From positions 1 through 64,000 of the IMG/VR virus record IMGVR_UViG_3300042907_001080: a stretch of 64,000 nucleotides of DNA; one strand, given 5' to 3'. This document shows, piece by piece, positions 1-64,000 of the stretch. The notes under the pieces are model-generated. The model saw only the letters and a program-made list of their open reading frames with translations, had not been told where the DNA came from and did not search any database. Each line of letters begins with the position of its first letter. Within the stretch, counting starts at the first letter, position 1. Made by a program: the position numbers and the translations under genes.

Positions 1-330
1 CCAGAGCAGATCCCCATGATCGTAGCCGAAGCTGAATTCGCTGCCCACGCCGCAGCTGATCAATACTTTCGCCAAGAGCTGGGCGGCAGGGATCAATTCG
101 CATGCGGCTTTGCCTGGGTGAAGATCTACGGTGTCAAGGGCAACACCAAGTTGGGCCGGGCCTTGAAGGCCGCCGGGATCCGTCCTTCATACTCAGGCGG
201 CTTAGAGATGTGGAATCCATCCAAGTTTGGATGCCAGAACGTGGACACGCTGGAAGCAGGTGCTAGAGCAGCAGCCGGTGTGTTTGAGAAGTATGGCTTT
301 GAGGCCTATGCGGGAAGTAGGTTGGATTAA
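1..330 (+). CDS. hypothetical phage protein, probably 5'-truncated by the window edge
   Basis: Frame is open from base 1 (CCA GAG CAG ATC CCC) into the ATG at 16; protein-like composition, ends ...AGSRLD. Confidence 0.7.
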   Translation, partial: PEQIPMIVAEAEFAAHAAADQYFRQELGGRDQFACGFAWVKIYGVKGNTKLGRALKAAGIRPSYSGGLEMWNPSKFGCQNVDTLEAGARAAAGVFEKYGFEAYAGSRLD

Positions 331-339
331 CCCTAGTGG

Positions 340-368
340 TTGACAGGTTATCCAAAAGACGCTATAAT
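340..368 (+). promoter_or_regulatory. consensus sigma70-type (early) promoter
   Basis: TTGACA(340-345)-17 nt-TATAAT(363-368); SD-like AAGGA before ATG at 400. Confidence 0.9.
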
Positions 369-399
369 TAACACATACACAAACACACAAGGAAACACA

Positions 400-585
400 A
401 TGACAACTAATCAAGCAATGTTCGTATTCATCGCAGGACTCTTGCTCACCCTGGGTGCAGTAGGTGGTGTAGAGGCCAGCGTAGATGCAGAGCAACTCAC
501 AGGTTCATTGTTGTTGGCAGTGTTGGGCCTCCTAGGCATGTATGCGGGCACATTGGGTTTCCGTAACGCACACTACTTCGACTAA
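400..585 (+). CDS. small membrane protein (two hydrophobic segments)
   Basis: Start moved to ATG 400 (downstream of promoter and SD); MTTNQAMFVFIAGLLLTLGAVGG...LLLAVLGLLGMYAG. Confidence 0.7.
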   Translation: MTTNQAMFVFIAGLLLTLGAVGGVEASVDAEQLTGSLLLAVLGLLGMYAGTLGFRNAHYFD

Positions 586-586
586 C

Positions 587-901
587 ATGGAAGCACTGAG
601 AGAGATCACAGGGGGCCAGTTCCCCGCCCACATATACCTTGTAGATGGCACGAATCTAGTATCGTATATCAAACAGGGCGAAACCGAAGCCTTCTACTTC
701 AAGAATCCCATCAAAGGATTTGACAAGAGAGGCCGTAAGTTTGAACCAGTAAAACCCAATCCATTCACAACGAAGAAAGCATCAAATGCAAAAACAGTCA
801 TTGGTAGTAGTGGGCAAGTATACACAGTCACTGAAGACTCGTGTAGCTGTCCCGGCTTCACGTATAGAGGTTCCTGCAAACACTTGGGCCAACATGATTG
901 A
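587..901 (+). CDS. SWIM-type zinc-finger protein
   Basis: C-terminal CSCPGFTYRGSCKH (CxC...CxH); ATG at 587 directly after upstream stop. Confidence 0.7.
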   Translation: MEALREITGGQFPAHIYLVDGTNLVSYIKQGETEAFYFKNPIKGFDKRGRKFEPVKPNPFTTKKASNAKTVIGSSGQVYTVTEDSCSCPGFTYRGSCKHLGQHD

Positions 902-919
902 ATACCTGCGAGGTGTAGC

Positions 920-1144
920 ATGATCCGGCTAGAAGGCTTATCCAAACAAGACGTGCAGATCTGCACACTGTTGTGGAACTGTGACACAGTAGAAGCAGTA
1001 GAGGTATTGGTCAACGCCATGCCCGCCGCATATAAACAACGTGCTGTGACCATGCGTGAGCTAATGACAGCAGCACAACTAGATACCATAGAGGACATTG
1101 ATGAAGATATCACTGCTTATCTGCAGCATATTAGTAGCCGCTAG
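920..1144 (+). CDS. hypothetical protein
   Basis: ORF with GAGG SD, co-oriented with neighbours. Confidence 0.65.
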   Translation: MIRLEGLSKQDVQICTLLWNCDTVEAVEVLVNAMPAAYKQRAVTMRELMTAAQLDTIEDIDEDITAYLQHISSR

Positions 1145-1313
1145 CACAGTAACGGGCTGCGCTACACACGATCGCAGGGATGCGCCTTGGGATCCCAATC
1201 TGAGGAGGGGTCAGAGCCTGTTCGATCAGATCCCCAATTGGGAAGGTTCAGCTCAGAAGATATGTTGCGGACATCTTCGAAGCTGCGGTCCGGGACAATC
1301 GCCGAGGTGTTGA
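1101..1313 (+). CDS. putative small lipoprotein
   Basis: SD GAGGA at 1091-1095, ATG 1101; MKISLLICSILVAASTVTGC = basic N-terminus, hydrophobic core, lipobox-like VTGC; overlaps upstream ORF by 44 nt. Confidence 0.5.
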   Translation: MKISLLICSILVAASTVTGCATHDRRDAPWDPNLRRGQSLFDQIPNWEGSAQKICCGHLRSCGPGQSPRC

Positions 1314-1470
1314 GAGGTCAGGTGGTGGTCATGGTGGGGTGGCCGGTTATGCATGTAGTGTTGTATAATAGCAACAGTAGTGGTAGCAAATCACCACCCT
1401 GAAATGATAAGTAACTCACCCAAATTTTTTACGCAGCTGGTTTTTTTCAACTTCAAACTCTTTTTCTACT

Positions 1471-1740
1471 ATGAATCATTCCTTACAACACAGAGACCTT
1501 GCAGGCCATCATCTCTCACCCGGAGATCATTGCCTAGTCACTGAACACAATAGAATCATCCTAGCCCGTGTCTTAAAACTCTATGATGCCAGCAATCAAC
1601 TACAGTTACAGCCATTATCCAGTGATGCAGGTGGCCGTAGAAGCCGACCCAGTCAAAAACCCATTAGGCGAGAGTGCTACAATGTGTATAAGATTGCTGA
1701 TACAGAGATCACCATGAGCATACTACGAGGGGCCATTTAA
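1471..1740 (+). CDS. hypothetical protein
   Basis: 89-aa ORF filling the space between two intergenic motifs. Confidence 0.65.
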   Translation: MNHSLQHRDLAGHHLSPGDHCLVTEHNRIILARVLKLYDASNQLQLQPLSSDAGGRRSRPSQKPIRRECYNVYKIADTEITMSILRGAI

Positions 1741-1795
1741 AAAACTGCGCAGGATTTTTTTAGGTGCATAGACCCATTTCAGCTGTAAATACAAG

Positions 1796-1990
1796 ATGCC
1801 TAACATCTATCACTTTCTATCACTGTCACCCGCTCCCTTGTTCTTTCTAGGGTTTATATACAGCATCTTCAATCCCATGCACATATGCAGTTCTTGGCCC
1901 TATGAAATGGCAGTGATGTGGTTTGTGATGTTTCTAGCACACCTAACACCGTGGCTCATATGGTTCAAGCAGCGCAACTTTACCAGGTAA
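1796..1990 (+). CDS. small membrane protein
   Basis: Two hydrophobic segments; TAAATA at 1786-1791, 4 nt before ATG. Confidence 0.65.
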   Translation: MPNIYHFLSLSPAPLFFLGFIYSIFNPMHICSSWPYEMAVMWFVMFLAHLTPWLIWFKQRNFTR

Positions 1991-2201
1991 ACTAAAGCAG
2001 CAGTGATATGCACCTTGTATGACTGCCCATGATTCCCAGTAGTATATTGACAGTATGTCCGGTCTATCTTGGGGACACCATACTAGATCGTGTATGCGTA
2101 TCACACCCATGGGACCTTGTATTTCCACTGTGGTGTTGTATTCACCTGTGCTGGCAATCAGAGTTAGCATATGTGTATATAGCTGGTCACGTAAATAACT
2201 C

Positions 2202-2321
2202 ATGCGCTATAATTTGATATTGCCCAGTGGTGCGATTATTTCATTTAATCTGCTGAGCTGTGCTGAAATATATCGTCGTGCTTTGGGCGGGCACATAGAG
2301 CAGGTAGAGCCCAAAACATAG
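2202..2321 (+). CDS. small hypothetical protein (39 aa, absent from ORF track)
   Basis: MRYNLILPSGAIISFNLLSCAEIYRRALGGHIEQVEPKT*; TAAATA at 2192-2197 sits 4 nt before ATG, the spacing seen for many genes here. Confidence 0.55.
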   Translation: MRYNLILPSGAIISFNLLSCAEIYRRALGGHIEQVEPKT

Positions 2322-2436
2322 ACTGTAAAAAATCTTGCGCTGTGTGCTTTGCACAAAAAAAATTTTGCGCTGCGCTTCGCAAGGAATAATCTCCACCTTG
2401 ATCCCTATGGATAATTAAGCGTAGCAAGGATCGTTA

Positions 2437-3045
2437 ATGGAAATTTTAAATTTATTCCCCACAGCAGTTTTACAAGATAATCTAGGCAAAGATTTCACTG
2501 ATGCTGAGCAGGCATCGTTTTCTAAACTTCAGTCCCAAACAAGAGGCAATGCTGAAAACACCACCAGCATTAGTTCTGAAATTTTAGAACGTCCTGAATT
2601 TGCAGCGTTAAAACAGTTTTGTTTAGACAAGACCAAGTTCTACATGAAAAACATCCTTGCTGTGCCGGATACTGTGGAACCTTACATCACACTGAGCTGG
2701 TTGAATTTTACCAACAAAGGTCAACAGCACCATAGGCATGCTCACAGCAACAGCATTTTGAGCGGAGTGTTTTATATCCATGCCAAAAAAGACATGGACA
2801 AGATTCATTTTTTCAAAGATCGATACGTGGCCATTGACCTAGGATCAACTAGTTATAATCCGTTTAATTCAGAAACTTGGTGGGTTCCTGTGGGCACAGG
2901 AGACATTGTTATATTCCCGTCGTCGTTGTGTCACGGTGTTATACCAACAAACAACGATCACACTCGCGTCAGTCTAGCATTTAATGTGTTTGTTCGAGGG
3001 GAGATTGGCAGTAGAAGCGATCTAAAATGGTTGAATATCAAATGA
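2437..3045 (+). CDS. putative 2OG-Fe(II) oxygenase (TIGR02466 / 2OG-FeII_Oxy_5-like)
   Basis: HHRHAHSNSILSGVFY, IVIFPSSLCHGV, RVSLAFN. Confidence 0.8.
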   Translation: MEILNLFPTAVLQDNLGKDFTDAEQASFSKLQSQTRGNAENTTSISSEILERPEFAALKQFCLDKTKFYMKNILAVPDTVEPYITLSWLNFTNKGQQHHRHAHSNSILSGVFYIHAKKDMDKIHFFKDRYVAIDLGSTSYNPFNSETWWVPVGTGDIVIFPSSLCHGVIPTNNDHTRVSLAFNVFVRGEIGSRSDLKWLNIK

Positions 3046-3079
3046 CCTGTATAGTTGATTCTAGAAGATAAATATCTGT

Positions 3080-3289
3080 ATGAGCGAACAATTCCTATTA
3101 CCCATGGCCCGCAACATGATTACCGGGCAAACTGTGAAAAATCAAGATCTCACTGGCGACAGATTCACGCAGCGTCAACGTGTGTTAGCCGAAGACATGG
3201 CTGCGCAGTTGGCGCAACGAATGACAGCTAGAACCGGTGAAACGTGGCAGGGCTTTGTAAAACTGTATACCCCATCAGTTCGCAGTTGA
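3080..3289 (+). CDS. hypothetical protein
   Basis: TAAATA 3069-3074, 5 nt before ATG. Confidence 0.7.
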   Translation: MSEQFLLPMARNMITGQTVKNQDLTGDRFTQRQRVLAEDMAAQLAQRMTARTGETWQGFVKLYTPSVRS

Positions 3290-3727
3290 TTATCTGTAGA
3301 GATAGTTCACTGTATCAGCGTTTTCTCTAAAAACTTCTGCACCGTTTTTCAAGTGGAATCTACGAGCCATTTCAGTCTTGGGACTCAGAGTCACATAGGT
3401 ATTGATCTCAGGCTGCTCACGTTGGATTTCCCGCTGTGCTTCTTGAATCAATCTACGCCCTGCACCTGCAGCATATGACCATATGGTATAGAACACAGCA
3501 GTATTGGTGTTTACTGCAAGATCTGCTAGATCATCGACATCCTGCGGAATCTCACTGAGAAACTTCACACAGGTCACTGCTAGGGGTTGTTGTGTTTGAT
3601 CATCCCTCAGCACAAAAATTCGAGAATTGTTGTTGACTCGAAACTCTGCAGGCAGTTCGGGTCTTACTGGATCGTCTTTGATTAGATCAAGCAGGTTATC
3701 TCTAAGGTCTGTGATGATGTGTAGCAT
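3290..3727 (-). CDS. GNAT-like (acetyltransferase-fold) protein
   Basis: FYTIWSYAAGAGRRLI resembles GNAT motif A; ARRFHLKNG resembles motif B (A..FY.K.GF). Confidence 0.5.
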   Translation of the reverse strand: MLHIITDLRDNLLDLIKDDPVRPELPAEFRVNNNSRIFVLRDDQTQQPLAVTCVKFLSEIPQDVDDLADLAVNTNTAVFYTIWSYAAGAGRRLIQEAQREIQREQPEINTYVTLSPKTEMARRFHLKNGAEVFRENADTVNYLYR

Positions 3728-3799
3728 GATGGGTGGTTCCTATTATATGCGTATTTATTGATATCGGTGTGATTTGGCGGTTTTTGTCAAAATCACATG

Positions 3800-3828
3800 T
3801 TGACTGTTAGTATATTATACAGTATAAT
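3800..3828 (+). promoter_or_regulatory. sigma70-type promoter
   Basis: TTGACT-17 nt-TATAAT; SD AGGAG at 3849-3853. Confidence 0.85.
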
Positions 3829-3859
3829 TAAATATACAGCAACCACAAAGGAGTTCAAA

Positions 3860-4558
3860 ATGTTCGGAACAAATTACACAGGCGGGGACGTATTAAGTTA
3901 CCGCTCAGCAGAACAAGTCAACGCAGCCATGGGCCGTGTCTACGGACACATGAGTCTAGCAGTCATAGTATCAATGTTGGTGAGTTTTTGGGTGGGCACC
4001 ACACCTGAGCTGCTGCAATTCTTCTTCACAGGTGTGCTAAAATGGATCGTGATCTTTGCACCCCTGGCCGCCATATTTGGCGTCAGCTATGTGCTAGGTA
4101 ACAATCCCAGCAAAGGTGTAGCGCAGTTATGCCTACATGGTTTTGCGGCCTTGATGGGCTTGAGCTTTGCAATGATTTTTGCAGTGTTTACCATGGGCAG
4201 CATTGTTAGTGCATTCATGGGAGCAGCCGTCTTGTTTGCCGTGATGAGCGGATATGGATACTTTACCAAACAGAATCTAGACAGCATGGGCAAGTTCATG
4301 TTTGTGGGTTTGATAGCCATCATCATTGCCAGCATTGTTAATATCTTTATTGGTAGCACAGTCATGCAGATGGTGATCTCAGCATTGGCAATTGTCATCT
4401 TCCTTGGACTAACTGCCTACGACACACAAAAGATACGTGAAATGGTTTCAGTGGATACCAGTGATGCGGTAGAAGTATCGGGTGCATTGACCCTTTACAT
4501 GGACTTTATCAACCTGTTCCTAAATCTCTTGCAGTTGTTCGGCGATAGAAAAGACTAG
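3860..4558 (+). CDS. Bax inhibitor-1/YccA (TMBIM) family membrane protein
   Basis: About seven hydrophobic helices; VYGHM, TAYDTQKI, ALTLYMDFINLFLNLL signature; start moved to ATG 3860. Confidence 0.9.
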   Translation: MFGTNYTGGDVLSYRSAEQVNAAMGRVYGHMSLAVIVSMLVSFWVGTTPELLQFFFTGVLKWIVIFAPLAAIFGVSYVLGNNPSKGVAQLCLHGFAALMGLSFAMIFAVFTMGSIVSAFMGAAVLFAVMSGYGYFTKQNLDSMGKFMFVGLIAIIIASIVNIFIGSTVMQMVISALAIVIFLGLTAYDTQKIREMVSVDTSDAVEVSGALTLYMDFINLFLNLLQLFGDRKD

Positions 4559-4812
4559 TCCAGCCTGTGCCAATCGGGCCACGTTGAACGCCATATCAGA
4601 GCAAACTGGGTCAACATCGACCCAGTTTCAAAAACCACAGTAATGATATTATGTTGTCTGGTTTCTGTAAATCTAATCCAAGGATAACAGCGCCGTATAG
4701 ATCTCAATCCTGACCTGATTCTCTTGATCCTACTCCACCGTCGATGAGGCAAGATCAAGTCCGTGGTTCTAGGATTGAAAACTATTGATACTGAGTCCAA
4801 AATTGTATCCAA
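4555..4812 (-). CDS. hypothetical protein
   Basis: ORF track; start uncertain; converges on the YccA stop. Confidence 0.45.
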   Translation of the reverse strand: MDTILDSVSIVFNPRTTDLILPHRRWSRIKRIRSGLRSIRRCYPWIRFTETRQHNIITVVFETGSMLTQFALIWRSTWPDWHRLD

Positions 4813-4979
4813 AAATACATGCCGATGACTATCACAGCAAACTCTATACGCTCACGCCAATATCCTCTAGGACGCTGTGATTTTTCTACTGTCGCAGGTT
4901 GAGGTTCTGGACGTTGCTGCGCCAGCTTTAAGGGCTGGCTCTTAGTCCAAGGCGGTCTAGGTTTATCTGGAAAAATCAT
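4782..4979 (-). CDS. small protein with C-terminal membrane segment
   Basis: ATGA-coupled to upstream gene; IEFAVIVIGMYFWIQFW. Confidence 0.55.
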   Translation of the reverse strand: MIFPDKPRPPWTKSQPLKLAQQRPEPQPATVEKSQRPRGYWRERIEFAVIVIGMYFWIQFWTQYQ

Positions 4980-5839
4980 TTCCCGGGAGCGATACGATTA
5001 GCAATGCGCTTCTGTGTACCGTCTACTTTTTCTCTGAGATTAATAACTTCGTCTCGGAGTTCATTGCCGTGATCCTGGCATTCTTGTAGATGATCACCTA
5101 GGCTGTCTGCTAGTCCTGCTAGAGCACGGATTTCTAACTTGTTGATTTCTGCTGCTTTGAGTAGAATATCGGTTTCAGTTTCCGATGCGGTTACACGCTC
5201 TGCATTACCGTCTGCGGTAGATGCCTTCATCGTGCGATCTAGTTCGCCATCAAACCAGACTGCATTCTCGTTGCTGATGTCATCACAGTGTTCTACCATC
5301 AGCTCGTTGACAGCATAGAAACGCTCTGACACATCTCCAATAGCACGGATAGCTGCTGCCATTTCTTTGATGATCTCTACCATTTCTTGATTGACATGAT
5401 TACGATGATGTAGATAATCCAGTTTAGTTTTGGTAATCATCGAATCCTGGAACAATGCCTGTTGTGGATTCTGTGGTTGTAGCTGTGTCAACATCATCAT
5501 GCGATTACGATAGACATCGTCTGTGGTACGCATAATCAGCTCACGATTGCCGCCAGCATTGATGGTATAGCTCTGCATAGCATCAGTAACATTTTCTTCG
5601 ACAATCGATCGTGCTACTTGTACCTGGGCTACATTGAACTGTACCAGAGCTTCTGAATCCCAGGCACGTCGAGTATTACGAGCAACCAGTTCTTGCTGTC
5701 TGCGGATCTGATCAGGATCCTGAGAACGGCTTTCGCGCTCTATACGTAGGAATTTTAGTTCTTCTTGCAGCTCACGAATCGTGTCGTGATCCGTTTTGTT
5801 TTCTACAGGGGCTGCTTCCTGCTTTTTGATTCTGGCCAT
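4976..5839 (-). CDS. alpha-helical/coiled-coil protein of unknown function
   Basis: 287 aa, heptad-like E/Q/R/L pattern; SD AAGGAG and TAAATA (5895-5900, minus) upstream. Confidence 0.75.
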   Translation of the reverse strand: MARIKKQEAAPVENKTDHDTIRELQEELKFLRIERESRSQDPDQIRRQQELVARNTRRAWDSEALVQFNVAQVQVARSIVEENVTDAMQSYTINAGGNRELIMRTTDDVYRNRMMMLTQLQPQNPQQALFQDSMITKTKLDYLHHRNHVNQEMVEIIKEMAAAIRAIGDVSERFYAVNELMVEHCDDISNENAVWFDGELDRTMKASTADGNAERVTASETETDILLKAAEINKLEIRALAGLADSLGDHLQECQDHGNELRDEVINLREKVDGTQKRIANRIAPGK

Positions 5840-5897
5840 CTAAATCTCCTTTGGGTTGATTTAGGCCTAGCTCAGATCGCCTCACACGCAGGGATAT

Positions 5898-6608
5898 TTA
5901 GTCGAGTATATTAGTCTGCTGTTCTAAACTGAGTTCTTGATCTTCCAATTCACGGATCTTGTCTGTGATTTGATCTATCAGTCCTAGATTGCGCAGGATC
6001 TTAAACACCACATTTTCCACCGAGTATTCCCCAGCACGATCAAGCCCAGCTCGGCGCATGGTAGTAATCTTGTCTTTGACGGTTCTCAGCTTGTCGAGAT
6101 CTTTTGACAGCAGAGCCTGTTCTATCTGCGAGAGCATGCTGTCTTTTTTAGCTTCCACTGCTTGATCGTCTAGATCAGGTTCTGTCTTCTGAGGCTTGAG
6201 AATCCATGTGTTATTGACCACGCTGTAGACACCTGTGCTGTGATGTGTTTCTGATTCACCTTGCACATAACATTCCACAGGCAGGCCTTTGACAGTGATA
6301 TCATGGTATTCTGCCCACAGTGCCTTTTTTGCTGAAAACAGCTCTCTTTGTGCATCTGAGACTTCACCTTCAATGATCACATGTAGATCAAGGTCGCTGT
6401 ATTTGCTCCAGGTATAATTGGCATTTGATCCAGTTATGGTGTAGTCTTTGACATCTAGATCTACACCCACAAAATCCACAAATGCACGAGCAATCTGCAA
6501 GAGTTTAAGACGAACTTCACCGTCCAGTCTCCCGCCTTGCCATAGCTTGGGATTCAGCTCTGAGTTTACCGTGACAAAATCTGTTTGGGAAAATTCTCGC
6601 AGTCGCAT
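5898..6608 (-). CDS. Pol-beta superfamily nucleotidyltransferase
   Basis: ITGSNANYTWSKYSDLDLHV = hG[S]x9-13 DhD motif; third acidic residue in PVECY; C-terminal helical region. Confidence 0.8.
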   Translation of the reverse strand: MRLREFSQTDFVTVNSELNPKLWQGGRLDGEVRLKLLQIARAFVDFVGVDLDVKDYTITGSNANYTWSKYSDLDLHVIIEGEVSDAQRELFSAKKALWAEYHDITVKGLPVECYVQGESETHHSTGVYSVVNNTWILKPQKTEPDLDDQAVEAKKDSMLSQIEQALLSKDLDKLRTVKDKITTMRRAGLDRAGEYSVENVVFKILRNLGLIDQITDKIRELEDQELSLEQQTNILD

Positions 6609-6609
6609 A

Positions 6610-6969
6610 TCAAACTCCGTAGCGATTACGTTTAACCACAGCTACTGTGCTCTGTGTATTAACATTGTTTGTTTCTTCTGAGCCTTTACCAGTGACTTCT
6701 TGACTAGGTGCACCCATTAGTTTTTCGGCGCTGCGTCGAATTGCTGCGTCGCCTTCTGAATAGTCCACCGTGATAAAGTTACTGCCTAGAGGACCTTCCT
6801 GATCCATCGTGGATCCTGGACTGCCAGCCATAGCCACACCCATTCTATAGGCTAGATAGGGATTATTATTGTTGTCTAGATATGTGTTTTTACGGAGACT
6901 GCTGATACTAGCCTTAGCACTTTTACGTAAGGGTTTTGTAGTCTCATTGATAAACTCTTTTGCTCGCAT
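6610..6969 (-). CDS. hypothetical protein, possible internal head protein
   Basis: N-terminus MRAKEFINE resembles T4 capsid-targeting sequences; TAAATA 4 nt before ATG. Confidence 0.6.
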   Translation of the reverse strand: MRAKEFINETTKPLRKSAKASISSLRKNTYLDNNNNPYLAYRMGVAMAGSPGSTMDQEGPLGSNFITVDYSEGDAAIRRSAEKLMGAPSQEVTGKGSEETNNVNTQSTVAVVKRNRYGV

Positions 6970-6972
6970 CCA

Positions 6973-7212
6973 TTATTTAGCCCACATTAAGTGATAAGCT
7001 AATAGTGTTTGCTGATCGTAGAATTCTGCTACGAGCTTGAAATCGTCGTTGAGTTTATCTACAACTAACTGACATTTTTCTTTGGGCTGTTTATTGATCC
7101 AATTTATTAGATCTACTCCTACAGTTTTATGTACTTTGGGCCAGTCTACTTCTATTATATCTTTACCGTTGCGTGTGTGCCAATGATAAAGTTCAAACCT
7201 ACTACTCTTCAT
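6973..7212 (-). CDS. hypothetical protein
   Basis: 79-aa ORF overlapping helicase stop. Confidence 0.6.
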   Translation of the reverse strand: MKSSRFELYHWHTRNGKDIIEVDWPKVHKTVGVDLINWINKQPKEKCQLVVDKLNDDFKLVAEFYDQQTLLAYHLMWAK

Positions 7213-8659
7213 CTGTGTTCATGCTGTTTAATATTTCACGTAGTTTGGTGCTTTCTACCTGTGCTCGCACCTTGGGTTTATCTAGGCTGAATCCGTCTTT
7301 GGGTTCAGCACGTTCCCAACTAGGTTTGCTGTCACCGGGCTCTTCACGTGAAGTAAGTTCGGTCTTGCGTTTGATCTGTTCAATAATGCTGGATCCACCG
7401 CGTCCTGCGCCGTTGTGACTTTCTTGTTCATCTTCTGGAAGATCACTGATTCGCAGACTTTCAAGATTAAACTCTAGATCAATCTTCATGCCCACGCCAC
7501 TCGATGAGCGTGTCTTCATTAACTGTATTTGATAACGACCACGCTCACGCATGGCACGGCTTGTAAAGATACCAAACACGTTATCCGCAGTTTGAATCTT
7601 TGACAAACCGCCTGAAATGTGACTGTGATCAAATTCAACTTCTTCAACAGCGCCTCGATTCAACTGTGCCGCGGTGACAAATACACAGTTCTTTTCTACT
7701 GCTAGGTTACGAAGTTCTTCTGACACATACTTGTCTTTGATAAACAAGTCTGCTGGACTAATTTTCTTGCTCACTGGCATCAACAAGTCCAAATAATCAA
7801 CCAACAGCACATCGACTTTCTTGCCTACTTTGATTTCATATTCTTTCAAATATGCACGAATGTCGTTGGCAGTCTTGCCGCTAGGCATGTATTTGATCTG
7901 CAACATACCTGACTTCTTGCCAATCATTTTAACTTTCATTTCAACATCATCTAGCTCTTTGAAAATATCCTTGGTTGACGTTCCGGTGATCATTGCATCA
8001 ATACGCATACTAACTAGTGCTTCTGAAAGTTCAAGAGTTAGGTATACCACATTTAATCCTGCCAATGCCCAGTTCACGCCTAGATTAGCCAAGAATAAGG
8101 ATTTACCTGCACCTGACCCGCCTGCAAAGATGTTCAACTCTCCTCGATTCATTCCGCCAAACAGTTTACGATCCATACAGGGCCATCCTGTGCTCACTTG
8201 ACCGTTTTTGTCTTTGATGCCCATCAATCTTCCACGGGGATCAGCAAAATAGTCTGTGCCCATGTCTCGAGCAAGACCAATCTGCACAGCTTCTTTGATC
8301 AATACTTCTACTGCTCCGTAGTCATGTTTTTCTAATAAATCAGCACTTTCAATAATAGCACGTTCTAATGCCTTGTGTTGAGTGAACTTTTCGAATTCGT
8401 CCATGAACCAATCCATATGACCATCTTTGAGATCGTCGGGTCGTTTAAGTTCAGTTCTACAGGTGGCATTGACCATTTCATAGTCTGGCAATACATTATA
8501 GCCCTTGGCATATTCATTTATGAATTCTGCTGCATCTTGTAGTTTGCGATCAAACAGGCTGTGATCAAAAATACCTTGACATCGAACAAATACTTCTGCA
8601 TCTGCCAGCATGAGTTCAAGATATAATTTTTGCACTTCGTAATCGTATGTTTTTATCAT
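7202..8659 (-). CDS. replicative DNA helicase (T4 gp41/DnaB family)
   Basis: Walker A AGGSGAGKS, TLELSE, Walker B LLVDYLDL, TAAQLNR, MKTR. Confidence 0.92.
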   Translation of the reverse strand: MIKTYDYEVQKLYLELMLADAEVFVRCQGIFDHSLFDRKLQDAAEFINEYAKGYNVLPDYEMVNATCRTELKRPDDLKDGHMDWFMDEFEKFTQHKALERAIIESADLLEKHDYGAVEVLIKEAVQIGLARDMGTDYFADPRGRLMGIKDKNGQVSTGWPCMDRKLFGGMNRGELNIFAGGSGAGKSLFLANLGVNWALAGLNVVYLTLELSEALVSMRIDAMITGTSTKDIFKELDDVEMKVKMIGKKSGMLQIKYMPSGKTANDIRAYLKEYEIKVGKKVDVLLVDYLDLLMPVSKKISPADLFIKDKYVSEELRNLAVEKNCVFVTAAQLNRGAVEEVEFDHSHISGGLSKIQTADNVFGIFTSRAMRERGRYQIQLMKTRSSSGVGMKIDLEFNLESLRISDLPEDEQESHNGAGRGGSSIIEQIKRKTELTSREEPGDSKPSWERAEPKDGFSLDKPKVRAQVESTKLREILNSMNTDEE

Positions 8660-8666
8660 ATATTAT

Positions 8667-8695
8667 ATTATACACTCTAGTTGAACACAGGTAAA
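8667..8695 (-). promoter_or_regulatory. sigma70-type promoter, 7 nt from helicase ATG
   Basis: TTTACC-17 nt-TATAAT-ATAATAT-ATG; no SD. Confidence 0.6.
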
Positions 8696-10146
8696 CCATG
8701 CAGTTGGGTCCAGCTTTCTGCATCAGCAGCATCATTAACCATAGGCTTGCCTTTGATGTTTAGGCTGGTATTCAACAACATAGGACAACCAGTCTTTGCA
8801 TACCAAAGCTCTAACAAGGCGCGGAACTGAGGATTATCAGTCTTATTAACCGTCTGCACACGGCTGGTATTGTCTAGATGCACTATGGCCGGAAAAGACT
8901 CAGATTTCAAACAAGGCGAAATATATTGCATGTAAGTCGTTGATTCTGTTGGCATTTTAAAGTACTGATTTGCGAATTCTTCTAATATTGCAGGAGCGAA
9001 GGGTCTGAACTGCTCACGATGCTTTATCTGGTTAATTGCGACCTTGATTTCCGAACCACGTGGATCGGCTATCAAACTGCGGTTACCCAACGCTCTGGGC
9101 CCAAACTCTGCAGGGCCTCGAGCAAGACCACACATCTTGTATTCGAGTAAATGTGTCACGATATCTTCGTTGCTGGAGATATACCCCATGTCATATCCCA
9201 AATACGGACCAGTCCATTCTATGTGTTTTTTCTTATGTGCCAATACTGCACCAATACTGCTGCCACTGTCGCCGGGTGCAGGCATGATCCAAACTCGATC
9301 AAAATATTTGTAGGCTATGGGATTAGCTGCACAGTTTAGAGCGCAACCGCCCATCAACACTAGATTTCTACTTGAACTAGATCTTACGGCCTGCTGCAAC
9401 GCTCTCTCAAATGCCATTTCATACACAGCTTGTGTGGCTGCTGCTATATCGTAAAAATCTTGCTGTGTTGTTAATTCAGGTCGCCACCATGTGCATCCAC
9501 GATGTAGATTTTGTTTGATCCTGTAAACATGCTCATAATCGTCATTGGGTAAACTAACAAAATCATCTAGTAGATCTCTGAGAAATCTTTTTGGATTTCC
9601 CAATGCTGCCATGCCCATTAAGATATATTCTTCTTCGTTGGGTTTTAGTCCGCAGCGTTGTGTCATTGCGGAATAAAACAATCCTAGACTATTTGGATAT
9701 TCTAGACTATACCGTTTATGTAAGTTATTACCAACAGCATCCCATTGTGTTAGGCATTCAAATTCACCAATGGCATCGATTACTAGCACACAGGCATTGT
9801 CAAATTCGCTGGTATAATATCCTGCGGCGGCATGTGTTTGATGATGTCCAAAAGTTTTGATTGGTGCTCGAATGTTAAACTTTCTAAGATAATCTTTTAC
9901 ATTATTATTCTGCCATCCTTGCCCGGCAGTGAGCTGTCTTAGGGTTTTTAACCAAGGACGTTCATACCAACACACAAGATCAGGCTCGCCAAACGTTCGT
10001 GCATGATCTACTAGTTTTTGATCTAGATCGGCATCGTTTTTTATTCCGCTGAATCTTTCGCTTTCACTAGCGAAAATCAATTTGTCGTCTTCAAACACTG
10101 CTAATGCAGCGTTGTGACTAGCGGCAGAAATTCCCCAGGTAATCAT
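8677..10146 (-). CDS. carbamoyltransferase (NodU/CmcH/TobZ family)
   Basis: HNAALA, ESERFSGIK, HHQTHAAAGY, IDAIGE, GGCALN, PAPGDSG, EFGPRALGNRS, FRPFAP, NTSLN. Confidence 0.92.
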   Translation of the reverse strand: MITWGISAASHNAALAVFEDDKLIFASESERFSGIKNDADLDQKLVDHARTFGEPDLVCWYERPWLKTLRQLTAGQGWQNNNVKDYLRKFNIRAPIKTFGHHQTHAAAGYYTSEFDNACVLVIDAIGEFECLTQWDAVGNNLHKRYSLEYPNSLGLFYSAMTQRCGLKPNEEEYILMGMAALGNPKRFLRDLLDDFVSLPNDDYEHVYRIKQNLHRGCTWWRPELTTQQDFYDIAAATQAVYEMAFERALQQAVRSSSSRNLVLMGGCALNCAANPIAYKYFDRVWIMPAPGDSGSSIGAVLAHKKKHIEWTGPYLGYDMGYISSNEDIVTHLLEYKMCGLARGPAEFGPRALGNRSLIADPRGSEIKVAINQIKHREQFRPFAPAILEEFANQYFKMPTESTTYMQYISPCLKSESFPAIVHLDNTSRVQTVNKTDNPQFRALLELWYAKTGCPMLLNTSLNIKGKPMVNDAADAESWTQLHGLPVFN

Positions 10147-10259
10147 TTGTAGATAAAAGGATCACGTTTACGTAGCTCTTTTAATCTACGTTTGAATCTT
10201 CGGTGTTCTTGATATCTGTTCCAAGGGTAGAGCAGAAAATCTATAATTTTTTTAAACAT
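10143..10259 (-). CDS. small basic protein (38 aa, absent from ORF track)
   Basis: MFKKIIDFLLYPWNRYQEHRRFKRRLKELRKRDPFIYK*; bridges primase stop and carbamoyltransferase start with overlaps at both ends (ATGA coupling). Confidence 0.7.
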   Translation of the reverse strand: MFKKIIDFLLYPWNRYQEHRRFKRRLKELRKRDPFIYK

Positions 10260-11271
10260 TTTCTAACCTTTCTAATTTATGTTCTTGTTGTTTCTTGGCC
10301 ATGTTAATTTTAATCTGTCCTTGTTGTGCTGTTTTTATTGCATCTACAAGCACAAATAACTTCCCATAACGATATACTGCATCTGCTACATCTTTGACAT
10401 CGGCATCCCAATTTGGTATAGCCACTGACCAACCAAGTTCTGCTGCACGATCATACAACACCAATCCTGCTCGATCTTGGTCTGGGATCACAATAACTTC
10501 TGCACCTAGACTGTTAATTATTCTACTTTGTTGTTCGGCAATCTCGTTGGTAAGAAGGGCTACACCGTCAATGGCCAAGGCATCAAACGGGCCTTCACAC
10601 ACAAATATATACTTCTGATTTTCTTTTTGTTGATCAAAATTGAAAACAAAATGAGGATGCTGATCTGATAGATATTTAGGTTTTCCGGCAGTTACTTTTC
10701 TTGCAGTATTACCTACAATACGTCCTTGCCACCTAAAGGGAATAATTACTCTATCAACATATCCTGGTGCGGGACTCCAGTAGAAGTTTTCGCTAGTGGG
10801 ATCGTATCCTCTACTAACTACATATTCAACAACTTCTACTAACTTTTGCTCTTCTTCAGTAGTTAATTTAGCATCTAGCCATTCTAACAAAGGCATTGCA
10901 CCCTCTGGTAATTGTTTGTCTGTGAATTCTAGCTTGATTTCCTGGTGTTCTGGGCGGTAATCATCGCCTTCTGTTCTCATGGCTTCGAACACTAGTTCTT
11001 TAATAGTGTCTTCGCTGGCGCCTAACCATCTGCACAGCGTTTTCATCTTTTCGCCTATGGTGCTACCAGGTTGCCACCCTGTGGTAAATTTGCAATTGAA
11101 ACAGTTATAGATTACACCATCACCGTCAAATCTTATGCCGGCACGTTTGCGAGTATCAGGACTATGCCCTCGATGTTGACAGCAGGGTGCATTGAATGAT
11201 GTCCATCCTGATGGGCTCGATTTAGCACGAGGTGGGAGCAGTGTTCGAAATTTATCAACGACAAGAGTCAT
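10252..11271 (-). CDS. DNA primase (T4 gp61-like)
   Basis: N-terminal Zn-binding CCQHRGH...CFNC; TOPRIM motifs VCEGPFD and IPDQD. Confidence 0.88.
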   Translation of the reverse strand: MTLVVDKFRTLLPPRAKSSPSGWTSFNAPCCQHRGHSPDTRKRAGIRFDGDGVIYNCFNCKFTTGWQPGSTIGEKMKTLCRWLGASEDTIKELVFEAMRTEGDDYRPEHQEIKLEFTDKQLPEGAMPLLEWLDAKLTTEEEQKLVEVVEYVVSRGYDPTSENFYWSPAPGYVDRVIIPFRWQGRIVGNTARKVTAGKPKYLSDQHPHFVFNFDQQKENQKYIFVCEGPFDALAIDGVALLTNEIAEQQSRIINSLGAEVIVIPDQDRAGLVLYDRAAELGWSVAIPNWDADVKDVADAVYRYGKLFVLVDAIKTAQQGQIKINMAKKQQEHKLERLENV

Positions 11272-11277
11272 ACTACA

Positions 11278-11306
11278 AGTATACTATCTATACAGTATCT
11301 TGTCAA
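11278..11306 (-). promoter_or_regulatory. sigma70-type promoter, 6 nt from primase ATG
   Basis: TTGACA-17 nt-TATACT-TGTAGT-ATG. Confidence 0.85.
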
Positions 11307-12366
11307 TGGTTCCAACAGGAATATTAGAGTCATTTAACACAAATGTTTTGACTCCATTATATGAAAGGCCGGTATATGTAAATCCAGTAATGCCGCCGTC
11401 TGCATTAACAGCAGAAACCGTGATAGTGAGATCATTGGTTCCCAATTCTCCACCCAATTTATTACCTGTGATGACAATAATATCACCTACATCATAACCT
11501 TTGCCAATCTCACCAATAGTAACATTATATGTTAGTAGAAGAGTTTGAGCTATGGTAAATCTTGCGACGCTGGAAATTTCGCCTGGAGTGTGTTTGATTC
11601 TAAACCAATTATACTTGCCTGTGACGTTTTTATACTGTTCGGTATCAAGATCCACGGTAGACACTGTGATCCATTTAGTCTCTCTTGGTGTGGCTCCTTG
11701 ATCGTCTAAACTGGCCTGTATCTCTACTGTGCCTTTGTAATTAGTAGAGTAAAATTGAAATGTGTGAATAGGATAGGCTGGCGATGTTTTAGGACGAGCA
11801 TCTATAATAGCACTGGTGTAAAATGGTTGAGGATCAGTGGCACCTTGAGTGAAAGGATTGGTATAATTAAATGTGTCTACTATTACACTGTCTGCTACCC
11901 CGCCGTATACATCGCCAGTGATTTCTAAGGTGCCTATAGTATCATATTGGCTGTCCATATATAAAGGCATTTTAGAATTTACTATATAGTCTGTGCTGTC
12001 TACTGTAGATCGAACTTCTTTGACTATGCTGTAGTTATAGAATCCTGTATTAAGATCCAGCAGTTCGTCGGCAGTAACAATCACAGTGACCTTGCCGGTA
12101 GCAAGATCCATAGCAGTGAAGTCTTTTTGTAGCACTAAATCTTTAGTGTCTTGACTGACGAGATTAAATACCAAAGTGCTGCCCGCAATGTTGCTGGCCT
12201 TTTGATCACTATTACGAACTTGGATGTCAATGCGATTATCAACACCTCGAAATATTTTTAGATTTCTGTTATACACTCTGCGATACCTCTCAGTTGACCA
12301 AGTGTCCGCCGGGGTGGTAAATACATCGAGTTTGTTGACATATAAATAAACAGGATTAAATTGCAT
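11284..12366 (-). CDS. probable virion structural protein (Ig-like/baseplate- or fibre-associated)
   Basis: beta-rich T/S/G/V composition; C-terminal GKGYDVGDIIVITGNKLGG...NDLTITV module typical of fibre proteins; TAAATA at 12388-12393 (minus). Confidence 0.5.
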   Translation of the reverse strand: MQFNPVYLYVNKLDVFTTPADTWSTERYRRVYNRNLKIFRGVDNRIDIQVRNSDQKASNIAGSTLVFNLVSQDTKDLVLQKDFTAMDLATGKVTVIVTADELLDLNTGFYNYSIVKEVRSTVDSTDYIVNSKMPLYMDSQYDTIGTLEITGDVYGGVADSVIVDTFNYTNPFTQGATDPQPFYTSAIIDARPKTSPAYPIHTFQFYSTNYKGTVEIQASLDDQGATPRETKWITVSTVDLDTEQYKNVTGKYNWFRIKHTPGEISSVARFTIAQTLLLTYNVTIGEIGKGYDVGDIIVITGNKLGGELGTNDLTITVSAVNADGGITGFTYTGLSYNGVKTFVLNDSNIPVGTIDKILYR

Positions 12367-12397
12367 ACACTAACGGACCTTTAGCAGTATTTATCGA

Positions 12398-12769
12398 ATG
12401 AGAATAACAACTAACCTACAAGAAAATTTTCCCTTTATCAGTGTTATAGTGCATGTTAACCATGAATATGTGGGCATCATTATTAACCAAGATGCTCAAG
12501 TCACTAGTATGTATGACTATTCTATGATAAAAACAGACGAGGAAAAACAGCGATTTCTAGAACTAGGCGAAGCCTGGTGGTGGGAGTCGAACAGGCAAAT
12601 TCCTATCAACATTTTCTTGGCCAGAGAAATCATTGAATTTCGATACGTAATTAGAAATTTTTCAACTAAAGATGTCAAACTCATGCACGGTCCCTGCACT
12701 AGTTTAAATGACATTATTGTCAAACGAATCAAGCGTAAGTCGATTACTCTAGTTAGAAAGATCGGTTAA
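12398..12769 (+). CDS. hypothetical protein
   Basis: 123-aa ORF divergent from previous gene. Confidence 0.75.
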   Translation: MRITTNLQENFPFISVIVHVNHEYVGIIINQDAQVTSMYDYSMIKTDEEKQRFLELGEAWWWESNRQIPINIFLAREIIEFRYVIRNFSTKDVKLMHGPCTSLNDIIVKRIKRKSITLVRKIG

Positions 12770-13514
12770 CTTGTTTTTCTAATAATTTTTTTATATCGGG
12801 ATTCTTTTTCCAAGGACCTGTTAGAGACCAAATCTTAGAATCTTGCTTTTTAGTTACAAAATTTTCTAAATTGCACAAATTAAAAAAATCGTGTTCTTGA
12901 GTTATTAGTTCCGACATGCAGACCTGATCTAATCCATACATATTCGCTCTTTGCAGTTTTTCCATATTTTCGGTAATAGTTTCAAACGGAATATGTTGAA
13001 TTTTTTCGTTGTATAAATTTACAATATTTTTTATAAAGTTTTTTCTTTTGTCAGTAACATAAAGAAAATTAGCTCCGGTTTTCTTCCACAAAGTATCATA
13101 CTGTGGATAATATAGAATACCCAACTCTACGCTATTGTCAAAATTTATTCTTTCATTAAAAATAATATCTGCGTCTACTATGTATGCTTTAGAAATTAAA
13201 TTTTGTTCGAACAATAGATTAGAAATAAAATATCTCGAACAAAAATAATAACTTTTTAGTTTATAAAAATTAATATTTGTAGTTGTTAACTTCTCTTTAC
13301 TAATTGAAAGATCGATTGATAATTTTAAATTTTTAATTTGCTCAAGTAGTAAATCGGAAGGATTTATTAAATGTAAATGAACGTCGTGACCGTGATTGTC
13401 GCAAGAAAATAAATTATAAATTCCATAATTTATAAAATAATTCTCATCACATTGAAAAATTACTTTTTCTCTACCGTTTGGTCTAGAAATTAATTCTACA
13501 TCTTGAAAAAACAT
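12753..13514 (-). CDS. GT-A-like glycosyltransferase
   Basis: HLHLINP, CSRY, IVDADII (DxD), GLDQ; visibly AT-rich; same motif order as 15938-16621. Confidence 0.6.
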   Translation of the reverse strand: MFFQDVELISRPNGREKVIFQCDENYFINYGIYNLFSCDNHGHDVHLHLINPSDLLLEQIKNLKLSIDLSISKEKLTTTNINFYKLKSYYFCSRYFISNLLFEQNLISKAYIVDADIIFNERINFDNSVELGILYYPQYDTLWKKTGANFLYVTDKRKNFIKNIVNLYNEKIQHIPFETITENMEKLQRANMYGLDQVCMSELITQEHDFFNLCNLENFVTKKQDSKIWSLTGPWKKNPDIKKLLEKQVNRSF

Positions 13515-14092
13515 TAACTATACCCGTAACTGATCTGCTCACAGATCAAATTCATCTGCACCACAATAGCTACAGCATAGGCAGTGGCATGCGATTGTTT
13601 GAAGAAATATTCTTCATTGTCGGGTTTCGTCCAAACTTCCGTCATCACCGTGGTCCATTCTTTCCCAATCAGATAACGTTTCGCTGGTCGGATCATCGCT
13701 AAAACGGCTGCTAGTTGTTCGATAGATTTTGGTTCCATCTTTCTTAGTATAGATCCATGACCGTTCACATGAAACAGATTCTGGATAAACTCTTCGTCTT
13801 GTAGTAGATCCCATAATGGCTCAGTCTCCATGAGTTGAATAAGGTGCGCCTCATCTCGAACACCTTTGTAAATGCCAACATTTAAAAAATCAATCTTGAA
13901 ATATTCTTCGGCTGCTGCATGATCGTATGGTATACTGCACACAGCTTTCTCAGCATTCATTGGAACACTATGTAAATACACACCGGTGTTGTGTTTGGTC
14001 AGAGTTTCGTTGTCAACACGGCTGGCTGGCACATGCTTGAATAACTTTAGAGCATGGGCTCTGTCTACAAAGTCTATGTCGATATCAGGCAT
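13514..14092 (-). CDS. miniature DNA polymerase III alpha (DnaE/family C) catalytic core, 192 aa
   Basis: MPDIDIDF, KHNTGVY, FKIDFL, LAAVLAMIRP, FKQSHATAYA in DnaE order; start at ATG 14092 overlapping upstream stop. Confidence 0.8.
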   Translation of the reverse strand: MPDIDIDFVDRAHALKLFKHVPASRVDNETLTKHNTGVYLHSVPMNAEKAVCSIPYDHAAAEEYFKIDFLNVGIYKGVRDEAHLIQLMETEPLWDLLQDEEFIQNLFHVNGHGSILRKMEPKSIEQLAAVLAMIRPAKRYLIGKEWTTVMTEVWTKPDNEEYFFKQSHATAYAVAIVVQMNLICEQISYGYS

Positions 14093-14297
14093 TGTTTTTG
14101 ATCTCTGCGGGTGGAGTCCATGTAGCATAGTCTATCTTCTTCCACTGTCTAGGCCCGGGTGTGGTGTAAGGAGTATATATCTCGCCAGTCTCTCTATCAA
14201 CCAACAACCATTTCTCTGGGCATTTAGTTGTAATTGTTAATTCTACTGCCGTATTGTATTCTTGAACTGTGGTTCCGTCTATGAGTTGTCTTGACAT
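14085..14297 (-). CDS. hypothetical protein
   Basis: Coupled operon member. Confidence 0.7.
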   Translation of the reverse strand: MSRQLIDGTTVQEYNTAVELTITTKCPEKWLLVDRETGEIYTPYTTPGPRQWKKIDYATWTPPAEIKNNA

Positions 14298-14494
14298 TAC
14301 TGCATCCTTGTTGTTTCGAATAGCAACAACGGAAGTGTCTCTGCTAAAAATGCTGCATATTCTTCTGCAGATTCTTCATCTGCAAAGTTTGAAAATTTAA
14401 CATATACACAGTGTTCACTATCTTCTTCTGTAGTCATTACTTCTATATCTATGTCATCACTAGAAATTAATTCTTGTTTGTTTTCTTCAGTCAC
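14297..14494 (-). CDS. small acidic protein
   Basis: D/E-rich 65 aa; coupled operon member. Confidence 0.65.
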   Translation of the reverse strand: MTEENKQELISSDDIDIEVMTTEEDSEHCVYVKFSNFADEESAEEYAAFLAETLPLLLFETTRMQ

Positions 14495-15174
14495 AGTATT
14501 TTGGCCTCCTTGATGACATCTTTTACTAATTCATGATCTGCTGGCAGAGCTTTAAATCTACGCAACCAAAACTGAGGATCTATCATAGGCCCGATGATTT
14601 CTAATTGTTCATCGTTCATGCGGGTCAACATTTCTTTGCCTGATCGAGTATTCAATATCATCCAAGGACTTACTAATCCTTCTTTGATATCATGAGTGGC
14701 TCTGTTTAGATTTACATAGGCAAAATAATGTTCCCATGCTGCAGAGTTTGATTCCGCCCATGACATCATGGTCATGATACTGCGTTGTATGGCACCATCA
14801 GCAGGCTCTACTTTGATTAAATCTGCGATATAGCTTTGATACAATTCATCTCTGCACCAATGATCTAGTTTAACTCCGCTCTTGACCACGTAGTCTACAA
14901 ATCGCTCAGGATATATAGGCGCTGTATTAACCAAGAAACTGCCAAATTTCACAAAGGCTGTATAGAAACTAGAAGTGGCAAACTCTTCAAAGGTCTTGGG
15001 CTGTTGTGCTTTTTGTGTGAGCTGATAGAATCTTTGGAATGTCAACAATCCCATTAGCACATGTTTTTCATTGCGGCTAAGATGGCGACGCTTTTGTTCA
15101 CAAATATGCACTACCAAAGTTTTTTCTTTGGCAAATAATTTATTGCAATGTTCGCACTTAAAATTTAATTGCAT
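14491..15174 (-). CDS. C2H2 zinc-finger-containing protein
   Basis: FKCEHCNKLFAKEKTLVVHIC; start moved to ATG 15174. Confidence 0.7.
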   Translation of the reverse strand: MQLNFKCEHCNKLFAKEKTLVVHICEQKRRHLSRNEKHVLMGLLTFQRFYQLTQKAQQPKTFEEFATSSFYTAFVKFGSFLVNTAPIYPERFVDYVVKSGVKLDHWCRDELYQSYIADLIKVEPADGAIQRSIMTMMSWAESNSAAWEHYFAYVNLNRATHDIKEGLVSPWMILNTRSGKEMLTRMNDEQLEIIGPMIDPQFWLRRFKALPADHELVKDVIKEAKIL

Positions 15175-15637
15175 TGACTTCTTTTTTGTCCCATCCAAGG
15201 GTTTGACAATAGTCTTTGATTTCTCGATCTGTAGTGATGGCTGCAAGTGTAGCAATGTCTGCCCTTTTCATAGTTGGAAATATCGTGGCAAGAAATTCTT
15301 CTTTCCTGTTCTTTTCTTTTTTCAGAGGAATCCATTCATGAAACTGTTTGGCTTTAGATTCGTGACTGCAAGCCACTAATGTCAGCCATTGCAGTTTAGG
15401 GTGTTGGCTAATGTTGGCCCAGTTTTTGTTGTAGTATTGATTTACAGTGAGCAGATAGTGTTCTTGTATTTCTCTATCAGAGCCCGATACACTGCTGATA
15501 TATCTGTTGAGATTCCACAGATCTCCTTTGATTTCTTTTCGGCCTTCTTCTGTGGCAGCGTCCCAGAGTTCTTTGATTCCCTGATCAACACAGGGTATGA
15601 TATCTTTGAATAGATCTACGTGTTTATTTTTGGCCAT
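15158..15637 (-). CDS. possible clamp-loader small subunit (T4 gp62-like)
   Basis: Size and WNLNRYISSV...VNQYYN...HPKLQW...HEWI pattern recalled from gp62-like proteins; not verified. Confidence 0.4.
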   Translation of the reverse strand: MAKNKHVDLFKDIIPCVDQGIKELWDAATEEGRKEIKGDLWNLNRYISSVSGSDREIQEHYLLTVNQYYNKNWANISQHPKLQWLTLVACSHESKAKQFHEWIPLKKEKNRKEEFLATIFPTMKRADIATLAAITTDREIKDYCQTLGWDKKEVNAIKF

Positions 15638-15884
15638 GGTCTTTGCTCAAGTGATACAATATTTTAACACGTTCTAGGGCTTCTTGTAAAGTGGGATTCG
15701 TCCGAGATTCTCTTAAAATATCTTTCCAAGTATTTTCTAACTCATAATTGATGGTTATATTTTCGTTAAATGGGTCGATATATTTTCCAATCATCGTTCG
15801 TTCTAATTTACCAACTTCTCTGGCATAGATTTCTTCGCCGTTGCGTTCGTAGATATATGTAGCACTTGGTGTTAATTTTCCCAT
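15624..15884 (-). CDS. hypothetical protein
   Basis: 86-aa ORF, operon context. Confidence 0.7.
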   Translation of the reverse strand: MGKLTPSATYIYERNGEEIYAREVGKLERTMIGKYIDPFNENITINYELENTWKDILRESRTNPTLQEALERVKILYHLSKDHGQK

Positions 15885-15937
15885 TTTATTTCCTAATCTA
15901 TAAATTTTAACACAAATTTCGAACCCTGCTAACCTTT

Positions 15938-16621
15938 TTATACCTGCGAATTATAAAAATTTAATAAGTTTACATACTGTTCGTTTTCATGTTTTCTAGA
16001 TCCTTTAGCAGTCCATATCATTCGTTCGGGGGTCATTTTTGTACCGGTCCATTCAGAACTTAATCGAGGTATTGATTTTTCTATCATCATAGCATCTAAT
16101 ATATCTTGATCTAAAAACCAATAAATGTTTCCTTGTTTGAAACTTTCTTGTAATCTAGTGCTATAAGTATTTCTAAAATCATCATCTCCAAACGATATTG
16201 CACTGGCTAACGATTTGCCACCTTTTCTAATAGTAATTTTACTAATGTTAGTTGCCTCTAAAAATTTAATTAATGGAATTGTTTTATTGGCAATCACATC
16301 ACAATCAAAACTTATAATTTTTGCAGCTGGATCAAATATTTCCGGAATTCGTATAAATCGAATGCAGGCACATAGGGTATTAAATTCTTTATCATCAACA
16401 TCTAGTAATTCGTTGGTGTAACTTATATTTTTTTGAGAACACCATTCTAGTTGTTTGTCTGTTGGATTATACAAGTGAACATGAACTTTTGCCCACGGCG
16501 CATGTTGTAGTAAACTTAAGGCCAGTGCTTTACCATATAGATCAAAATATTTTGAATCTGCCGCAAAATAAAAAAAGTTACCCGTTAATCGAGCCGGTAT
16601 ATTCAAAGAAGGAAGAATCAT
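15938..16621 (-). CDS. GT-A-like glycosyltransferase
   Basis: HVHLYNP, CIRF, FDCDVI (DxD), WFLDQ; last gene of sugar operon. Confidence 0.6.
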   Translation of the reverse strand: MILPSLNIPARLTGNFFYFAADSKYFDLYGKALALSLLQHAPWAKVHVHLYNPTDKQLEWCSQKNISYTNELLDVDDKEFNTLCACIRFIRIPEIFDPAAKIISFDCDVIANKTIPLIKFLEATNISKITIRKGGKSLASAISFGDDDFRNTYSTRLQESFKQGNIYWFLDQDILDAMMIEKSIPRLSSEWTGTKMTPERMIWTAKGSRKHENEQYVNLLNFYNSQV

Positions 16622-17433
16622 AGATTTTTTAATTCAATAAGCATTTGATCGTAATCGGAAATATTAAACTCTAATAATTTACGTGTGTCAATTAAGATTT
16701 TGTTTACGGGCTTTGGACCTTGTGTTTGTATAATGGTTTTGTTAAGAGCAAATATATCGTTTATTTTACACAACAAGTCATATTTGTTAATCTTATTATC
16801 ATTGTTAACAAGATGATACACTCCCGTAATTACCGGAGTTTGCATGTATTGATCAATGCATTTTGCCAACTGTAAGGTAGTGATGCCGTTCCACCAAGCA
16901 TTGTTCCATCCTTGCAATTCACTTGCAGAATTATTGACAATCCAATTAAAGAGTCCTGTGCCATTTGATTTTATTTCAGGTCCGATGATACTCATTCTAA
17001 AAGTAACGTCTTTATCGTTGTTAATTTCACCTAGAGATTTCGACTTGCCATACAAGTTAGTTTCGGTGTGTGTATCTAATTCAACATAGTTTCCTTTCTT
17101 GCCATCAAACACACAATCAGTTGATAAGTGAACCACTCGTGTTTTGCTTTTTAAAAAGGTATGTTCTAAAAAGTGTGGAAACCAACCATTGATCAATGCA
17201 GCACGATCCGGACGATCGTTACTATCTTTAACTAACAATCCCACACAATTGATCACAAAGTCAAAAATATTTGTAACTTCACCGAGGCGTTGTATTTCTG
17301 CAAAATTCTCAACATCTATAATAAGATCTGCATTAGATCTTGCCAGTGTGCTTACATCGTGGCCTTGTTGTTTGAGATATCGAGTGATAACATGACCGGC
17401 CATACCGTTACTGCCAACTACTAAGATTTTCAT
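16618..17433 (-). CDS. RmlD-like NAD(P)H sugar 4-reductase (SDR)
   Basis: GSNGMAG, HLSTDCVF, YGKSK (YxxxK). Confidence 0.88.
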   Translation of the reverse strand: MKILVVGSNGMAGHVITRYLKQQGHDVSTLARSNADLIIDVENFAEIQRLGEVTNIFDFVINCVGLLVKDSNDRPDRAALINGWFPHFLEHTFLKSKTRVVHLSTDCVFDGKKGNYVELDTHTETNLYGKSKSLGEINNDKDVTFRMSIIGPEIKSNGTGLFNWIVNNSASELQGWNNAWWNGITTLQLAKCIDQYMQTPVITGVYHLVNNDNKINKYDLLCKINDIFALNKTIIQTQGPKPVNKILIDTRKLLEFNISDYDQMLIELKNL

Positions 17434-18422
17434 ATAAAATTGCCTTTCTTAAGCATTTCTTTAATGGCATTGCGTTGCATAATAAATGTTTTAGAACTAA
17501 ACTCTTCTTCTGAAAACTTCTCTAAGCTGCTATACTTGTCTATTAATGTTTGTTTAGGATTAAATGGTAGTATCACAAAATATGCATCGTCATATTTGTA
17601 TGACATTACTGCTTCGTGTTTTGATATCAGCATCTCATCTAATTTTTCACCGGGTTTACTCCCCATCTCTGTAATTTCTGCATCGCCGTAGACATCTATC
17701 AAAATGTCTGCGATATCTTTGATGTATGCCGCTGGCATATTCATTACAAATGTTTCACCACCTATACTTTCTTCGGCAGCTTTAAATAGTAAACCAATAG
17801 CTTCTTCGAGTGTTAAGAAGAATCGAGTCATTCTTAGATCAGTGATAGTAACCGGTCCACCGTTACGGATCTGTTCTATAAAGTATGGAATAACACTGCC
17901 ATTAGATCCCATAACATTGCCTCCACGTACACAGACAAATCTAGTATGATCGGTTAGATCGTTGGCTTGAATAATCAACTTTTCACCCACAGCTTTAGTC
18001 ATTCCGTATAAGTTCAATGGCTCAACTGCCTTGTCGGTGGATACATCGATGACTTTTTTAACACGATTTTCAATCGCAGCATTAACAACATTTGTTGTAC
18101 CTATTACATTTGTTTTAATAGCTTCCTGAGGTTGATCTTCGCAGATAGGTACGTGTTTAAGAGCAGCCATGTGAAAAATATAATCAACATTCTTAGTAGC
18201 AAACTTAACTGCTTCGTAGTCTCTAACATCTCCTATGATGTATTTGATATTGAGATTTTTAAACTTACGTTGCATTAATACCTGCTGAAGTTCACCTCTT
18301 GAAAAAATAATAATTTCTTTAGGGTTGTGTTTTTCAAGCATTAATCGAGTCAGTGTTTGCCCCCACGAGCCAGTGCCGCCTGTAATTAAAATTCGTGCGT
18401 TGTCAAAAATACTATCATTCAT
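17430..18422 (-). CDS. UDP-GlcNAc 4,6-dehydratase (FnlA/WbjB/CapD/PseB family)
   Basis: ITGGTGSWG, IGDVRD, AALKHVP, STDKA, YGMTKA, GNVMGSNGSVIP, MTRF, PGEKL. Confidence 0.9.
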   Translation of the reverse strand: MNDSIFDNARILITGGTGSWGQTLTRLMLEKHNPKEIIIFSRGELQQVLMQRKFKNLNIKYIIGDVRDYEAVKFATKNVDYIFHMAALKHVPICEDQPQEAIKTNVIGTTNVVNAAIENRVKKVIDVSTDKAVEPLNLYGMTKAVGEKLIIQANDLTDHTRFVCVRGGNVMGSNGSVIPYFIEQIRNGGPVTITDLRMTRFFLTLEEAIGLLFKAAEESIGGETFVMNMPAAYIKDIADILIDVYGDAEITEMGSKPGEKLDEMLISKHEAVMSYKYDDAYFVILPFNPKQTLIDKYSSLEKFSEEEFSSKTFIMQRNAIKEMLKKGNFI

Positions 18423-19173
18423 ATTTTACTCCGATGTCATCTGGGTTGTGGAATAATGCTCTATGTTTGTTATCCAAAGATTCCACTTCCTCTGCAGGTC
18501 TTGTATTTGTATAGTAATACAAAATTAATGATCTACGACTTCTATCTTCGGGGCATTTTAACGGAGTAGGATGACCGTGAAAACTAAAATCGTCAGTTCT
18601 AAATACAACCAGTCTGTTAAGTAATGGACTAATTTTATCAACGCATACTCCTGGTTTGTTGTCGGGGGTTCTAGACCACATTTCTAAATGGCCTCCCCAT
18701 TCTTCTTGCCAATTATCGTTTAAGTATAGGATAACATTTAATCTTCTGTGTACTCCCATTAGATCGTGCCAGTTGCCGTCTGCGTGTACTGCTAGTGTGC
18801 CGCCTGTATTGATCTGGTTAAATCCGCCGCCTGTTAGATAGGGATCAGGAATAAGCCCATTAATTCCAGTTAGCTTAGATAAGAATCTTAAAAATGTTCC
18901 ACCATTTAAAAAATTAATTAAATCCAATGTGTTAGCAGGAACATCACTATCGTCTTTCCAATCACTACGCCATTTAATTTGAATCTTATCGTGATTACGC
19001 TTGTCCCAACTTTCAAAATTTTCATTGTTGAAGTCAGTTAGTGTTTCATTAATAACTTTTTCTGTAAAAAAATCATCTATAGCAATATAGTTAAACGGTT
19101 GCTTAGATTGAAATTCGTTAGAAAGATCTTCTAGATCAAATTTGTCAAATTCTACATATTTCTTTTTCATCAA
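18415..19173 (-). CDS. 2OG-Fe(II) oxygenase (HxD...H type)
   Basis: LAVHADGN, RRLNVILYLN, WGGHLE, SFHG, RRSL. Confidence 0.85.
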   Translation of the reverse strand: MMKKKYVEFDKFDLEDLSNEFQSKQPFNYIAIDDFFTEKVINETLTDFNNENFESWDKRNHDKIQIKWRSDWKDDSDVPANTLDLINFLNGGTFLRFLSKLTGINGLIPDPYLTGGGFNQINTGGTLAVHADGNWHDLMGVHRRLNVILYLNDNWQEEWGGHLEMWSRTPDNKPGVCVDKISPLLNRLVVFRTDDFSFHGHPTPLKCPEDRSRRSLILYYYTNTRPAEEVESLDNKHRALFHNPDDIGVKYE

Positions 19174-19179
19174 TTGTCC

Positions 19180-20253
19180 TTAGTTCGACAGTAGTATGTT
19201 AACAACTACGTCTGATACATTATTTTGATTGTACTCTTCAGGTATTTTCCAGTTCCTGTCAGCTGACTTCATTCTGTTAAAGCAGGCAACAATATTTTCT
19301 TTATCCAAGCCGCTAATTACGTTAGAGCCGCACCAAACTGTTTCTGGTCTTTCTGTTGTATCTCTAATGGTAATTGTTGGTATACCGAATAAACACATTT
19401 CTTCTTGAACCGTTCCTGAATCGCTAATTGCCATATGTGCATTTTTTTCTAAGTTGACAAAATCAAAAAACCCCAAAGGTTCCGTTATTATAATGTTTGG
19501 ATTATCAACTAAAATATTAAACTTTGCTAATTTTTGTTTGGTTCTAGGATGACAACTAAACACTATCTTATATTCTTTAGATATTTCTTCAAAACTTTCA
19601 AAAATATTAATCAACCGATCGTTAACATCAACATTTTCTGCTCGATGCGCTGTGGCTATAATGTAGTTATTTTTTTCAAGATTAAGTGCTGATAATATAG
19701 GAGAACTGTCTATTTCATTTGCATAAAAATCTATTACTTCTTTAATTGGATTCCCCGTGACAAATACTTTGTTGTTTGCAGCACCTTCACGCAATAAATT
19801 TTGACGGCTTAACTCAGTATAAGGTAAATTTATACTAGACACGGCATCAATAATTTTTCTATTCTTTTCTTCAGGAACTTTAAGATCATAACAACGATTG
19901 CCAGCTTCCATATGATAGACCGGAATGCCTAATCTTTCACATATAATTGCTGCTAGGCCTGAATTGGTGTCGCCCAATATCAAAACTTTATCAGGCTTAA
20001 ATTCGTTTACAAATTTTTCAACACCTACAAATGTATTACCAATTTGTTCTGCAAAGGATACAGATTTATTGTCAATTACATAATCTGGGTTTCTTAAACT
20101 CAATTCTTTGAAGAATACATCATTTAAATTTTTATCATAATTTTGACCGGTATGCAATATTTTATGATCAACAATGTTATCAAGTTTAGGAATAATTCTA
20201 GATAGTCTTATAATCTCAGGTCTTGTTCCTAAAATTGTTAGAACCTTAGTCAT
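19180..20253 (-). CDS. UDP-HexNAc 2-epimerase, non-hydrolysing (FnlC/WbjD/Cap5G-like)
   Basis: GTRPEIIR, HTGQNYD, LGDTNS, HMEAGNRCYD..PEEKNR, SDSGTVQEE, TERPE. Confidence 0.9.
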   Translation of the reverse strand: MTKVLTILGTRPEIIRLSRIIPKLDNIVDHKILHTGQNYDKNLNDVFFKELSLRNPDYVIDNKSVSFAEQIGNTFVGVEKFVNEFKPDKVLILGDTNSGLAAIICERLGIPVYHMEAGNRCYDLKVPEEKNRKIIDAVSSINLPYTELSRQNLLREGAANNKVFVTGNPIKEVIDFYANEIDSSPILSALNLEKNNYIIATAHRAENVDVNDRLINIFESFEEISKEYKIVFSCHPRTKQKLAKFNILVDNPNIIITEPLGFFDFVNLEKNAHMAISDSGTVQEEMCLFGIPTITIRDTTERPETVWCGSNVISGLDKENIVACFNRMKSADRNWKIPEEYNQNNVSDVVVNILLSN

Positions 20254-20779
20254 TTGGAAATACCCCAACAAAATAATGGCAAAGACTAGGTAAGTCTAAT
20301 GGTGTCCAGTCTGTAAAATCTTCTTTATGCCAAAGACTTTTATGTATGTCAAAAGTATTACCATAGCACCATAATCTTGGATCATTTACATTTTTATGAT
20401 TATCATCCCAAATTTCTTCTAACGGAGTCAATAATACAATTTTTTTAGTGGTAAGAGTTTTCACAGAATCTAAAAGACGAATGCCTGCATCTTTATCAAG
20501 GTGTTCGATAAAATCTATCATTAAAACATAATCAAATTTCTCACCGCCTAATAAGGTGTTTAGATCAACAGTTTCTAGGTCTGCTACAAAATCTGGATTC
20601 ACTGACTCCCATGCATCAATTGTGATAATTTTGCTACATCTGTCTTTAAATGGATCTGAATATAATTTCGGACCGCATCCGAGATCTAAAATAGAATCTC
20701 CTTCTTTAACAACGGAGTGTAGATATCTCATTAGCTCGTCGTTCGATGAAGCTCGTTTTCCGTTTATATTGTGTTTCAT
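20246..20779 (-). CDS. class I SAM-dependent methyltransferase
   Basis: ILDLGCG, FDYVLMIDFIEHL. Confidence 0.85.
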   Translation of the reverse strand: MKHNINGKRASSNDELMRYLHSVVKEGDSILDLGCGPKLYSDPFKDRCSKIITIDAWESVNPDFVADLETVDLNTLLGGEKFDYVLMIDFIEHLDKDAGIRLLDSVKTLTTKKIVLLTPLEEIWDDNHKNVNDPRLWCYGNTFDIHKSLWHKEDFTDWTPLDLPSLCHYFVGVFPND

Positions 20780-21546
20780 TTAATATTGTCCTTATTATTA
20801 GCTCTAATAGTGGGGGGAACAGATGCTTGCAATTTGGCAAGTAATTGTTGATTATTAACAGTTGCTGGCGGCGCCAGCGGGTTATTATACATTTTAGGGT
20901 GCCATTGATGTATAACATACGGTGCTTCAACAAACGTTACATTTAATTTTTTATTTTTAATTCTTTGTAAAAATTCGTCGTCATCATAACTATGACCGAA
21001 AGCAAATTCTTCGTCAAAACCATTTAATTCACACAAGTTCTTCCTAGTAATTGCCGAGGTATAGTGATATCCCACTGGATGGTGAACACTATGATTAACC
21101 CATTTTGTTTTACTAGATTTTGTTCCGCCTACATCTATTGTACCGCCTTGATGTAGAATTCTTACATCGCCTTTGTTACATGCCCAGCAATGAAAGGTTA
21201 GATAATTGTCATCAGTTAATGTTTGATTCACATATGAGATTACATCGCCTTGATGACAGCACTCTGGATTTTGAATAATAATTTTGTCACCAGAACTTTC
21301 ACGGAATCCAACATTATACGGCACACAGGGATTAAACCAAGTCTTAGATCCTCGATCTGACATTTTAATTATTTTAATATTCAGCGACGGAAATTCACTA
21401 GGAACAGTATCTAAACTGTTTTCTAAATTGCTAAAATCATCTACAATTATTACTTCAAAGTCTTTTTCCCGACTTTGAATAAATGTTTTTAGAGTATGTC
21501 TTAATAATTCTAATCGATTATAATATGCCATTACTATTGATATCAT
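20776..21546 (-). CDS. GT2 family glycosyltransferase
   Basis: ISIVMAYYNR, IIVDDFS, YNVG, GFDEEF..G..YDDDEF, HQWH. Confidence 0.88.
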   Translation of the reverse strand: MISIVMAYYNRLELLRHTLKTFIQSREKDFEVIIVDDFSNLENSLDTVPSEFPSLNIKIIKMSDRGSKTWFNPCVPYNVGFRESSGDKIIIQNPECCHQGDVISYVNQTLTDDNYLTFHCWACNKGDVRILHQGGTIDVGGTKSSKTKWVNHSVHHPVGYHYTSAITRKNLCELNGFDEEFAFGHSYDDDEFLQRIKNKKLNVTFVEAPYVIHQWHPKMYNNPLAPPATVNNQQLLAKLQASVPPTIRANNKDNIK

Positions 21547-22142
21547 GATAGTTTTACCTCAGCCATTATATATTTGTTTCGTTGATTAATCACATTAACA
21601 ATTTCTACGCCGTCTTCTTGCTCGGGCATATTAGTCTTTTTGTATATCACTCGCAAATCCATTATAATTCTCGTATTTGCATGTGAATGTTTTAATATCA
21701 AATCTTTATAAGTGTTTACAGGATAGTGAAAACCACAAGACACCCACGACGTAATCAAATCAAATTTAACATCTTCTGGAATATTAATATTATTGCAATC
21801 AATTAAATGATATTTTTTAGTGCCTAATTTTTTTAATTCTGCGTCTACCTCTGACAATGGATGATAGAATAAGAAATCGTTAGCTGTCTTATTATATTTT
21901 CCAGTTGATGCTTCGGGAGATTTAGAGTCGTTATCTTTAGTATCGCCGTCTAACAACCACAGCTCGGAATTATATTTTTCATTGAACATTCTCGATTCCC
22001 AAGCAAGCCCGCAGCCAATATCTAAAATCTTCATTGGTGCGCTGCCTAAGAATTTATCTAGAATTTCAAAATTTTCTTTCTTGTGGCTTTGATATAATTC
22101 TGTTTCCCAGAGCCCGCCACTGCCTAACCACTGTTTTGTCAT
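21543..22142 (-). CDS. class I SAM-dependent methyltransferase
   Basis: ILDIGCGLA, KFDLITSWVSCGFHYP. Confidence 0.75.
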   Translation of the reverse strand: MTKQWLGSGGLWETELYQSHKKENFEILDKFLGSAPMKILDIGCGLAWESRMFNEKYNSELWLLDGDTKDNDSKSPEASTGKYNKTANDFLFYHPLSEVDAELKKLGTKKYHLIDCNNINIPEDVKFDLITSWVSCGFHYPVNTYKDLILKHSHANTRIIMDLRVIYKKTNMPEQEDGVEIVNVINQRNKYIMAEVKLS

Positions 22143-22483
22143 TTTGAATACCCCACAGTTTCACGCTCAATGTCATCGTGATCAAATTCTGCCCAATATA
22201 ATTCAAATGCTACACAGTCTGTGACTGCTTCAAATTGATGATATTCGCCCGGAGCAACCTTTGTATATTCGCCTGCCTTTAACAAAGTTTCGTCTACGAG
22301 ATCATAATTGCCTTTCCATACACGAATAATCATTTCACCGGACTCGACAAAGAATCCATTCCACTTGTATTTGTGTTTATGCTTAGAACATACTCCACCG
22401 GCGTTGGCTTCAATACGATGAAATTCTAATACACCGTTGGCTTCTAACAATTCTGTCTGTCCCCATACTTTTCCTGCTTTCAT
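22139..22483 (-). CDS. cupin (phosphomannose-isomerase-like / sugar epimerase)
   Basis: KVWG, CSKHKH, FFVESG, PGEYHQF; SD AAGGAG. Confidence 0.8.
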   Translation of the reverse strand: MKAGKVWGQTELLEANGVLEFHRIEANAGGVCSKHKHKYKWNGFFVESGEMIIRVWKGNYDLVDETLLKAGEYTKVAPGEYHQFEAVTDCVAFELYWAEFDHDDIERETVGYSK

Positions 22484-22502
22484 GCTATCTCCTTAATGTG
22501 TG

Positions 22503-22508
22503 TATTTA
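22503..22508 (-). promoter_or_regulatory. late-type promoter heading the 22483-15938 sugar operon
   Basis: TAAATA on minus strand, 19 nt upstream of cupin ATG with SD in between. Confidence 0.55.
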
Positions 22509-22509
22509 A

Positions 22510-23016
22510 TCAGATCAATTTATGTAATTGCAAAACTTCGCTTTGTCTTGAAACTTCTTTGACAAAGAACACGCAAGGTGGATTGACCTCCTCGCTGAGC
22601 GGCACAGTTAATAATTGTCCGTTTTTCATCTTAGGAAAATACCAACGCACATCCTGATAGATATTAACAATTTCTATAGGCATATATTCTGCTCTAAAGC
22701 CTTTGATCGGATTAAACACTAGTGCGTCAAATCCACGCTCATTGATACTAGTCAACGGTAACACTTCGGGATCAAGCCCACAATCTTTGTCACCTACTAC
22801 CATGCACCAATCCAAAGGCATTTGCACTTCATAGCCTCCTATGTTCAGCACTATAGCCGGTGAATTAAACGATTCTAAAAATATCAAAGGCATGAAATAA
22901 AAATCTGGATCCTGTGGATTTGAATTATCCAGCACCGAAAATCTTGTATCTTCGTCTACTTGATCCGGCAATTCGTTTAGATCAAATGCTTCATTGTTTA
23001 GTGTGAGTATTCTCAT
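22510..23016 (-). CDS. hypothetical beta-rich protein, possibly degenerate Hint-like fold
   Basis: IVLNIGGYEVQMPLDWCMVV pattern resembles intein block B without the TxxH residues; weak. Confidence 0.6.
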   Translation of the reverse strand: MRILTLNNEAFDLNELPDQVDEDTRFSVLDNSNPQDPDFYFMPLIFLESFNSPAIVLNIGGYEVQMPLDWCMVVGDKDCGLDPEVLPLTSINERGFDALVFNPIKGFRAEYMPIEIVNIYQDVRWYFPKMKNGQLLTVPLSEEVNPPCVFFVKEVSRQSEVLQLHKLI

Positions 23017-23654
23017 TTTAATTTTCCTAGTATTACGTTTCGGTGATCAGCATCCCATGCTAAAATGTCATAGTTAAAATTGATCTTACAGAAATCAATT
23101 GCTCTAGTATCACTGTTTTCTTGTTCTACAACCAACAGAGGATTGTATTTTTTAATGGTGTTAACTGCACCTTGTAAAACATTTAATTCGTATCCGTCTA
23201 CATCAATTTTAATATAATCAATATCTGAAAAATTAAATTCATCTATAGTGTATAGCTGTTCATCATACCACTTTTCTTGCGGTACTTTTCCAGCAGTTAT
23301 ACTTCCACCACCGCTTACCTTTATAATTTTATGTTCTTCACCCAACGCACATTTAAAATGTGTAATTTTAGATAGGTCAACATTTTTATGAAATAATTTT
23401 CTTCTTCGATAATCAAAACAAAAAACATGATTAAAATCTTTGTGAAGATATCTTGTATATTCGCCGTCTCTACAACCAACATCTATAGCATTTCTTTTTT
23501 CTGTAATAAAAGGAAGACTAGCTACCCACGTTTTTTTACAATGGTGATTAGGGAATTCTTGTGTGCCATCTGGGCTAAAGAAAAAATCAGTATCGTAAAA
23601 ATCCCAGTTAAATGTGTTTTCAGAAAACTGAGTAGGTTCAAGAGGATGTATCAT
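23013..23654 (-). CDS. FkbM-family methyltransferase
   Basis: AIDVGCRDG, CALG, IDYIKIDVDGYELNVLQGA. Confidence 0.85.
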   Translation of the reverse strand: MIHPLEPTQFSENTFNWDFYDTDFFFSPDGTQEFPNHHCKKTWVASLPFITEKRNAIDVGCRDGEYTRYLHKDFNHVFCFDYRRRKLFHKNVDLSKITHFKCALGEEHKIIKVSGGGSITAGKVPQEKWYDEQLYTIDEFNFSDIDYIKIDVDGYELNVLQGAVNTIKKYNPLLVVEQENSDTRAIDFCKINFNYDILAWDADHRNVILGKLK

Positions 23655-25144
23655 ATATTAACCTTGGTAATGGTAAAGGGGTATTTGGCCTCTTTATAAA
23701 ACTTTTTTCTTTCTGTTAGGTGCCGCTTGGCATATTTGCAGGTGCTGGTAATATCCCAGATCTCTACGTGATCTTTGTCTTCTGCTTTTCTAATGCCTCG
23801 CCCAATGCTTTGTATAACACGGACAAAGCTCTTTCCGGGTTCAAGAAGAACCAAATTAAAAATACGTGGAATATTAATACCCACAGCGGCCACACCATAA
23901 GTCGCCAAAATAATCTTGCCATCACTTGTTTTAATTTCATCATATTCTTCCTTGCGATCATCGAGTTTCATACCGCCGCTGACAAACACTGCCTCTGGTA
24001 TTAAGTCAATTAATTTTTTTCCTGTATCGATTCTGTTAATTAACACCAGAGTATTACCGGTAGCAGATAACGCAGTGATCTTACCGGCGATCCATTGTAG
24101 CCGATTATCGTCTGTGACAAGAAATGAGTATTCGTCCTGGAATGAATTAAACACCTGCACATCTGTGGTCTGTAACACATTGATATTCAATTGTGCTAAC
24201 ACACCTTTTTCCTGTAAATCATACGCAGATACTTGATTTATCACAGGACCTATACTGGCCAATATACCTTGAAACTCCCACTGTTCTTTAGGCACAGTTC
24301 CGGTGAGTCCCCAGCGTATGGCACAGTTACGAAAGTTTTGTGTCAGTAGTTTGGTCAATACTTCTGCCTTGGCTTGATGCACTTCGTCAACAATGATCGC
24401 GCAGACTCCTTCACAGAATTCTGCCAATGTCATGGTGTCGTTGTCATAGCTTTTCTTGTCTAACACATTCAAACTTTGCCAGGTGCATATGGTATGTGTC
24501 TTACCTAATTCTTTTCTATCTCCGAAGTAAACACCAACATCCAGGCCTAGGTTCTTGTAATCTTCTTCAGTTTGAACCACCAACGATTTATTAGGAACAA
24601 CTACCATTGTGCGACCATAAGGTTCGCATAGATGGCTTAAAGTTGCTGTGGTAATTGTTTTTCCAGCACCAGTGGCTACTTCTTGCAAGGCCTGAGGATT
24701 CTCTAAAAACTTGTTGATTACCTCATACTGATAGTCTCTTAGAACAATAGGTTCTCCTGCCTGTTGATGTCCTTTGGGCCAGACTTTGCCTTTGTCGGCC
24801 CAGTAATTTTCATCGATAGCAGCAAATTTTAATTCCTGATGCGGTCTAAGATCTTCGACTTCGATGTCATAACCTTCATCATCAATTACTGCTAGAATCA
24901 CATCAAGGTGTGCAAGATATCCACTGCCGCCAATGTTAAAATAAGTTTTAGTTCCGTCCCAACGTCCTAGTTTATAGGCCGGCATGTGTCGGGCATAAGG
25001 TAAATCGAACTTTAATTTATTGACAATTTTCCGTCGTGTTTCAACTCGTAGCCCTTCTACCTTGATGTTTACTTCGTCTTTGATTGTTAACTTACAGTTC
25101 AACAATTTTTTGTCCTTTGGTTTCTGTTGGTCTAGTATCACCAA
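23651..25144 (-). CDS. uvsW: SF2 DNA helicase UvsW
   Basis: WDG, LRDYQ, ATGAGKT, IIVDEVH, GLTGT, QSIGRGIR; true start probably a TTG near 25105. Confidence 0.9.
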   Translation of the reverse strand: MVILDQQKPKDKKLLNCKLTIKDEVNIKVEGLRVETRRKIVNKLKFDLPYARHMPAYKLGRWDGTKTYFNIGGSGYLAHLDVILAVIDDEGYDIEVEDLRPHQELKFAAIDENYWADKGKVWPKGHQQAGEPIVLRDYQYEVINKFLENPQALQEVATGAGKTITTATLSHLCEPYGRTMVVVPNKSLVVQTEEDYKNLGLDVGVYFGDRKELGKTHTICTWQSLNVLDKKSYDNDTMTLAEFCEGVCAIIVDEVHQAKAEVLTKLLTQNFRNCAIRWGLTGTVPKEQWEFQGILASIGPVINQVSAYDLQEKGVLAQLNINVLQTTDVQVFNSFQDEYSFLVTDDNRLQWIAGKITALSATGNTLVLINRIDTGKKLIDLIPEAVFVSGGMKLDDRKEEYDEIKTSDGKIILATYGVAAVGINIPRIFNLVLLEPGKSFVRVIQSIGRGIRKAEDKDHVEIWDITSTCKYAKRHLTERKKFYKEAKYPFTITKVNI

Positions 25145-26276
25145 GATATATCACACAGGGATGACACATAAACCAATCCCGTGCCATGGTATTTGTTGGT
25201 GGGAAAATGTTATTTGTTACTACTAGTGTAACATCATTGCTTGTCTTAAACAACCACTTAGCCGGCTTTGATTCAAAAATTAATATCCTACCAGTTTCGA
25301 CTTTGCCGCCAACTCCTGCAACCTTGATCCAGTCATTCAGCCCAGTAGTGGATTCTTTGTTTTCTCTAAAACACACCTTGATTTCTTCACGATCAACTCC
25401 ACTTTTTTCAGCATCGGCTACAAAACTTTGCAGCCACGGCAATGTGGCGCTGCTTCGATCTAGCAATATACATATTTGTCCGGAAAAAGATTTAGATAAC
25501 TCAAAAAAATCTTGATTGGTTTTCAACCAGAAGCTGTTTTCTTGGCTGGCTGCGATTTTTTCCACTAAAGTATGTGGTTTTTCTTGGTATAAAAACCCCA
25601 TACTTTTAGCTAATAACAAATCTTTGCTGATGTTACTAGTTTTATTACTTTGCCACCACTCCGCTGTTTCGTCACTGGCGTTTTTCAATTGAACGCCATT
25701 TATATCAACTTCGCTGTAAGGTGTAGCATCCTCAGAATTTTGCCAAATTTCTTCTACATCCGACAACACGTTCATAAAAGTATCGTCAATTTCAAAATTA
25801 TGCTTACAGACAAATTCATATAATGTGATTAAGTTATACTGATACAAATCTAAGCGTCTTACCTTATCATCGGGATCCCAAAAGCTGTAAGCGTAAAGAG
25901 TTTCTCGACGTTCAATCTCATCTTCAAATTCTTTTTTCAGCTGATACGGAAATTTTAGACAAATTTCCAGTTTGTTTTCACGCAGTTCTACATATATTTT
26001 TTTACTGAGATCCAACACTCTAAACGGCTTGCGCCATTTGAGATCTTGTAGTTGCGACCTATAATCAAAACCTGCCTGAGCAGATACAATCTTGTATTTT
26101 TCCAATAATTTTATGAGAAAATTCGCCTGATTTTTGGTCAGCTCACCGCTGTTGATAATTTTTTCATGAAAACTTGAGATGGGTGAAAAATCTTGACCTT
26201 GTATGGAGATTTTTTGTTGAGCAACAAGTTTATAAAACTCAACAAATATGTCTTCGGCAAATTCTGATGGTAACAT
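25092..26276 (-). CDS. hypothetical protein upstream of uvsW
   Basis: 394-aa ORF with own sigma70 promoter. Confidence 0.8.
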   Translation of the reverse strand: MLPSEFAEDIFVEFYKLVAQQKISIQGQDFSPISSFHEKIINSGELTKNQANFLIKLLEKYKIVSAQAGFDYRSQLQDLKWRKPFRVLDLSKKIYVELRENKLEICLKFPYQLKKEFEDEIERRETLYAYSFWDPDDKVRRLDLYQYNLITLYEFVCKHNFEIDDTFMNVLSDVEEIWQNSEDATPYSEVDINGVQLKNASDETAEWWQSNKTSNISKDLLLAKSMGFLYQEKPHTLVEKIAASQENSFWLKTNQDFFELSKSFSGQICILLDRSSATLPWLQSFVADAEKSGVDREEIKVCFRENKESTTGLNDWIKVAGVGGKVETGRILIFESKPAKWLFKTSNDVTLVVTNNIFPPTNTMARDWFMCHPCVIYLGDTRPTETKGQKIVEL

Positions 26277-26282
26277 TATTCA

Positions 26283-26311
26283 AGTATACAGCCTTGATTT
26301 CTGGTTGTCAA
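26283..26311 (-). promoter_or_regulatory. sigma70-type promoter, 6 nt from ATG
   Basis: TTGACA-17 nt-TATACT-TGAATA-ATG. Confidence 0.85.
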
Positions 26312-27132
26312 CTGAATAATCTAGAAATTGGTATGCCTTGACGTATTTCGTCCACGGTCCACTCGGTGTGACATAGTTTTAAAAACCATTCAGTTCTGTC
26401 TGGCACATAGGGACTGTCTAATTCTGACCATTTGATGCTGAGATCTGCAGCTAGACTAGACGAATCACACATTATAGGAACACCATTTATGGCTGCTTGA
26501 ATAGCTGGTCCGCTGTTATGGTTGATCACGCAATGATAATTGTAAAAAATATCAAAACTGTCATAGGTATCGGGTATAAGCACGGGTCTTTCTACCTCCA
26601 CCCCAGATTGCTTGAACGGAAATGCTGACCGAGGATGATATCTCACACGGATTCTTCTATGAGTATGTTGTTTTATTTTTCCAATGGTGTCTGCTACCCA
26701 GTCTTTCATGGCAGGCATTCCTTGCCATTGTAGACTTTCTTGATGTTGGCAGGCTATTAATATTTCGCCACGACGTGTGGTGGCAATTGGCTGCAATTTA
26801 ACACCTAATTTTTCAGGTCTAGTTGGATCGAGATTGATATCGTTGCCGAATCTGCCAAGATTGTTGATATGGTCGAGACTGATGCGCCAAGTTTCGCCTC
26901 TTTTCAGATTTCCTACTTCTATGATCATCACAGATTTGCCTGATTGTCGACACTGTTCGTAGATTGTTTTATTTGAACGCATTCTACCGGCCCATAGCAC
27001 AGACCAAATCACAGACACGTCTTCGTTGTCATGCACAATGGTATGCCCTAGTTGTTTTAAACCTTGTTCTAGAGCGTCAAACACAGGAGGACTGTTTAAC
27101 GCACCGTATTCTCGATATAATTTGAAGCGCAT
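26308..27132 (-). CDS. GT-B glycosyltransferase, KpsS/KpsC (Capsule_synth)-like paralogue 1
   Basis: RYHPR, VINHNSGPAIQAAINGVP, HTEWTVDEIRQG. Confidence 0.6.
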   Translation of the reverse strand: MRFKLYREYGALNSPPVFDALEQGLKQLGHTIVHDNEDVSVIWSVLWAGRMRSNKTIYEQCRQSGKSVMIIEVGNLKRGETWRISLDHINNLGRFGNDINLDPTRPEKLGVKLQPIATTRRGEILIACQHQESLQWQGMPAMKDWVADTIGKIKQHTHRRIRVRYHPRSAFPFKQSGVEVERPVLIPDTYDSFDIFYNYHCVINHNSGPAIQAAINGVPIMCDSSSLAADLSIKWSELDSPYVPDRTEWFLKLCHTEWTVDEIRQGIPISRLFS

Positions 27133-27140
27133 AATGTTGA

Positions 27141-27178
27141 TAAATAATCTACGTAGTTAATACTGCCATATATTTATA
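27141..27178. promoter_or_regulatory. overlapping divergent late-type promoters
   Basis: TAAATA on + at 27141-27146 and TATAAATA on - at 27171-27178 in the 50-nt gap between divergent genes. Confidence 0.55.
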
Positions 27179-27182
27179 GATC

Positions 27183-27581
27183 ATGAATAAGATTAAAAAA
27201 AGACTGAGTAAATTGTCAAAAAACGCAGACAATGCGTTGGTAATTGGTGCCGCATTTGGTCAATTAGAACAACTGTTAGACTTATATTCAACAATTTTTG
27301 TTGTGAACGAAGACAACACAGAACTAAAAGCAAAAAATCTCATTTATAGACAAAGCATTGACAGATTAGATAGCATTGTAAATGTCAGGGCAGTATTTTT
27401 TGACATCAAACACATCTCTAAATTAGAAAGTCTGCAAACATTTTGGAAGAAAAATAATTCGTTGATATTCATTGAAGGCGGCGACGCTTTGCCTAGGGAT
27501 CTATCAACGCCGTTATACGATTCAGGGTGGCGATGCACCAGTCTCCAAGGAGCATTTCACGTATGGGAAAAACAACAATGA
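27183..27581 (+). CDS. hypothetical protein, possibly degenerate methyltransferase fold
   Basis: ALVIGAAFG near N-terminus; coupled to downstream GT. Confidence 0.65.
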   Translation: MNKIKKRLSKLSKNADNALVIGAAFGQLEQLLDLYSTIFVVNEDNTELKAKNLIYRQSIDRLDSIVNVRAVFFDIKHISKLESLQTFWKKNNSLIFIEGGDALPRDLSTPLYDSGWRCTSLQGAFHVWEKQQ

Positions 27582-28411
27582 AAATAGCAGTAGTAACAAC
27601 CTTTCACGAAGACGGACTTAACAAATATGCACAGCGTATGATCAACACCTTCTGCGAGAACTGGCCTACTGAGGTCATACTTCATTTATATCCCGAAAAG
27701 TGCAACCCTGCGATCCGTGATCACAGTCGTGTCACACTGAAACGTCTAGAAGAAGTTGCAGAACTAATGACTTTTAAAAACACATGGAAAGATGTGCCTA
27801 AGGCCAACGGCGATGTGTCGGCGGATCCTGTGAGATCTCTAAGAAAAGATTCAGGCAAAGGATTCAAATGGCATGCTGTGAGATTTGCACATAAAGTTTA
27901 TGCCATATTTGATTGTGTCAAAGAAACAGATGCGGATATTTTAATATGGATGGATGCAGATACTATTTGCCACAGTCCTATCACCATGACCGATCTATAC
28001 AAGATGATTCCCACTGATAGTGAGCTGTGCTATCTGGGTCGAAGGGGCAAATATTCAGAGTGTGGTTTGTATGCAATGAATCTACGATCGCCTAACATTC
28101 AACTTTTTCTCAAAGAATTTCAAAGAGTCTATGATCAAGCCGAACAAGGAATTTTTCAGTTAGCTGAGTGGCATGACAGTTTTGTGTTTGATGCGGTACG
28201 AGTAAAATTTCCGCAGATGCGACAACTAGATTGGGCAGCACACTTGCATGACCTACGTCCAGCACCAGGAATGACGTCGGGCGAAGGACACCCATTAATT
28301 AATAGCCAATGGGGCGCATGGCTGGATCACCTCAAGGGTGGTAGAAAGAAATTAGGTCGTAGTAAACCTGAAGATCTAAAAGTTCAAAGAACAGAAGCGT
28401 ATTGGCGTTAG
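27578..28411 (+). CDS. GT-A glycosyltransferase
   Basis: FAHKVYA, IWMDADT (DxD), WHDSFVFD, DHLKG; start at ATG 27578. Confidence 0.75.
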   Translation: MKIAVVTTFHEDGLNKYAQRMINTFCENWPTEVILHLYPEKCNPAIRDHSRVTLKRLEEVAELMTFKNTWKDVPKANGDVSADPVRSLRKDSGKGFKWHAVRFAHKVYAIFDCVKETDADILIWMDADTICHSPITMTDLYKMIPTDSELCYLGRRGKYSECGLYAMNLRSPNIQLFLKEFQRVYDQAEQGIFQLAEWHDSFVFDAVRVKFPQMRQLDWAAHLHDLRPAPGMTSGEGHPLINSQWGAWLDHLKGGRKKLGRSKPEDLKVQRTEAYWR

Positions 28412-29334
28412 AGATACTGTTTGAAAAATTGCCAAGCTTCTCCGGATCGAAGTTCATTAAAATTCCAATGGCACATAGATATCTGTTCAATCCATGATTT
28501 TCTCTCGGGCATCTCGGGATTTTCTAATCGACTTAAATCTGTATTCGCTACTTGGTAACTTTGACTACGCTGTGGATTATGATCTGTAAGAAATGCCGGA
28601 ACTCCTTCAATAATACTAGCCACGCTTGGACTACTGTTGTATACTACTGTGGCCCATGCACCTCTTAAATCGTCGACTAATCTTTCATTAACACTTAATC
28701 GTACACCTTTGCCGTAAATTTTTAAAATTGATTTAATTTTTTTATCTCCGGGGTGTGTTCGAACAACAATCTGACGTTTTCTACTATGCTGTCTAATTTG
28801 TGCAATAGTTTGATCTAACCATGTCTGAACATCTAGCCCACCCATGCTCCACCCACCGTGTCGCTGTAGGCAAATCAATATGTGCTCTCCCTGTGTTCTC
28901 CAAGGCTGCAAACTTATGCGTAAATCGTGACTAATTTTTTGCCAACGTCCAGGATCGATATCTCGATCAAAGTAAAATCCAGTAGTAGGAAAAACTCCAT
29001 CAAAACTGTATCTCAGATAGGTTTTGGTATTATTCGGATCAGCATATAAAAACAAATTGCTGTCTACGATTAAACTTCTCCGATTGTTTTCTTTCTGCAA
29101 TGCAACGGCATCTTGTCTCAATTGAAGATGAGGAGCCGATTTACCATGTTCGTGAACAAACCCCTGTATCAATGCTACATCACAAGGCACAGCATTCATC
29201 CCAGTGTGTGCAATGGCATGATCCCCGGACGATTTCACTCCCTGCAAAAAATTATCCAAGATCAAAGGTTTTTCTGGATTCTTGTTTGTAGGCGGGATTC
29301 CACCATAATAGGCCACAGCGGTGATGTTAGACAC
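28408..29334 (-). CDS. GT-B KpsS/KpsC-like paralogue 2
   Basis: RTHPGD, VVYNSSPSVASIIEGVP, CHWNFNELRSG. Confidence 0.6.
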   Translation of the reverse strand: MSNITAVAYYGGIPPTNKNPEKPLILDNFLQGVKSSGDHAIAHTGMNAVPCDVALIQGFVHEHGKSAPHLQLRQDAVALQKENNRRSLIVDSNLFLYADPNNTKTYLRYSFDGVFPTTGFYFDRDIDPGRWQKISHDLRISLQPWRTQGEHILICLQRHGGWSMGGLDVQTWLDQTIAQIRQHSRKRQIVVRTHPGDKKIKSILKIYGKGVRLSVNERLVDDLRGAWATVVYNSSPSVASIIEGVPAFLTDHNPQRSQSYQVANTDLSRLENPEMPERKSWIEQISMCHWNFNELRSGEAWQFFKQYL

Positions 29335-30421
29335 TGTGATATTCCTTTACTATATTGTATGCAGTTCCGTCCATGAGTTCATTGTAGGTAAACTGACAAT
29401 AACTAAGCCATGCTAGCCAATCGCCAAGCGGGCCATAATATAAATCATTGATCTGTGCTAGATTATTTCTAGTAACAGAGTTACTAACATGTTTGTCAAG
29501 AGTGATAGCAGGAATGCCTGCCCAGATAGATTCCACAGCACTGTTTGAATTGATACTAACCGTGCAATAGTAGTCTCCATCTAGCAGTGTTTGATAAAGA
29601 CTAGTGCGTGTTTTCTTATTAGTTTTAGATCTAATTTCTATAGGTCTATCTGTGTGTTTTTTCAGTTCATCGACGATTTGTTTGGTCCAAGATTCCACAT
29701 CTACATGCATGATGCTGGCTGCAAACTCGCCGGGCTCTACCACTAATATTTTTTTGCCAGTGTTACGCCAAGGTCTAGGAAATTCTGTGAAATTTTTCAA
29801 TCTATCTGCAGGTGCAACAAATTGATTATTAAAATGCAGGTGATTTCTTGTAAGCCTATGCCATTTTTTATTAGATTCAACAAAATTAGTATACCCGCTA
29901 TCTATGAACCAGAACGGAAGATGATTATCAATTTTATCTACAATGATATTTTCATTGCCTACTGTGTTTCGTAATAGACAGTCTTCTGCGCTGTTCAAGA
30001 AATCTCTGCGACGAATCATAGTTGCTGTGGGATCAATTTGTAGTCCAACGGTTTTGATAAAATATTGTTGATCACTATTCATATAGGCGTCAATGATATT
30101 TTCAGCACCTAATTTTTCTATCACGTATTCAGCCTTTTTGTGTATTTGGCCGAAATAATTTTTTCTGTAATTTTCTAAAACTGTGTTGACTTTACTGCGC
30201 CATTCTATAGCATCCGCAGAGACTCCCCGCCATAGTTTTTCTTTAAACTTATCACGGAATTTTTCAATATCAAATTTATGATGATCTCTTTTTTCGATGA
30301 TAAAGTGTATAGCTTCTGCAGTTTTACGCTCATCTAACTCAATGTGTGCGCAATGATCTTTTAAATCTATCAGACTGATAAGATAGTGTGCAAGTTCTTT
30401 GTCGTTTACTAGTAATTTCAT
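29327..30421 (-). CDS. GT-B KpsS/KpsC-like paralogue 3
   Basis: FIDSGY, VSINSNSAVESIWAGIP, CQFTYNELMDG. Confidence 0.6.
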   Translation of the reverse strand: MKLLVNDKELAHYLISLIDLKDHCAHIELDERKTAEAIHFIIEKRDHHKFDIEKFRDKFKEKLWRGVSADAIEWRSKVNTVLENYRKNYFGQIHKKAEYVIEKLGAENIIDAYMNSDQQYFIKTVGLQIDPTATMIRRRDFLNSAEDCLLRNTVGNENIIVDKIDNHLPFWFIDSGYTNFVESNKKWHRLTRNHLHFNNQFVAPADRLKNFTEFPRPWRNTGKKILVVEPGEFAASIMHVDVESWTKQIVDELKKHTDRPIEIRSKTNKKTRTSLYQTLLDGDYYCTVSINSNSAVESIWAGIPAITLDKHVSNSVTRNNLAQINDLYYGPLGDWLAWLSYCQFTYNELMDGTAYNIVKEYHSV

Positions 30422-31188
30422 TGATTTAATATTTTCCAGGCTGTACCGTTGGTAATTTCTTCTTGGGTGAACTGGCCATACGCCAAGGTCTTACACATTT
30501 CGGTTATATTTTCTGTCGAAGGTTTGAATGGATTTCCGAGTGTGGATAGATCGGTAGATGCCAGAGTGCTGGCTGCGCAAGGCACCGAAACAAATGCCGG
30601 GATGCCGTATAGCACACTTTCCAATGATGCTATGCTGTTGAATGACACCGTGGCGTAAACTCCAGAATTAAATGCGTCGTAAATTGAATATCCATGTCCC
30701 CTTTCACTTCTTGATCCTTTCGCCCTGATTTCAATCGGCAAATTAGAATATGTTTTTATTTTTTCAGTAGTTTCTTTAATCCATGTATCACAATCAATAT
30801 CAAAATATCTACAGGCTTTGGGATTCGGCAATACCAATAATATCTTTTTATTAAAAGGTTTCCAGCCTTTCCAACTCAATCTAGGATCTTGGTTAAGAAG
30901 ATTGATCCATCGATCGGCGGGAACTGATTGAGGGGTAATATGTTGTAGATCATTTTTTACAATTCGGTGCCACCATTTTTTACCTGACTTGTTTCCTACA
31001 CTTGGAAAATTACCTACATAACCAGTATCTATGTAATAAAAATCTCTGTTCGTCTTTTTGCACTCTACTATTTCGCTTTTGCTTGTTACCCCACGAACAA
31101 CCATAGGGTTATCAATGTTGGACATATCCGTAGTACAAAAATGATTCGACCCTACGACCAGAGATTCTTCTAAAGATAGTTCTTTCAT
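30418..31188 (-). CDS. GT-B KpsS/KpsC-like paralogue 4
   Basis: YIDTGY, VSFNSIASLESVLYGIP, GQFTQEEITNG. Confidence 0.6.
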   Translation of the reverse strand: MKELSLEESLVVGSNHFCTTDMSNIDNPMVVRGVTSKSEIVECKKTNRDFYYIDTGYVGNFPSVGNKSGKKWWHRIVKNDLQHITPQSVPADRWINLLNQDPRLSWKGWKPFNKKILLVLPNPKACRYFDIDCDTWIKETTEKIKTYSNLPIEIRAKGSRSERGHGYSIYDAFNSGVYATVSFNSIASLESVLYGIPAFVSVPCAASTLASTDLSTLGNPFKPSTENITEMCKTLAYGQFTQEEITNGTAWKILNQ

Positions 31189-31979
31189 AATGTTAATAAC
31201 ATCTCCATGGCTTTGCCGTTTCTCAATTCTGAATTATGAAACTGCCCGTATGACAAATGACAGGCCCACGCATATAATTTATCTTGGTCGGGATAGTAAG
31301 GTTCGTTTATTTTAGATAGATCCTGCAAACTAACAGGACTAGCTGCATTAGCCGGTGCTAGAGTAAATGCAGGTATTCCAAGGAATACAGCTTCTGTAGC
31401 TGCTACACTGTTGAATGTAACTAATGCAAATACATCATCATTGAGGGCCTGTTCTAGTGTATCGTTAACTGTTCTATCTAATCTTTTAGGTGCCCGCTCT
31501 CTAACTACCACAGGTCTATCTGTGTATTTTTTTATTTCATTTACTGTATGTTCTAACCAAATATCTAGATTGTAGTCATAGAATCGCATGGGTTTTTCAT
31601 CTGGTTTCGCTACTAGTATCTTTCTTCCATCTTTCTTCCAGGGCTGAAACTTTTTATTAAAATGTTTAAATCTATCATCTTTTCTTGGCACGATCTCGCC
31701 ATGTTGTAGATTGTTCTTTACTATACGATGCCAATTTTTCCAACCATTGGGATTTGAATCAGTTCTCTCATTGCCAAAATATCCCGTGTCTATATAATAG
31801 AAATCACGACTATCTTCCCAACATTGGTGTATCCACTTTTTCTTAAGTATACCTCTTAATACAATAGGATCAATACTGTCGTTGTAATTAAAATCTTCAG
31901 TTGAAGTTGTTCTAGTGTTGCACCCCTGTGCAAACATGTTAATATATGGATCTTTGCCGTCTTTGCTTAAAAAGATCAT
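31185..31979 (-). CDS. GT-B KpsS/KpsC-like paralogue 5
   Basis: YIDTGY, VTFNSVAATEAVFLGIP, GQFHNSELRNG; start at ATG 31979 (ATGA overlap). Confidence 0.6.
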   Translation of the reverse strand: MIFLSKDGKDPYINMFAQGCNTRTTSTEDFNYNDSIDPIVLRGILKKKWIHQCWEDSRDFYYIDTGYFGNERTDSNPNGWKNWHRIVKNNLQHGEIVPRKDDRFKHFNKKFQPWKKDGRKILVAKPDEKPMRFYDYNLDIWLEHTVNEIKKYTDRPVVVRERAPKRLDRTVNDTLEQALNDDVFALVTFNSVAATEAVFLGIPAFTLAPANAASPVSLQDLSKINEPYYPDQDKLYAWACHLSYGQFHNSELRNGKAMEMLLTL

Positions 31980-32656
31980 AGACCGTGCTGTAGACAATAA
32001 TCTACGTAAATTTTTTCTCTATGCCATTCGTTGGAGAAATCACCCTGGTCTGAAAATTCATGGAAGCAAGGTGTTCCTAGGGTATAGTGAACTAATTTTG
32101 CTTGAGGGTTCCACTCGTATTCAATATCCAGCCAGTTCCATTCTACTGGAAGTTCGCCGACTAAGTCGTCAGTAAGCCATGTAAATCTATGTACCTGTGC
32201 TCCAGTGGCATTTTGTATAAACTCCGGAGTAACCACAGCATTGGCAGGGTGCCCACAGTTCCAAAGTATCACACTAGACCAATTTTTACAAGGATAGTCT
32301 TCGTTCTTGGCACCAAGATACTTTTCAGACATTTTAGTTTTGTAGTCGTGTTTAACAACCATAACTGCTTTTGAATTATCTCTTAATGCCCATAGTTTTT
32401 CAATGTCGTCACGCAATAACATATCGCCGTCCATGAATATTGCCCAACCTTTATATTGCATTAAGTGTGGAACAAGGAAGCGACTGTAGATAAAATGATT
32501 ACTACCGTCGGTGTGTTTTTCTTCGTAGTCTTTTAATATGTTCAATGCCAACGGGTTAATACTCACTGGATGACTAGAATGTCTAATAATACTGTTTGAA
32601 CACACATGGTATGCTATGGCTTCTCGGGGATCATACCCAATAAAAATTGGAATCAT
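31976..32656 (-). CDS. GT8-like glycosyltransferase
   Basis: IFIGYDPRE, FIYSRFLVP, FMDGDML, KNWSSVILWN, WNWL, LVHYTLGTP; start at ATG 32656. Confidence 0.8.
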   Translation of the reverse strand: MIPIFIGYDPREAIAYHVCSNSIIRHSSHPVSINPLALNILKDYEEKHTDGSNHFIYSRFLVPHLMQYKGWAIFMDGDMLLRDDIEKLWALRDNSKAVMVVKHDYKTKMSEKYLGAKNEDYPCKNWSSVILWNCGHPANAVVTPEFIQNATGAQVHRFTWLTDDLVGELPVEWNWLDIEYEWNPQAKLVHYTLGTPCFHEFSDQGDFSNEWHREKIYVDYCLQHGL

Positions 32657-33414
32657 TTTCTTTCTATATCCTCTTCTATGCACTGATCTCCGTATTGTAT
32701 TTCTACAACTTTCAGAGGCTGATCGGTTTCGTTGCATAACTTATGCCATTGATGCTTGTTGATGTGTATATGTTGAAATCGAGTAAATTCACCTAGCAGA
32801 TCCATGTCTGTAGATTGGTCAACAGTATAGACTGTAGCGATGCCTTCAGACACGAACCAATGTTCTGCTCGATTTTGATGGCGTTGCATGCTGAGACAGG
32901 TTTTAGGTAATACCGTAAGTTCTTTGACTTTGACTTCTTGACCTTGTTCATGCAAGACACGATAGTATCCCCAGGCCCTACCGGTCTTAGGAGCCTTCCA
33001 TTCTTGAAGAATCCACGAACTAGAATTCATTTTATTTTCGCCGCCCACACCAAATACAAATGACAAATTGGAATCTACAACATCCATCTCTGGAATGTTA
33101 TCTTTGGTCCTATCGCCGCCATTGGCAAATATCAGTTTGGCATCGGGATAATGTGCTCGCACTTGTTGAATAAAATGTTTTGCTGATCCGTCATCGTCAT
33201 TAAAGGTATAAACTTCGTCAACCATCGATAGATTATTGATGATGCACAGTCGTTCGTTCCACGGCATAAAGGCCGCGCCTTTTTTACGGACAAGCCAATC
33301 GTCAGAATTTAATCCAACAATTAACATGTCTCCTAGAGTTTTTGCAGCTTTGAAGTAGGCAATGTGCCCGGAATGTAGGGGATCAAATCCACCAGTAATT
33401 AAAACGATTTTCAT
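32653..33414 (-). CDS. cytidylyltransferase-family nucleotidyltransferase (RfaE-II/TagD-like) fused to a PMI-type cupin
   Basis: GGFDPLHSGH (HxGH), GLNSD, NGGDR, SSS; C-terminal RAWGYYRVL, SMQRHQNRAEHW. Confidence 0.85.
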   Translation of the reverse strand: MKIVLITGGFDPLHSGHIAYFKAAKTLGDMLIVGLNSDDWLVRKKGAAFMPWNERLCIINNLSMVDEVYTFNDDDGSAKHFIQQVRAHYPDAKLIFANGGDRTKDNIPEMDVVDSNLSFVFGVGGENKMNSSSWILQEWKAPKTGRAWGYYRVLHEQGQEVKVKELTVLPKTCLSMQRHQNRAEHWFVSEGIATVYTVDQSTDMDLLGEFTRFQHIHINKHQWHKLCNETDQPLKVVEIQYGDQCIEEDIERK

Positions 33415-33430
33415 GCAGATATTTATCTGC
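33415..33430 (-). promoter_or_regulatory. late-type promoter within a palindrome, heading the 33414-28408 operon
   Basis: TAAATA (33420-33425) 5 nt before ATG; embedded in GCAGATA-TT-TATCTGC inverted repeat. Confidence 0.65.
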
Positions 33431-33446
33431 GTATATTATCTAGTAT

Positions 33447-33902
33447 TTAAAGACTGGCGTCTTCTAGTCCAGATACTCGTAGTTTAACAATGTTGCTGAG
33501 ATGCCATTGTTTTTGGTCAAGTGCTTTGATAATGCCCAGCCATTTGTTGCGTAGAAGAGCGAAATCGTTGATAATTTTTTCAAAGTCTACAACGTCAGCT
33601 TCACCTTCAACGAACTTTTCACAGTCCCTTGAAGATAAAGCTCGTTGATAATTTTCGAGATACTTGCGAAAATGTTGACTGCGAAGTCTACGAAGTTCAA
33701 TATTTAAGTATTCAAGGATACCTTCAATTTCTTGAAGTTGATTAAAGCGTTCTTCCACAATGCCGGGCATCTGCGAACTTGCCTTCTCGATGTTACCCGC
33801 TATGCGGACATCTTGTTTTGCTTCGATTAACTCAGCTTCATAATAGGCCGCAGCATCTGGAATGTTGCTTATATCTTTACTAACCTTGTCGTACCAATTC
33901 AT
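33447..33902 (-). CDS. uvsY: recombination mediator UvsY
   Basis: Helical 151 aa with FRKYLENYQRALSSRDCEKFVEGE pattern; directly downstream of uvsX operon. Confidence 0.75.
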   Translation of the reverse strand: MNWYDKVSKDISNIPDAAAYYEAELIEAKQDVRIAGNIEKASSQMPGIVEERFNQLQEIEGILEYLNIELRRLRSQHFRKYLENYQRALSSRDCEKFVEGEADVVDFEKIINDFALLRNKWLGIIKALDQKQWHLSNIVKLRVSGLEDASL

Positions 33903-34136
33903 TTATTCCTCTTCGTCGTAGCTGTCTACATCTTCTTCGATCTCTTCACCGTCGATGGCGTATGTGATAGCTTCGTCAAGAAAAGGATCTACTCCTTGCA
34001 AACTGTCTAACACACTTTCTTTGATACCGTAGTCAAGCAATGTGTTTACAAAATCAGTGGCCACATCCGGTCTTTGTTTTTCAGGAATATGTCCAATTAC
34101 CACGTGCCACAGGTCAGCGATTAAATCTTCTTTCAT
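33903..34136 (-). CDS. small acidic hypothetical protein
   Basis: 77 aa, D/E-rich tail; operon context. Confidence 0.7.
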   Translation of the reverse strand: MKEDLIADLWHVVIGHIPEKQRPDVATDFVNTLLDYGIKESVLDSLQGVDPFLDEAITYAIDGEEIEEDVDSYDEEE

Positions 34137-35212
34137 TGTGCTTCCTCCAAGTCTGGTTCAACTGTAGTAGTTATCTCAGATGTGGAAATTTCACCATGTT
34201 TGGAAATATCTTCCATGGCAATGTCTAGGCCGTCTTTCTCATTACGTTCCCAAGCCTTGCGGAACTGCTTGATGATCTCGCCGTCTTTGGTAGTGTAGAC
34301 AAGGCTGTTACCTTCTTTCTTGAGCATGCCTTTGGCTTCGAACAGGTCGACTAATCCACTATATGGACTCATACCTGTTTCATAAGGAATCTCGACCTGC
34401 ACACTTTCAAACGGCTTTGCATAACGAGTTTTCATGATCTTACAAGCAGCACGAATACCTTGCACAGTTGTGGTCTTGTTGCCATCAGCATCGAGTTTCA
34501 GTTTCAATTTACGCATGGCAACCACGATTGAACTGGCGTAGATAAAGCCTTGACCGCCACTGATCTTGTCGTCTGGATCAAACATGTCTTGGCTTGCGTA
34601 TGTGTGATTGGTTGCGACTAGACCAATACCTAGACTACCAAACATGTTTACACAATTACGAACCAGTGCTGTGAGTGCTTTAGGTTTACGGCCCATGTCA
34701 CCTTTGAGATCCCCGGCTTGAAACTGGTTAACATCAGTGGGAGTCAGTAACATTCCAAGACTGTCAATGATGAACAATACTTTAGGACGCTCGTCTTCTG
34801 GCATTGTCTTGTATTCTGCAACAAATTCTGTAATAGTTTTTGCCACATCGTCAATCATGGCCATGTTAAGTTTCAACAACTTATCTGGACTTGTATCAAC
34901 TTCAAGTGCGTGTAACCATTTCTCGTCAAGCGCATTTTCTGTATCAATCAAGATCGGAAAGATACCTTGTGCTTGTGCATTCTTAACTAGATTGCCTGAA
35001 CAGATAAAACTCTTACCTGCGCCACTTTCGCCTGCAAATACTGTAACTTTACCTAGCGGAATACCACGTTTAAAGTCTCCGCTAATAAGATAATTTAATG
35101 CATAGTTGTTTGTACTGACCCAATCAGTTGGGTCGTTAAAGCCAATACTTAAACCGTCAATAGATTTAGTAATTGACTTTCTAAATTTAGAAATATCAAA
35201 TGCTTTTGCCAT
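34133..35212 (-). CDS. uvsX: RecA-like recombinase UvsX
   Basis: GESGAGKS, IDTENALD, IIDSLG, TNHTY, GGQG..YASS. Confidence 0.92.
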   Translation of the reverse strand: MAKAFDISKFRKSITKSIDGLSIGFNDPTDWVSTNNYALNYLISGDFKRGIPLGKVTVFAGESGAGKSFICSGNLVKNAQAQGIFPILIDTENALDEKWLHALEVDTSPDKLLKLNMAMIDDVAKTITEFVAEYKTMPEDERPKVLFIIDSLGMLLTPTDVNQFQAGDLKGDMGRKPKALTALVRNCVNMFGSLGIGLVATNHTYASQDMFDPDDKISGGQGFIYASSIVVAMRKLKLKLDADGNKTTTVQGIRAACKIMKTRYAKPFESVQVEIPYETGMSPYSGLVDLFEAKGMLKKEGNSLVYTTKDGEIIKQFRKAWERNEKDGLDIAMEDISKHGEISTSEITTTVEPDLEEAQ

Positions 35213-35213
35213 A

Positions 35214-35405
35214 TTAATTGTCCAGGTCCATTGCGTTGTATTCTTTGATTAACGCAATTAATTCTTCTTCTGTGTTGCAGACTGTTTTAGAATTCTTCCA
35301 TTCTTCTTTTTTATCACGCCCGCTAATTTCAACCATCCAAGCATTATCATAACGATTGATCGTGATTGATTCGCTCACTTTTGTTAATTTAGTTAGTTTT
35401 GCCAT
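35214..35405 (-). CDS. small hypothetical protein
   Basis: Start at ATG 35405 (MAKLTK...) with SD AGGA, downstream of the gp32 terminator. Confidence 0.65.
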   Translation of the reverse strand: MAKLTKLTKVSESITINRYDNAWMVEISGRDKKEEWKNSKTVCNTEEELIALIKEYNAMDLDN

Positions 35406-35420
35406 TATTATTTTCCTAGA

Positions 35421-35453
35421 AATGAAAGAGAGTGCGAGATTGCCTCGCACTCT
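35421..35453 (-). terminator. intrinsic terminator after SSB gene
   Basis: 10-bp stem AGAGTGCGAG/CTCGCACTCT, 5-nt loop, followed by CTTTCATT on minus strand. Confidence 0.7.
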
Positions 35454-35466
35454 ATGTTTAGTCTAA

Positions 35467-36435
35467 TTACTTCTGACGATTGCGAATCATGGCAAGAATG
35501 TCTTGCGCACGACTAGCAGATTCTGTTGAAGCTGCCGGAGCGGCTGCTGGAGCGGCCTTAACTACAGGAGCTGGTTCGTCATCTGCATCTGCAATAGGAG
35601 CAGCAACAGCCGTTGGTCTATTAGGATCACCAGTGGCTTGGCTCATGCCTGCTGGTTTAAAATATTGTCCCCAACGTTCCATGTCATAGGCTTCACCATC
35701 TACAGAAGCTTCAAACATTTCTTTCATGACTTTAAGTTCAACATCAGTGGGTTTCTTTGGCAAGAAGCCGCTGAGATCAAAAAGACCATGTGACTCTACT
35801 GCCGCTGATTCAACATCTGTCAGTGAACGCTCACGTCGGCTCCACTTTGATGTAGAGTAGTCAGCAAAGCCACCTTTTGATGTCTTGGCAATACGGAAGT
35901 CGAGACCTTTCAGATAGTCTGTTGGCAACTCATCCAATTCCGGATCCATCAACGCTGAACGGATGATAGCATAGATCTGAGGTCCGATAATAAATCTACG
36001 GATAGGGTTGTCTGGAAGTTTATCTTCCTTGAGTGGATCTTCAACCACAAAGCCTTGGAAAATGTATGAACGCTTTTTCCAATATTTACGACCCATTTCT
36101 TCCAATGATTTATCTTTAAACCAACCACGCACTTCTGATAGGATTGGACATGCTGTGCCGTCGTTATACATTTCCACACAGGGAACTTGTACCTGCACTG
36201 CTCTGCTGTCTGTTTCACCTTTGATGCCAGCGAATGGCAATTTGATCATCGCACGTTCTACCCAGAAGAATGTGTTGTTAGGATTGCCATCAGGTAAGAA
36301 ACGTACAACGGCTTCTTTGCCTTCTTGCATATTCCAGTGTGGGTAAATTGCGTTGTCTCCACCGCCAGTGGATTGTCCTGTGGACTTTGATTGTGCTTCT
36401 TGAAGTTTAGCACGGATTTCTGATAATGTTGCCAT
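35467..36435 (-). CDS. single-stranded DNA-binding protein (T4 gp32-like)
   Basis: VVRFLPD, FFWVER, VPC...CPI, YWKKRSY, DYSTSKW; flexible acidic/Ala tail; upstream of uvsX. Confidence 0.88.
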   Translation of the reverse strand: MATLSEIRAKLQEAQSKSTGQSTGGGDNAIYPHWNMQEGKEAVVRFLPDGNPNNTFFWVERAMIKLPFAGIKGETDSRAVQVQVPCVEMYNDGTACPILSEVRGWFKDKSLEEMGRKYWKKRSYIFQGFVVEDPLKEDKLPDNPIRRFIIGPQIYAIIRSALMDPELDELPTDYLKGLDFRIAKTSKGGFADYSTSKWSRRERSLTDVESAAVESHGLFDLSGFLPKKPTDVELKVMKEMFEASVDGEAYDMERWGQYFKPAGMSQATGDPNRPTAVAAPIADADDEPAPVVKAAPAAAPAASTESASRAQDILAMIRNRQK

Positions 36436-36492
36436 TTTAAATGCCTCCTTGTGTTATGCCTAAAATGTTTATATGCCTTATGCACATGTTTT

Positions 36493-36521
36493 ATTATGCG
36501 CTTTTTATTTATCAAGGTCAA
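36493..36521 (-). promoter_or_regulatory. sigma70-type promoter for SSB with nested late motif
   Basis: TTGACC-17 nt-CATAAT; spacer contains GATAAATA. Confidence 0.75.
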
Positions 36522-36744
36522 CGATTATCTACGTATTTTTTGATTTATCTTACCAAAAGAAAAAGCGGGTCAGGCCCACTTTTTCTTATATGCTGCCATG
36601 GCTCGTTGCCTAGCTAGCCATAATCTAAATTTTACATACTCTGATAAGTCATCATCAACTACCTTACCAAAGTCTCGAGCCTTTAGATTACGACCAAATG
36701 TGACTTCATCATCAACAACGAAGTCACTATCGTCTAACCCGAAA

Positions 36745-36942
36745 TTACTTCGCTGGAGTAGCGGCTTTTGCGTCTGCTTTAGCTGGCTCTTTCTTAGCAG
36801 GTTCACTTTTTGCAGGCGTTGCTGCCTTTGCAGGAGCAGATGCAGCTGGTTTAGCTTCTTCTTTCTTAGCAGGTGCAGCAGGTGCTTGTGCAAATGCTGA
36901 TACTGCAAATGCTGATACAATGATTGCGATTACTGATTTCAT
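36745..36942 (-). CDS. secreted/periplasmic Ala-Lys-Pro-rich low-complexity protein
   Basis: Signal peptide MKSVIAIIVSAFAVSAFA|Q then PAK/AAPA repeats; SD AAGGA. Confidence 0.8.
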   Translation of the reverse strand: MKSVIAIIVSAFAVSAFAQAPAAPAKKEEAKPAASAPAKAATPAKSEPAKKEPAKADAKAATPAK

Positions 36943-37049
36943 TTTAAAGTTTCCTTTAGGTTGTTTTACGCAAAGAATATTCCCTACGTATATATATAAC
37001 GCTTTAATAAGACTAAACGTTTACATAAAAGTTTGATTTCATTTCGCCA

Positions 37050-37073
37050 AAAAGAAAGGGCACCTAAGTGCCC
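37050..37073 (-). terminator. intrinsic terminator
   Basis: GGGCAC-TTAG-GTGCCC followed by TTTCTTTT on minus strand. Confidence 0.7.
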
Positions 37074-37094
37074 AATCTAACTGCGACGAAACTT

Positions 37095-38987
37095 TTAATA
37101 GCCTGCTAATTCTCTAATGCGTGATAGTTCTTGAAGTTCTGGATTTTGATCGGTACTCTGCTGTGGTGCCATACGTTCTACAAATTTACGAGCAACTTGT
37201 TCTGCCTGTTCGCCAAACTTCTTGCCTACCATAATAGCAACACCTTCTGGGCCTTTGGGAAATGTGCCTGTGTCACGATCATAAAATGATGTGATAAACT
37301 CTGCTAACTCTTCGGTGTTTAATCTTTCTTTTCTCTTTTCAAAATCACGTTTGGGTTTGTCGTCTTTGTATTCTACATCTTTCATAGTTAACGGTGACTG
37401 GCCTGCTTTTTTTCTATCTACTGCTGGTCTTTCGTAGTCTCTTGGATTGTCGGGATCCACAGCTTCTCGCGGCAATGGCTCTTGTGCAGGCGCAACCGCT
37501 GCCGCTGGATCAACTGGTGCTGGTTCCGCTTCCGGAGCAGTTTGATCAACTCCCTGGGTCGCTTCCGGGTCATCTACCATATCGCCAAAATCCAACTGTT
37601 CTAGTGTTTCAGGTGCATTGAATTCCAACCAATCTTTGACCAATGGTCTTACACATGCATCTGGATCTTGTGCTGCCTGTTCTTTGATTCTTTTATACAA
37701 TTCTGGATCTTCGATTAATCCTTTAAGACTTTCAATGGCGTTGGTTCCATCGACACCTGCTGGGAAGTGTTGTCCTACAAGTTCTTGTAGTCCCTGTAAT
37801 GCTGCTGCCTGCTCTTCAGGATCTTCACTGGTTACCGCACTTTCTTCGCCTAGTGCCATTACCCAATTTTCAAATTGAGCAAATGGGTCATTGTCTTCTG
37901 TTTCAACTGTAAGGTCTTCGTTGTTGATTTCTTCTTGTGTCATAGCGACTATGTCGTCATAGCCTATAGTGCTTCCTTCTTTCATTAGTCTGTATAAGAC
38001 CGGAAACACAGTTGCAATATCTTCTTTAAACGATCTGACTGTGAATTTTTGTTTAAAATCTTCTACCACGTCTTGAGGTATTTCCTCGTTGGGGTTTGCC
38101 TGGAATGATTCTCTGTAAGCCTCGTAGTGACTTTGTTTGCTCAATGCCTTGATCTGTTCTCTAAGATGATTTAGATATTCTGTGCTTCTTTCGACCACTG
38201 AGTTGGTTTCGGAATTCATTAGATCGTTACGGACCACATAGTTACCAAAACTTTTCAACTGTGCAATTTCTTCGCTCATTTGCGTAATACTTTTGCCTAG
38301 ATCATCGTAAGGCAGGCCGCCATTGGCCACATGGCGCTGCATGGCTCTAGCACCAGCTAGATGAATAAATGGATATTTGAATCTTTCACCGTCTTGATTT
38401 TCTACAAACAAGGCACCGATATTTCTGGTTCTAGAACCTGGTTGTGTGTCATCCATCACTGCTTGATTATGTTTAATGATCAAACGTGTGTCCATTAATT
38501 TTTGATAGCTCATTGTTTTGCTACCATACATTGAGCTTTCGCTCATTATGTTTTCACTCATTGTGCTTTCTCCAACTGGTTTTTGTATCGTATTTGTCTG
38601 TGGTTTAGGTTGTGCGTTCTGACTAAGGAATTGATAATCTCGTTTGTCAAGATTGTCTTTGGCAATGTCTCTGGTGTCAAAACTCAATAATCTGCGTTTG
38701 GCAAATTGACGCAGTTCTTTTAAGAATCCGTACCAATTTGTTTTTTGTCCATCATCCATGCCTTCGGTAATTCCATTGGAAAAATACACTTTCATGGAGT
38801 TGGGTTCAGCAAGACTGATGCTGACATGCCCTATGGGATTCTGGCCTTCTGTGTAGTCAAAATCAAAGAATCTTGCCTGTTCCGGATTGATGGTTATCTC
38901 ACCGGTTTCGGCACCTAATTTCAGCCCAGAGAAGCGGCTGCGTACTTTGTAGAATAAATCGGTGGCTATGTTGTTTGTTGCGTCCAT
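37095..38987 (-). CDS. large hypothetical late protein (possible head-associated protein)
   Basis: 630 aa from ATG 38987 with TAAATA 5 nt upstream; acidic; ends LSRIRELAGY. Confidence 0.75.
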   Translation of the reverse strand: MDATNNIATDLFYKVRSRFSGLKLGAETGEITINPEQARFFDFDYTEGQNPIGHVSISLAEPNSMKVYFSNGITEGMDDGQKTNWYGFLKELRQFAKRRLLSFDTRDIAKDNLDKRDYQFLSQNAQPKPQTNTIQKPVGESTMSENIMSESSMYGSKTMSYQKLMDTRLIIKHNQAVMDDTQPGSRTRNIGALFVENQDGERFKYPFIHLAGARAMQRHVANGGLPYDDLGKSITQMSEEIAQLKSFGNYVVRNDLMNSETNSVVERSTEYLNHLREQIKALSKQSHYEAYRESFQANPNEEIPQDVVEDFKQKFTVRSFKEDIATVFPVLYRLMKEGSTIGYDDIVAMTQEEINNEDLTVETEDNDPFAQFENWVMALGEESAVTSEDPEEQAAALQGLQELVGQHFPAGVDGTNAIESLKGLIEDPELYKRIKEQAAQDPDACVRPLVKDWLEFNAPETLEQLDFGDMVDDPEATQGVDQTAPEAEPAPVDPAAAVAPAQEPLPREAVDPDNPRDYERPAVDRKKAGQSPLTMKDVEYKDDKPKRDFEKRKERLNTEELAEFITSFYDRDTGTFPKGPEGVAIMVGKKFGEQAEQVARKFVERMAPQQSTDQNPELQELSRIRELAGY

Positions 38988-38998
38988 AAGTATATTTA

Positions 38999-40585
38999 TC
39001 AAAGACCCATACTGACAAAGATCGGCATAGGCATGGATTCATCGGTGATTTTTTCTGTCATTTTATCGTAGATCTGCGGATCCCAGTCCGCTAACACATC
39101 TGCCATGCGCATGATTAACAGTGTTGAACTGACTAAATCGTCATGTTCTCCACTCTTGGCTTTAAAACCCAGCCCTGAAGCAATATATGTTTTTAGCTCA
39201 GATATCAACGGTTTGCTGTTGATAGTCATCTTGTGATTTTCGATCATGTTTTTTAGTTGACTGCAAGCAGATATTTTACTTCTGTGCGTGGTATTAAATC
39301 CTTTACGGAACTTGCGTATGTGTCCTTTGCGGATGGGCTCACTAAGAAACAGTCCATGAAAGTTTTCTTCGCCTATATCGTTGATAACTATCAGAGCAGA
39401 TTCACCTATTGTATTATTTTCAACACTGTAATACATGATAGGTGCACCGCCTCGTTCTTCGCCTCTGTCATGTATGTATTTTAGTATTTCTCTCAAGACT
39501 CTGACCTGTTGCTGCACAGGCGTGGTATTGTGATGCCACTCTGCTACTTGTATCATTTCAGGCATTTCGTAGACTTGGATGGCTCCGTAGTCACCACCTG
39601 TGCCTAGGCTGGGATCTAAAGCTATTAGATATGTGGCTTTGGGATTTATATCTTTATACCAACGAGTCTGCCCCATGTTCATCATAGGGTCTGAACCTGC
39701 AAGTTCAACCAACTTCACAGAGTTGATTAAAGTTTCGTCATAGATCAAGAACTCGCATTCAAACTCTCTACGGAACCGTTCTTCGCCAATCTTGGCACGT
39801 TCTAATCTAGCCCACTCGTCATCCCTGTCTGGATGTTCCTTCCAGTGTGCGAAGAAGGGGAAGAAACCGTTGACTCCTAGTTTAGTTTCATTGCCGAAGT
39901 CGTCAAACCGTTTGTTGGCTTCTAACCAAATCATAGCAAATTGATCTTCGTCACTGTTAGGAGTTGATGTGATAATAGCTTTACCGCCTGTGGCCAGCGT
40001 AGGTGATAATGCTGTCCAGAATTCTTTGGCTTTTTCCGGCGGCTGCACGAATGCAAACTCATCGCAATAGATTAGAGAAAGAGATTTACCACGACCTGTG
40101 TTTTCTGTGGTAGTAGTTGCTTGTATACGTGATCCGTTGTCGTATTCAATGGTGTTTCTGTTGTATGAATACACTCCAGCTCGAATAAAGTCGGGTAAAT
40201 TTTCATAGGCGTATCTATAACGATCCATGATGTCTCGAGCACCTTCATACTTGTGTGCCGCTATCAATACCTGCACATCTGGCATAAACTGTGTATACCA
40301 CAACAGGTATGCCACTGCACATGTAGTCTTACCCATCTGGCGCGGCAACATGGCTATGCATTCTTTGTTTGTGTGATATGCGTCAATCAACAATTCTTGA
40401 AACCCGTAGGGCTCAAATGGTATTGATCCTCTAGTAGGGTGTTGTATCTTGATAAAGTTTTTAGCAAAGTATAGCGGACCGGTTACTGGATCCATACAAG
40501 CTTCTAGATGCTTGACTTCGTCGAGATTATAGCGTATCTGTGCATGGGCTTTCTTAATTAGATTGCCGTCTAAGGATTTTGACAT
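38999..40585 (-). CDS. terminase large subunit (T4 gp17-like)
   Basis: LPRQMGKTT (Walker A), YCDEFAF (Walker B), TSTPN, RFRREFEC, LDPSLG, HDDLV. Confidence 0.95.
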   Translation of the reverse strand: MSKSLDGNLIKKAHAQIRYNLDEVKHLEACMDPVTGPLYFAKNFIKIQHPTRGSIPFEPYGFQELLIDAYHTNKECIAMLPRQMGKTTCAVAYLLWYTQFMPDVQVLIAAHKYEGARDIMDRYRYAYENLPDFIRAGVYSYNRNTIEYDNGSRIQATTTTENTGRGKSLSLIYCDEFAFVQPPEKAKEFWTALSPTLATGGKAIITSTPNSDEDQFAMIWLEANKRFDDFGNETKLGVNGFFPFFAHWKEHPDRDDEWARLERAKIGEERFRREFECEFLIYDETLINSVKLVELAGSDPMMNMGQTRWYKDINPKATYLIALDPSLGTGGDYGAIQVYEMPEMIQVAEWHHNTTPVQQQVRVLREILKYIHDRGEERGGAPIMYYSVENNTIGESALIVINDIGEENFHGLFLSEPIRKGHIRKFRKGFNTTHRSKISACSQLKNMIENHKMTINSKPLISELKTYIASGLGFKAKSGEHDDLVSSTLLIMRMADVLADWDPQIYDKMTEKITDESMPMPIFVSMGL

Positions 40586-40599
40586 ATGTTTATTTAATG

Positions 40600-40627
40600 A
40601 AAAAAATAGGCTCCGAAGAGCCTATTT
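40600..40627 (-). terminator. intrinsic terminator with UUCG loop
   Basis: AAATAGGCTC-TTCG-GAGCCTATTT followed by T-run on minus strand. Confidence 0.85.
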
Positions 40628-40643
40628 GATTTATTAGTTTATA

Positions 40644-41288
40644 TTAACTGTCTATGGTTTCTGCTGCATCAACAAGGGTTACGGCCACGTCTTTGTAAAT
40701 GTCCGCAAGTGAGTCGGGCAACGTAACAGTCAAAGATTCTTGTATTTCAGCACCTTGACTGCCATCAAACACTCTCATGCTTTTAACGTGATTGGTTCTG
40801 CCAATGGCCTGACCAATTTGATAGCGTAGAGCTTTGGCTGTTGTATCAACTGTAATTGTACCGTCTGTGGTAGCTGTAAATTGGAATGGTGTTCCAATTT
40901 CTGCTCTTGTGCCGCCCAATACGCCGTCTGCTGTGCCTGCACCTGCTGCACCTGCACGATCATATCTCACTGTAAAAGTCACTGCTGTTGCCTGGTTGTC
41001 TGCCACCGTTGCACCAGCACTGGTAAACTGCACGTCTTGAATCTGTGCATCAGCATATTTTTGTAGATTTTCGATAATGGCTAAGAAACGTTGATGAGCT
41101 CTGGCTACACGACGACCAATGGCTAATGTAGTTGGTTTGGTTGTAAATGCACTGTGATCTTGTGGGCATACCGCTCCGTTATCGTTGCCATCTGCTGTAG
41201 GATATGTTCCTGCACCACCAGACAATGTGATTACCACTTGATAAAATTCTGGTCTTAGCGACTCAGTTGAAATTTTAAATCCTGACAT
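40644..41288 (-). CDS. hypothetical protein, probably virion
   Basis: A/T/G-rich 214 aa in morphogenesis cluster. Confidence 0.7.
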   Translation of the reverse strand: MSGFKISTESLRPEFYQVVITLSGGAGTYPTADGNDNGAVCPQDHSAFTTKPTTLAIGRRVARAHQRFLAIIENLQKYADAQIQDVQFTSAGATVADNQATAVTFTVRYDRAGAAGAGTADGVLGGTRAEIGTPFQFTATTDGTITVDTTAKALRYQIGQAIGRTNHVKSMRVFDGSQGAEIQESLTVTLPDSLADIYKDVAVTLVDAAETIDS

Positions 41289-41965
41289 TATTTTGCTCCT
41301 TTAGCTTCTGACAATCTTTGAAGCAGTTCTTCTCGTATACTAGCACGTAGTTGTTCTTTGCTTTCGTAAGCGCCAGCTGCCATAGGGTTGTCACCGCGAT
41401 ATGGTTTGCCACTGAAGCTTTTCTTAGGCTTGTTTAGATCATTCCCGTCCGGGATAGCAGCGTCAATACCTGCATATTCTGTCTCTGATCCGTTTAGTGA
41501 ATTACCAAATGCTTCTTCTTTGTCTTTTTTCTTTTCCATGTCATGATCATCCATGTCATGGTCACCGTCGTCGTCTTGATCTAGAGTTTTGATCAAGGGT
41601 TTTTCATCTGCGTGATCTTTTTCGTGTGCATCAAGATCTCCGCTGTTATCATAATCGCTGTCCATGTCTGGCAGCATTTTCAATGGAGGTAGTCCGCCCA
41701 TAGGCTTGTCCATAGGTTCGATGCTGATAGAATTCATCGGTGCTGGCTGATTAATCATGTCTGGATTAACTTTGGTCATCAGCTTCATTAGTTCTTCGAT
41801 GTTGTCCATGCCTTGTGCATTGAGATTTAAACTCATGCTTGGTGGCGGTGTGTCTGGTTTCTCTGGCATCGATGGCATGCTCATTGGCATAGGTGAGTCA
41901 CCACAGGCTTCTGTGGCGGGCCTGTCTAATTCCTGCATCTTTGCCATTAGTTCTTGAAAGTTCAT
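41288..41965 (-). CDS. low-complexity Met/Pro/Asp-rich protein (possible scaffold/core protein)
   Basis: MPMSMPSMP, DQDDDGDHDMDDH; morphogenesis cluster. Confidence 0.7.
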   Translation of the reverse strand: MNFQELMAKMQELDRPATEACGDSPMPMSMPSMPEKPDTPPPSMSLNLNAQGMDNIEELMKLMTKVNPDMINQPAPMNSISIEPMDKPMGGLPPLKMLPDMDSDYDNSGDLDAHEKDHADEKPLIKTLDQDDDGDHDMDDHDMEKKKDKEEAFGNSLNGSETEYAGIDAAIPDGNDLNKPKKSFSGKPYRGDNPMAAGAYESKEQLRASIREELLQRLSEAKGAK

Positions 41966-41967
41966 AG

Positions 41968-42564
41968 TTAATTTCCTTTGCGTGGATCTTGTTTGCCAGC
42001 AGTTGACATTGGACTCATAGATCCAGCTTTGTCTGTTTTTTGCTTGGGTATTTTATATTCAGCAGCAAATCCATCTTTGGTTCTCTGCTTGGCTGTTTTG
42101 CTTAAATCTTTAAGAAACCCTTTGTTAAAATCATCACCAAAATAATCTTTGTGTTTGATTTTTCCTGTGCCTTTGTCTAAATCTTGTTCATCCAACATGG
42201 CTTCACCGCTGGGTTCATCGTCCAGTAATACCTGATCTGCTTCTGTAGGCTCGCCACTGTTTCTAACACGGAAACAATCTTCATCAATGCCCATGGCTTT
42301 GACATGAGTAGCAATTTCAGGCGGTGTTGTAGGATATTCGCAGATCACTTCATATATAGTAACCTGCATGTTTTCTTTGCCTGGAAAATCTAAGGGCAAT
42401 TTTTGTATAGGTGTTGTTGACAGCTTTTCAAAGGTCATAACCTTGCAGCTGTCCAGGCGTGACTTTAGTGCTTCTTGGAATTTTTCAGGAACATCGCCCG
42501 CAACTTTGATCTTAAAGCTGTAAATTTTTTTGTTTTCGACGAGATATTCTTTAAAAGTTTTCAT
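41968..42564 (-). CDS. probable internal head/prohead core protein
   Basis: N-terminus MKTFKEYLVE closely resembles T4 capsid-targeting sequence; TAAATA 5 nt before ATG. Confidence 0.6.
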   Translation of the reverse strand: MKTFKEYLVENKKIYSFKIKVAGDVPEKFQEALKSRLDSCKVMTFEKLSTTPIQKLPLDFPGKENMQVTIYEVICEYPTTPPEIATHVKAMGIDEDCFRVRNSGEPTEADQVLLDDEPSGEAMLDEQDLDKGTGKIKHKDYFGDDFNKGFLKDLSKTAKQRTKDGFAAEYKIPKQKTDKAGSMSPMSTAGKQDPRKGN

Positions 42565-42572
42565 ATGAGTAT

Positions 42573-43043
42573 TTATGCTTTTCCGCTTAATTTTTTCAGC
42601 AGTTCGTTGCGATCGGTGATCACATAGCCCTGTCCATTTATCACGTTGTTGGGATCTACCCCAGCATCGTTGTCTATTTTTAGTTTTTTCAGCTGTAGAT
42701 CTACAGCTTTGAGTTTCTTTTCTATCTTGTTGCTTTTGGCAGTGATAGCATTGCCCATCATTGAGCTAGCTACTTCAAATATCCTACCCGAATATCTCAC
42801 TTCCACGTTCATACCAAGGTCCATGAGATCGTCGTAGGCTTGTTCTGCTTTTTTGGCAAGATTGTCTAGTTCTTGCTCATCAAGATTTTCTAGTTCTTGT
42901 ATATGTGGCAGTGTTTGCACGATCTTTTGCACTGCTTGATACTGATCATCGAGACTGTTAATTTCTTCATGCACAGGCGGTGGTGGTGCTGTAGGCTCGG
43001 CTTGAGATTCTAAATCAAATAGTTCTTCTAATTTTTTCGTCAT
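42573..43043 (-). CDS. probable terminase small subunit (T4 gp16-like)
   Basis: Helical 156 aa; RIFEVASSMM...coiled coil...ITDRNELLKKL tail like gp16-family proteins; near gp17. Confidence 0.6.
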   Translation of the reverse strand: MTKKLEELFDLESQAEPTAPPPPVHEEINSLDDQYQAVQKIVQTLPHIQELENLDEQELDNLAKKAEQAYDDLMDLGMNVEVRYSGRIFEVASSMMGNAITAKSNKIEKKLKAVDLQLKKLKIDNDAGVDPNNVINGQGYVITDRNELLKKLSGKA

Positions 43044-43618
43044 ATCATACTTATCTGTGTTTTAACCCAGTCTCTATATTCTACAGTTTTAAATTCTATA
43101 TCTTTATTCACATACCAGGTTTCAAAATGACATTCACCTGTCCAAGATTTTCTTCTTCTAATAGCAAACACATTATTTACTGCAACTTTGTATCCTTTGC
43201 TATCTAGATATTCTTTTGCAGAATTACATGTTTCCAAAAATCCTTTTTCTTCTCGCCAATAATCGTCATGTTCAAAAGTTATACAGTCAAAAACAATACC
43301 CTGATTGATTACATTTTTAAGTGCCTGCAATGTTAATTCTGGAGGATTAATGTCACAACTCAAATATCCTATTCGATCTTTTAAATTATACTTGTAATTA
43401 ACTGCGTCTGTATAATAGCAAGAATTACCCCTGATGTTAGACCAGTCTGCTTTAAAATCTGCATTAAGTTCTAAACTAATACCCGACCAGCCCTGTTTTT
43501 CTAACAAAAACGTATTACTCAGTTTTATAGGATCTGCTGCACCAATTTCTACATATGATTTGTGATTGCAAATTTGAAGCGCAAAGATATCTTGACCAAC
43601 CTGTGAATAATGCATCAT
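43040..43618 (-). CDS. FkbM-like methyltransferase
   Basis: YSQVGQD, YVEIGAADP...SNTFLLEKQGWSGISLE, LSCDI. Confidence 0.75.
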   Translation of the reverse strand: MMHYSQVGQDIFALQICNHKSYVEIGAADPIKLSNTFLLEKQGWSGISLELNADFKADWSNIRGNSCYYTDAVNYKYNLKDRIGYLSCDINPPELTLQALKNVINQGIVFDCITFEHDDYWREEKGFLETCNSAKEYLDSKGYKVAVNNVFAIRRRKSWTGECHFETWYVNKDIEFKTVEYRDWVKTQISMI

Positions 43619-44055
43619 TTTCTTTTTGATCCTTGATGGAAAATATCACCTTCATTGACCACCCTGAATCTAAGGCCCTGCTGTTTGCACCAAGCTGTGG
43701 CAGCTTCCCATTTGGCCATGTTTTTAATATATTGCTCTTGGTTGTATCGGCTTTTGCCCACCGACTCTCTTAGTGTTTGACTCTGCGGTTTTACTTCAAC
43801 AACTTCTGCATGTTTCTTACCAGTTTTGTCCTTGTAGACCACAAAGAAATCAGGCACATATATTGTGTATTTGCCCGTCAAGGGATCTCTATACGGTATC
43901 TGTATGCTTTCGCTGGCCCAATTTTCTACACCTTGATGCTCATCCAACATGCGCATGAACACAAATTCCCATGAACTACGAGCCAATGGTATTTTCTTGC
44001 CGACATACTTGTCGGGATTTTTCATTTCAAATCGTCCCTGTGCAAATTTAGACAT
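43615..44055 (-). CDS. head-completion nuclease (T4 gp4-like, TnsA-N PD-(D/E)xK fold)
   Basis: RSSWE, WASESIQIPY, YVPDF, EVKP, KWEAA. Confidence 0.85.
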   Translation of the reverse strand: MSKFAQGRFEMKNPDKYVGKKIPLARSSWEFVFMRMLDEHQGVENWASESIQIPYRDPLTGKYTIYVPDFFVVYKDKTGKKHAEVVEVKPQSQTLRESVGKSRYNQEQYIKNMAKWEAATAWCKQQGLRFRVVNEGDIFHQGSKRK

Positions 44056-44420
44056 TAGGCAGCGATATTTCTAGTCTTATTGTTATCGACGTTTTGAGTT
44101 CTATATCCCAATATAGATGTAGGCACGCGATTGTTGTTAAGTATTTCTGCAACTATCTGGCTCAATGAAACTCCTGGAAAATTCTTTAGTGTATCTAAGA
44201 TTTGAAAAATAGGTGTATTGTCGAGCTTGGCCTGTCTTAGTACCACTGCTGCAGAAGTTGAGGCAGCATCAAGATCAAATCCAGCCTGTTGAAAAAAGCT
44301 CACTGCGGCAGAGACATCGTTGGAGGGAAACTCTAGAGCAGATTCGCCATAGTTTTCAAAATACAATTTGGTAGCAGCGGCGCTGTCTTCAATGGTCTGT
44401 GATGGTAAGTTTGTAGCCAT
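44055..44420 (-). CDS. hypothetical protein (baseplate/tail module)
   Basis: 121-aa ORF between tube-like gene and gp4. Confidence 0.7.
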   Translation of the reverse strand: MATNLPSQTIEDSAAATKLYFENYGESALEFPSNDVSAAVSFFQQAGFDLDAASTSAAVVLRQAKLDNTPIFQILDTLKNFPGVSLSQIVAEILNNNRVPTSILGYRTQNVDNNKTRNIAA

Positions 44421-44422
44421 GG

Positions 44423-45511
44423 TTAATTACCTGTGATATTGCGTTGTCTAGCATTAGTAGTAGCTTCTGTTGTAGCACTTTTAGGAAACACAGTTCCGAC
44501 AACTCCGCTGACCTTATCAATTGCTGTTGAAATATTTCCTGGGTTACTTAGTATGTTAATGGCTTCGCTAGCCAATTGCTCTTTGCTGAGATTATTGAAA
44601 TTTTTGTAGGTGTTAAAAGTTTTGGCCAAGGTGCCTATAAAACCTCCGGGCGTGTTAAAGGCAGCGCCTGTTCCAACATCACCAAAAATCTGTTCAAGCC
44701 CATCTAGCACACCACCCTCGCCCGTTAGTGTGGCAACACCTCCACCTGCCACACTCAGTGGACTTGGCACAGTGTCATAATGCAAGGTTGCAAATCCTTT
44801 AGGTGTTCCCACAGACACATTGCCTGTGCTGTATCGCACCGCTTCGTATTCCAAGGTCATGGTGCTTTCGTTGAATTCGCTGGCAGAGTAATCCATACCG
44901 CCATGGCTCCATGATTTGATTCGGGGGTTTACTAATGTGTAACCGACAAATCGTCTACGACTCATGGTATAGATAGTTACAGATTTAAAAAAATCCACAC
45001 TCTTGTCATTGTCTAGGCCATATCGAAAATTGTCTTTGTTAGTACCAGTGGCTCTATAATGATTGGATTCGTAGGCAGCGTTGGGATTATGCCTATCGCC
45101 GATGTAGTAGCCATAATACAAAGCCCACATGGCACTTATAACATTGTTGCTGTCATCGTGCATGTTGATGTTTACTGGATCATAATTTATCTGTTTATAT
45201 ACGATCTTTTTTCGATTGTATTGATTCTTTATTACAGAATCAAAATTAAATTTCGGAAGATCGGCACTCTTGACCAATAACCCTGCTTCGTTCTTGTGTT
45301 TGGCACTGAATGGTGACATGCCTCGCACTGAATTATCCATTTCGAAATATACATAAAACAGGAATTTGGTTTTTGGGCTTAATCGTAGATTGTTGTCAAT
45401 AAACAATCTAGTAGCGTGGCGATAATTACTCATTTGACCTTTGGGTTTGGTCACACCCTCAATCAAGCCGGAACCGAATTCTGATAGATATCTTGTGAAT
45501 TTATTTGCCAT
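44423..45511 (-). CDS. tail-tube-like baseplate protein (gp48/gp54-like)
   Basis: LPKFNF...NQYN...YDPVNINMHDD and YEAV tube-fold motifs; adjacent to tube gene. Confidence 0.6.
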   Translation of the reverse strand: MANKFTRYLSEFGSGLIEGVTKPKGQMSNYRHATRLFIDNNLRLSPKTKFLFYVYFEMDNSVRGMSPFSAKHKNEAGLLVKSADLPKFNFDSVIKNQYNRKKIVYKQINYDPVNINMHDDSNNVISAMWALYYGYYIGDRHNPNAAYESNHYRATGTNKDNFRYGLDNDKSVDFFKSVTIYTMSRRRFVGYTLVNPRIKSWSHGGMDYSASEFNESTMTLEYEAVRYSTGNVSVGTPKGFATLHYDTVPSPLSVAGGGVATLTGEGGVLDGLEQIFGDVGTGAAFNTPGGFIGTLAKTFNTYKNFNNLSKEQLASEAINILSNPGNISTAIDKVSGVVGTVFPKSATTEATTNARQRNITGN

Positions 45512-45527
45512 ACAAATATTTATGCCA

Positions 45528-45559
45528 CAAAAAAAGCCCGATTTTTAGTCGGGCTTTTT
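45528..45559. terminator. intrinsic terminator (potentially bidirectional) after tube gene
   Basis: AAAAAGCCCGA-TTTTTAG-TCGGGCTTTTT. Confidence 0.85.
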
Positions 45560-45574
45560 GAGCTAATATTACTA

Positions 45575-46225
45575 TTAACCTTGTGCTGTAGAAGCGCCTG
45601 TAGTAGCTGCACCAATAGTTCTTCCTACTGCTGCGCCAATACCACCTATTGGGCTTACTGCTGCCGCACCAGCTGCAAACTGTGATAGATTATCGTAAAC
45701 AATCGACAATGCTACAGTCATATGCTCATTGGTGCTGTAGTTTGCATCACCGTAGTCTGCATTTTGAATGAAACATCCATATAGTTCAAATGTTTCTAAA
45801 GTGCTCGGCACTAACAATCCGTTGCCCCCGTCAAGAACTTCTATGCGTGTGGTAAATTTGTAGTCAATACCTGAACGTGCTGAAGCCTGTTCCATGAAGT
45901 CAAACTGTTTCTGGATCTGCTGTCCTACCATTTTCTGAACTTGACCACTAGCATCATCACGCAATGTTAATGTAATTGGTTCTAATGTGTGTCTGCCAGC
46001 CAATTTAACTTTGGAGTTATAGACATCCAGCGTCATTTCTTCAAACGCCACTTTGGGTCTAGTAACATCTTGCACCTGTTTGGTAAGTTCAGTGGCTGCG
46101 GTAACTCCAAATCCCAACAGTGTAACTCTGAAGCGATATTTTAATTTTGGCATCAACAGCACTTGAGTGCTGCCAGCTGCGTTGGTAGTTGGAATACCAA
46201 TGTTATTAAGCGATGTAATTGCCAT
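45575..46225 (-). CDS. tail tube protein (T4 gp19-like)
   Basis: PKLKYRFRV, ITLTLRDD, LYGCF, SIVYD; immediately downstream of sheath. Confidence 0.8.
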   Translation of the reverse strand: MAITSLNNIGIPTTNAAGSTQVLLMPKLKYRFRVTLLGFGVTAATELTKQVQDVTRPKVAFEEMTLDVYNSKVKLAGRHTLEPITLTLRDDASGQVQKMVGQQIQKQFDFMEQASARSGIDYKFTTRIEVLDGGNGLLVPSTLETFELYGCFIQNADYGDANYSTNEHMTVALSIVYDNLSQFAAGAAAVSPIGGIGAAVGRTIGAATTGASTAQG

Positions 46226-46227
46226 TT

Positions 46228-49200
46228 TTAAATTTCTCCTGTGTTCTTGATACGCAATGGAATGTAAATGAACTCAATGGCTTTCACTGGCTCTATGGCG
46301 ATATCAACATAAAGTTCGTTGCGATCGATACGAGACGGAGTATTATTGCTTTCATCACACACAACCGCAAAGTCGTAGATTGCTCTCAAGCCTACCAATT
46401 CCAACAATAGGCTTTCTGCCGCTTGTTTGATTTCATCTCTGGTAATCTTGTCGTTGGGTTCGAACAAATATGGACGAGCCAACTTGTTCAACTGGCTACG
46501 TAGATATACTACCAATCGTGCTACGTTGATACGATCTAGTGCTGATGCATTTCTTGCACGAGTCTTTTGACCGTAAGCCACAAGTCCTACTCCGTTGAAG
46601 AATGGAATTGGATTGACCTTTAATTCATATAGTGTATCACGTTGGCCTTCGTTGAGTGCTACAGTTTGGAACTCACCTGTGGCAGCATCAATATAACCCA
46701 CTGCTGTGGCATTTGTAATACCGCCACGACGTGTTCCTGCTGGTGCAAACCATGGGAAGCTGACATTATCGCTGAGTGCGATAGTCTTCAGCATCATGTG
46801 ACTTGCTGGAACCACTGCATTAGAACCACTTAGGTCAGTGGTAAATCCATTTGGATAGTATGTAGCCAAGTATTCATCATAGGTTACAATGCCGTCATCG
46901 CCGTTGTCTGTGACTAATTCTGCATTAGTTCCCCAGTTGTTCAATGATGTAGCATCTGCAGGCAATCTCAATGGAGTATCACCTATGACAAATGCTGTGA
47001 TACCTCTGTCAATGTTAAGATTAACTAGATTGCTCATTGTTTCTGGATATCCTGGGCAAGCTATGATGTTGAAGTTTCTGCGTTCTTCATCACGGATCTC
47101 TTGACTTGTGTCAATCACCGACTTCAAGGCCTGTGTAACTACCTTGCGTTGTGCTTTGCGACCAAAACTGCCTGATCCGTCTTCGTTGTTGCCTGACGCT
47201 GTAACCCAACGATCTGGATAGTAGCTTTCCATAGTTTGGCCTGAACCGCTAACAAATGGGTCACCGTTATTAGTACCGCCAGATTGGCTTGTGCGTGGAT
47301 TATCTGTAGCAGTATCAATATAGTTGTTGCGATATTGCTTAACGTTGCCGCCGCTACGTCTTAGATTCCACAGCAACATACCTTTTGGATATAGTGCTGG
47401 ATCTGGAGCATCTGGGTCTAGGAAGTTGTTGGTAATCAAGTCGGCAATGTCATCACTAGGTGCTGTAGTAGCTGTACCACCACTTGTACCTTGACGAGCA
47501 TCTGCAAACAGCACACCTTCTTCTGTGGTTTGATCTGTCTTATCAACCAATTCCCAACGCAGTGTAACATCACCGATGTCGGTCAAATTGCTGTTGTATC
47601 TATAAATTGTTGGGAAGTTTTCTAGATCAGCTGTGCTGATCCACAAATCACCTGTGACAGTAACGCCTGACACATATGGATTGCTGGCAGCTACTATTGG
47701 TAAGTAACCGGTTCTCTTTGTCAACGCTGTGTCGTCAGTTTGATTAAAATATGGTGCTGTGCTGTGTCTATATCCCACCCATGTGTTGCCATTATGAACC
47801 ATAATGTCAACATCAGCAAAGTTAGGATTGTACCATAGTTGTTGATCTGCTGCTTCATTCAATGGAGCATCTGGACTGGCTGAGAATCTTGGATCTTGTG
47901 CGGCTAACGGCTGATAACCTGAAGCTAGATAGTCTTGTGCAGCACCTGCAGCAAGATCTTCTGCGCCTGCAGCACCACTACCCAATGAAATATTGTAGAA
48001 GTTTTCTGTGCCAGCTCTGGTCTTGATGTTGTATGGAGTGAATAGAGTCGACAATGGATTACCTGTGCTGTCTGTGAGTCTAAAATCGCCACCGTCATTG
48101 TGAGTAATTACCAATCTGCTCTGTGTTAGGGTAATCTGCACCACAGAGGCTTCGATGTTTGTGAAGCCGGCTGCGTTGATAGCAGCAGCAAACTTGTCTG
48201 CATCGCTGTTGTCGCCTGTAGGCGCATTTCCCGCGGCTGTTGACAAAGTAATGGTTTTGGCAGCATCTAGAGCCAACTGTCCTACTATGCTTTCAGCCAA
48301 GGTAAATGTTCTAGTAGAAGCAGCGGTAAAGGTTCCACTTTTGATAATGTTGGATGTAATGCTGGTGCCCTGACCTATACCTATATGTCTATACCACATA
48401 CGGAATTCAGCTGTGTCTGGAGTTGCGTCAAATCCACTGTGTTCTTGTGCATTGCTCTGTACAAACACTGTATCTGCTGAGATGTTAGCACCACCTCCAC
48501 TGCGATCTAGATAGTAAAGTGCAGCATTGGTAGATGCATATATAGGAGCTTCTGATGCTACCCACGATAATGTAGCTGAACTCCACTGCTTGGCTCTCCA
48601 TCTAGCGCCGTTGTTTGGCTCTGTGGTTTTAATCCATACAGACCCTGTAGCATATCCCTGCAATGAGGTTGGGTTATCACTGCGCTTGTAAGTCGGCACA
48701 TCTGTGTGCGGTGATTGTTGCAGTTTAGGGCTGAGGTATAATCCGGTGTCAATGCCAATGGTGCTCCAGCTTGCTGTGCCATTTTCTAACTTTATCTGTC
48801 CATCAGCAGACAATGCACTGTCTCCAACTTCAACATTAGTGTTTTCTCCTAATGATCTACCATCGGAATAGATGTATAACTTATTACCCAACATCTTTGC
48901 TGTTACACCCACGATACCGGGTGAATTGATGTTGTTTGCGATTTGTGTTAAAGTTCCTGCAGTAATTTGTTGGGCGTTAACGAATAAAGTGCCCGACAGT
49001 GTTCCCGAGTATGTGTTACTTACTGCTACTGGCCAGCTGGCTTTCCACGCATTGGAACCTATCAATACCCATTCGCCTGCATCAACTGGTGTGCCGCCGG
49101 CACTTACCCCGCCATTGCCTGGAGACTTGTAATATATTCTTGCCAAGTCATTTGCAGTTGTATATGCAGCAGCTTCACCTACAGTTTGAAATACTACTGC

Positions 49201-49782
49201 ATAATCTCCGATCTGTCCTACAGATGTTTTAGGAGCATTGTTTTCAATTTTAGAAGGACTGTCTGCATCTGTTAGCACTAACGGTACTTTGTTAGTAAAT
49301 TTCTGTCCGCCGGCTGTTGATGCTGCGGCACTGTTCCACTCTTGGATACCCCAAGTTGTGGCCTGTGTGTCCATCCACCATTTGCCGTTTACAGGGTTCG
49401 CTCCCGGGGCATCTACTTCTGCTGCGAGTTGGTCTAGATCTACATCAGCTCGAACAATAAATGCCGCGTTGCTTACACCTAGCAAACTATAGGCTGCTAA
49501 TAGTCCATATTCGTTGCGCTCTGAACCATGGATAGGAGTTGAACTCGCTGTCTGTTCAAAGAACGGAATCCCAAAAAGATCTGTGAGATCTCTCTGACTC
49601 GTAATTTTAAATGCCTTGCCAGCATTTGCTTTGGTTGTTGCTGAAGCTGTGTTTGTTCCAGCTCCGTTTGTTTTATCTTGGGCTGTAGCTACGACGATAA
49701 GAGGAACCGTACCAGGTTCTGCTGGTGTATAAAAACTCTCGTCGATTACCGTAACTTGTACGCCTGGTGATGTTAGTGCCAT
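46228..49782 (-). CDS. tail sheath protein (T4 gp18-like), 1184 aa
   Basis: MALTSPGVQVTVIDES start; C-terminal PWFAPAG, KVNPI, GQKT, DRINVARL, IAIEPVKAIEFI; TAAATA and SD AGGAG upstream. Confidence 0.93.
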   Translation of the reverse strand: MALTSPGVQVTVIDESFYTPAEPGTVPLIVVATAQDKTNGAGTNTASATTKANAGKAFKITSQRDLTDLFGIPFFEQTASSTPIHGSERNEYGLLAAYSLLGVSNAAFIVRADVDLDQLAAEVDAPGANPVNGKWWMDTQATTWGIQEWNSAAASTAGGQKFTNKVPLVLTDADSPSKIENNAPKTSVGQIGDYAVVFQTVGEAAAYTTANDLARIYYKSPGNGGVSAGGTPVDAGEWVLIGSNAWKASWPVAVSNTYSGTLSGTLFVNAQQITAGTLTQIANNINSPGIVGVTAKMLGNKLYIYSDGRSLGENTNVEVGDSALSADGQIKLENGTASWSTIGIDTGLYLSPKLQQSPHTDVPTYKRSDNPTSLQGYATGSVWIKTTEPNNGARWRAKQWSSATLSWVASEAPIYASTNAALYYLDRSGGGANISADTVFVQSNAQEHSGFDATPDTAEFRMWYRHIGIGQGTSITSNIIKSGTFTAASTRTFTLAESIVGQLALDAAKTITLSTAAGNAPTGDNSDADKFAAAINAAGFTNIEASVVQITLTQSRLVITHNDGGDFRLTDSTGNPLSTLFTPYNIKTRAGTENFYNISLGSGAAGAEDLAAGAAQDYLASGYQPLAAQDPRFSASPDAPLNEAADQQLWYNPNFADVDIMVHNGNTWVGYRHSTAPYFNQTDDTALTKRTGYLPIVAASNPYVSGVTVTGDLWISTADLENFPTIYRYNSNLTDIGDVTLRWELVDKTDQTTEEGVLFADARQGTSGGTATTAPSDDIADLITNNFLDPDAPDPALYPKGMLLWNLRRSGGNVKQYRNNYIDTATDNPRTSQSGGTNNGDPFVSGSGQTMESYYPDRWVTASGNNEDGSGSFGRKAQRKVVTQALKSVIDTSQEIRDEERRNFNIIACPGYPETMSNLVNLNIDRGITAFVIGDTPLRLPADATSLNNWGTNAELVTDNGDDGIVTYDEYLATYYPNGFTTDLSGSNAVVPASHMMLKTIALSDNVSFPWFAPAGTRRGGITNATAVGYIDAATGEFQTVALNEGQRDTLYELKVNPIPFFNGVGLVAYGQKTRARNASALDRINVARLVVYLRSQLNKLARPYLFEPNDKITRDEIKQAAESLLLELVGLRAIYDFAVVCDESNNTPSRIDRNELYVDIAIEPVKAIEFIYIPLRIKNTGEI

Positions 49783-49886
49783 ATCGCCTATTCTCCTGGT
49801 AATAGTTGCTCATAATATTTAGCATACTATTCCAAAAACAGCAAGTTAGGCACCGAACAAAAGGGGTCTAAAAGGGTAAATATCAA

Positions 49887-50225
49887 ATGCGACCACTATG
49901 CAAGGCCTGCGCACAGCGACCTAGAGCCATTAATTACTACAAAGACACTCGTGCCTATTACAGAACACTGTGTGAAATCTGTCTAGCACACGGTGCAAGT
50001 GCTCATGTTCCACGTTGGCAACGAGCAGGATACAAACCCAAACCCGTGTGTGAAAAATGCGGGTTTCGATCTCAACACGCCGAAGTATTTCGAGTGTTTC
50101 ATGTAGATGAAAATCTCAACAACTGCAGACCCTCAAATCTCAAAACCGTGTGCTTGAACTGCGCTGCTATCTTAGGCAAAGAGGGTATAACTTGGAGGCA
50201 AGGCGATCTTATTGCTGACTACTAG
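49887..50225 (+). CDS. HNH endonuclease-like protein with Cys-x2-Cys zinc ribbons
   Basis: CKAC, CEIC, CEKC, VFHVDENLNNCRPSNLKTVCLNC; TAAATA 4 nt before ATG. Confidence 0.75.
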   Translation: MRPLCKACAQRPRAINYYKDTRAYYRTLCEICLAHGASAHVPRWQRAGYKPKPVCEKCGFRSQHAEVFRVFHVDENLNNCRPSNLKTVCLNCAAILGKEGITWRQGDLIADY

Positions 50226-50828
50226 GTTTGCACTCTGCTCGTAAAGTTCATCGATGCTGCCATTGTTGTCGATGATCTTGTCAAAATCACTGCCCAGCCA
50301 TGCCCATTCCGATGCATGTATTTTACGCATCTTCATGGCGTTTAGCCCTACATTATTGCCTTGATTGGCGCTGATAGCATCCTCATACCAGTCAGGCAAC
50401 TCACCACGCTGCACCCAAACAATTTGGCCGCCTGCATCTTTAATTGATTTAATTTCATTGGGGAAACGGCAGTCTGAAATTACAATATGATCTTTGCTGA
50501 GACGCAGTTTGTTTTCTAATGAAGCAATCCATATGTCGTCGTGGAACGACCTACGACAGACTTCTGTTCCCCAGTATTGTAGAACCCATCTAGGAGTTAA
50601 TGTGGGCATGTCTAAACGTGCTGCCCACCAAGGATCTACTTGTTCACGCCATTCTCGAGCCTGTGCTGTGCGCCCTTCCAGCATGGTTCGATCCCAGCCA
50701 AACACGCTGGCCACGGCATCTTTGAGTGTTGAAGCAAAACTTTCTCTGCGAAATTCGTGAAAATTAACTAGATAGTCGGCTACAGTGTCTTTGCCCGAGC
50801 CTATGAAACCGCATACACCTATAATCAT
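50172..50828 (-). CDS. deoxynucleoside monophosphate kinase (T4 gp1-like)
   Basis: GFIGSGKDT, SFASTLKD, PRWVLQYWGTE, ISDCRFPNE, HASE. Confidence 0.9.
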   Translation of the reverse strand: MIIGVCGFIGSGKDTVADYLVNFHEFRRESFASTLKDAVASVFGWDRTMLEGRTAQAREWREQVDPWWAARLDMPTLTPRWVLQYWGTEVCRRSFHDDIWIASLENKLRLSKDHIVISDCRFPNEIKSIKDAGGQIVWVQRGELPDWYEDAISANQGNNVGLNAMKMRKIHASEWAWLGSDFDKIIDNNGSIDELYEQSANLVVSNKIALPPSYTLFA

Positions 50829-50848
50829 AAATTGTCCCCTTTAGAACA

Positions 50849-50877
50849 ATTATAATATAGATTAGTTATAAGGTCAA
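50849..50877 (-). promoter_or_regulatory. sigma70-type promoter for dNMP kinase
   Basis: TTGACC-17 nt-TATAAT; SD AAGGGG. Confidence 0.85.
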
Positions 50878-51632
50878 CCAGTTATCCAGGTATATCCGCT
50901 GCCGCCGGGAACCAATTTCATCAGATCGTCGGTGAGTTTTTCCATCTCAGTTTGACCTTCTGTGATCAGTGCTGTACCATTGAGTTGAGTACCACCCTGC
51001 GGACCTGCGATCTGTCCAAACTTGCTTCGAGCCTGTCCTAGCATCATTTTGCAGTTGGCTAACGCATAGTCTTTGATCCACTGTCCGGAATACACATCAT
51101 CAATAATCACAAAGTCAGGTCGGCTATTGTATACCTGCAACATCACAGATTCTTCGCCGCGAGGACGTTGATGTATGATCAGCTTGTGACTCTGTGGATG
51201 CCATGTGTAGTTAATAAATGAACCAAACATCTTGCCTACCAATTCTTGATACTGTGCAAACAGTTCATAGGTTAGCAAGCCGCCCATATTCGTTGAACTC
51301 AACAAATAGGTATTGGCATAGGCCAAGTTAAATGGCTCAAACACCGTTCCACCCGTTCCATTACCCGTTCTTGATCCCACCGATCTGCGGAATATCTGTC
51401 GAACCTGCTGTATTTCTTTGGGCAGGATATATTCGTTGGTGCTTTCTGTGAGGGTTAAAAACGCATAACTTTCTTCCACAGCGTTGTCGCTACGCTGACG
51501 GAAAACTGCTAGAGCACGATTAAGTGCTGTGTCGTAGTGGATGGGATCTAGTTCTACATCTACCATACCATCGCCTAGCATGGTTTTGCAGTAGTTGTAT
51601 ACGGAATTTTTGGCTTGATCTGATGTGCTCAT
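50874..51632 (-). CDS. neck protein (T4 gp13-like)
   Basis: LG...VDVEL, WIKDYALA..K...G..RSKF, PQGGTQLNG motifs; divergent from gp14-like gene. Confidence 0.8.
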   Translation of the reverse strand: MSTSDQAKNSVYNYCKTMLGDGMVDVELDPIHYDTALNRALAVFRQRSDNAVEESYAFLTLTESTNEYILPKEIQQVRQIFRRSVGSRTGNGTGGTVFEPFNLAYANTYLLSSTNMGGLLTYELFAQYQELVGKMFGSFINYTWHPQSHKLIIHQRPRGEESVMLQVYNSRPDFVIIDDVYSGQWIKDYALANCKMMLGQARSKFGQIAGPQGGTQLNGTALITEGQTEMEKLTDDLMKLVPGGSGYTWITG

Positions 51633-51659
51633 ACGAGTATTTATCGTAGCGGTAAATAT

Positions 51660-53057
51660 ATGACTATGCCAAGACTCAGTTTATACCGGCCCGAAAAGGG
51701 CAACGATTTCCGCTTTATTGATAAAACCGCCTGGGAAATGTTCCAAGTTGGCGGCACAGATGTGCTGGTGCACAGATATATAGGTCCTGGCACGGCCATA
51801 CAAGGCGATAGTCCTAGCACTCCTACCTACGCCACTGATAACGTAGCAAACATACAGGATCTGTTATTTTTAGAAAATCGAGATCGCAAATATGATCCTG
51901 ATGTTTATGTCATGCGCGGTGTATACAATATATCTGATATCGATTTTAATCTCAGCCAGTTTGGCCTGTTCCTACAGAATGACACTATTTTTATCACATT
52001 CCATATCACCGATACTGTAGAAAAACTAGGTCGTAAAATTATAGCAGGGGATGTGATAGAACTGCCGCATCTCAAAGACGAATACGCTTTGAATGATTTA
52101 ACTTTTGCCTTGAAACGTTTCTTTGTGATTGAAGAAGTTAGTAGAGCAGCGGAAGGATTTTCAGCCACATGGTATCCACATTTATATCGTGCCAAGTGCA
52201 AACCATTAGTAGACAGTCAAGAATTCAAACAGATTCTAGACGACATTGCAGACCGAGAATTCTTCAAAGGCACTTATAATTCAACCATAACTTACTATCC
52301 CGGCGATGTTGTATTAGCCGACAATGGCAAAAAATATCAAGTCATACAAGAAGTCACTGGTGTGGCTCCGCCTAATAATACCTATTATGCATTGGCAGAT
52401 ACATTGCGAGATGTGATCAGTACCTATGAAAAAGAAATGCAGATCACTGCCGCGGTGTTAGATCAAGCAGAAGCAGACGCACCACGCAGCGGTTACGATA
52501 CCAGCAAGTATTATACTCTACAGAGAACCAACGACGGTACCGCAGAATTAGCCAGTGTAGATGCATCGTTGGTGACTGTTGACGCAGCTACACAAGCCAC
52601 TGATGAAAATGGAGTTCCCCAATTTGACTCAGATGGTAATCCAATATTTGTTGGTCAGACTGCTAGCTCGGTGATATTACCGGCGGATGGTGATGGCTAT
52701 GAAGGTTATCTAACCAAAGACGGTTTACCTCCTAACGGTGCTCCATTTACCGCAGGCATTTCTTTTCCAAACAATCCTGTTAATGGACAATTTGCACTGC
52801 GAACAGATTATCTTCCTAACAGACTGTTTAGATTTGACGGAGTAAGATGGCGCAAGTTTGAAGACAATGTGCGCACGACTATGAGCAATCTTGGAGCCAG
52901 TGATGTAGCAGCCGGCGAACCTTTTGCAGACAAAGATGTGCGTCAGACACAAAAATCTACATTCATAAACAATCCCACTGTGAACACCATAGACGGTCAC
53001 ACAGTTAAAGAAAAGCAGAGTCTCAGCAAGGCTCTAAGACCTGAGGCAGACCTATAA
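51660..53057 (+). CDS. neck protein (T4 gp14-like) with inserted and C-terminal extra domains
   Basis: LLFLENRDRKY, SQFGLFL, GDVIELP; start may be ATG 51666. Confidence 0.7.
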   Translation: MTMPRLSLYRPEKGNDFRFIDKTAWEMFQVGGTDVLVHRYIGPGTAIQGDSPSTPTYATDNVANIQDLLFLENRDRKYDPDVYVMRGVYNISDIDFNLSQFGLFLQNDTIFITFHITDTVEKLGRKIIAGDVIELPHLKDEYALNDLTFALKRFFVIEEVSRAAEGFSATWYPHLYRAKCKPLVDSQEFKQILDDIADREFFKGTYNSTITYYPGDVVLADNGKKYQVIQEVTGVAPPNNTYYALADTLRDVISTYEKEMQITAAVLDQAEADAPRSGYDTSKYYTLQRTNDGTAELASVDASLVTVDAATQATDENGVPQFDSDGNPIFVGQTASSVILPADGDGYEGYLTKDGLPPNGAPFTAGISFPNNPVNGQFALRTDYLPNRLFRFDGVRWRKFEDNVRTTMSNLGASDVAAGEPFADKDVRQTQKSTFINNPTVNTIDGHTVKEKQSLSKALRPEADL

Positions 53058-54634
53058 TGGATTTTCACTACGACGGACAGATACGACGGTATGTCACGCA
53101 GTTCATGCGTGTGTTCATTGGATTTAAATATCAAGCAGGCGATGGCGAACAACGACAGATTCCTGTAATGTATGGCGATTTGACCAGACAGGTAGCCAGC
53201 ATTATCAAAGATAATTCTGAAAACAAAATGCCTACGGTGCCGAGAATAGCTTGTTATATCACAGGCATTGAGATGGATACTAACAGGCTCAGTGATCCCA
53301 CATTCGTGTCTAAGATACATGTGAGAGAACGCAGATTCACAGACGCCAGTGGCACAAGAGAATATTCGGGCGCACAGGGCGGCAATTACACTGTTGAAAG
53401 GCTCATGCCTACTCCATTCAAACTGACCATGAAAGCTGATATATGGACATCCAACACCGATCAAAAATTACAGTTGTTGGAACAGATATTAGTGCTGTTT
53501 AATCCCAGTTTAGAACTACAGACCACTGACAATTATATAGACTGGACCAGTCTCAGCGCCATGTATCTAACCGGCACTAATTTTTCCAGTAGGACAATAC
53601 CTCAAGGCGCAGAATCAGATATAGACATCTGCAGTCTTGATTTTGAAATGCCTGTGTATATATCACCACCGGCCAAGGTCAAAAAACTAGGCATAGTTCA
53701 AAGCATAATAGCCAATGTGTTCACAGAACAGGGCGATGTGATGGATCTTTCAGATCTAATATACAACACTTCTCAATCCAGTATGACCCTAGTTACTAAA
53801 ACTTATGGTAATTATCGAGTGTTACTGTTCAAATCTAACACAGGAACAGTCAATGATAATCAATATGATCTCACACTCGTGAATCCATTAGATGCTGTGC
53901 AGTCATTGGGGCTGAGTCAGAAAGAATTTAAAAATGGCGAACCGGTAGAGTGGTCAAAGATTCTAGAGATACAAGGCGGCTATGTGCCGGGCAGTGAGAT
54001 ATGGTTCAAAAAAGCCAGTGGCTATGAGATTGTGGGCACGTTTGTGATCAATCCTCTAGACCAGACTGTTCTCACGGTGACTTTAGATGCAGACACATAT
54101 CCTGCCAATGACGACATTGCCAGTAGTATCCCCGGCATAGCTGCTAGAGGCACGGTAGATGCTATCATAGATCCTTACAAGTATAATCCGTTAGAAGTCT
54201 ATGGATCATACTCGCAGATACCAGTAGGTTTAAGATTCTTGATGTTAGACGATGTCAACAACAGTGAGAATCGTGGAGGTTACATTAACCTTCCTTCTAA
54301 TCCTGCAGACAGCACAAACATACCATATAGAGGTCCGCAGGCCTGGCGTGATCCTAGTAATAACGATTCATCATGGGAAAATCAAGACGGCACGGATCCT
54401 GTGATCACAGCCAACTCTATTGTAGAGTGGACTGGGCAAACCTGGGCCACAATTTGGAATCCTGAAGATCATACATTGGAAGATGCAGCTATTGCAGGTG
54501 AAGATTTCTCACCCACACATATTCAAAATATCCGCACAGGCATCAAATACAAATGGGATGGCACTCAATGGCTCAAAGCATTTGAAGGTGAATATCTGCC
54601 AGGAGAGTGGAACTTCAAGACAGTGGGCGGATAA
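53057..54634 (+). CDS. tail terminator / sheath stabiliser (T4 gp15-like) with C-terminal extension
   Basis: FHYDGQIRRY, IPVMYG, LQLLEQILVLFNP. Confidence 0.8.
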   Translation: MDFHYDGQIRRYVTQFMRVFIGFKYQAGDGEQRQIPVMYGDLTRQVASIIKDNSENKMPTVPRIACYITGIEMDTNRLSDPTFVSKIHVRERRFTDASGTREYSGAQGGNYTVERLMPTPFKLTMKADIWTSNTDQKLQLLEQILVLFNPSLELQTTDNYIDWTSLSAMYLTGTNFSSRTIPQGAESDIDICSLDFEMPVYISPPAKVKKLGIVQSIIANVFTEQGDVMDLSDLIYNTSQSSMTLVTKTYGNYRVLLFKSNTGTVNDNQYDLTLVNPLDAVQSLGLSQKEFKNGEPVEWSKILEIQGGYVPGSEIWFKKASGYEIVGTFVINPLDQTVLTVTLDADTYPANDDIASSIPGIAARGTVDAIIDPYKYNPLEVYGSYSQIPVGLRFLMLDDVNNSENRGGYINLPSNPADSTNIPYRGPQAWRDPSNNDSSWENQDGTDPVITANSIVEWTGQTWATIWNPEDHTLEDAAIAGEDFSPTHIQNIRTGIKYKWDGTQWLKAFEGEYLPGEWNFKTVGG

Positions 54635-54642
54635 GTATCTGC

Positions 54643-55038
54643 ATGCAACAGCGTGCCGGATTATTATTTTTAGCTAAAACCACAGGTCGCATATTTCTAA
54701 TCTTAGATGATGAGCGATGGACTGTGCCTACCTTTCAACGCAATAACAGTCTTCTAGAGGATGCAGACGCATTGTTAACTCAATACGCACAGGGGCGTAT
54801 AGTTCCTATCGAACTGTATCTATCTGAAGATCGCGGGTTTGAGTATGGCACCTATGTGTGCGTGGTCGATCAAGAGTTTTTGACTATGGCGTCAAAGACT
54901 GTATGCTGGGCTGATTTAGATTGCCTTCCCAAACAACTACACTCGGGATTGAGAACTACATTAAATAATCAAGTAATACGTGTGAAAATAGAAACCATAT
55001 TGGAGTTAGAAAATGTCAAGTCTGTTACAAAAATCTAG
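54643..55038 (+). CDS. Nudix-fold protein lacking the Nudix box
   Basis: AGLLF...RIFLI...WTVP start and CW..L..LP..LH.GL end typical of Nudix, but no GX5EX7REUXEEXGU; TAAGTA 5 nt before ATG 54643. Confidence 0.5.
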   Translation: MQQRAGLLFLAKTTGRIFLILDDERWTVPTFQRNNSLLEDADALLTQYAQGRIVPIELYLSEDRGFEYGTYVCVVDQEFLTMASKTVCWADLDCLPKQLHSGLRTTLNNQVIRVKIETILELENVKSVTKI

Positions 55039-55291
55039 TAGATTCCAGGAAGATTATGAGCGATATCGCACAGCCATCGACACAATGCCTGATGGTGCAG
55101 CTAAACAAGAATCTCAACAACTATTGAATAAACTTGTTGCAGAAATAAAAAAATTAGATAGCATGCATATGGAAATGATCTACAGTCGTCAGCTACCTAC
55201 CATGGGCAGTGAAATGAAACAAGATATCACAGCTATAAGAAAAAAATTAGAAACTAGAATCAGAGACTGGTCACAGGCACAAAAAAACTAA
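55013..55291 (+). CDS. small helical hypothetical protein
   Basis: 92-aa ORF, coupled. Confidence 0.7.
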   Translation: MSSLLQKSSRFQEDYERYRTAIDTMPDGAAKQESQQLLNKLVAEIKKLDSMHMEMIYSRQLPTMGSEMKQDITAIRKKLETRIRDWSQAQKN

Positions 55292-55298
55292 ACAAAAT

Positions 55299-55826
55299 TT
55301 ATTGAGCATTGTGCAAAATTGTTCCTTTTAGAACCCAACTTACACTTATACGTCTAGGTTTAGTTGACGCAATCGGTCTATGACTTAGATTAGAATCAAA
55401 AAATATGCCTGTGTTTTCTTTGTGGAAACATTTTTGATGTTCAAATTCAGTCCCGCCATTGCTATCATCTACATAATAAAGTAAACTATATGTTCCAGGT
55501 AATTTATAAGAGTTATCATTATGCCAGGCAGTGACCTGACCAGCAGTGTAAAAATTTATCATACAGTGATTTAAAAAATCAATTTTAAACCATTCTTTAT
55601 TTTGATCTAACCATCGATCAAGAACATAGGTCAATGATTCTACTCTGTTCCAATTATTGATGTTTTGTTGTTTATTAAATGTTAACTTACCAAATGCCGC
55701 CTTTTCTAAATCGATTTCACCGGTTGCATAACTTGGAAAATTCCAATCTAACATCGGATTTAATACTTGTTCTTTAACTATAGAATGCAACCATTCGTCT
55801 GTGAATTTGTTATACTGTTTAATCAT
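55299..55826 (-). CDS. 2OG-Fe(II) oxygenase (HxD...H type)
   Basis: TAWHND, SLLYYVDDSNGGTEF, LSHRP, RISVSW. Confidence 0.8.
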   Translation of the reverse strand: MIKQYNKFTDEWLHSIVKEQVLNPMLDWNFPSYATGEIDLEKAAFGKLTFNKQQNINNWNRVESLTYVLDRWLDQNKEWFKIDFLNHCMINFYTAGQVTAWHNDNSYKLPGTYSLLYYVDDSNGGTEFEHQKCFHKENTGIFFDSNLSHRPIASTKPRRISVSWVLKGTILHNAQ

Positions 55827-56509
55827 TTTTGCAATCGTTGTCGTTCTATCAACACATTCAAATTGTCTTTGGGCTCAAATTTTAATGTTGGAGCATCTAA
55901 ATTTAAAAAACTGGTCTTATCTAATAGGCCTATTGTTCCATTCACCCAAGTGTTAAAAGATAAACTTATCCTATCAGTGTCAGCTATTGATCTCATTACA
56001 GAATGTTCTAAGTAGGACGGAAATATCAATAATGTTCCTTGTTTGATTTCAACTGTGGTGCTATGAGTGTTATATTGATTATATTTGATAGGAAACATCT
56101 TTAATGAGCCCCAAACACAATTTTTATCTACGTGAAATTCAATAGGTGCAGGATCCTCTGTGAAATATAGAACTCCGCTGACAATGCTATTCACATGATG
56201 ATGTTGATAATGATATGCACCTGTTGTGGTACGATTCAACCAACTGATAGTAGGAAACAACTGATTAGATATAGACATTACCTCTCGAGCATATAGATTC
56301 AACTGTGTTTGCACAAAATCACATACTCTTGACATTTCAGGTAAATGTATGATATCAAATCTATCCGATCCTACACATCTTCCTGGTTCATCTTTGTATC
56401 GAGAATACAAAGATGACTGTTTTACAAATTCTAATTCTTCGTTGGTGAATCCTTGTATCTCTGCAACAAATAATGGAGTTGGAAATAACGGAATAACATC
56501 ATGTGTCAT
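55823..56509 (-). CDS. putative 2OG-Fe(II) oxygenase (TIGR02466-like)
   Basis: HYQHHHVNSIVSGVLY, IFPSYLEHSV, RISLSFN. Confidence 0.8.
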   Translation of the reverse strand: MTHDVIPLFPTPLFVAEIQGFTNEELEFVKQSSLYSRYKDEPGRCVGSDRFDIIHLPEMSRVCDFVQTQLNLYAREVMSISNQLFPTISWLNRTTTGAYHYQHHHVNSIVSGVLYFTEDPAPIEFHVDKNCVWGSLKMFPIKYNQYNTHSTTVEIKQGTLLIFPSYLEHSVMRSIADTDRISLSFNTWVNGTIGLLDKTSFLNLDAPTLKFEPKDNLNVLIERQRLQK

Positions 56510-56519
56510 AGAAACCGCC

Positions 56520-57041
56520 TTATCTAAATTTTAAATCAAAGCCAATTATAGTTTTGATTGTGTGTGAATTATTAGGCAACGTGTAATGTAAAATATTACT
56601 CGGTACAATAATCATTAATCCTTCACTGGCTTCAATATTCTTTATCTCTGTTTGATCAGTTATGGGATTATTTACAGGATTAATAAAATAAGTTGGACTG
56701 TGTAAGGTTTCATCGTAATCTAAATAGATGATTCCCGAATATCCCACCCCCGAGTGATTATGAGGGATATGAAATTCATCTTTTGCATAAGACACTGTCC
56801 ATACGTCGCCTATATCTAATGATTCTACTTTAATTTCATTAGAAAACAGAGCCAGTTCATTCTTAAAAATTTCAACAAACTCAGACTGATAGCTGTTATT
56901 ACCTCGATCGCTTGCAAACAATTGACCGGGCTTTCTTACCAATGCCGCTGCATTAATTTTTTTTGAAATTTTTTCTTTCTTTGATTCCCAATCATTGATA
57001 TAATAACTATAAAATTTTGTTTCAAACAATGTACTTTGCAC
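56520..57041 (-). CDS. putative 2OG-Fe(II) oxygenase
   Basis: HIPHNH...SGIIY, IVPSNILHYT. Confidence 0.7.
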   Translation of the reverse strand: MQSTLFETKFYSYYINDWESKKEKISKKINAAALVRKPGQLFASDRGNNSYQSEFVEIFKNELALFSNEIKVESLDIGDVWTVSYAKDEFHIPHNHSGVGYSGIIYLDYDETLHSPTYFINPVNNPITDQTEIKNIEASEGLMIIVPSNILHYTLPNNSHTIKTIIGFDLKFR

Positions 57042-57769
57042 TATTGATTTCCCTGAAAATATGATTTGATCTTAGCGTAATTTCTTACGAAAGTATTGTT
57101 CATCAATATATAATTTATCGTTAGTTCTTCTTTGCTAATATCAGTTCTGATTTCTAATTCCAAGGAATTCTTAGGAACTGCAATTAATTGTGCAAGGGGG
57201 GTGCCAGCTTTGATCACGGTTTCCTCATTGAGGTTGTGCCAAAATACCGGAACATTTATGTTATTGATTCCGTAGTCACTTGAATAAATCCCACTTAGAG
57301 CAGTGAATCGATTTTCATCGGCGTAGAATACAGAAGTTTGTATTAAAAGATAATCACTGGGAATTTTACAGCACCAGCCAGTGATAAATTTTATCACAGA
57401 TCGGCTAGAATGATTCGGCCAGTTTTGAAATGTTTTAAACAAACTGTCTTGATGTTCCTCAATCGCCGGACTGCCGTTGATTTTTTCTTGATCAATAGGA
57501 GTTCTCCACTGTATTTTATCCTGTGACGAATCTGCTTTGACGTAGATATCTTGCCATGCTCGCACTACAAACCCTTGACTCTGTAAGATGTTGATTCCGG
57601 GACAATTAGAAATGCTGTGTATGGCATGCCCGAGATTATTTTTTTGATTTTTAAATTCTCTAGCTGCTTCCTGTTTCCAATTATGCACGATTTTATCTGC
57701 AGATAAAATCGGCATTGTCTTATCGATGCCAGGTATAGTGGGATAAAATATAATCTTTTGTGCAGTCAT
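57041..57769 (-). CDS. hypothetical protein with dUTPase-like beta fold
   Basis: W...IP.DY...SGI...D...INVPVF...IKAGTPLAQLI; C-terminal KAGTPL.Q.I recalls trimeric dUTPase fold. Confidence 0.5.
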   Translation of the reverse strand: MTAQKIIFYPTIPGIDKTMPILSADKIVHNWKQEAAREFKNQKNNLGHAIHSISNCPGINILQSQGFVVRAWQDIYVKADSSQDKIQWRTPIDQEKINGSPAIEEHQDSLFKTFQNWPNHSSRSVIKFITGWCCKIPSDYLLIQTSVFYADENRFTALSGIYSSDYGINNINVPVFWHNLNEETVIKAGTPLAQLIAVPKNSLELEIRTDISKEELTINYILMNNTFVRNYAKIKSYFQGNQ

Positions 57770-57776
57770 GTCTTTG

Positions 57777-57805
57777 ATTATAACACATCAACACAGATTT
57801 TACAA
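57777..57805 (-). promoter_or_regulatory. sigma70-type (extended -10) promoter, 7 nt from ATG
   Basis: TTGTAA-17 nt-TATAAT with TG at -15/-14, then CAAAGAC-ATG. Confidence 0.7.
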
Positions 57806-57812
57806 GCAATCA

Positions 57813-58367
57813 TTAACTCAAAACAGAGTTGTTGTCAACACCCCAGACATTTTGACAAATAATTTCCATGTTAATAGAAACTCTATAATCTAAACTAAAT
57901 GATTGATGAGGCTGATGGTTAAGATATCCTGGAAAAATAATCAAATCACCAACTTCGGGTTTTATATTATAGATTTCATGAAAGTTATTATCATAAAAAC
58001 TTAGAGACCCTTGATGTCTATCTGCAGTCTCGGGTATATTCAAATAGTAAACAGCATTAATTACACAGGTATTTAGGTGATTATGGATGCCACCTTTGTA
58101 AAAAAATTTGTTCGTTACATAACCCCAACAGCTGGCAAGATTTCTTTGATCTAATTCTAGTGGACCAAAATGCTGGTTGGCAATATGAAAAAAATCTTTG
58201 TATAAGGTGTGAAACACTCCCGAAGAATCGTTGATTTGAAAATTATTTCCGGTGTTGTAGTCTGCCTTGTGATGTGCGGCTAACACCTGTGTCTTCATCC
58301 AATCAATTGGATAAGATTTTAACCCTTGGTGTAAAAATATTGGTAGAGTTGAGTCTACTCGATTCAT
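57813..58367 (-). CDS. putative 2OG-Fe(II) oxygenase
   Basis: GIHNHLN..INAVYYL, IIFPGYLNHQP, RVSINME. Confidence 0.75.
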   Translation of the reverse strand: MNRVDSTLPIFLHQGLKSYPIDWMKTQVLAAHHKADYNTGNNFQINDSSGVFHTLYKDFFHIANQHFGPLELDQRNLASCWGYVTNKFFYKGGIHNHLNTCVINAVYYLNIPETADRHQGSLSFYDNNFHEIYNIKPEVGDLIIFPGYLNHQPHQSFSLDYRVSINMEIICQNVWGVDNNSVLS

Positions 58368-58385
58368 GCGAACAGATTATATAAC

Positions 58386-58916
58386 TTATTCGTTGTCGGG
58401 TGGGGCAGGATCGTAGTATTTCAGCAGGTCTTCGAATGATTTTTTATGAGCAGATGCTCTTCTTGATAATTCAATAAACCACTCTGCTAAATGCGGCAAC
58501 TTGTCTTCTCGAGCATCATCTGCATATTTTGTATACAGCTCAACCGATGCTTGCATTTCAGAAGCAATTGCAGTTTCCAATACCTGGGTAATATGCATTG
58601 ATGGCTTTCCAGTATCTGGATCACCTAATCCACCTAAAATAGCTTCTTTTAAATGGCCTTGAGCAAACATATGTTTTTCTTCGGCAATCTGTTTAAAATA
58701 AGCTGTAGCATTTGCATCTTCATATTTTTCAGCCACAGTAGCAAAATAGTGATATCTATCATTAGATCGTGCCTCGGCAGCAAACGCCAGTTTAAGATTG
58801 GCTGCAGTCTTGCTATTCAATGCCACTGGAATAGCCAACGGTGTATTTGGATCAAGATCAGGGGGCGGAATTAATGGTTCTTGATATCCCTCTGGGACTG
58901 GTAATTCTGTGTTCAT
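58386..58916 (-). CDS. rubrerythrin/ferritin-like protein with degenerate metal ligands
   Basis: NLKLAFAAE..SN.RY.YFA, GDPDTG, LETAIASE, AEWF; Pro-rich N-terminal extension. Confidence 0.75.
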   Translation of the reverse strand: MNTELPVPEGYQEPLIPPPDLDPNTPLAIPVALNSKTAANLKLAFAAEARSNDRYHYFATVAEKYEDANATAYFKQIAEEKHMFAQGHLKEAILGGLGDPDTGKPSMHITQVLETAIASEMQASVELYTKYADDAREDKLPHLAEWFIELSRRASAHKKSFEDLLKYYDPAPPDNE

Positions 58917-58960
58917 GTAAATGATCTCCGGAATGAGTAAAATTATATAGTGTATTTATG

Positions 58961-59560
58961 CTATGCGTTGATCACAAGAGTGTTATTATTGAAATTACCT
59001 TTGATGAAAGTATTAAAAGAAATACTCAATCGTTCGTTGTTTGTGGTATTTACAGGCACACTGTGAAAGAGAGTGGAAGGAAAAAGTATTAACATTGCAT
59101 CTTCAACAGGAATCTGCCATTCTATGCTGTTAAATGGTGTACGTTCGCTGCACTCAAACTCCATAAAAAACGGTGATGTTAGCCTGTTGAAACAGATAGA
59201 ATTTTCACTGTCTGCAACATTCACATAGTATACTCCTGAAATCACGCTATTTCTGTGATTGTGCAGATCGTGTGGTTGTCCTTTTTTATTTTGATTTTTC
59301 CAGGAATTTGTCATATAAAATTGGCAGTTTGTTTTAATCACTTCTCGAGCATAATTATGTACATGCTCCATGAATATGTTTTTCAAATCTGAGAATACAT
59401 CGCTATCAAGCAGGGTTGAATTAACAGATGTCTGATTGCCTTGTCTACTTATAGAGGTTACGGTATTAGTGTCATATGCAATTCGTTCAGCCGCTGATAA
59501 CTTTCTAAGATTGATTCTATAGATAGCTGCAGGAAAAATTGGAATAATTTGTGGATTCAT
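58961..59560 (-). CDS. putative 2OG-Fe(II) oxygenase (TIGR02466-like)
   Basis: HDLHNHRNSVISGVYY, LFPSTLFHSV, RLSISFN. Confidence 0.8.
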   Translation of the reverse strand: MNPQIIPIFPAAIYRINLRKLSAAERIAYDTNTVTSISRQGNQTSVNSTLLDSDVFSDLKNIFMEHVHNYAREVIKTNCQFYMTNSWKNQNKKGQPHDLHNHRNSVISGVYYVNVADSENSICFNRLTSPFFMEFECSERTPFNSIEWQIPVEDAMLILFPSTLFHSVPVNTTNNERLSISFNTFIKGNFNNNTLVINA

Positions 59561-59666
59561 GATCTCATATACTTTGCAAACGAGTATTTAATTCAATAAT
59601 TTCAGATTCAAAAATAAATTAGCTATTATCAACTATTTGATTTATAATGTCAGAATTGAAAGAAAA

Positions 59667-61949
59667 TTAAATACTGGCAAAGTTTTTAATCTGAATAGTT
59701 CCAATCATAGCAGCATGAACACTACACTGATATCTGTAGCTACCAGTAATTGAATCTGGAATCTTCCAATATAGTGTGCCCGATGTTTGACCTTGAGCCG
59801 ACGCTCCTGTAGTTACGGTGCCCCCTGTGGTCACGTGTACCAATCCTGTGTTATAATTTGCGCCAGCGCCGTCTTGTATCAAGAATGGATGTCCAGTCAC
59901 ATTGAGATTGAAAGCTATGGTGGTGCCATTGATGGCATAGACTGTAGGATCGTCAGTGGTGCCATATTGGTCAAATCTGTAAGCACTAGCTCCGTTGTTT
60001 GTGACATTAAGTCTTGTTATTGCCTGTAGATAAAATTGGTCTATGGTGAGATCTGCACGATCACTTAGTCCGGTGAATGATGTGGCGCCTGCGCTGACTG
60101 TGCTGGTAATTGTCACTGTGTCTGTGCCGGCATCCGTGGTTATTGAGATCCCTGTGCCTGCAGCTATAGTAAGAGTGTCAGTGGCCGAATCTGCTACCAC
60201 AGAACTCTGCCCAGCTACTGCTATTGTTTCAAAAGTGTTTTGGCCAGTACCTGAGTTGGTAATGGTCACAGTGTCTGTACCTGCATCTGTGGTAATAGTA
60301 ATGCCTGTACCTGCCACCAGTGTTAGTGTGTCTGTGGCTGAATCTGCTACAACATTCGATTGGCCTGCCACAGATATAGTGGCAAAACTGTCAGATGCTA
60401 ATCCTCCGCCCGAAACAGTAGCCCATGTATTGTCGCCTCTAAGGTAGGTGCTGGCACTAGGTGTTCCTGACGACCCGAGTCTTCCGATGGGTACTGTGCC
60501 GCTGGTGAGTTGTGTAGCATTTAATGCTGTGAGATTAGCCCCGCTGGCCGCTGGTAATGTTGCAGGAAGTGCTGTGAGATTTGCGCCACTCACTGCAGGC
60601 AACGTAGCCGGAAATCTGGCGTCCGGTATGGTGCCTGAAGTCAACTGCGTAGCATTTAACGAAGTAAGTGCTGAACCTCCACCACTGAAGTTAGTGGCCG
60701 TAAGTAGTCCAGCATCTGATATGGTTGCAGAGCTGGTTTGTATGATAGTACCGGTAGTACCGTCATAGCGTACAATAGCATTATCGACATATCCGCCACC
60801 ACTGCTAAGAACATCTCCTGTACCTGCTCCCGAAGCTCCTGCTGGCCCTTGCGGTCCTACTGGCCCAGGTACACCTACAGCAGAAGTATTCTGTCTTGTG
60901 CCGTCTGCAAATACGATTTCATTGCCTACTACCACATCTGATTCAAAATTTACAGCAGGAGTTACAGTGATAGCTGTGCTGTCTGTGCTGTCTATGGTGT
61001 TAGCAACAAATGTTATGTTGCCTGTGCTGGCTGTGCTGGTAATTGTAATGGCATCTGTGCCAGCATTAGTTGTGAGGGTTATACCTGCGCCTGCCACTAG
61101 TGTCAGCGTATCTGTGGGGGTGCCCGCAGCCACTGAGCTTTGCCCTGCTACTGCTATTGTGGCAAAACTATTAGACTCTAAGTCTGTATCATTAATCCAA
61201 TTTGTGCCGTTATACTTCAACACCTGGTTAATTGTTGGAGTTGTTAACACAACATCACTCAAGTCATTTAGTGCGCCTCCGCTACCGGTTCCTGATCCAG
61301 GATCTGCTACTGCTATTGACTGACCCATGGCCAAGTGATTCCAACACCAATAGTAGAGCAAAGCTGGCGTAGAATTAGTGACTGTGATACGCACCTGCCG
61401 TGCAGTGGCTGTGGCAAACATATTACTGTTATACACTGCCTGTGTAACATTAACATTATCTAGGTAATATTGCACATCTACAAGATAACTTGTGCCGCCG
61501 CCATTGTTTCCACTGAGATTATCTGCGGAAAAATTCAAAGGATGCTGATTTACTGTAGTTCCATTGACGTTAGGAAAGTAGACGTTGGTAGGATCGTCCT
61601 GAACAAACACATAGGTATAGCCCACTACAAAATTCAGTATAGGACGATAAACACCGTTAAGATTGTATTTGTTGCCTGTATCGCCGCCTTGAGGACCTGT
61701 GATTGTTACCTGATATGTGACTGTAGCCAGTTTAGAAACCACAGACTTAGATCTAAAATCACTGGTTGACACATTGGCAAGATCTCCTCTAGCTAAATTT
61801 AATCCGCCAGTGGATGATCCGTTGTAAATTCTAAGGGTATTAGCTGTTTGATCGTAAAAAACTTCACCTCTTAGCCCTGACTTTCTGTTCAGAAATTCAG
61901 CGTCTCTTGGAATTATTCTTACTGCATCGGATACGGATATTTTGGCCAT
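59667..61949 (-). CDS. tail fibre / virion appendage protein with two cupredoxin-like domains
   Basis: Mtd-N-like GEVFYD...TLRIYNG..TGG; HPL...YWCWNHLAMG and HPF...YQCSVHAAMIG; Gly-X-Y stretch; T/S/G/A-rich repeats. Confidence 0.75.
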   Translation of the reverse strand: MAKISVSDAVRIIPRDAEFLNRKSGLRGEVFYDQTANTLRIYNGSSTGGLNLARGDLANVSTSDFRSKSVVSKLATVTYQVTITGPQGGDTGNKYNLNGVYRPILNFVVGYTYVFVQDDPTNVYFPNVNGTTVNQHPLNFSADNLSGNNGGGTSYLVDVQYYLDNVNVTQAVYNSNMFATATARQVRITVTNSTPALLYYWCWNHLAMGQSIAVADPGSGTGSGGALNDLSDVVLTTPTINQVLKYNGTNWINDTDLESNSFATIAVAGQSSVAAGTPTDTLTLVAGAGITLTTNAGTDAITITSTASTGNITFVANTIDSTDSTAITVTPAVNFESDVVVGNEIVFADGTRQNTSAVGVPGPVGPQGPAGASGAGTGDVLSSGGGYVDNAIVRYDGTTGTIIQTSSATISDAGLLTATNFSGGGSALTSLNATQLTSGTIPDARFPATLPAVSGANLTALPATLPAASGANLTALNATQLTSGTVPIGRLGSSGTPSASTYLRGDNTWATVSGGGLASDSFATISVAGQSNVVADSATDTLTLVAGTGITITTDAGTDTVTITNSGTGQNTFETIAVAGQSSVVADSATDTLTIAAGTGISITTDAGTDTVTITSTVSAGATSFTGLSDRADLTIDQFYLQAITRLNVTNNGASAYRFDQYGTTDDPTVYAINGTTIAFNLNVTGHPFLIQDGAGANYNTGLVHVTTGGTVTTGASAQGQTSGTLYWKIPDSITGSYRYQCSVHAAMIGTIQIKNFASI
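60100..61175 (-). repeat. three ~48-aa repeats plus two LTxLNATQLTSGT repeats inside the fibre
   Basis: F(A/E)TI.VAGQS.V.A...TDTLT..AG.GI..TT.AGTD..TIT at about 61035-61175, 60255-60397, 60100-60243. Confidence 0.85.
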
Positions 61950-62015
61950 TGATATTCTTTGTTATTAGTCTATTATTTATTCTAAAAATGCAGACTGGAT
62001 ACCTATAAATAAACA

Positions 62016-62252
62016 GTGACTTTGACTATCAAAATACTACAAGATGACTGCGCTGTGAGTCCTGTTTTTCTCAAAGCCGTGGAATATCTTATAGAAAAAC
62101 AAAATAATACAGATCAGTTGTCTTTAGATCTACAGTCTGTGATTAGACATCACTGGCAAACAGAATTTAAATCATCAATTTCTGAAGATTGGAGTTGCAT
62201 TGAGTTTTCAAATAGTTTAGATCTGATGACTTTTTCATTGAAATTCAGTTGA
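62016..62252 (+). CDS. hypothetical protein
   Basis: GTG start 4 nt after TATAAATA (62004-62011). Confidence 0.6.
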   Translation: MTLTIKILQDDCAVSPVFLKAVEYLIEKQNNTDQLSLDLQSVIRHHWQTEFKSSISEDWSCIEFSNSLDLMTFSLKFS

Positions 62253-62589
62253 TTTCATCTACCCATACATTGTTGGTAGCAAGATCTATATCATATGTTG
62301 CAAGAAATTCCTGAACCCTATTCGAAGCATCTTTTCCAAAAAATGTCAACGAATGGAACTTTGTTTCCGCTAACACAGGATAATAAACCAAATAGAATTC
62401 ACAATAAGGATCCCAGGCAGCGTATACACCTATTACACCTGGTTTAAAATAAATTTCTTCCCAAACTGTTATATCTGCAACACAAGGAGTAGCAGTAGTT
62501 TGCAAATTGTTAGACGAGATGTTTTGACAATAATTTTTATAAAACTTGTGACTGAATATCTCGTCGCTGGAAATAAAACGGGTGGCCAT
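62245..62589 (-). CDS. hypothetical protein
   Basis: TAAATA 6 nt before ATG. Confidence 0.65.
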   Translation of the reverse strand: MATRFISSDEIFSHKFYKNYCQNISSNNLQTTATPCVADITVWEEIYFKPGVIGVYAAWDPYCEFYLVYYPVLAETKFHSLTFFGKDASNRVQEFLATYDIDLATNNVWVDEIN

Positions 62590-62656
62590 AATCAGTATTT
62601 ATGAAATAATTCCGTTGCTCTCTTAAATAGCATAGCTCGTATAAAAGGACAACAAT

Positions 62657-63286
62657 ATGACCGTGGTAATAAACAATTTTTTTCCTGGGGAACTACAGCC
62701 AAGCACTGTGATAGCAGGTTGTATTGCCATTTATGAAAATGCCTGGCCGAACCCAGAGAACACTATCAAGATGGTGGAAAACGCAGCTTCTAATTCAGAT
62801 TCCGGAGTGCATTGGCAACGAGCCGAAACCACTCAGGAAGGACCACATCAAACACACAGAACAAACAAAATGATGGGAGTTACTCATCTAGCAGGAATTA
62901 CCAATAATGCTGTATTACAAAATGTTCATAATCAGTTCTATATGTTATTATTAGCAGCATCAATTCCCTATGCTAAAAGATTTAATATCAAGGAAGGTCT
63001 TTGGCACGAACATTATCAAATGTTAAAATACGATCAAGGCGAAGAATACAAAGGACATTATGATGGCGGAACTCCTATAGGAAGAGCAATATCTTGCTTG
63101 TGTTATTTAAATGACAATTTTGAAGGAGGTGAGTTGGAATTTCCTAATTTTCACGTAAAAATTAAACCTGAACCCGGAATGTTAATTTTGTTCCCATCCA
63201 ACTATGCGTATCTACACATTGCACACCCAATAACATCTGGCACAAAATACAGCATGGTAACGTGGATCAAGGATAGAGAAATATAA
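62657..63286 (+). CDS. prolyl-4-hydroxylase-like 2OG-Fe(II) oxygenase
   Basis: LKYDQGEEYKGHYD, CYLNDNFEGGELEF, LFPSNYAYLH, GTKYSMVTW. Confidence 0.88.
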   Translation: MTVVINNFFPGELQPSTVIAGCIAIYENAWPNPENTIKMVENAASNSDSGVHWQRAETTQEGPHQTHRTNKMMGVTHLAGITNNAVLQNVHNQFYMLLLAASIPYAKRFNIKEGLWHEHYQMLKYDQGEEYKGHYDGGTPIGRAISCLCYLNDNFEGGELEFPNFHVKIKPEPGMLILFPSNYAYLHIAHPITSGTKYSMVTWIKDREI

Positions 63287-63287
63287 T

Positions 63288-63956
63288 ATGTATTTTCCTT
63301 CTCTGTGTGTAGATAATTTTTATAACGATCCGAATGTGATCAGAGAGTTTGCGTTATCTTTAGAATTCAAAACAACTTCTAATGTGCCATGGCCTGGCAA
63401 AAGATCACCTTCCCTAGATTCTGTAAATCCTGTATTTTTTAAAAATTTCTGCGATAAGCTATTTTCCCTGACCTTTGATTTTAAAAAAACCAACAGTGTT
63501 AAATGGGCTGTGGAAACCTACTTCCAAATTGCAGAACCAGATCAATACTCATCAATCAATCAAGGATGGATTCATGCAGACTATAAGCCATATGCTGGGG
63601 TGATATATCTCACTCCCGGTATAGATACGGGCTGCGGCACTTCGTTGTTTAGACCAAAAAAACCATTTGATATACCGATCAATCTAGAAGAAAAACAAGA
63701 TATGTTTTTGAACTTTGATAGAACTAAAACTGATTTCTATAATGAAAAGCTACAGGAAAACAACAGTCTATTTGAAGAAACTGTGAATTTTAAAAATATC
63801 TATAATAGAATTGTTGCCTATGACGGATTCCAGTATCATGGTGTAAATAAATTTACAGGGCATGATAACAGGCCCAGACTTACACAGGTATTTTTTATTC
63901 AAGAAGTAAGTTCTGATTATTTTCCTATTCCTGCATCGAGACAAATATTATTATGA
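63288..63956 (+). CDS. 2OG-Fe(II) oxygenase (DUF6445-like)
   Basis: VDNFYNDP, PGKRS, WIHAD, AGVIYL, GTSLF, YNRIVAY...HG, RLTQVFF. Confidence 0.75.
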   Translation: MYFPSLCVDNFYNDPNVIREFALSLEFKTTSNVPWPGKRSPSLDSVNPVFFKNFCDKLFSLTFDFKKTNSVKWAVETYFQIAEPDQYSSINQGWIHADYKPYAGVIYLTPGIDTGCGTSLFRPKKPFDIPINLEEKQDMFLNFDRTKTDFYNEKLQENNSLFEETVNFKNIYNRIVAYDGFQYHGVNKFTGHDNRPRLTQVFFIQEVSSDYFPIPASRQILL

Positions 63957-64000
63957 AATTTCCGTATTTTTTTACTAGACAAGAAGAAGTGGTAGTAGAC
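63953..64000 (+). CDS. 5' end of a further gene, truncated by window edge
   Basis: ATG at 63953 overlapping upstream TGA (ATGA); MKFPYFFTRQEEVVVD open to 64000. Confidence 0.55.
   Translation, partial: MKFPYFFTRQEEVVVD

What the first reader, a model, noticed from the sequence alone, without database searches (positions are those of the whole stretch)
15938..33430. Late-expressed, self-sufficient glycan-building system: candidate virion glycosylation (glyco-coat) pathway
Seen: about 18 sugar-activation, glycosyltransferase and methyltransferase genes in tightly coupled operons, each headed by a TAAATA motif (22503, 27141/27171, 33420), the same motif that precedes terminase, neck, sheath and tube-like genes. 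Known: T4-type late promoters are TATAAATA; DNA-modifying enzymes of T4-like phages are expressed early or middle; virion glycosylation by phage GTs is documented in some mycobacteriophages and in giant viruses. Inference: late timing points to decoration of the particle (the sheath, neck and fibre are oversized and Ser/Thr-rich) or of the host surface, not DNA glucosylation. A complete precursor-to-polymer pathway of this size in a T4-like phage may be uncharacterised.
Basis: partly seen in the sequence, partly recalled or inferred. Interest (0 to 1): 0.78.

Follow-up and report, generated by a model that had tools for sequence, protein, structure and literature searches.

The report
Late-promoter glycan-building island, jumbo phage
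An uncultivated freshwater jumbo phage, distantly T4-like, carries about 18 soluble sugar-building genes behind the same late-type promoters as its particle genes; the glycan probably decorates the particle, but its target is unproven and similar islands are known in other aquatic T4-like phages.

Summary
Window 15938-33430 carries about 18 carbohydrate genes:
- a three-enzyme pathway from UDP-GlcNAc to a 2-acetamido-2,6-dideoxy-L-hexose
- a nucleotidyltransferase-cupin fusion
- GT2, GT8 and two divergent GT-A enzymes
- three methyltransferases, a 2OG oxygenase and a small cupin
- five paralogs of a virus-only family whose model matches retaining beta-Kdo transferases over its full length (Z 11.6)

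Every sense-strand TAAATA in the island is intergenic and heads an operon. The motif lies within 60 nt upstream of 63 genes genome-wide (6 expected), and those with an assigned function are almost all virion genes. A gp55 late sigma factor is encoded. TAAATA-N5-ATG before the first island gene is kept in 36 of 41 diverged relatives. Replication genes use sigma-70-type promoters instead.

"Self-sufficient precursor-to-polymer" is overstated: no membrane initiator, flippase, polymerase, ligase or ABC exporter is encoded. The interval also holds UvsW, a helicase-like protein and one backbone gene.

DNA glycosylation is unlikely, because no ThyA-type, TET-type or C5-methylase gene was found. Virion decoration is the best guess (about 0.4). 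Remodelling of host envelope glycan is the main rival (about 0.3).

Comparable islands are described in cyanophages and pelagimyophages, so this is a new variant, not a new kind.

The parts
33420..33425 (-). TAAATA late-type promoter element, 5 nt before the ATG of the first island gene; predicts a leaderless mRNA. A second copy lies at 33444-33449.
   Evidence: TAAATA-N5-ATG is kept in 36 of 41 distinct upstream sequences of relatives.
32653..33414 (-). Fusion of a cytidylyl/adenylyltransferase-like domain with a mannose-6-P-isomerase-type cupin; a sugar-phosphate activating enzyme of unknown substrate.
   Evidence: PF01467 and PF01050; RfaE domain II and TagD-like hits.
31976..32656 (-). GT8 glycosyltransferase. 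Its start at 32656 overlaps the upstream stop as ATGA.
   Evidence: PF01501, 30 bits; sequence read; 225-aa orthologs in relatives.
28408..31979 (-). Four tandem paralogs (31185-31979, 30418-31188, 29327-30421, 28408-29334) of a virus-only glycosyltransferase-like family with a beta-Kdo-transferase (GT99/GT107) fold.
   Evidence: Paralogy. Model of 31185-31979 has pLDDT 96.3. Top PDB matches are WbbB, KpsC and KrkA. The HP motif is present only in 28408-29334.
27141..28411 (+). Divergent plus-strand unit: TAAATA at 27141-27146, a 132-aa unknown (27183-27581) and a divergent GT-A glycosyltransferase with an invariant DAD motif (27563-28411).
   Evidence: The motif is kept in 16 of 16 relatives.
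26308..27176 (-). TATAAATA at 27171-27178 (TAAATA core 27171-27176) and the fifth paralog (26308-27132), which keeps the Q and R-x-HP motifs.
   Evidence: The motif is kept in 30 of 41 relatives.
23651..26311 (-). Embedded DNA module, not carbohydrate genes: a sigma-70-type promoter TTGACA-N17-TATACT (26311-26283), a helicase-like 394-aa protein (25092-26276) and the UvsW helicase (23651-25102).
   Evidence: (the promoter is conserved in relatives).
23013..23654 (-). FkbM-family methyltransferase inserted between UvsW and the backbone gene 22510-23016. Relatives have nothing or a KdsA-like gene in this slot.
   Evidence: PF05050 and TIGR01444.
22139..22508 (-). TAAATA at 22503-22508 and a small cupin with weak WbuC-family similarity, heading the precursor and tailoring operon.
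   Evidence: The motif is kept in 12 of 23 relatives.
19180..22142 (-). Methyltransferase-like 21543-22142, GT2 20776-21546, Methyltransf_23 20246-20779, and non-hydrolysing UDP-GlcNAc 2-epimerase 19180-20253.
   Evidence: TIGR00236 scores 292.5 bits against a cut-off of 210.
15938..19170 (-). 2OG-Fe(II) oxygenase 18415-19170, inverting UDP-GlcNAc 4,6-dehydratase/5-epimerase 17430-18422, RmlD-like 4-reductase 16618-17433, and GT8-like 15938-16606.
   Evidence: PDB matches are WbjB, PseB and CapE at E 1e-68 to 1e-75.
8677..10146 (-). NodU/Nol-type carbamoyltransferase outside the interval, between the replicative helicase and primase genes, with no TAAATA; possibly a glycan-tailoring enzyme.
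   Evidence: phrog_1601, E 2e-97; NodU hit.

Best explanation
This is a lineage-specific, hypervariable glycan-assembly island. It is inserted on both sides of uvsW in the replication/recombination backbone of an uncultivated freshwater jumbo myovirus related to the Rak2, CBB and Atu_ph07 group.

Inferred regulation. Late in infection a gp55-type sigma factor directs host RNA polymerase to TAAATA elements at 33420, 27171, 27141 and 22503. These are the same elements that drive the terminase, tube, sheath and baseplate genes.

Shown at family level. A three-enzyme cassette is present: an inverting 4,6-dehydratase/5-epimerase, an RmlD-like 4-reductase and a non-hydrolysing 2-epimerase. By analogy with FnlABC and QnlABC, it converts host UDP-GlcNAc into a UDP-2-acetamido-2,6-dideoxy-L-hexose of the L-RhaNAc, L-QuiNAc or L-FucNAc type. 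A nucleotidyltransferase-cupin fusion activates a second sugar. A genuine Kdo-8-phosphate synthase elsewhere in the genome (219946-220791), with the same promoter type, points to Kdo as a likely component.

Inferred assembly. Up to nine soluble glycosyltransferases build an oligo- or polysaccharide in the cytoplasm: GT2, GT8, two divergent GT-A enzymes and five paralogs with a beta-Kdo-transferase fold. Three methyltransferases and a 2OG oxygenase tailor it.

Inferred target (the weakest step). Because no export machinery is encoded and expression is co-timed with the virion genes, the glycan is most likely attached to the phage's own structural proteins before or during assembly. This would resemble giant viruses and mycobacteriophages.

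Relatives keep the assembly block but swap the precursor and tailoring cassette, so the glycan appears to be under diversifying selection.
For: - Gene functions.
- Beta-Kdo-transferase fold of the five-paralog family: pLDDT 96.3; the top 26 Foldseek hits are all WbbB, KpsC or KrkA; VIA-align Z 9.2-11.6 over residues 1-257/264, whereas other GT-B proteins align only the C-terminal half; profile alignment of the R-x-HP and NS...EA..G motifs to WbbB.
- KdsA equivalog, 406 bits against a cut-off of 242, preceded by TAAATA-N5-ATG.
- Late-promoter case: motif statistics; gp55 homolog next to gp47 and gp46, matching phrog_12791 at E 1.7e-80; motif-bearing genes with a PHROG category are baseplate, fibre, tube, sheath, terminase and virion proteins; the motif is conserved in diverged relatives and absent before UvsX, gp32 and UvsW; sigma-70-type promoters precede the primase and helicase-like genes; precedent in CBB and GAP32.
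- No membrane or export genes.
- Insertion relative to the backbone of Sinorhizobium phage Phosso.
- Cassette swapping in relatives.
- Links to virions: in Caulobacter phage CcrSC the same family, together with an FkbM methyltransferase, sits between the tail-fibre genes and the lysozyme gene; the related jumbo phage XacN1 showed at least two virion glycoproteins (PMC5852040); structural relatives include four paralogs in the giant algal virus Tetraselmis virus 1.
Against: - No acceptor has been identified, and no recognised protein-glycosylating (initiating) enzyme family is present.
- GT2, GT8, GT25 and beta-Kdo-transferase-like enzymes classically act on lipid-linked LPS or capsule intermediates at the inner face of the membrane.
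- The island lies in the replication/recombination module, not beside the structural genes.
- Structural proteins are only mildly Ser/Thr-enriched.
- Timing is inferred from promoter type only. Metatranscriptome contigs gave fragments of relatives with no 5' ends and no time axis.
- Three of the five paralogs lack the HP motif, and no conserved Asp sits where the nucleophile is expected, so use of Kdo as donor is unproven.
- No KdsB-type CMP-Kdo synthetase was found.
- The record is about 80% complete.
Confidence: 0.4

Rival explanations
1. Remodelling of host envelope glycan. The soluble enzymes act on host undecaprenyl- or lipid-linked O-antigen or capsule intermediates at the cytoplasmic face. 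The host's own exporters then carry the altered glycan outward, changing the infected cell's surface. The effect could be to stop progeny or competitor phages adsorbing to infected cells and debris, or to alter recognition by grazers.
For: - The enzyme families are those of LPS and capsule assembly.
- The nearest solved folds, WbbB and KpsC, cap or prime lipid-linked glycans.
- Methyltransferases here, and a kinase-like gene with methyltransferases in a relative, resemble the chain-terminating modifications of ABC-dependent O-antigens (own knowledge of WbdD).
- Absence of exporters fits reliance on the host.
- This is the standard reading of similar islands in pelagimyophages and cyanophages (PMC7029224; PMC12801897).
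Against: - Late, virion-type promoters leave little time for new glycan to reach and repopulate the outer surface. Known exclusion functions of T4 are early (own knowledge).
- No initiating phosphoglycosyltransferase is present.
- The family also occurs inside the tail-to-lysis junction of a Caulobacter siphovirus and in a eukaryotic giant virus, whose host has no LPS.
Confidence: 0.3
2. DNA hypermodification. The glycosyltransferases add sugars to a hydroxylated base in phage DNA just before packaging, protecting it from restriction.
For: - The island flanks uvsW within the replication/recombination module.
- Late expression is compatible with post-replicative modification (abstract of PMC13326640).
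- GT-A enzymes related to LPS transferases can act on DNA (Pyle et al.).
- Hypervariability would fit an arms race with restriction systems.
Against: - No ThyA-family hydroxymethylase or hydroxylase was found in this record or in five related contigs, and T4 gp42 finds nothing.
- An ordinary ThyX is present.
- No Tet/JBP dioxygenase was found, although the control for that search was silent. No C5 methyltransferase was found.
- T4 alpha- and beta-glucosyltransferase homologs are absent.
- Nine transferases, three methyltransferases and KdsA far exceed any known DNA glycan.
- Pyle et al. regard glycosyltransferase clusters without a neighbouring ThyS or 5mYOX gene as unlikely DNA modifiers.
- The phage assembles completely from at least 14 ordinary shotgun runs, which is weak evidence.
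Confidence: 0.07
3. There is no single product. The interval is a plastic region that has collected unrelated auxiliary genes (changes to the sugar-nucleotide pool, small-molecule methylation, protein hydroxylation) that merely share late promoters.
For: - The region is an insertion hot spot, with cassettes that differ between relatives.
- Several genes are assigned only at superfamily level.
- Other sugar and redox genes are scattered elsewhere in the genome.
Against: - The assembly block (nucleotidyltransferase-cupin, GT8, the paralogs, the GT-A enzyme) is syntenic and translationally coupled across relatives of 40-90% identity.
- The dehydratase, reductase and epimerase form a recognised pathway.
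- Similar combinations of methyltransferases and glycosyltransferases accompany this paralog family in unrelated phages.
Confidence: 0.1
4. Glycosylation of a cytoplasmic target that is not part of the particle, such as host proteins or a released soluble or lipid-anchored polymer that acts as a decoy after lysis.
For: All enzymes are soluble and no exporter is encoded. Lysis would release any cytoplasmic polymer.
Against: There is no precedent and no candidate target. The co-regulation with virion genes has no special explanation under this model.
Confidence: 0.08

Closest known systems
'LPS' or 'cell-wall synthesis and modification' gene islands of large T4-like cyanophages (P-SSM2, S-SCSM1, S-SCSM2R) and pelagimyophages
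   Same: Many glycosyltransferases (GT8 prominent), sugar-nucleotide epimerases and dehydratases, RfaE/TagD-type nucleotidyltransferases, KdsA and methyltransferases, all in hypervariable regions of aquatic T4-like genomes. The function has not been tested experimentally.
   Different: Here the island is in a Rak2/Atu_ph07-like jumbo lineage and flanks uvsW. It is shown to sit behind conserved gp55-type late promoters. It contains a five-fold expansion of an unnamed family with a beta-Kdo-transferase fold. The published reading of the other islands (host O-chain modification) fits late timing poorly.
Virus-encoded virion glycosylation in giant viruses (PBCV-1 capsid glycans; Mimivirus and Megavirus fibril glycans, including UDP-L-RhaNAc synthesis; predicted Kdo pathway of CroV)
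   Same: Soluble cytoplasmic transferases together with sugar methyltransferases and virus-encoded synthesis of rare 6-deoxy-amino sugars (own knowledge; review PMC9614988 listed). Structural relatives of the paralog family occur as four copies in Tetraselmis virus 1.
   Different: Those systems belong to eukaryotic viruses and have chemically determined glycans. Here nothing is known of the product, and the enzymes are not orthologous apart from fold-level similarity.
Mycobacteriophage virion glycosylation (Freeman et al. 2023, cited in PMC12619734)
   Same: Phage-encoded transferases that decorate capsid and tail-tube subunits, expressed with the late genes.
   Different: Those phages use one to a few transferases placed next to the structural genes, use host sugar nucleotides, and infect Gram-positive-type hosts. 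Here there are about 18 genes including precursor synthesis, located away from the structural module.
Retaining beta-Kdo glycosyltransferases KpsC and KpsS (GT107), WbbB (GT99) and KrkA
   Same: Full-length fold match (Z 11.6). The R-x-HP and NS..EA..G nucleotide-binding motifs are present in two paralogs. A KdsA gene is present in the genome.
   Different: Pfam PF05159 gives no hit. Three paralogs lack HP. No conserved Asp lies at the expected nucleophile position. The proteins are shorter (256-364 aa). Their acceptors are unknown.
FnlABC / QnlABC (WbvB/R/D, Cap5EFG) pathways to UDP-L-FucNAc, L-QuiNAc and L-RhaNAc
   Same: The same three enzyme classes, adjacent in one operon.
   Different: Scores fall below the equivalog cut-offs (PseB 327 against 407.75; FnlA 258 against 730). 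The reductase is a short RmlD-like protein, and a 2OG oxygenase is intercalated. The exact sugar cannot be named.
Phage DNA glycosylation systems (T4 alpha/beta-glucosyltransferases; arabinosyl-5hoC of RB69 and DLP3; 5mYOX-linked glycans)
   Same: Phage-encoded transferases, sometimes with sugar-nucleotide genes, near replication genes, and diverse between relatives.
   Different: The defining base-hydroxylating or hydroxymethylating partner is absent, and the complexity here is much greater.

Membership tests
T4-type late (gp55-dependent) transcription units | A -10-like (TA)TAAATA element upstream of the gene, with no -35 element | tested here: met
   TAAATA at 33420, 27171 (a full TATAAATA), 27141 and 22503. 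Strong positional enrichment. Conserved in relatives.
T4-type late (gp55-dependent) transcription units | A gp55 late sigma factor encoded by the phage | tested here: met
   G000 104078-104920: phmmer with T4 gp55 gives E 3e-8, and the gene lies next to gp47 and gp46. It matches phrog_12791 at E 1.7e-80.
T4-type late (gp55-dependent) transcription units | gp33 co-activator and gp45 sliding-clamp activator | tested here: inconclusive
   T4 gp45 found nothing by phmmer. gp33 was not searched. The CBB paper likewise found neither. The record is about 80% complete.
T4-type late (gp55-dependent) transcription units | Transcripts appear late and start just downstream of the element | not testable with these tools
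   Only unoriented metatranscriptome contigs of relatives were available.
UDP-2-acetamido-2,6-dideoxy-L-hexose pathway (FnlABC / QnlABC type) | An inverting UDP-GlcNAc 4,6-dehydratase/5-epimerase | tested here: met
   PF02719, 322.8 bits. PDB matches WbjB, PseB and CapE at E 1e-68 to 1e-75. Below the PseB and FnlA equivalog cut-offs, so the subfamily is open.
UDP-2-acetamido-2,6-dideoxy-L-hexose pathway (FnlABC / QnlABC type) | A 4-keto reductase followed by a non-hydrolysing 2-epimerase | tested here: met
   RmlD_sub_bind, 78.8 bits. WecB-type TIGR00236, 292.5 bits against a cut-off of 210. All are in one operon. The product sugar was not determined.
Retaining beta-Kdo glycosyltransferases (GT99/GT107) | The modified GT-B fold of KpsC and WbbB over the whole protein | tested here: met
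   The top 26 Foldseek hits are exclusively WbbB, KpsC or KrkA. Z is 9.2-11.6 with 206-234 residues aligned.
Retaining beta-Kdo glycosyltransferases (GT99/GT107) | The HP motif that binds CMP | tested here: inconclusive
   Present in 26308-27132 and 28408-29334 and in about 61-66% of family members. Absent in 29327, 30418 and 31185.
Retaining beta-Kdo glycosyltransferases (GT99/GT107) | A catalytic Asp nucleophile (KpsC D160, WbbB D232) | tested here: inconclusive
   No conserved Asp lies in the region expected from the profile alignment. No residue-level structural alignment was available.
Retaining beta-Kdo glycosyltransferases (GT99/GT107) | Sequence membership in Pfam Capsule_synth (PF05159) | tested here: not met
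   No match at E <= 1 in the genome. Only 17-18% of neighbouring ESM Atlas clusters carry the domain.
Complete polysaccharide export pathway (Wzx/Wzy- or ABC-transporter-dependent) | A membrane initiating transferase, a flippase or ABC transporter, and a polymerase or ligase | tested here: not met
   No protein in the island has a hydrophobic-segment pattern consistent with a membrane protein. The only polytopic protein in the genome is of the Bax-inhibitor-1 family. There is no ABC ATPase.
Phage DNA glycosyl-hypermodification systems | A ThyA-family dCMP/dUMP hydroxymethylase or hydroxylase, or a C5-methyltransferase plus TET-like dioxygenase | tested here: not met
   PF00303 is absent here and in five related contigs. 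T4 gp42 finds nothing. PF00145 is absent. PF12851 is absent, but the control for that search was silent. The record is about 80% complete.
Phage DNA glycosyl-hypermodification systems | Glycosylated bases in virion DNA | not testable with these tools
   This needs LC-MS of virion DNA or raw-signal analysis of long reads.
Mycobacteriophage-type virion glycosylation | Transferase genes adjoining the structural genes, and glycan on capsid or tube subunits | tested here: inconclusive
   The island is not in the structural module, although it shares that module's promoter type. The homologous block in Caulobacter phage CcrSC does adjoin the tail genes. Glycan on particles is not testable here.

The most novel reading that the evidence does not exclude
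A bacteriophage counterpart of the giant-virus 'glyco-coat'. In this reading a T4-like jumbo phage builds, in the cytoplasm and from its own late operons, a methylated glycan containing Kdo and L-6-deoxy-HexNAc on its virion proteins. It does so with a large, unnamed, virus-specific family of transferases with a beta-Kdo-transferase fold: at least 4,469 metagenomic members, shared with Caulobacter phages, pelagimyophages and the giant algal virus TetV-1. Swapping of the precursor cassette would then give closely related phages different particle 'serotypes'.
Probability: 0.3. Interest if true: 0.8.

Novelty: new variant of a known kind. Interest (0 to 1): 0.55.

Why it matters
Glycosyltransferase-rich islands are common in large aquatic phages. 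They are routinely labelled as host LPS-modifying auxiliary genes without any test.

This case adds a concrete regulatory argument. The island uses conserved gp55-type late promoters, identical to those of the particle genes. Replication genes embedded in the same stretch use sigma-70-type promoters. This points away from early host-surface conversion and towards a product needed at assembly.

The work also defines a very large, unnamed viral protein family with the fold of retaining beta-Kdo transferases. This gives biochemists a tractable target.

If particle glycosylation were confirmed, it would extend virion 'serotype' diversity from mycobacteriophages and giant viruses to abundant freshwater myoviruses. 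That would bear on adsorption, grazing, particle stability and immune or lectin recognition.

Tried and rejected
- Megablast of the island against 50,697 phage records found nothing. The dehydratase has no close homolog among isolates, at most 45% identity.
- A search for RNA runs found none with the long query. With one gene, six metatranscriptomes held 12-14% of the words. Laying four of them gave only short contigs of relatives at 90-99% identity. Depth was higher on h151, h77 and UvsX than on the carbohydrate genes, with no 5' ends and no timing.
- I suspected the 394-aa conserved neighbour of the fifth paralog was part of the system. Its model (pLDDT 87.6) resembles SF2 helicases weakly, and it has its own sigma-70-type promoter, so I set it aside as a DNA-side gene.
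- Pfam, PHROGs and NCBIfam gave nothing for 27183-27581 or 22510-23016 beyond an unnamed PHROG.
- Ser/Thr richness of structural proteins is unremarkable.
- Host prediction from KdsA gave only 55-66% identity, to Alpha- and Betaproteobacteria, so the host is unresolved.
- Motif scanning of the AT-rich Pelagibacter phage Mosig island was uninformative.
- The idea that the nucleotidyltransferase-cupin fusion replaces KdsD and KdsB could not be tested.
- The carbamoyltransferase at 8677-10146 lacks the late motif, so I do not count it as part of the late system.

Full report
**Source and context.** The window is the first 64 kb of a 281,658-bp single-contig IMG/VR virus record. The record is 40.2% G+C, linear, and about 80% complete by CheckV. 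At least 14 lake-water metagenome runs hold it. Its UvsX-like recombinase is 62-67% identical to those of the jumbo myoviruses Phosso, Atu_ph07, Vibrio phage 2.275.O, CBB and GAP32. PHROG scans identify the following in the window:
- a DnaB-like helicase, a primase, gp32 and UvsX
- the large terminase
- a 1184-aa sheath, a tube protein and a sheath stabiliser

The phage is therefore a distant T4-like jumbo myovirus of the Rak2/Atu_ph07 kind.

**Gene content of 15938-33430.** Almost all genes are on the minus strand, and most overlap their neighbours by 4-8 nt.

Ten genes pass Pfam gathering scores:
- RmlD-like reductase
- Polysacc_synt_2 dehydratase
- 2OG-Fe(II) oxygenase
- UDP-GlcNAc 2-epimerase
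- Methyltransf_23
- GT2
- Cupin_2
- FkbM methyltransferase
- GT8
- a CTP_transf_like plus mannose-6-P-isomerase-cupin fusion

NCBIfam and PDB searches refine three of these:
- The dehydratase belongs to the inverting PseB/FnlA/CapE/WbjB group.
- The epimerase is WecB-type and non-hydrolysing, above its equivalog cut-off.
- The reductase is only family-level RmlD-like.

Three genes have only sub-threshold signals: a methyltransferase-like gene, a GT8-like gene, and a divergent GT-A enzyme. All 12 homologs of that GT-A enzyme hit GT2 weakly and share an invariant D-A-D motif.

Reading the sequence moves the GT8 start to 32656, where it overlaps the upstream stop as ATGA.

**The five-paralog family.** Five proteins with no Pfam hit are paralogs of one another: 26308-27132, 28408-29334, 29327-30421, 30418-31188 and 31185-31979.
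- A profile built from 61 members found in related contigs retrieves 4,469 metagenomic proteins. All are unnamed and without Pfam domains.
- ESM Atlas neighbours are virus-only clusters, and a minority carry Capsule_synth.
- AlphaFold on this alignment gave a model with pLDDT 96.3.
- The top 26 Foldseek matches in the PDB are exclusively the retaining beta-Kdo transferases WbbB, KpsC and KrkA.
- VIA-align gives Z 9.2-11.6 over the full length for these. Ordinary GT-B proteins and 2-epimerases align only the C-terminal half.
- The profile aligns the family's R-x-HP and NS..EA..G motifs to the CMP-binding region of WbbB.
- Only two of the five window paralogs keep Q and HP, and I could not find a conserved Asp at the expected nucleophile position.
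- Pfam PF05159 itself finds nothing in the genome.

I therefore call these glycosyltransferases with a beta-Kdo-transferase fold, not members of GT99 or GT107.

In BFVD the nearest viral structures come from uncultured Caudovirales, Caulobacter phage CcrColossus, and four paralogs of the giant algal virus Tetraselmis virus 1.

A genuine Kdo-8-phosphate synthase lies at G000 219946-220791 (406 bits against a cut-off of 242). It is preceded by TAAATA-N5-ATG. A relative carries a KdsA-like gene inside the island itself. No KdsB-type synthetase was found.

**What in the interval is not a carbohydrate gene.**
- 23651-25102 is the UvsW helicase.
- The conserved 394-aa protein upstream of UvsW models as a weak SF2-helicase-like fold.
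- 22510-23016 (phrog_11279) is a backbone gene.

Comparison with Sinorhizobium phage Phosso shows a shared backbone order: TerL, structural protein, gp32, UvsX, h77, h151, UvsW, phrog_11279, and on to primase and helicase. Every carbohydrate gene is absent from the Phosso region. The island is therefore a pair of lineage-specific insertions flanking uvsW, plus an FkbM methyltransferase inserted just downstream of uvsW.

**The promoter motif.** The cited positions are exact.
- In the island, the only sense-strand TAAATA copies are 22503, 27171 and 33420. All are intergenic and upstream of a gene. 27141 heads the plus-strand pair.
- Genome-wide there are 184 copies on both strands, against about 400 expected from base composition. 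In the window there are 47, against 67 +/- 9 from dinucleotide-preserving shuffles.
- Sixty-four copies lie within 60 nt upstream of a same-strand start, against 6.3 expected (P = 8e-46). They mark 63 of my 322 gene calls.
- The spacing is bimodal: 4-6 nt before the ATG (19 cases), or roughly 15-40 nt.
- Motif-bearing genes with an assigned function are the terminase, virion structural proteins, tube, sheath, baseplate hub and wedge, fibre-like proteins and a tail lysozyme. Beyond these, KdsA and a superoxide dismutase and a radical-SAM protein also carry it.
- The genome encodes a gp55 homolog next to gp47 and gp46, as in T4.
- ATAAATA was already proposed as the late promoter of CBB and GAP32 (PMC5259590).

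**Conservation of the motif in relatives.** IMG/VR scans with two island proteins returned 115 related loci. I compared distinct upstream sequences in these.

| Gene | Distinct upstream sequences with the motif |
|---|---|
| Nucleotidyltransferase-cupin (TAAATA-N5-ATG) | 36 of 41 |
| Fifth paralog (26308-27132) | 30 of 41 |
| 132-aa gene | 16 of 16 |
| Small cupin | 12 of 23 |
| UvsX | 0 of 31 |
| gp32 | 0 of 16 |
| UvsW | 0 of 11 |

For the nucleotidyltransferase-cupin gene, the rest of the spacer is not conserved.

The helicase-like gene upstream of UvsW instead has a conserved TTGACA-N17-TATAcT about 7 nt before its ATG. The primase gene has the same arrangement. The carbohydrate operons and the replication genes interleaved with them therefore belong to different promoter classes. 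This is the strongest available evidence for late expression, but it is still inference.

**Variation among relatives.** The assembly block keeps its position and order at 40-90% protein identity. It comprises the nucleotidyltransferase-cupin, GT8, one to four paralogs, the GT-A enzyme, the 132-aa gene and the fifth paralog.

The precursor and tailoring cassette moves or is replaced:
- In several contigs the dehydratase-reductase pair sits on the other strand, beside the GT-A gene, without an epimerase.
- A 384-kb contig instead carries another SDR epimerase, methyltransferases, an APH-like protein and a UDP-glucose dehydrogenase.
- Others add GT25 enzymes or KdsA.

This resembles the modular diversity of O-antigen loci and suggests diversifying selection on the glycan.

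**Where does the glycan go?**

*Export.* The island proteins show no transmembrane pattern. The only polytopic protein in the record is of the Bax-inhibitor-1 family. There is no ABC ATPase. The phage therefore cannot export a polymer by itself. 'Self-sufficient precursor-to-polymer' is not supported.

*DNA.* The record and five related contigs lack any ThyA-family enzyme. T4 gp42 and the alpha- and beta-glucosyltransferases find nothing. A normal ThyX is present. No C5 methyltransferase was found and no Tet/JBP hit, although the control for that search was silent. Pyle et al. consider glycosyltransferase clusters lacking such partners unlikely to modify DNA. Even so, DNA is disfavoured, at about 0.07.

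*Virion.* Four points favour the particle as the target:
- The promoter class is shared with particle genes.
- All the enzymes are cytoplasmic.
- In Caulobacter phage CcrSC the same family, with an FkbM methyltransferase, sits between the tail-fibre genes and the lysozyme gene.
- Glycoproteins were detected in particles of the related jumbo phage XacN1.

There are also parallels in giant viruses (own knowledge of PBCV-1, Mimivirus and Megavirus, and CroV).

*Host envelope.* Three points favour the host envelope as the target:
- The enzyme families and nearest folds are those of LPS and capsule assembly.
- Chain-capping chemistry (Kdo, methyl) is represented.
- This is the published reading for pelagimyophages and cyanophages.

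Late timing and the occurrence of the family in a eukaryotic virus count against it.

I put virion decoration at about 0.4 and host-glycan remodelling at about 0.3.

**Other checks.** Structural proteins are only moderately Ser/Thr-enriched and have no mucin-like tracts. Metatranscriptome contigs show that RNA libraries contain fragments of related phages across this region. They are denser on h151 and UvsX than on the carbohydrate genes, and they carry no information on 5' ends or timing. The host is unresolved.

**Verdict.** The finding is real and carefully observed. The late-promoter inference is well supported by comparative evidence. The claim of a complete pathway is overstated, and the target remains open. 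Similar islands are documented in T4-like cyanophages and pelagimyophages, so I rate this a new variant of a known kind. The added value lies in three things: the conserved late regulation, the modular cassette swapping, and the recognition of a very large unnamed viral family with a beta-Kdo-transferase fold.

Noticed in passing
window 40591, 38993, 42570, 45517, 51638, 33420; G000 111033, 137798, 217864, 220797: Many late-type promoters sit exactly 5 nt before the ATG: TAAATA-N5-ATG at 12 called starts, and 19 with a 4-6 nt spacing. By the T4 rule for start sites this predicts leaderless mRNAs for the terminase, the tube protein, KdsA and others.
   Followed up: partly
window 26283-26311 (minus strand) and upstream of 10252-11271; G000 180472, 218091, 226780: Sigma-70-type promoters (TTGACA-N17-TATAcT) lie only about 7 nt before the ATG of the primase gene and of the helicase-like gene upstream of UvsW. 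The latter is conserved in relatives. Early or middle genes may also be leaderless.
   Followed up: partly
window 25092-26276 (minus strand): A conserved, virus-only 394-aa protein always lies next to UvsW. Its model (pLDDT 87.6) resembles SF2 helicases such as Mfd, UvsW and XPB only weakly, and it gets no Pfam hit. It may be a degenerate helicase paralog working with UvsW.
   Followed up: partly
G000 219946-220791 (outside the window): A bona fide Kdo-8-phosphate synthase (KdsA) with a TAAATA-N5-ATG promoter, far from the island. No KdsB-type CMP-Kdo synthetase was found in the record.
   Followed up: yes
window 8677-10146 (minus strand): A NodU/Nol-type carbamoyltransferase lies between the replicative helicase and primase genes, without the late motif. 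Its substrate is unknown.
   Followed up: partly
window 3860-4558 (plus strand): A six-transmembrane protein of the Bax-inhibitor-1 (YccA-like) family, 180 bits, with TAAATA 25 nt upstream. It is the only polytopic membrane protein in the record.
   Followed up: partly
G000 217301-235000 (outside the window): A cluster of stress and redox genes and odd enzymes: an Fe/Mn superoxide dismutase with the late motif, a UvdE endonuclease, a PTPS/QueD-like protein, two radical-SAM proteins (one with a SPASM domain), a cold-shock-domain plus glutathione-peroxidase fusion, another SDR sugar epimerase/dehydratase, and a second 2OG oxygenase.
   Followed up: no
L139 (Pelagibacter phage Mosig) 6117-11951; L140 (Caulobacter phage CcrSC) 7363-11849: The unnamed family with the beta-Kdo-transferase fold also occurs alongside methyltransferases in two unrelated isolates. 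In Mosig it sits with glycosyltransferases and a sulfotransferase near the nrd and primase genes. In CcrSC it sits with an FkbM methyltransferase between the tail-fibre genes and the lysozyme gene.
   Followed up: partly
window 33413-33432: The TAAATA before the first island gene lies at the centre of a short palindrome (GCAGA-TAAATA-TCTGC) that abuts the start codon. This is seen in some relatives but not all.
   Followed up: no
G000 114475-128292 (plus strand): A single open reading frame of 4,605 aa lies downstream of the baseplate wedge gene. Several further proteins of more than 1,300 aa are present (68676-76520, 76554-82169, 197738-201919, 202155-207032, 208835-216292).
   Followed up: no

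What the first reader, a model, noticed from the sequence alone, without database searches (positions are those of the whole stretch)
26308..33414. Five tandem paralogues of a KpsS/KpsC-like GT-B family, inserted between uvsW and uvsY
Seen: five ORFs share V..NS....E/A....G.P followed by (Q/H/E)(F/W)...E(I/L)..G; two keep an R.HP motif (RYHP, RTHP) while three have R.K/R instead; they are cotranscribed with or adjacent to a GT8-like enzyme and an HxGH cytidylyltransferase-cupin fusion. Known: KpsS/KpsC are beta-Kdo transferases that use CMP-Kdo and carry an HP motif; uvsY and uvsW are neighbours in T4. Inference: a duplicated and diverged GT series could add successive linkages to an oligosaccharide from a CMP/CDP-activated donor; the block looks like an 8-kb insertion at the uvsY-uvsW junction.
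Basis: partly seen in the sequence, partly recalled or inferred. Interest (0 to 1): 0.72.

Follow-up and report, generated by a model that had tools for sequence, protein, structure and literature searches.

The report
Phage glycan island with KpsC-like transferases
A large lake-water phage carries five old, diverged copies of an unnamed sugar-transferase family distantly related to the bacterial capsule enzymes KpsC/KpsS, set in a roughly 17-kb, strain-variable sugar-assembly region whose target (virion, host envelope or DNA) is still unknown.

Summary
Five ORFs (A 26308-27132, B 28408-29334, C 29327-30421, D 30418-31188, E 31185-31997, all minus strand) are mutually homologous and share the stated motifs. 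They sit beside a GT8 enzyme (F) and a HIGH-nucleotidyltransferase/PMI-cupin fusion (G).

A confident model of B (pLDDT 94.8) is closest to the Kdo transferases KpsC, WbbB and KrkA in two independent structure searches.

They are not members of those families. The Asp nucleophile of the defining QXXXD motif is absent from all five and from all 128 aligned relatives. The HP motif survives only in A and B.

The family is very large, almost wholly phage-borne and has no Pfam model. It splits into type I (Gln + R-x-H-P; A, B) and type II (Pro + R-x-K-P + Glu; C, D, E).

The copies are old paralogues, each with orthologues in related lake phages, not recent tandem duplicates. The "insertion" is a conserved, mosaic locus of a jumbo-phage clade. 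Sugar genes continue beyond uvsW, and the genome encodes KdsA.

Most likely this is a late-expressed glycan assembly line, one linkage per enzyme. Donors and acceptor are inferred only.

The parts
32653..33414 (-). G: fusion of a HIGH-type nucleotidyltransferase (RfaE-domain-II/TagD-like, residues 1-125) with a type-II PMI cupin domain (residues 145-252). First gene of the G-F-E-D-C-B operon.
   Evidence: PF01467 2.4e-11 and PF01050 8.2e-21. TIGR02199 rfaE_dom_II 76.6 bits and TIGR01518 45.7 bits, both below their cut-offs. Orthologues in all related islands.
31976..32656 (-). F: GT8-family GT-A glycosyltransferase, 226 aa from the corrected start. Its ATG overlaps the stop of G (ATGA).
   Evidence: PF01501 30 bits against cut-off 24.3, and phrog_28018 6.7e-34. 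Start read. Natural fusions of an F-like N-terminus with an E-like C-terminus occur in at least 7 metagenomic proteins.
31185..31997 (-). E: type II paralogue (Pro, R-E-R-A-P, Glu). Probable true start 31979, an ATGA overlap with F.
30418..31188 (-). D: type II paralogue (R-A-K). 4-nt overlaps with E and C.
   Evidence: Its allele is swapped in some relatives: D is 51% identical where E is 91% and C 90%.
29327..30421 (-). C: type II paralogue (R-S-K) with an N-terminal extension of about 110 aa.
28408..29334 (-). B: type I paralogue (Gln157, R-T-H-P). This is the copy that was modelled.
   Evidence: AF2 model pLDDT 94.8, pTM 0.92. Fold searches. hhalign to KpsC and KpsS.
27527..28411 (+). g: GT-A nucleotide-diphospho-sugar transferase (GT8/Nucleotid_trans-like, with a D-A-D motif). 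Converges on B with a 4-nt overlap. Probable start 27563.
   Evidence: PF00535 weak, 0.0022. Atlas feature search gives viral GT8/PF03407 clusters at 0.95-0.96. Orthologues are 59-88% identical in relatives. Mosig_00189 is 31% identical.
27183..27581 (+). m: 132-aa protein of unknown function, co-oriented with g. Highly variable between relatives (30-89% identity).
   Evidence: No family hit. Synteny.
27133..27182 (.). Divergent 50-nt intergenic region. It carries two late-promoter-like ATAAATA motifs, one 39 nt upstream of A (27171-27178, minus strand) and one 37 nt upstream of m (27140, plus strand).
   Evidence: Comparable motifs are kept in relatives. The motif precedes baseplate, tail and virion genes genome-wide.
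26308..27132 (-). A: type I paralogue (Gln, R-Y-H-P). It forms its own transcription unit.
33415..33446 (-). uvsY-G spacer holding a conserved hairpin that contains ATAAATA 5-6 nt before the ATG of G.
   Evidence: The same ATAAATA-N5-6-ATG layout precedes the tail-tube and head-tail-adaptor genes.
16618..23654 (-). Second sugar block beyond uvsW. Genes in order: RmlD-like reductase, Polysacc_synt_2 dehydratase, 2OG-Fe(II) oxygenase, UDP-GlcNAc 2-epimerase, methyltransferase, GT2, methyltransferase-like protein, small cupin, phrog_11279 protein, FkbM methyltransferase. The set reads as a UDP-L-FucNAc-type pathway plus tailoring enzymes.
   Evidence: PF02719 2.5e-96, PF02350 8.8e-93, PF04321 4.8e-22, PF13640 1.8e-16, PF00535 8.2e-9, PF05050 8.3e-11. 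The pathway assignment rests on the known CapE/F/G (FnlA/B/C) scheme and is an inference.
23651..26276 (-). uvsW helicase (23651-25144) and X (25092-26276). These are DNA-metabolism genes that split the two sugar blocks and are not part of the glycan machinery.
   Evidence: phrog_16 6.8e-73. The X model (pLDDT 86.6) gives only weak SF2-helicase-like matches such as Mfd, XPB and UvsW 1rif.

Best explanation
What they are. A-E are five anciently diverged, soluble, single-module glycosyltransferases. They belong to a very large, almost exclusively phage-borne and so far unnamed GT-B family. That family is a remote branch of the CMP-ulosonic-acid transferase superfamily (Pfam Capsule_synth; CAZy GT107 KpsC/KpsS, GT99 WbbB, GT140 KrkA).

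The machinery. They work alongside two GT-A enzymes (F, a GT8; and g), the nucleotidyltransferase-cupin fusion G, and a second block beyond uvsW (GT2, three to four methyltransferases, a UDP-L-FucNAc-type pathway). Together these form a roughly 17-kb glycan assembly line. Each transferase adds one linkage to a strain-variable oligosaccharide. F and E act as a coupled pair.

What is shown. Homology, the fold of B, the state of each motif, operon structure, synteny and mosaicism, and the presence of KdsA.

What is inferred.
(a) Nucleotide. All five bind a cytidine-nucleotide donor, because the cytosine-binding Arg and phosphate-binding Ser are near-invariant.
(b) Type I donor. A and B keep the Gln that binds the Kdo carboxylate and the His-Pro that binds the CMP phosphate, so they probably use CMP-Kdo or another CMP-ulosonic acid. 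Supply would come from phage KdsA plus host KdsB.
(c) Type II donor. C, D and E have Pro, Lys and Glu at those positions and probably use a different donor, possibly the product of G.
(d) Mechanism. The Asp nucleophile is absent, so transfer cannot go through the covalent Asp-Kdo adduct. It probably proceeds by direct attack of an acceptor hydroxyl, activated by the conserved acidic residue of the N-terminal domain (position 91 in B numbering).
(e) Timing. Expression is late, together with virion genes.
(f) Acceptor, in my estimate: the phage's own virion proteins about 40%, a lipid-anchored host envelope glycan (LPS core or capsule-linker type) about 30%, DNA under 10%.
For: Homology and family
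- The five are mutually homologous.
- The family has 4,749 clusters at 50% identity with E<=1e-3, and none of the five has a Pfam hit.
- Atlas neighbours are 86-100% viral, and some clusters carry PF05159.

Fold
- Fold of B.
- Profile links to WbbB (E 0.34, weak alone) and KpsS. KpsS is one of only two weak hits in the whole E. coli CFT073 chromosome.

Motifs
- In the alignment to E. coli KpsC, B Gln157 aligns with Gln156, B Gly161 with Asp160, and HP with HP.
- Across 128 sequences, position 157 is Pro in 72 and Gln in 39; position 161 is never Asp; position 194 is Lys in 82, His in 39 and Arg in 7.
- Gln and His co-occur in 38 sequences: 38 of the 39 with Gln, and 38 of the 39 with His.
- Type-specific conserved residues are listed.
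- The roles of these residues come from PMC12887879 and PMC10148158.

Age of the paralogues
- Each of A-E forms its own clade with SH-aLRT support of 95-100.

Operon
- G/F, F/E, E/D and D/C overlap by 4 nt; C/B overlap by 8 nt.

F-E coupling
- Natural fusions join a GT8-like N-terminus (28-46% identical to F) to an E-like C-terminus (38-44% identical to E). Two-module tandem proteins of the family also exist.
- The GT8 + family pairing recurs in Pelagibacter phage Mosig and Caulobacter phage CcrColossus.

Island conservation
- 26 related loci carry the island between uvsY and X-uvsW, with mosaic identities.

Sugar supply
- KdsA scores 406 bits against a cut-off of 242. It is conserved in 192 related viral stretches, including a 353-kb, 98%-complete genome that also carries three family members.
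- The second sugar block lies beyond uvsW.

Late timing
- 27 of 47 ATAAATA motifs lie within 60 nt upstream of a start codon in a genome that is 96% coding.
- Genes behind them include baseplate hub, gp5-like, gp10-like, fibre-like, tail tube and neck genes.
- A, m and G each carry the motif.

Cellular location
- No membrane-spanning segment in any island protein.
Against: - No enzyme activity, donor or acceptor was tested.
- Only B was modelled. The fold of C-E rests on sequence homology and language-model features.
- The residue correspondences come from a weak hhalign match (probability 4% to KpsC-N, 84% to KpsS). They are not from a residue-level structural superposition, so a nucleophile contributed from elsewhere in the fold cannot be excluded.
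- No CMP-sugar synthetase (PF02348), NeuB or SIS isomerase was found in this genome, and PF02348 is also absent from the 98%-complete relative.
- KdsA lies about 190 kb from the island among unrelated auxiliary genes. Mosig and CcrColossus carry family members but no KdsA.
- The nucleotidyltransferase half of G scores better against ADP-heptose synthase than against a cytidylyltransferase.
- The late-promoter reading rests on a short motif. TATAAATA itself is not enriched in the window: 3 found against 4.8 expected.
- RNA-library contigs of relatives cover the island, but this does not prove transcription.
Confidence: 0.55

Rival explanations
1. The five are true retaining beta-Kdo transferases (functional GT107/GT99 members). 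Like KpsS and the two modules of KpsC, they would build a poly-Kdo chain with alternating linkages on a host lipid, using host CMP-Kdo boosted by phage KdsA.
For: The nearest structures are all Kdo transferases. A and B keep Gln and R-x-H-P. The phage encodes KdsA. Two-module tandem proteins of the family exist, as in KpsC.
Against: The absolutely conserved Asp nucleophile of QXXXD is missing in all five and in 128 relatives (definition from PMC12887879 and PMC10148158). C, D and E also lack the Gln and His. No copy reaches the PF05159 threshold. No kps export genes were seen in the island.
Confidence: 0.1
2. The island hypermodifies the phage DNA, building an oligosaccharide on a modified base as T4, RB69, DLP3 and the methyltransferase/TET/GT gene clusters do. 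Its variability would be driven by host restriction systems.
For: The island sits among DNA-metabolism genes: gp32, uvsX, uvsY and uvsW. Phage DNA glycans of up to three sugars, including heptose, and strain variation are documented (PMC13326640 and bioRxiv 10.1101/2023.12.21.572611). Most island transferases are mildly basic, pI 8.2-9.0.
Against: No thymidylate-synthase-family hydroxymethylase or hydroxylase was found in this genome or in a 98%-complete relative. No Tet/JBP match was found, though the control for that search was silent. The known DNA transferases are GT4-like, beta-GT-like or JGT-like, not KpsC-like. The exact sequence assembles from at least 24 ordinary lake metagenome runs. 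Eight transferases plus methyltransferases is far more than any known DNA glycan needs.
Confidence: 0.08
3. The same assembly line acts on the host envelope rather than the virion. It would remodel the LPS core/LOS or a capsule linker of the Gram-negative host, to block superinfection or to stop progeny sticking to debris. This is the usual reading of 'LPS genes' in aquatic T4-like phages.
For: Every family present is typical of LPS-core or capsule assembly: GT8, KpsC/S-like, RfaE-like, KdsA and the L-FucNAc pathway here, plus GT25 and GT9 in relatives. All structural relatives act on lipid-linked acceptors. Core-type assembly needs no phage-encoded flippase or polymerase. The hypothesis is stated for pelagimyophages and cyanophages (PMC7029224 and PMC12801897).
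Against: All three transcription units carry late-gene motifs. In CcrColossus the cluster lies between tail and lysis genes. No membrane anchor was detected.
Confidence: 0.3

Closest known systems
KpsC / KpsS (CAZy GT107; Pfam PF05159 Capsule_synth) and relatives LipA/LipB, FixF, LpsZ
   Same: Best structural matches: Foldseek E 5e-9, VIA Z 14.8, and all of the Swiss-Prot top 8. Same two-domain GT-B-like architecture. Shared motifs: the cytosine-binding Arg of (K/R)XHP, the N-S phosphate-binding motif followed by G.P, the Gln and His-Pro in A and B, and an acid-x-Gly-aromatic motif in the N-terminal domain that resembles KpsC E66-D-G-F. Two-module fusions exist, as in KpsC.
   Different: No Asp nucleophile. 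His is replaced by Lys/Arg and Gln by Pro in C, D, E and in most of the family. The proteins are shorter (256-364 aa) and have no C-terminal membrane anchor. Below the Pfam threshold. Phage-borne. No kps export context.
WbbB N-terminal domain (GT99) and KrkA (GT140), retaining Kdo transferases
   Same: WbbB is the only PDB sequence hit of the family profile (E 0.34, too weak alone); the match lies over the HP and N-S-S motifs. VIA Z is 13.5 for WbbB and 12.2 for KrkA.
   Different: Same differences as for KpsC/KpsS. Both use the QXXXD Asp for a covalent Kdo adduct.
LPS-like or 'cell-wall synthesis and modification' gene clusters of aquatic T4-like phages (pelagimyophages, cyanomyophages such as S-SCSM2R)
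   Same: Hypervariable clusters with GT8, rfaE-like, UDP-glucose dehydrogenase, methyltransferase and kdsA genes, of unknown target. Pelagibacter phage Mosig carries the same g-F-E-x-D cassette (F 49% identical).
   Different: In those reports the KpsC-like members are labelled hypothetical. Here there are five paralogues, in a jumbo phage whose UvsX is closest (61-67%) to those of Atu_ph07, CBB and GAP32 (my grouping: RaK2-like). The locus sits between uvsY and uvsW rather than in the tail-fibre region.
Virus-encoded virion glycosylation systems (mycobacteriophage capsid and tail-tube glycans; chlorovirus and mimivirus glycan clusters)
   Same: Soluble virus-encoded GT-A and GT-B enzymes, methyltransferases and rare-sugar pathways, varying clade by clade. 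A pyruvyl transferase occurs in relatives' islands. The comparison to these systems rests on my own knowledge of them.
   Different: No glycosylated virion protein has been shown here, and the enzyme families differ.

Membership tests
Retaining beta-Kdo transferases (GT107 KpsC/KpsS, GT99 WbbB, GT140 KrkA) | Modified GT-B fold closest to solved Kdo transferases | tested here: met
   Model of B at pLDDT 94.8. Foldseek PDB top 20 are KpsC/WbbB. VIA-align top 4 are KpsC, WbbB, KpsC, KrkA at Z 14.8-12.2. Swiss-Prot top 8 are all Capsule_synth proteins. Only B was modelled.
Retaining beta-Kdo transferases (GT107/GT99/GT140) | QXXXD motif: Gln binds the Kdo carboxylate and the absolutely conserved Asp is the nucleophile | tested here: not met
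   B Gln157 aligns with KpsC Gln156, but B Gly161 aligns with Asp160. A reads Q-H-Q-E-S. C, D and E have Pro at the Gln position. No Asp occurs at that column in 128 family members.
Retaining beta-Kdo transferases and bacterial sialyltransferases | (K/R)XHP CMP-binding motif | tested here: inconclusive
   Met in A (RYHP) and B (RTHP). Not met in C (RSKT), D (RAKG) or E (RERAP). Family-wide the His position is Lys in 82, His in 39 and Arg in 7, while the Arg is kept in 124 of 128.
Retaining beta-Kdo transferases | [quoted passage not shown] | tested here: met
   N-S is invariant in the five. Ser234 is kept in 121 of 128 relatives. The motif aligns to WbbB T-I-N-S-S and KpsS T-I-N-S-T.
Retaining beta-Kdo transferases | General-base Glu in the N-terminal domain (KpsC Glu66 in E-D-G-F; WbbB equivalent) | tested here: inconclusive
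   Position 91 (B numbering) is a conserved acid: Asp in 91% of type II, within I-D-T-G-Y, and Glu in 64% of type I. No alignment to KpsC covers this region, so the equivalence is inferred from motif likeness only.
Pfam PF05159 Capsule_synth | Score above the gathering threshold | tested here: not met
   No Pfam hit for any of A-E at E<=0.1. The family profile against KpsS gives hhalign probability 84%, E 8e-6, over the C-terminal motifs only.
Retaining beta-Kdo transferases | Uses CMP-beta-Kdo and forms a beta-Kdo linkage via a covalent adduct | not testable with these tools
   Needs enzyme assays and intact-mass spectrometry.
Group 2 capsule (kps) or ABC-transporter O-antigen systems | Co-located export genes (KpsMT/ED or Wzm/Wzt) and CMP-Kdo synthetase | tested here: not met
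   None among the ORFs scanned between 12.7 and 39 kb. No PF02348 in this genome or in the 98%-complete relative.
Phage DNA glycosylation systems (T4, RB69/DLP3, MT-TET-GT clusters) | An enzyme that makes a hydroxylated or hydroxymethylated base (thymidylate-synthase homologue or TET/JBP dioxygenase) | tested here: not met
   PF00303 is absent from this genome and from the 353-kb relative. PF12851 is absent, but that control rang nowhere, so this part is uninformative.
GT8 (gene F) | Pfam PF01501 above threshold | tested here: met
   30 bits against cut-off 24.3. phrog_28018 at 6.7e-34.
Bifunctional GMP/PMI (ManC/AlgA type II PMI) (gene G) | N-terminal NTP_transferase domain plus C-terminal PMI cupin | tested here: not met
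   The cupin PF01050 is present at 8.2e-21. The N-terminal domain is instead a HIGH-type PF01467 fold, closest to RfaE domain II.

The most novel reading that the evidence does not exclude
The family would be a new, phage-specific glycosyltransferase class that evolved from CMP-Kdo transferases by losing the covalent-adduct nucleophile. In this lake jumbo-phage clade its five paralogues, with GT8 partners, would decorate the virion with a Kdo- or other ulosonic-acid-containing, strain-variable oligosaccharide. That would be a bacterial-type acidic glycan built by a phage on its own particle, through a catalytic mechanism not yet described in this fold.
Probability: 0.2. Interest if true: 0.8.

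Novelty: new variant of a known kind. Interest (0 to 1): 0.58.

Why it matters
Aquatic T4-like and jumbo phages often carry clusters of "LPS-like" genes whose purpose has been guessed at for twenty years. This locus puts a name and a fold on one of their commonest unannotated components. That component is a family with thousands of sequence clusters, almost all viral, and no Pfam model.

The work also yields specific hypotheses that can be tested directly:
- two donor classes, marked by a covarying Gln/His against Pro/Lys pair;
- loss of the Asp nucleophile;
- a coupled GT8 + KpsC-like pair that is fused into one protein in other phages;
- late expression.

The same genotype recurs in many lake metagenomes, and the island is mosaic between close relatives. 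The glycan is therefore probably under diversifying selection, as surface antigens are.

If the enzymes do transfer Kdo or a related acid without a covalent intermediate, they would extend the mechanistic range of the GT99/GT107/GT140 fold. They could also be useful glyco-engineering tools.

Tried and rejected
- Near-identical DNA in isolated phages: none found by megablast.
- PHROGs and NCBIfam for A-E: no hits.
A scan of genomes related to E. coli was not possible from a W handle. The family's presence in cellular genomes was therefore not measured.
- X (25092-26276) as a possible glycan acceptor or extra transferase: rejected. Its model gives only weak SF2-helicase-like matches.
- Collagen-like acceptor proteins, suggested by the 2OG oxygenase and by GT25 in relatives: only one 6-triplet G-X-Y run in the whole genome. 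Dropped.
- F-E complex prediction: no verdict (score 0.01, controls not run). This is not evidence either way.
- KdsA co-occurrence as a general rule: rejected. Mosig and CcrColossus have family members but no KdsA.
- TATAAATA enrichment in the window alone: not significant. Only the genome-wide placement of ATAAATA relative to start codons is informative.
- Metatranscriptome contigs: they cover parts of g, C, E, F and G at 80-95% identity, so they come from relatives. They cannot separate RNA from carried-over DNA and give no transcript ends.

Full report
**1. The observation**

The region 26308-33414 holds nine ORFs.

| Label | Coordinates | Strand | Length / note |
|---|---|---|---|
| G | 32653-33414 | - | |
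| F | 31976-32737 as listed | - | true start 32656 |
| E | 31185-31997 | - | |
| D | 30418-31188 | - | |
| C | 29327-30421 | - | |
| B | 28408-29334 | - | |
| A | 26308-27132 | - | |
| m | 27183-27581 | + | 132 aa |
| g | 27527-28411 | + | 294 aa |

- A-E are mutually homologous. BLASTP bit scores are D-E 161, C-E 114, C-D 98, B-C 66, A-B 62, B-D 57 and B-E 54. The weakest pairs, A-C/D/E, score 33-36.
N-S, G.P and E...G are invariant. A has RYHP and B has RTHP. C, D and E have R-S-K, R-A-K and R-E-R.
- F is a GT8 enzyme (PF01501, 30 bits against a cut-off of 24.3).
- G fuses a HIGH-type nucleotidyltransferase (PF01467) to a PMI cupin (PF01050).
- uvsW and uvsY flank the block. uvsX and gp32 follow uvsY.

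- The five copies are interrupted by the inverted m-g unit.
- A 394-aa gene, X, lies between A and uvsW.
- The starts of F and E are later than the longest ORFs suggest.

**2. What the five proteins are**

Sequence searches
- None hits Pfam, PHROGs or NCBIfam.
- A profile search of 1.84 billion representative proteins finds 4,749 clusters at E<=1e-3 and 643 at E<=1e-30.
- A second search of 90%-identity clusters returns more than 5,000 proteins. Most are about 267 aa and labelled hypothetical, often on contigs of 100-260 kb.
- Language-model neighbours of E are 86-100% viral clusters. Some are auto-named capsule polysaccharide biosynthesis protein, and a minority of members carry PF05159.

Structure
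- An AlphaFold2 model of B, built with 127 homologues, is confident: pLDDT 94.8, pTM 0.92.
- Foldseek against the PDB ranks KpsC and WbbB structures 1-20 (E 5e-9 to 2e-6), with KrkA close behind.
- An aligner that does not rely on Foldseek puts KpsC (Z 14.8), WbbB (13.5), KpsC (13.3) and KrkA (12.2) above every generic GT-B enzyme (at most 10.8).
- Against Swiss-Prot models the top eight are KpsC, FixF, LipA, LipB, KpsS and LpsZ.

Profile comparisons
- The family profile hits only WbbB in the whole PDB sequence set (E 0.34, too weak alone). The match lies over the HP and N-S-S motifs.
- It matches E. coli KpsS by hhalign at 84% probability.
- In the whole CFT073 chromosome, KpsS is one of only two weak hits.

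**3. Why they are not members of GT107/GT99/GT140**

These families are defined by three elements (PMC12887879 and PMC10148158):
- QXXXD. The Gln binds the Kdo carboxylate. The Asp forms the covalent Kdo adduct.
- (K/R)XHP. The Arg or Lys binds cytosine. The His acts on the CMP phosphate.
- A general-base Glu in the N-terminal domain.

I fetched E. coli CFT073 KpsC and KpsS and aligned them to the family.
- B Gln157 aligns with KpsC Gln156.
- B Gly161 occupies the place of Asp160.
- HP aligns with HP.
- A reads Q-H-Q-E-S, with no Asp at the fifth position.

In 128 aligned family members:

| Position (B numbering) | Role in Kdo transferases | Residues seen |
|---|---|---|
| 157 | Gln of QXXXD | Pro 72, Gln 39 |
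| 161 | Asp nucleophile | never Asp |
| 194 | His of HP | Lys 82, His 39, Arg 7 |

Gln and His go together: 38 sequences carry both, out of 39 with Gln and 39 with His. This defines two types.
- Type I: Gln ... R-x-H-P. Includes A and B.
- Type II: Pro ... R-x-K-P, plus a Glu five residues after the N-S serine. Includes C, D and E.

Features common to both types:
- the cytosine-binding Arg (124 of 128);
- the phosphate-binding Ser (121 of 128);
- G.P and the C-terminal E...G;
- an acidic residue at position 91. In type II it sits in I-D-T-G-Y, which resembles KpsC's E66-D-G-F around its general base.

My reading, which is inference, is as follows. The nucleotide pocket is conserved. The sugar pocket comes in two versions. 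The covalent-adduct chemistry is lost.

**4. Age and evolution**

A maximum-likelihood tree of 106 family members places each of A, B, C, D and E in its own clade (SH-aLRT 95-100).
- Each clade contains orthologues from related phages.
- Other metagenomic lineages lie between the clades.
- A and B fall in one half of the tree; C, D and E fall in the other.

They are therefore old paralogues, not recent tandem duplicates.

**5. The locus in relatives**

Contigs carrying close homologues show the same frame: gp32, uvsX, a 77-78-aa gene, uvsY, the island, X, then uvsW. Flank proteins are 77-100% identical. Twenty-six loci contain the whole island.
- G, F, E, B and g are present in all.
- m and A are present in nearly all.
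- C and D are present in most.
- Some islands add a sixth family member, truncated UDP-glucose-dehydrogenase-like genes, epimerases, up to four methyltransferases, GT25, GT6 or a pyruvyl transferase.

Identities are mosaic. In L039, for example: E 91%, D 51%, C 90%, B 73%, g 85%, m 30%, A 61%, X 43%.

GC content of the island (0.36-0.42) matches the genome (0.40).

The block is thus an ancestral, recombining hot spot of a phage clade. It is an "insertion" only in comparison with T4.

**6. The wider sugar machinery**

Beyond uvsW lie further sugar genes:
- an FkbM methyltransferase;
- a small cupin;
- two more methyltransferase-like genes;
- a GT2;
- a UDP-GlcNAc 2-epimerase (8.8e-93);
- a 2OG-Fe(II) oxygenase;
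- a Polysacc_synt_2 dehydratase (2.5e-96);
- an RmlD-like reductase.

By the known CapE/F/G scheme, this set reads as a UDP-L-FucNAc-type pathway (inference).

Elsewhere in the genome:
- A genuine Kdo-8-phosphate synthase is encoded at G000:C1:219947-220807 (406 bits against a cut-off of 242).
- It is conserved in 192 related viral stretches.
- One of these is a 353-kb, 98%-complete genome that also holds three family members.
- No KdsB/NeuA-type synthetase, NeuB or SIS isomerase was found here. PF02348 is also absent from that complete relative.

**7. Coupling and expression**

Operon structure
- G/F, F/E, E/D and D/C overlap by ATGA, and C/B by 8 nt, so G to B is one operon.
- m and g run the other way and end 4 nt inside B.
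- A stands alone.

F-E coupling
- At least seven metagenomic proteins are natural fusions of an F-like GT8 domain and an E-like domain. Two others are tandem family domains.
- The GT8 + family pairing recurs in Pelagibacter phage Mosig, with g-like and second family genes. It also recurs in Caulobacter phage CcrColossus, between tail and lysis genes.

Late-gene motif
- 27 of 47 ATAAATA motifs lie within 60 nt upstream of a start codon, in a genome that is 96% coding.
- Genes behind them include baseplate hub, gp5-like, gp10-like, fibre-like, tail-tube and head-tail-adaptor genes.
- A (39 nt), m (37 nt) and G (6 nt, inside a conserved hairpin) all carry the motif. Relatives keep comparable motifs.

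I infer late expression from this.

Other properties
- No island protein has a membrane segment.
- The 5.9-kb island is found word for word in at least 24 lake-water metagenome runs from 2020-2025.
- Freshwater RNA libraries hold contigs of relatives over g, C, E, F and G. This is compatible with transcription but does not prove it.

**8. Phage identity**

- UvsX is 61-67% identical to those of Sinorhizobium phage Phosso, Agrobacterium phage Atu_ph07, Pectobacterium phage CBB, Cronobacter phage GAP32 and Xanthomonas phage XbC2. These are jumbo myoviruses distantly related to T4.
- The record is 281,658 bp and estimated 80% complete.

**9. Mechanism and rivals**

Best explanation (confidence 0.55)
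- A late-expressed assembly line in which each transferase adds one linkage to a strain-variable oligosaccharide.
- Type I enzymes probably use CMP-Kdo or another CMP-ulosonic acid.
- Type II enzymes use another donor, possibly the product of G.
- Transfer proceeds without an Asp adduct.

Acceptor (unresolved)
- I lean to virion proteins, at about 40%. The reasons are the late motifs, the soluble enzymes, the tail-adjacent clusters in other phages and the antigen-like mosaicism.
- Host LPS-core or capsule-linker lipids come next, at about 30%. All the enzyme families are envelope-type, and all structural relatives act on lipid-linked acceptors.

DNA glycosylation (under 10%)
- No thymidylate-synthase-family hydroxylase exists in this genome or in the complete relative.
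- Known DNA transferases belong to other folds.

True retaining beta-Kdo transferases (about 10%)
- This is unlikely because the nucleophile is missing.

**10. Novelty**

- LPS-like gene clusters and kdsA in aquatic T4-like phages are already described (PMC7029224 and PMC12801897).
- Occasional automatic annotations already say "capsule".
- What appears new:
  - recognition of a huge phage-specific branch of the Kdo-transferase fold that lacks the nucleophile;
  - its two covarying donor-site types;
  - the fused or adjacent GT8 partner;
  - the five-paralogue mosaic island in an abundant lake phage.
- I rate it a new variant of a known kind, with interest 0.58.

Noticed in passing
G000:C1:219947-220807 (outside the window; L104:8947-9807, minus strand): The phage encodes a bona fide Kdo-8-phosphate synthase, KdsA (NF003543, 406 bits against cut-off 242). 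It lies among other auxiliary genes: a UvsE-like endonuclease, a superoxide-dismutase-like protein, IscU and a QueD-like protein. KdsA is conserved in 192 related viral stretches.
   Followed up: partly
window 16618-23654, minus strand: A second sugar block lies on the far side of uvsW. It holds a UDP-L-FucNAc-type trio (Polysacc_synt_2, RmlD-like, Epimerase_2), a 2OG-Fe(II) oxygenase embedded in that operon, a GT2, a small cupin and three to four methyltransferases including an FkbM type.
   Followed up: partly
window 25092-26276, minus strand (gene X): X is a 394-aa protein just upstream of uvsW. It varies far more between relatives (34-100% identity) than its neighbours uvsW and uvsY, and it co-varies with A and m. 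Its model gives only weak SF2-helicase-like matches. It might be a degenerate helicase-like partner of UvsW.
   Followed up: partly
window 33415-33446; also upstream of 44423-45511 and 50874-51632: ATAAATA lies only 5-7 nt before the ATG of about ten genes, including the tail tube, the head-tail adaptor and G. At G it sits inside a conserved hairpin. This could mean leaderless late mRNAs or a translational element.
   Followed up: partly
window 27100-33000: The exact island sequence (99-100% of sampled 31-mers) occurs in at least 24 lake-water metagenome runs, listed under 24 different sample and study codes and dated 2020-2025. This is a widespread and stable freshwater phage genotype.
   Followed up: no
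proteins P0006, P0013, P0021, P0023, P0028, P0045, P0050; P0010, P0047; P0018: Natural fusions exist in metagenomes. Some join a GT8-like domain to a family domain. Some carry two family domains in tandem, like KpsC. One (P0018) has weak HAD-phosphatase Pfam hits in the N-terminal part ahead of the family domain.
   Followed up: partly
L039, L044, L047, L050, L061 (related islands): Some relatives carry a sixth, very divergent family member on the opposite strand, next to g. L009 and L064 carry another next to uvsY. In several phages the D allele is only 51-54% identical although E and C are 72-92% identical, which suggests cassette exchange.
   Followed up: partly
L127 record (IMGVR_UViG_3300044640_001495, 353,123 bp, 98% complete): This is a near-complete genome of the clade. 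It carries KdsA but only three family members, at 284-291 kb. Two of the three matches contain one in-frame TGA, probably where overlapping genes meet.
   Followed up: no
L092 (E. coli CFT073 kps locus, 3.512-3.529 Mb): In the K2 capsule region 2, a 131-aa gene is annotated as pantoate--beta-alanine ligase. It sits next to a CDP-glycerol glycerophosphotransferase gene. From its size and neighbours I suspect a small HIGH-type cytidylyltransferase (not tested); if so, the HIGH-nucleotidyltransferase plus GT-B pairing would be an old capsule theme.
   Followed up: no
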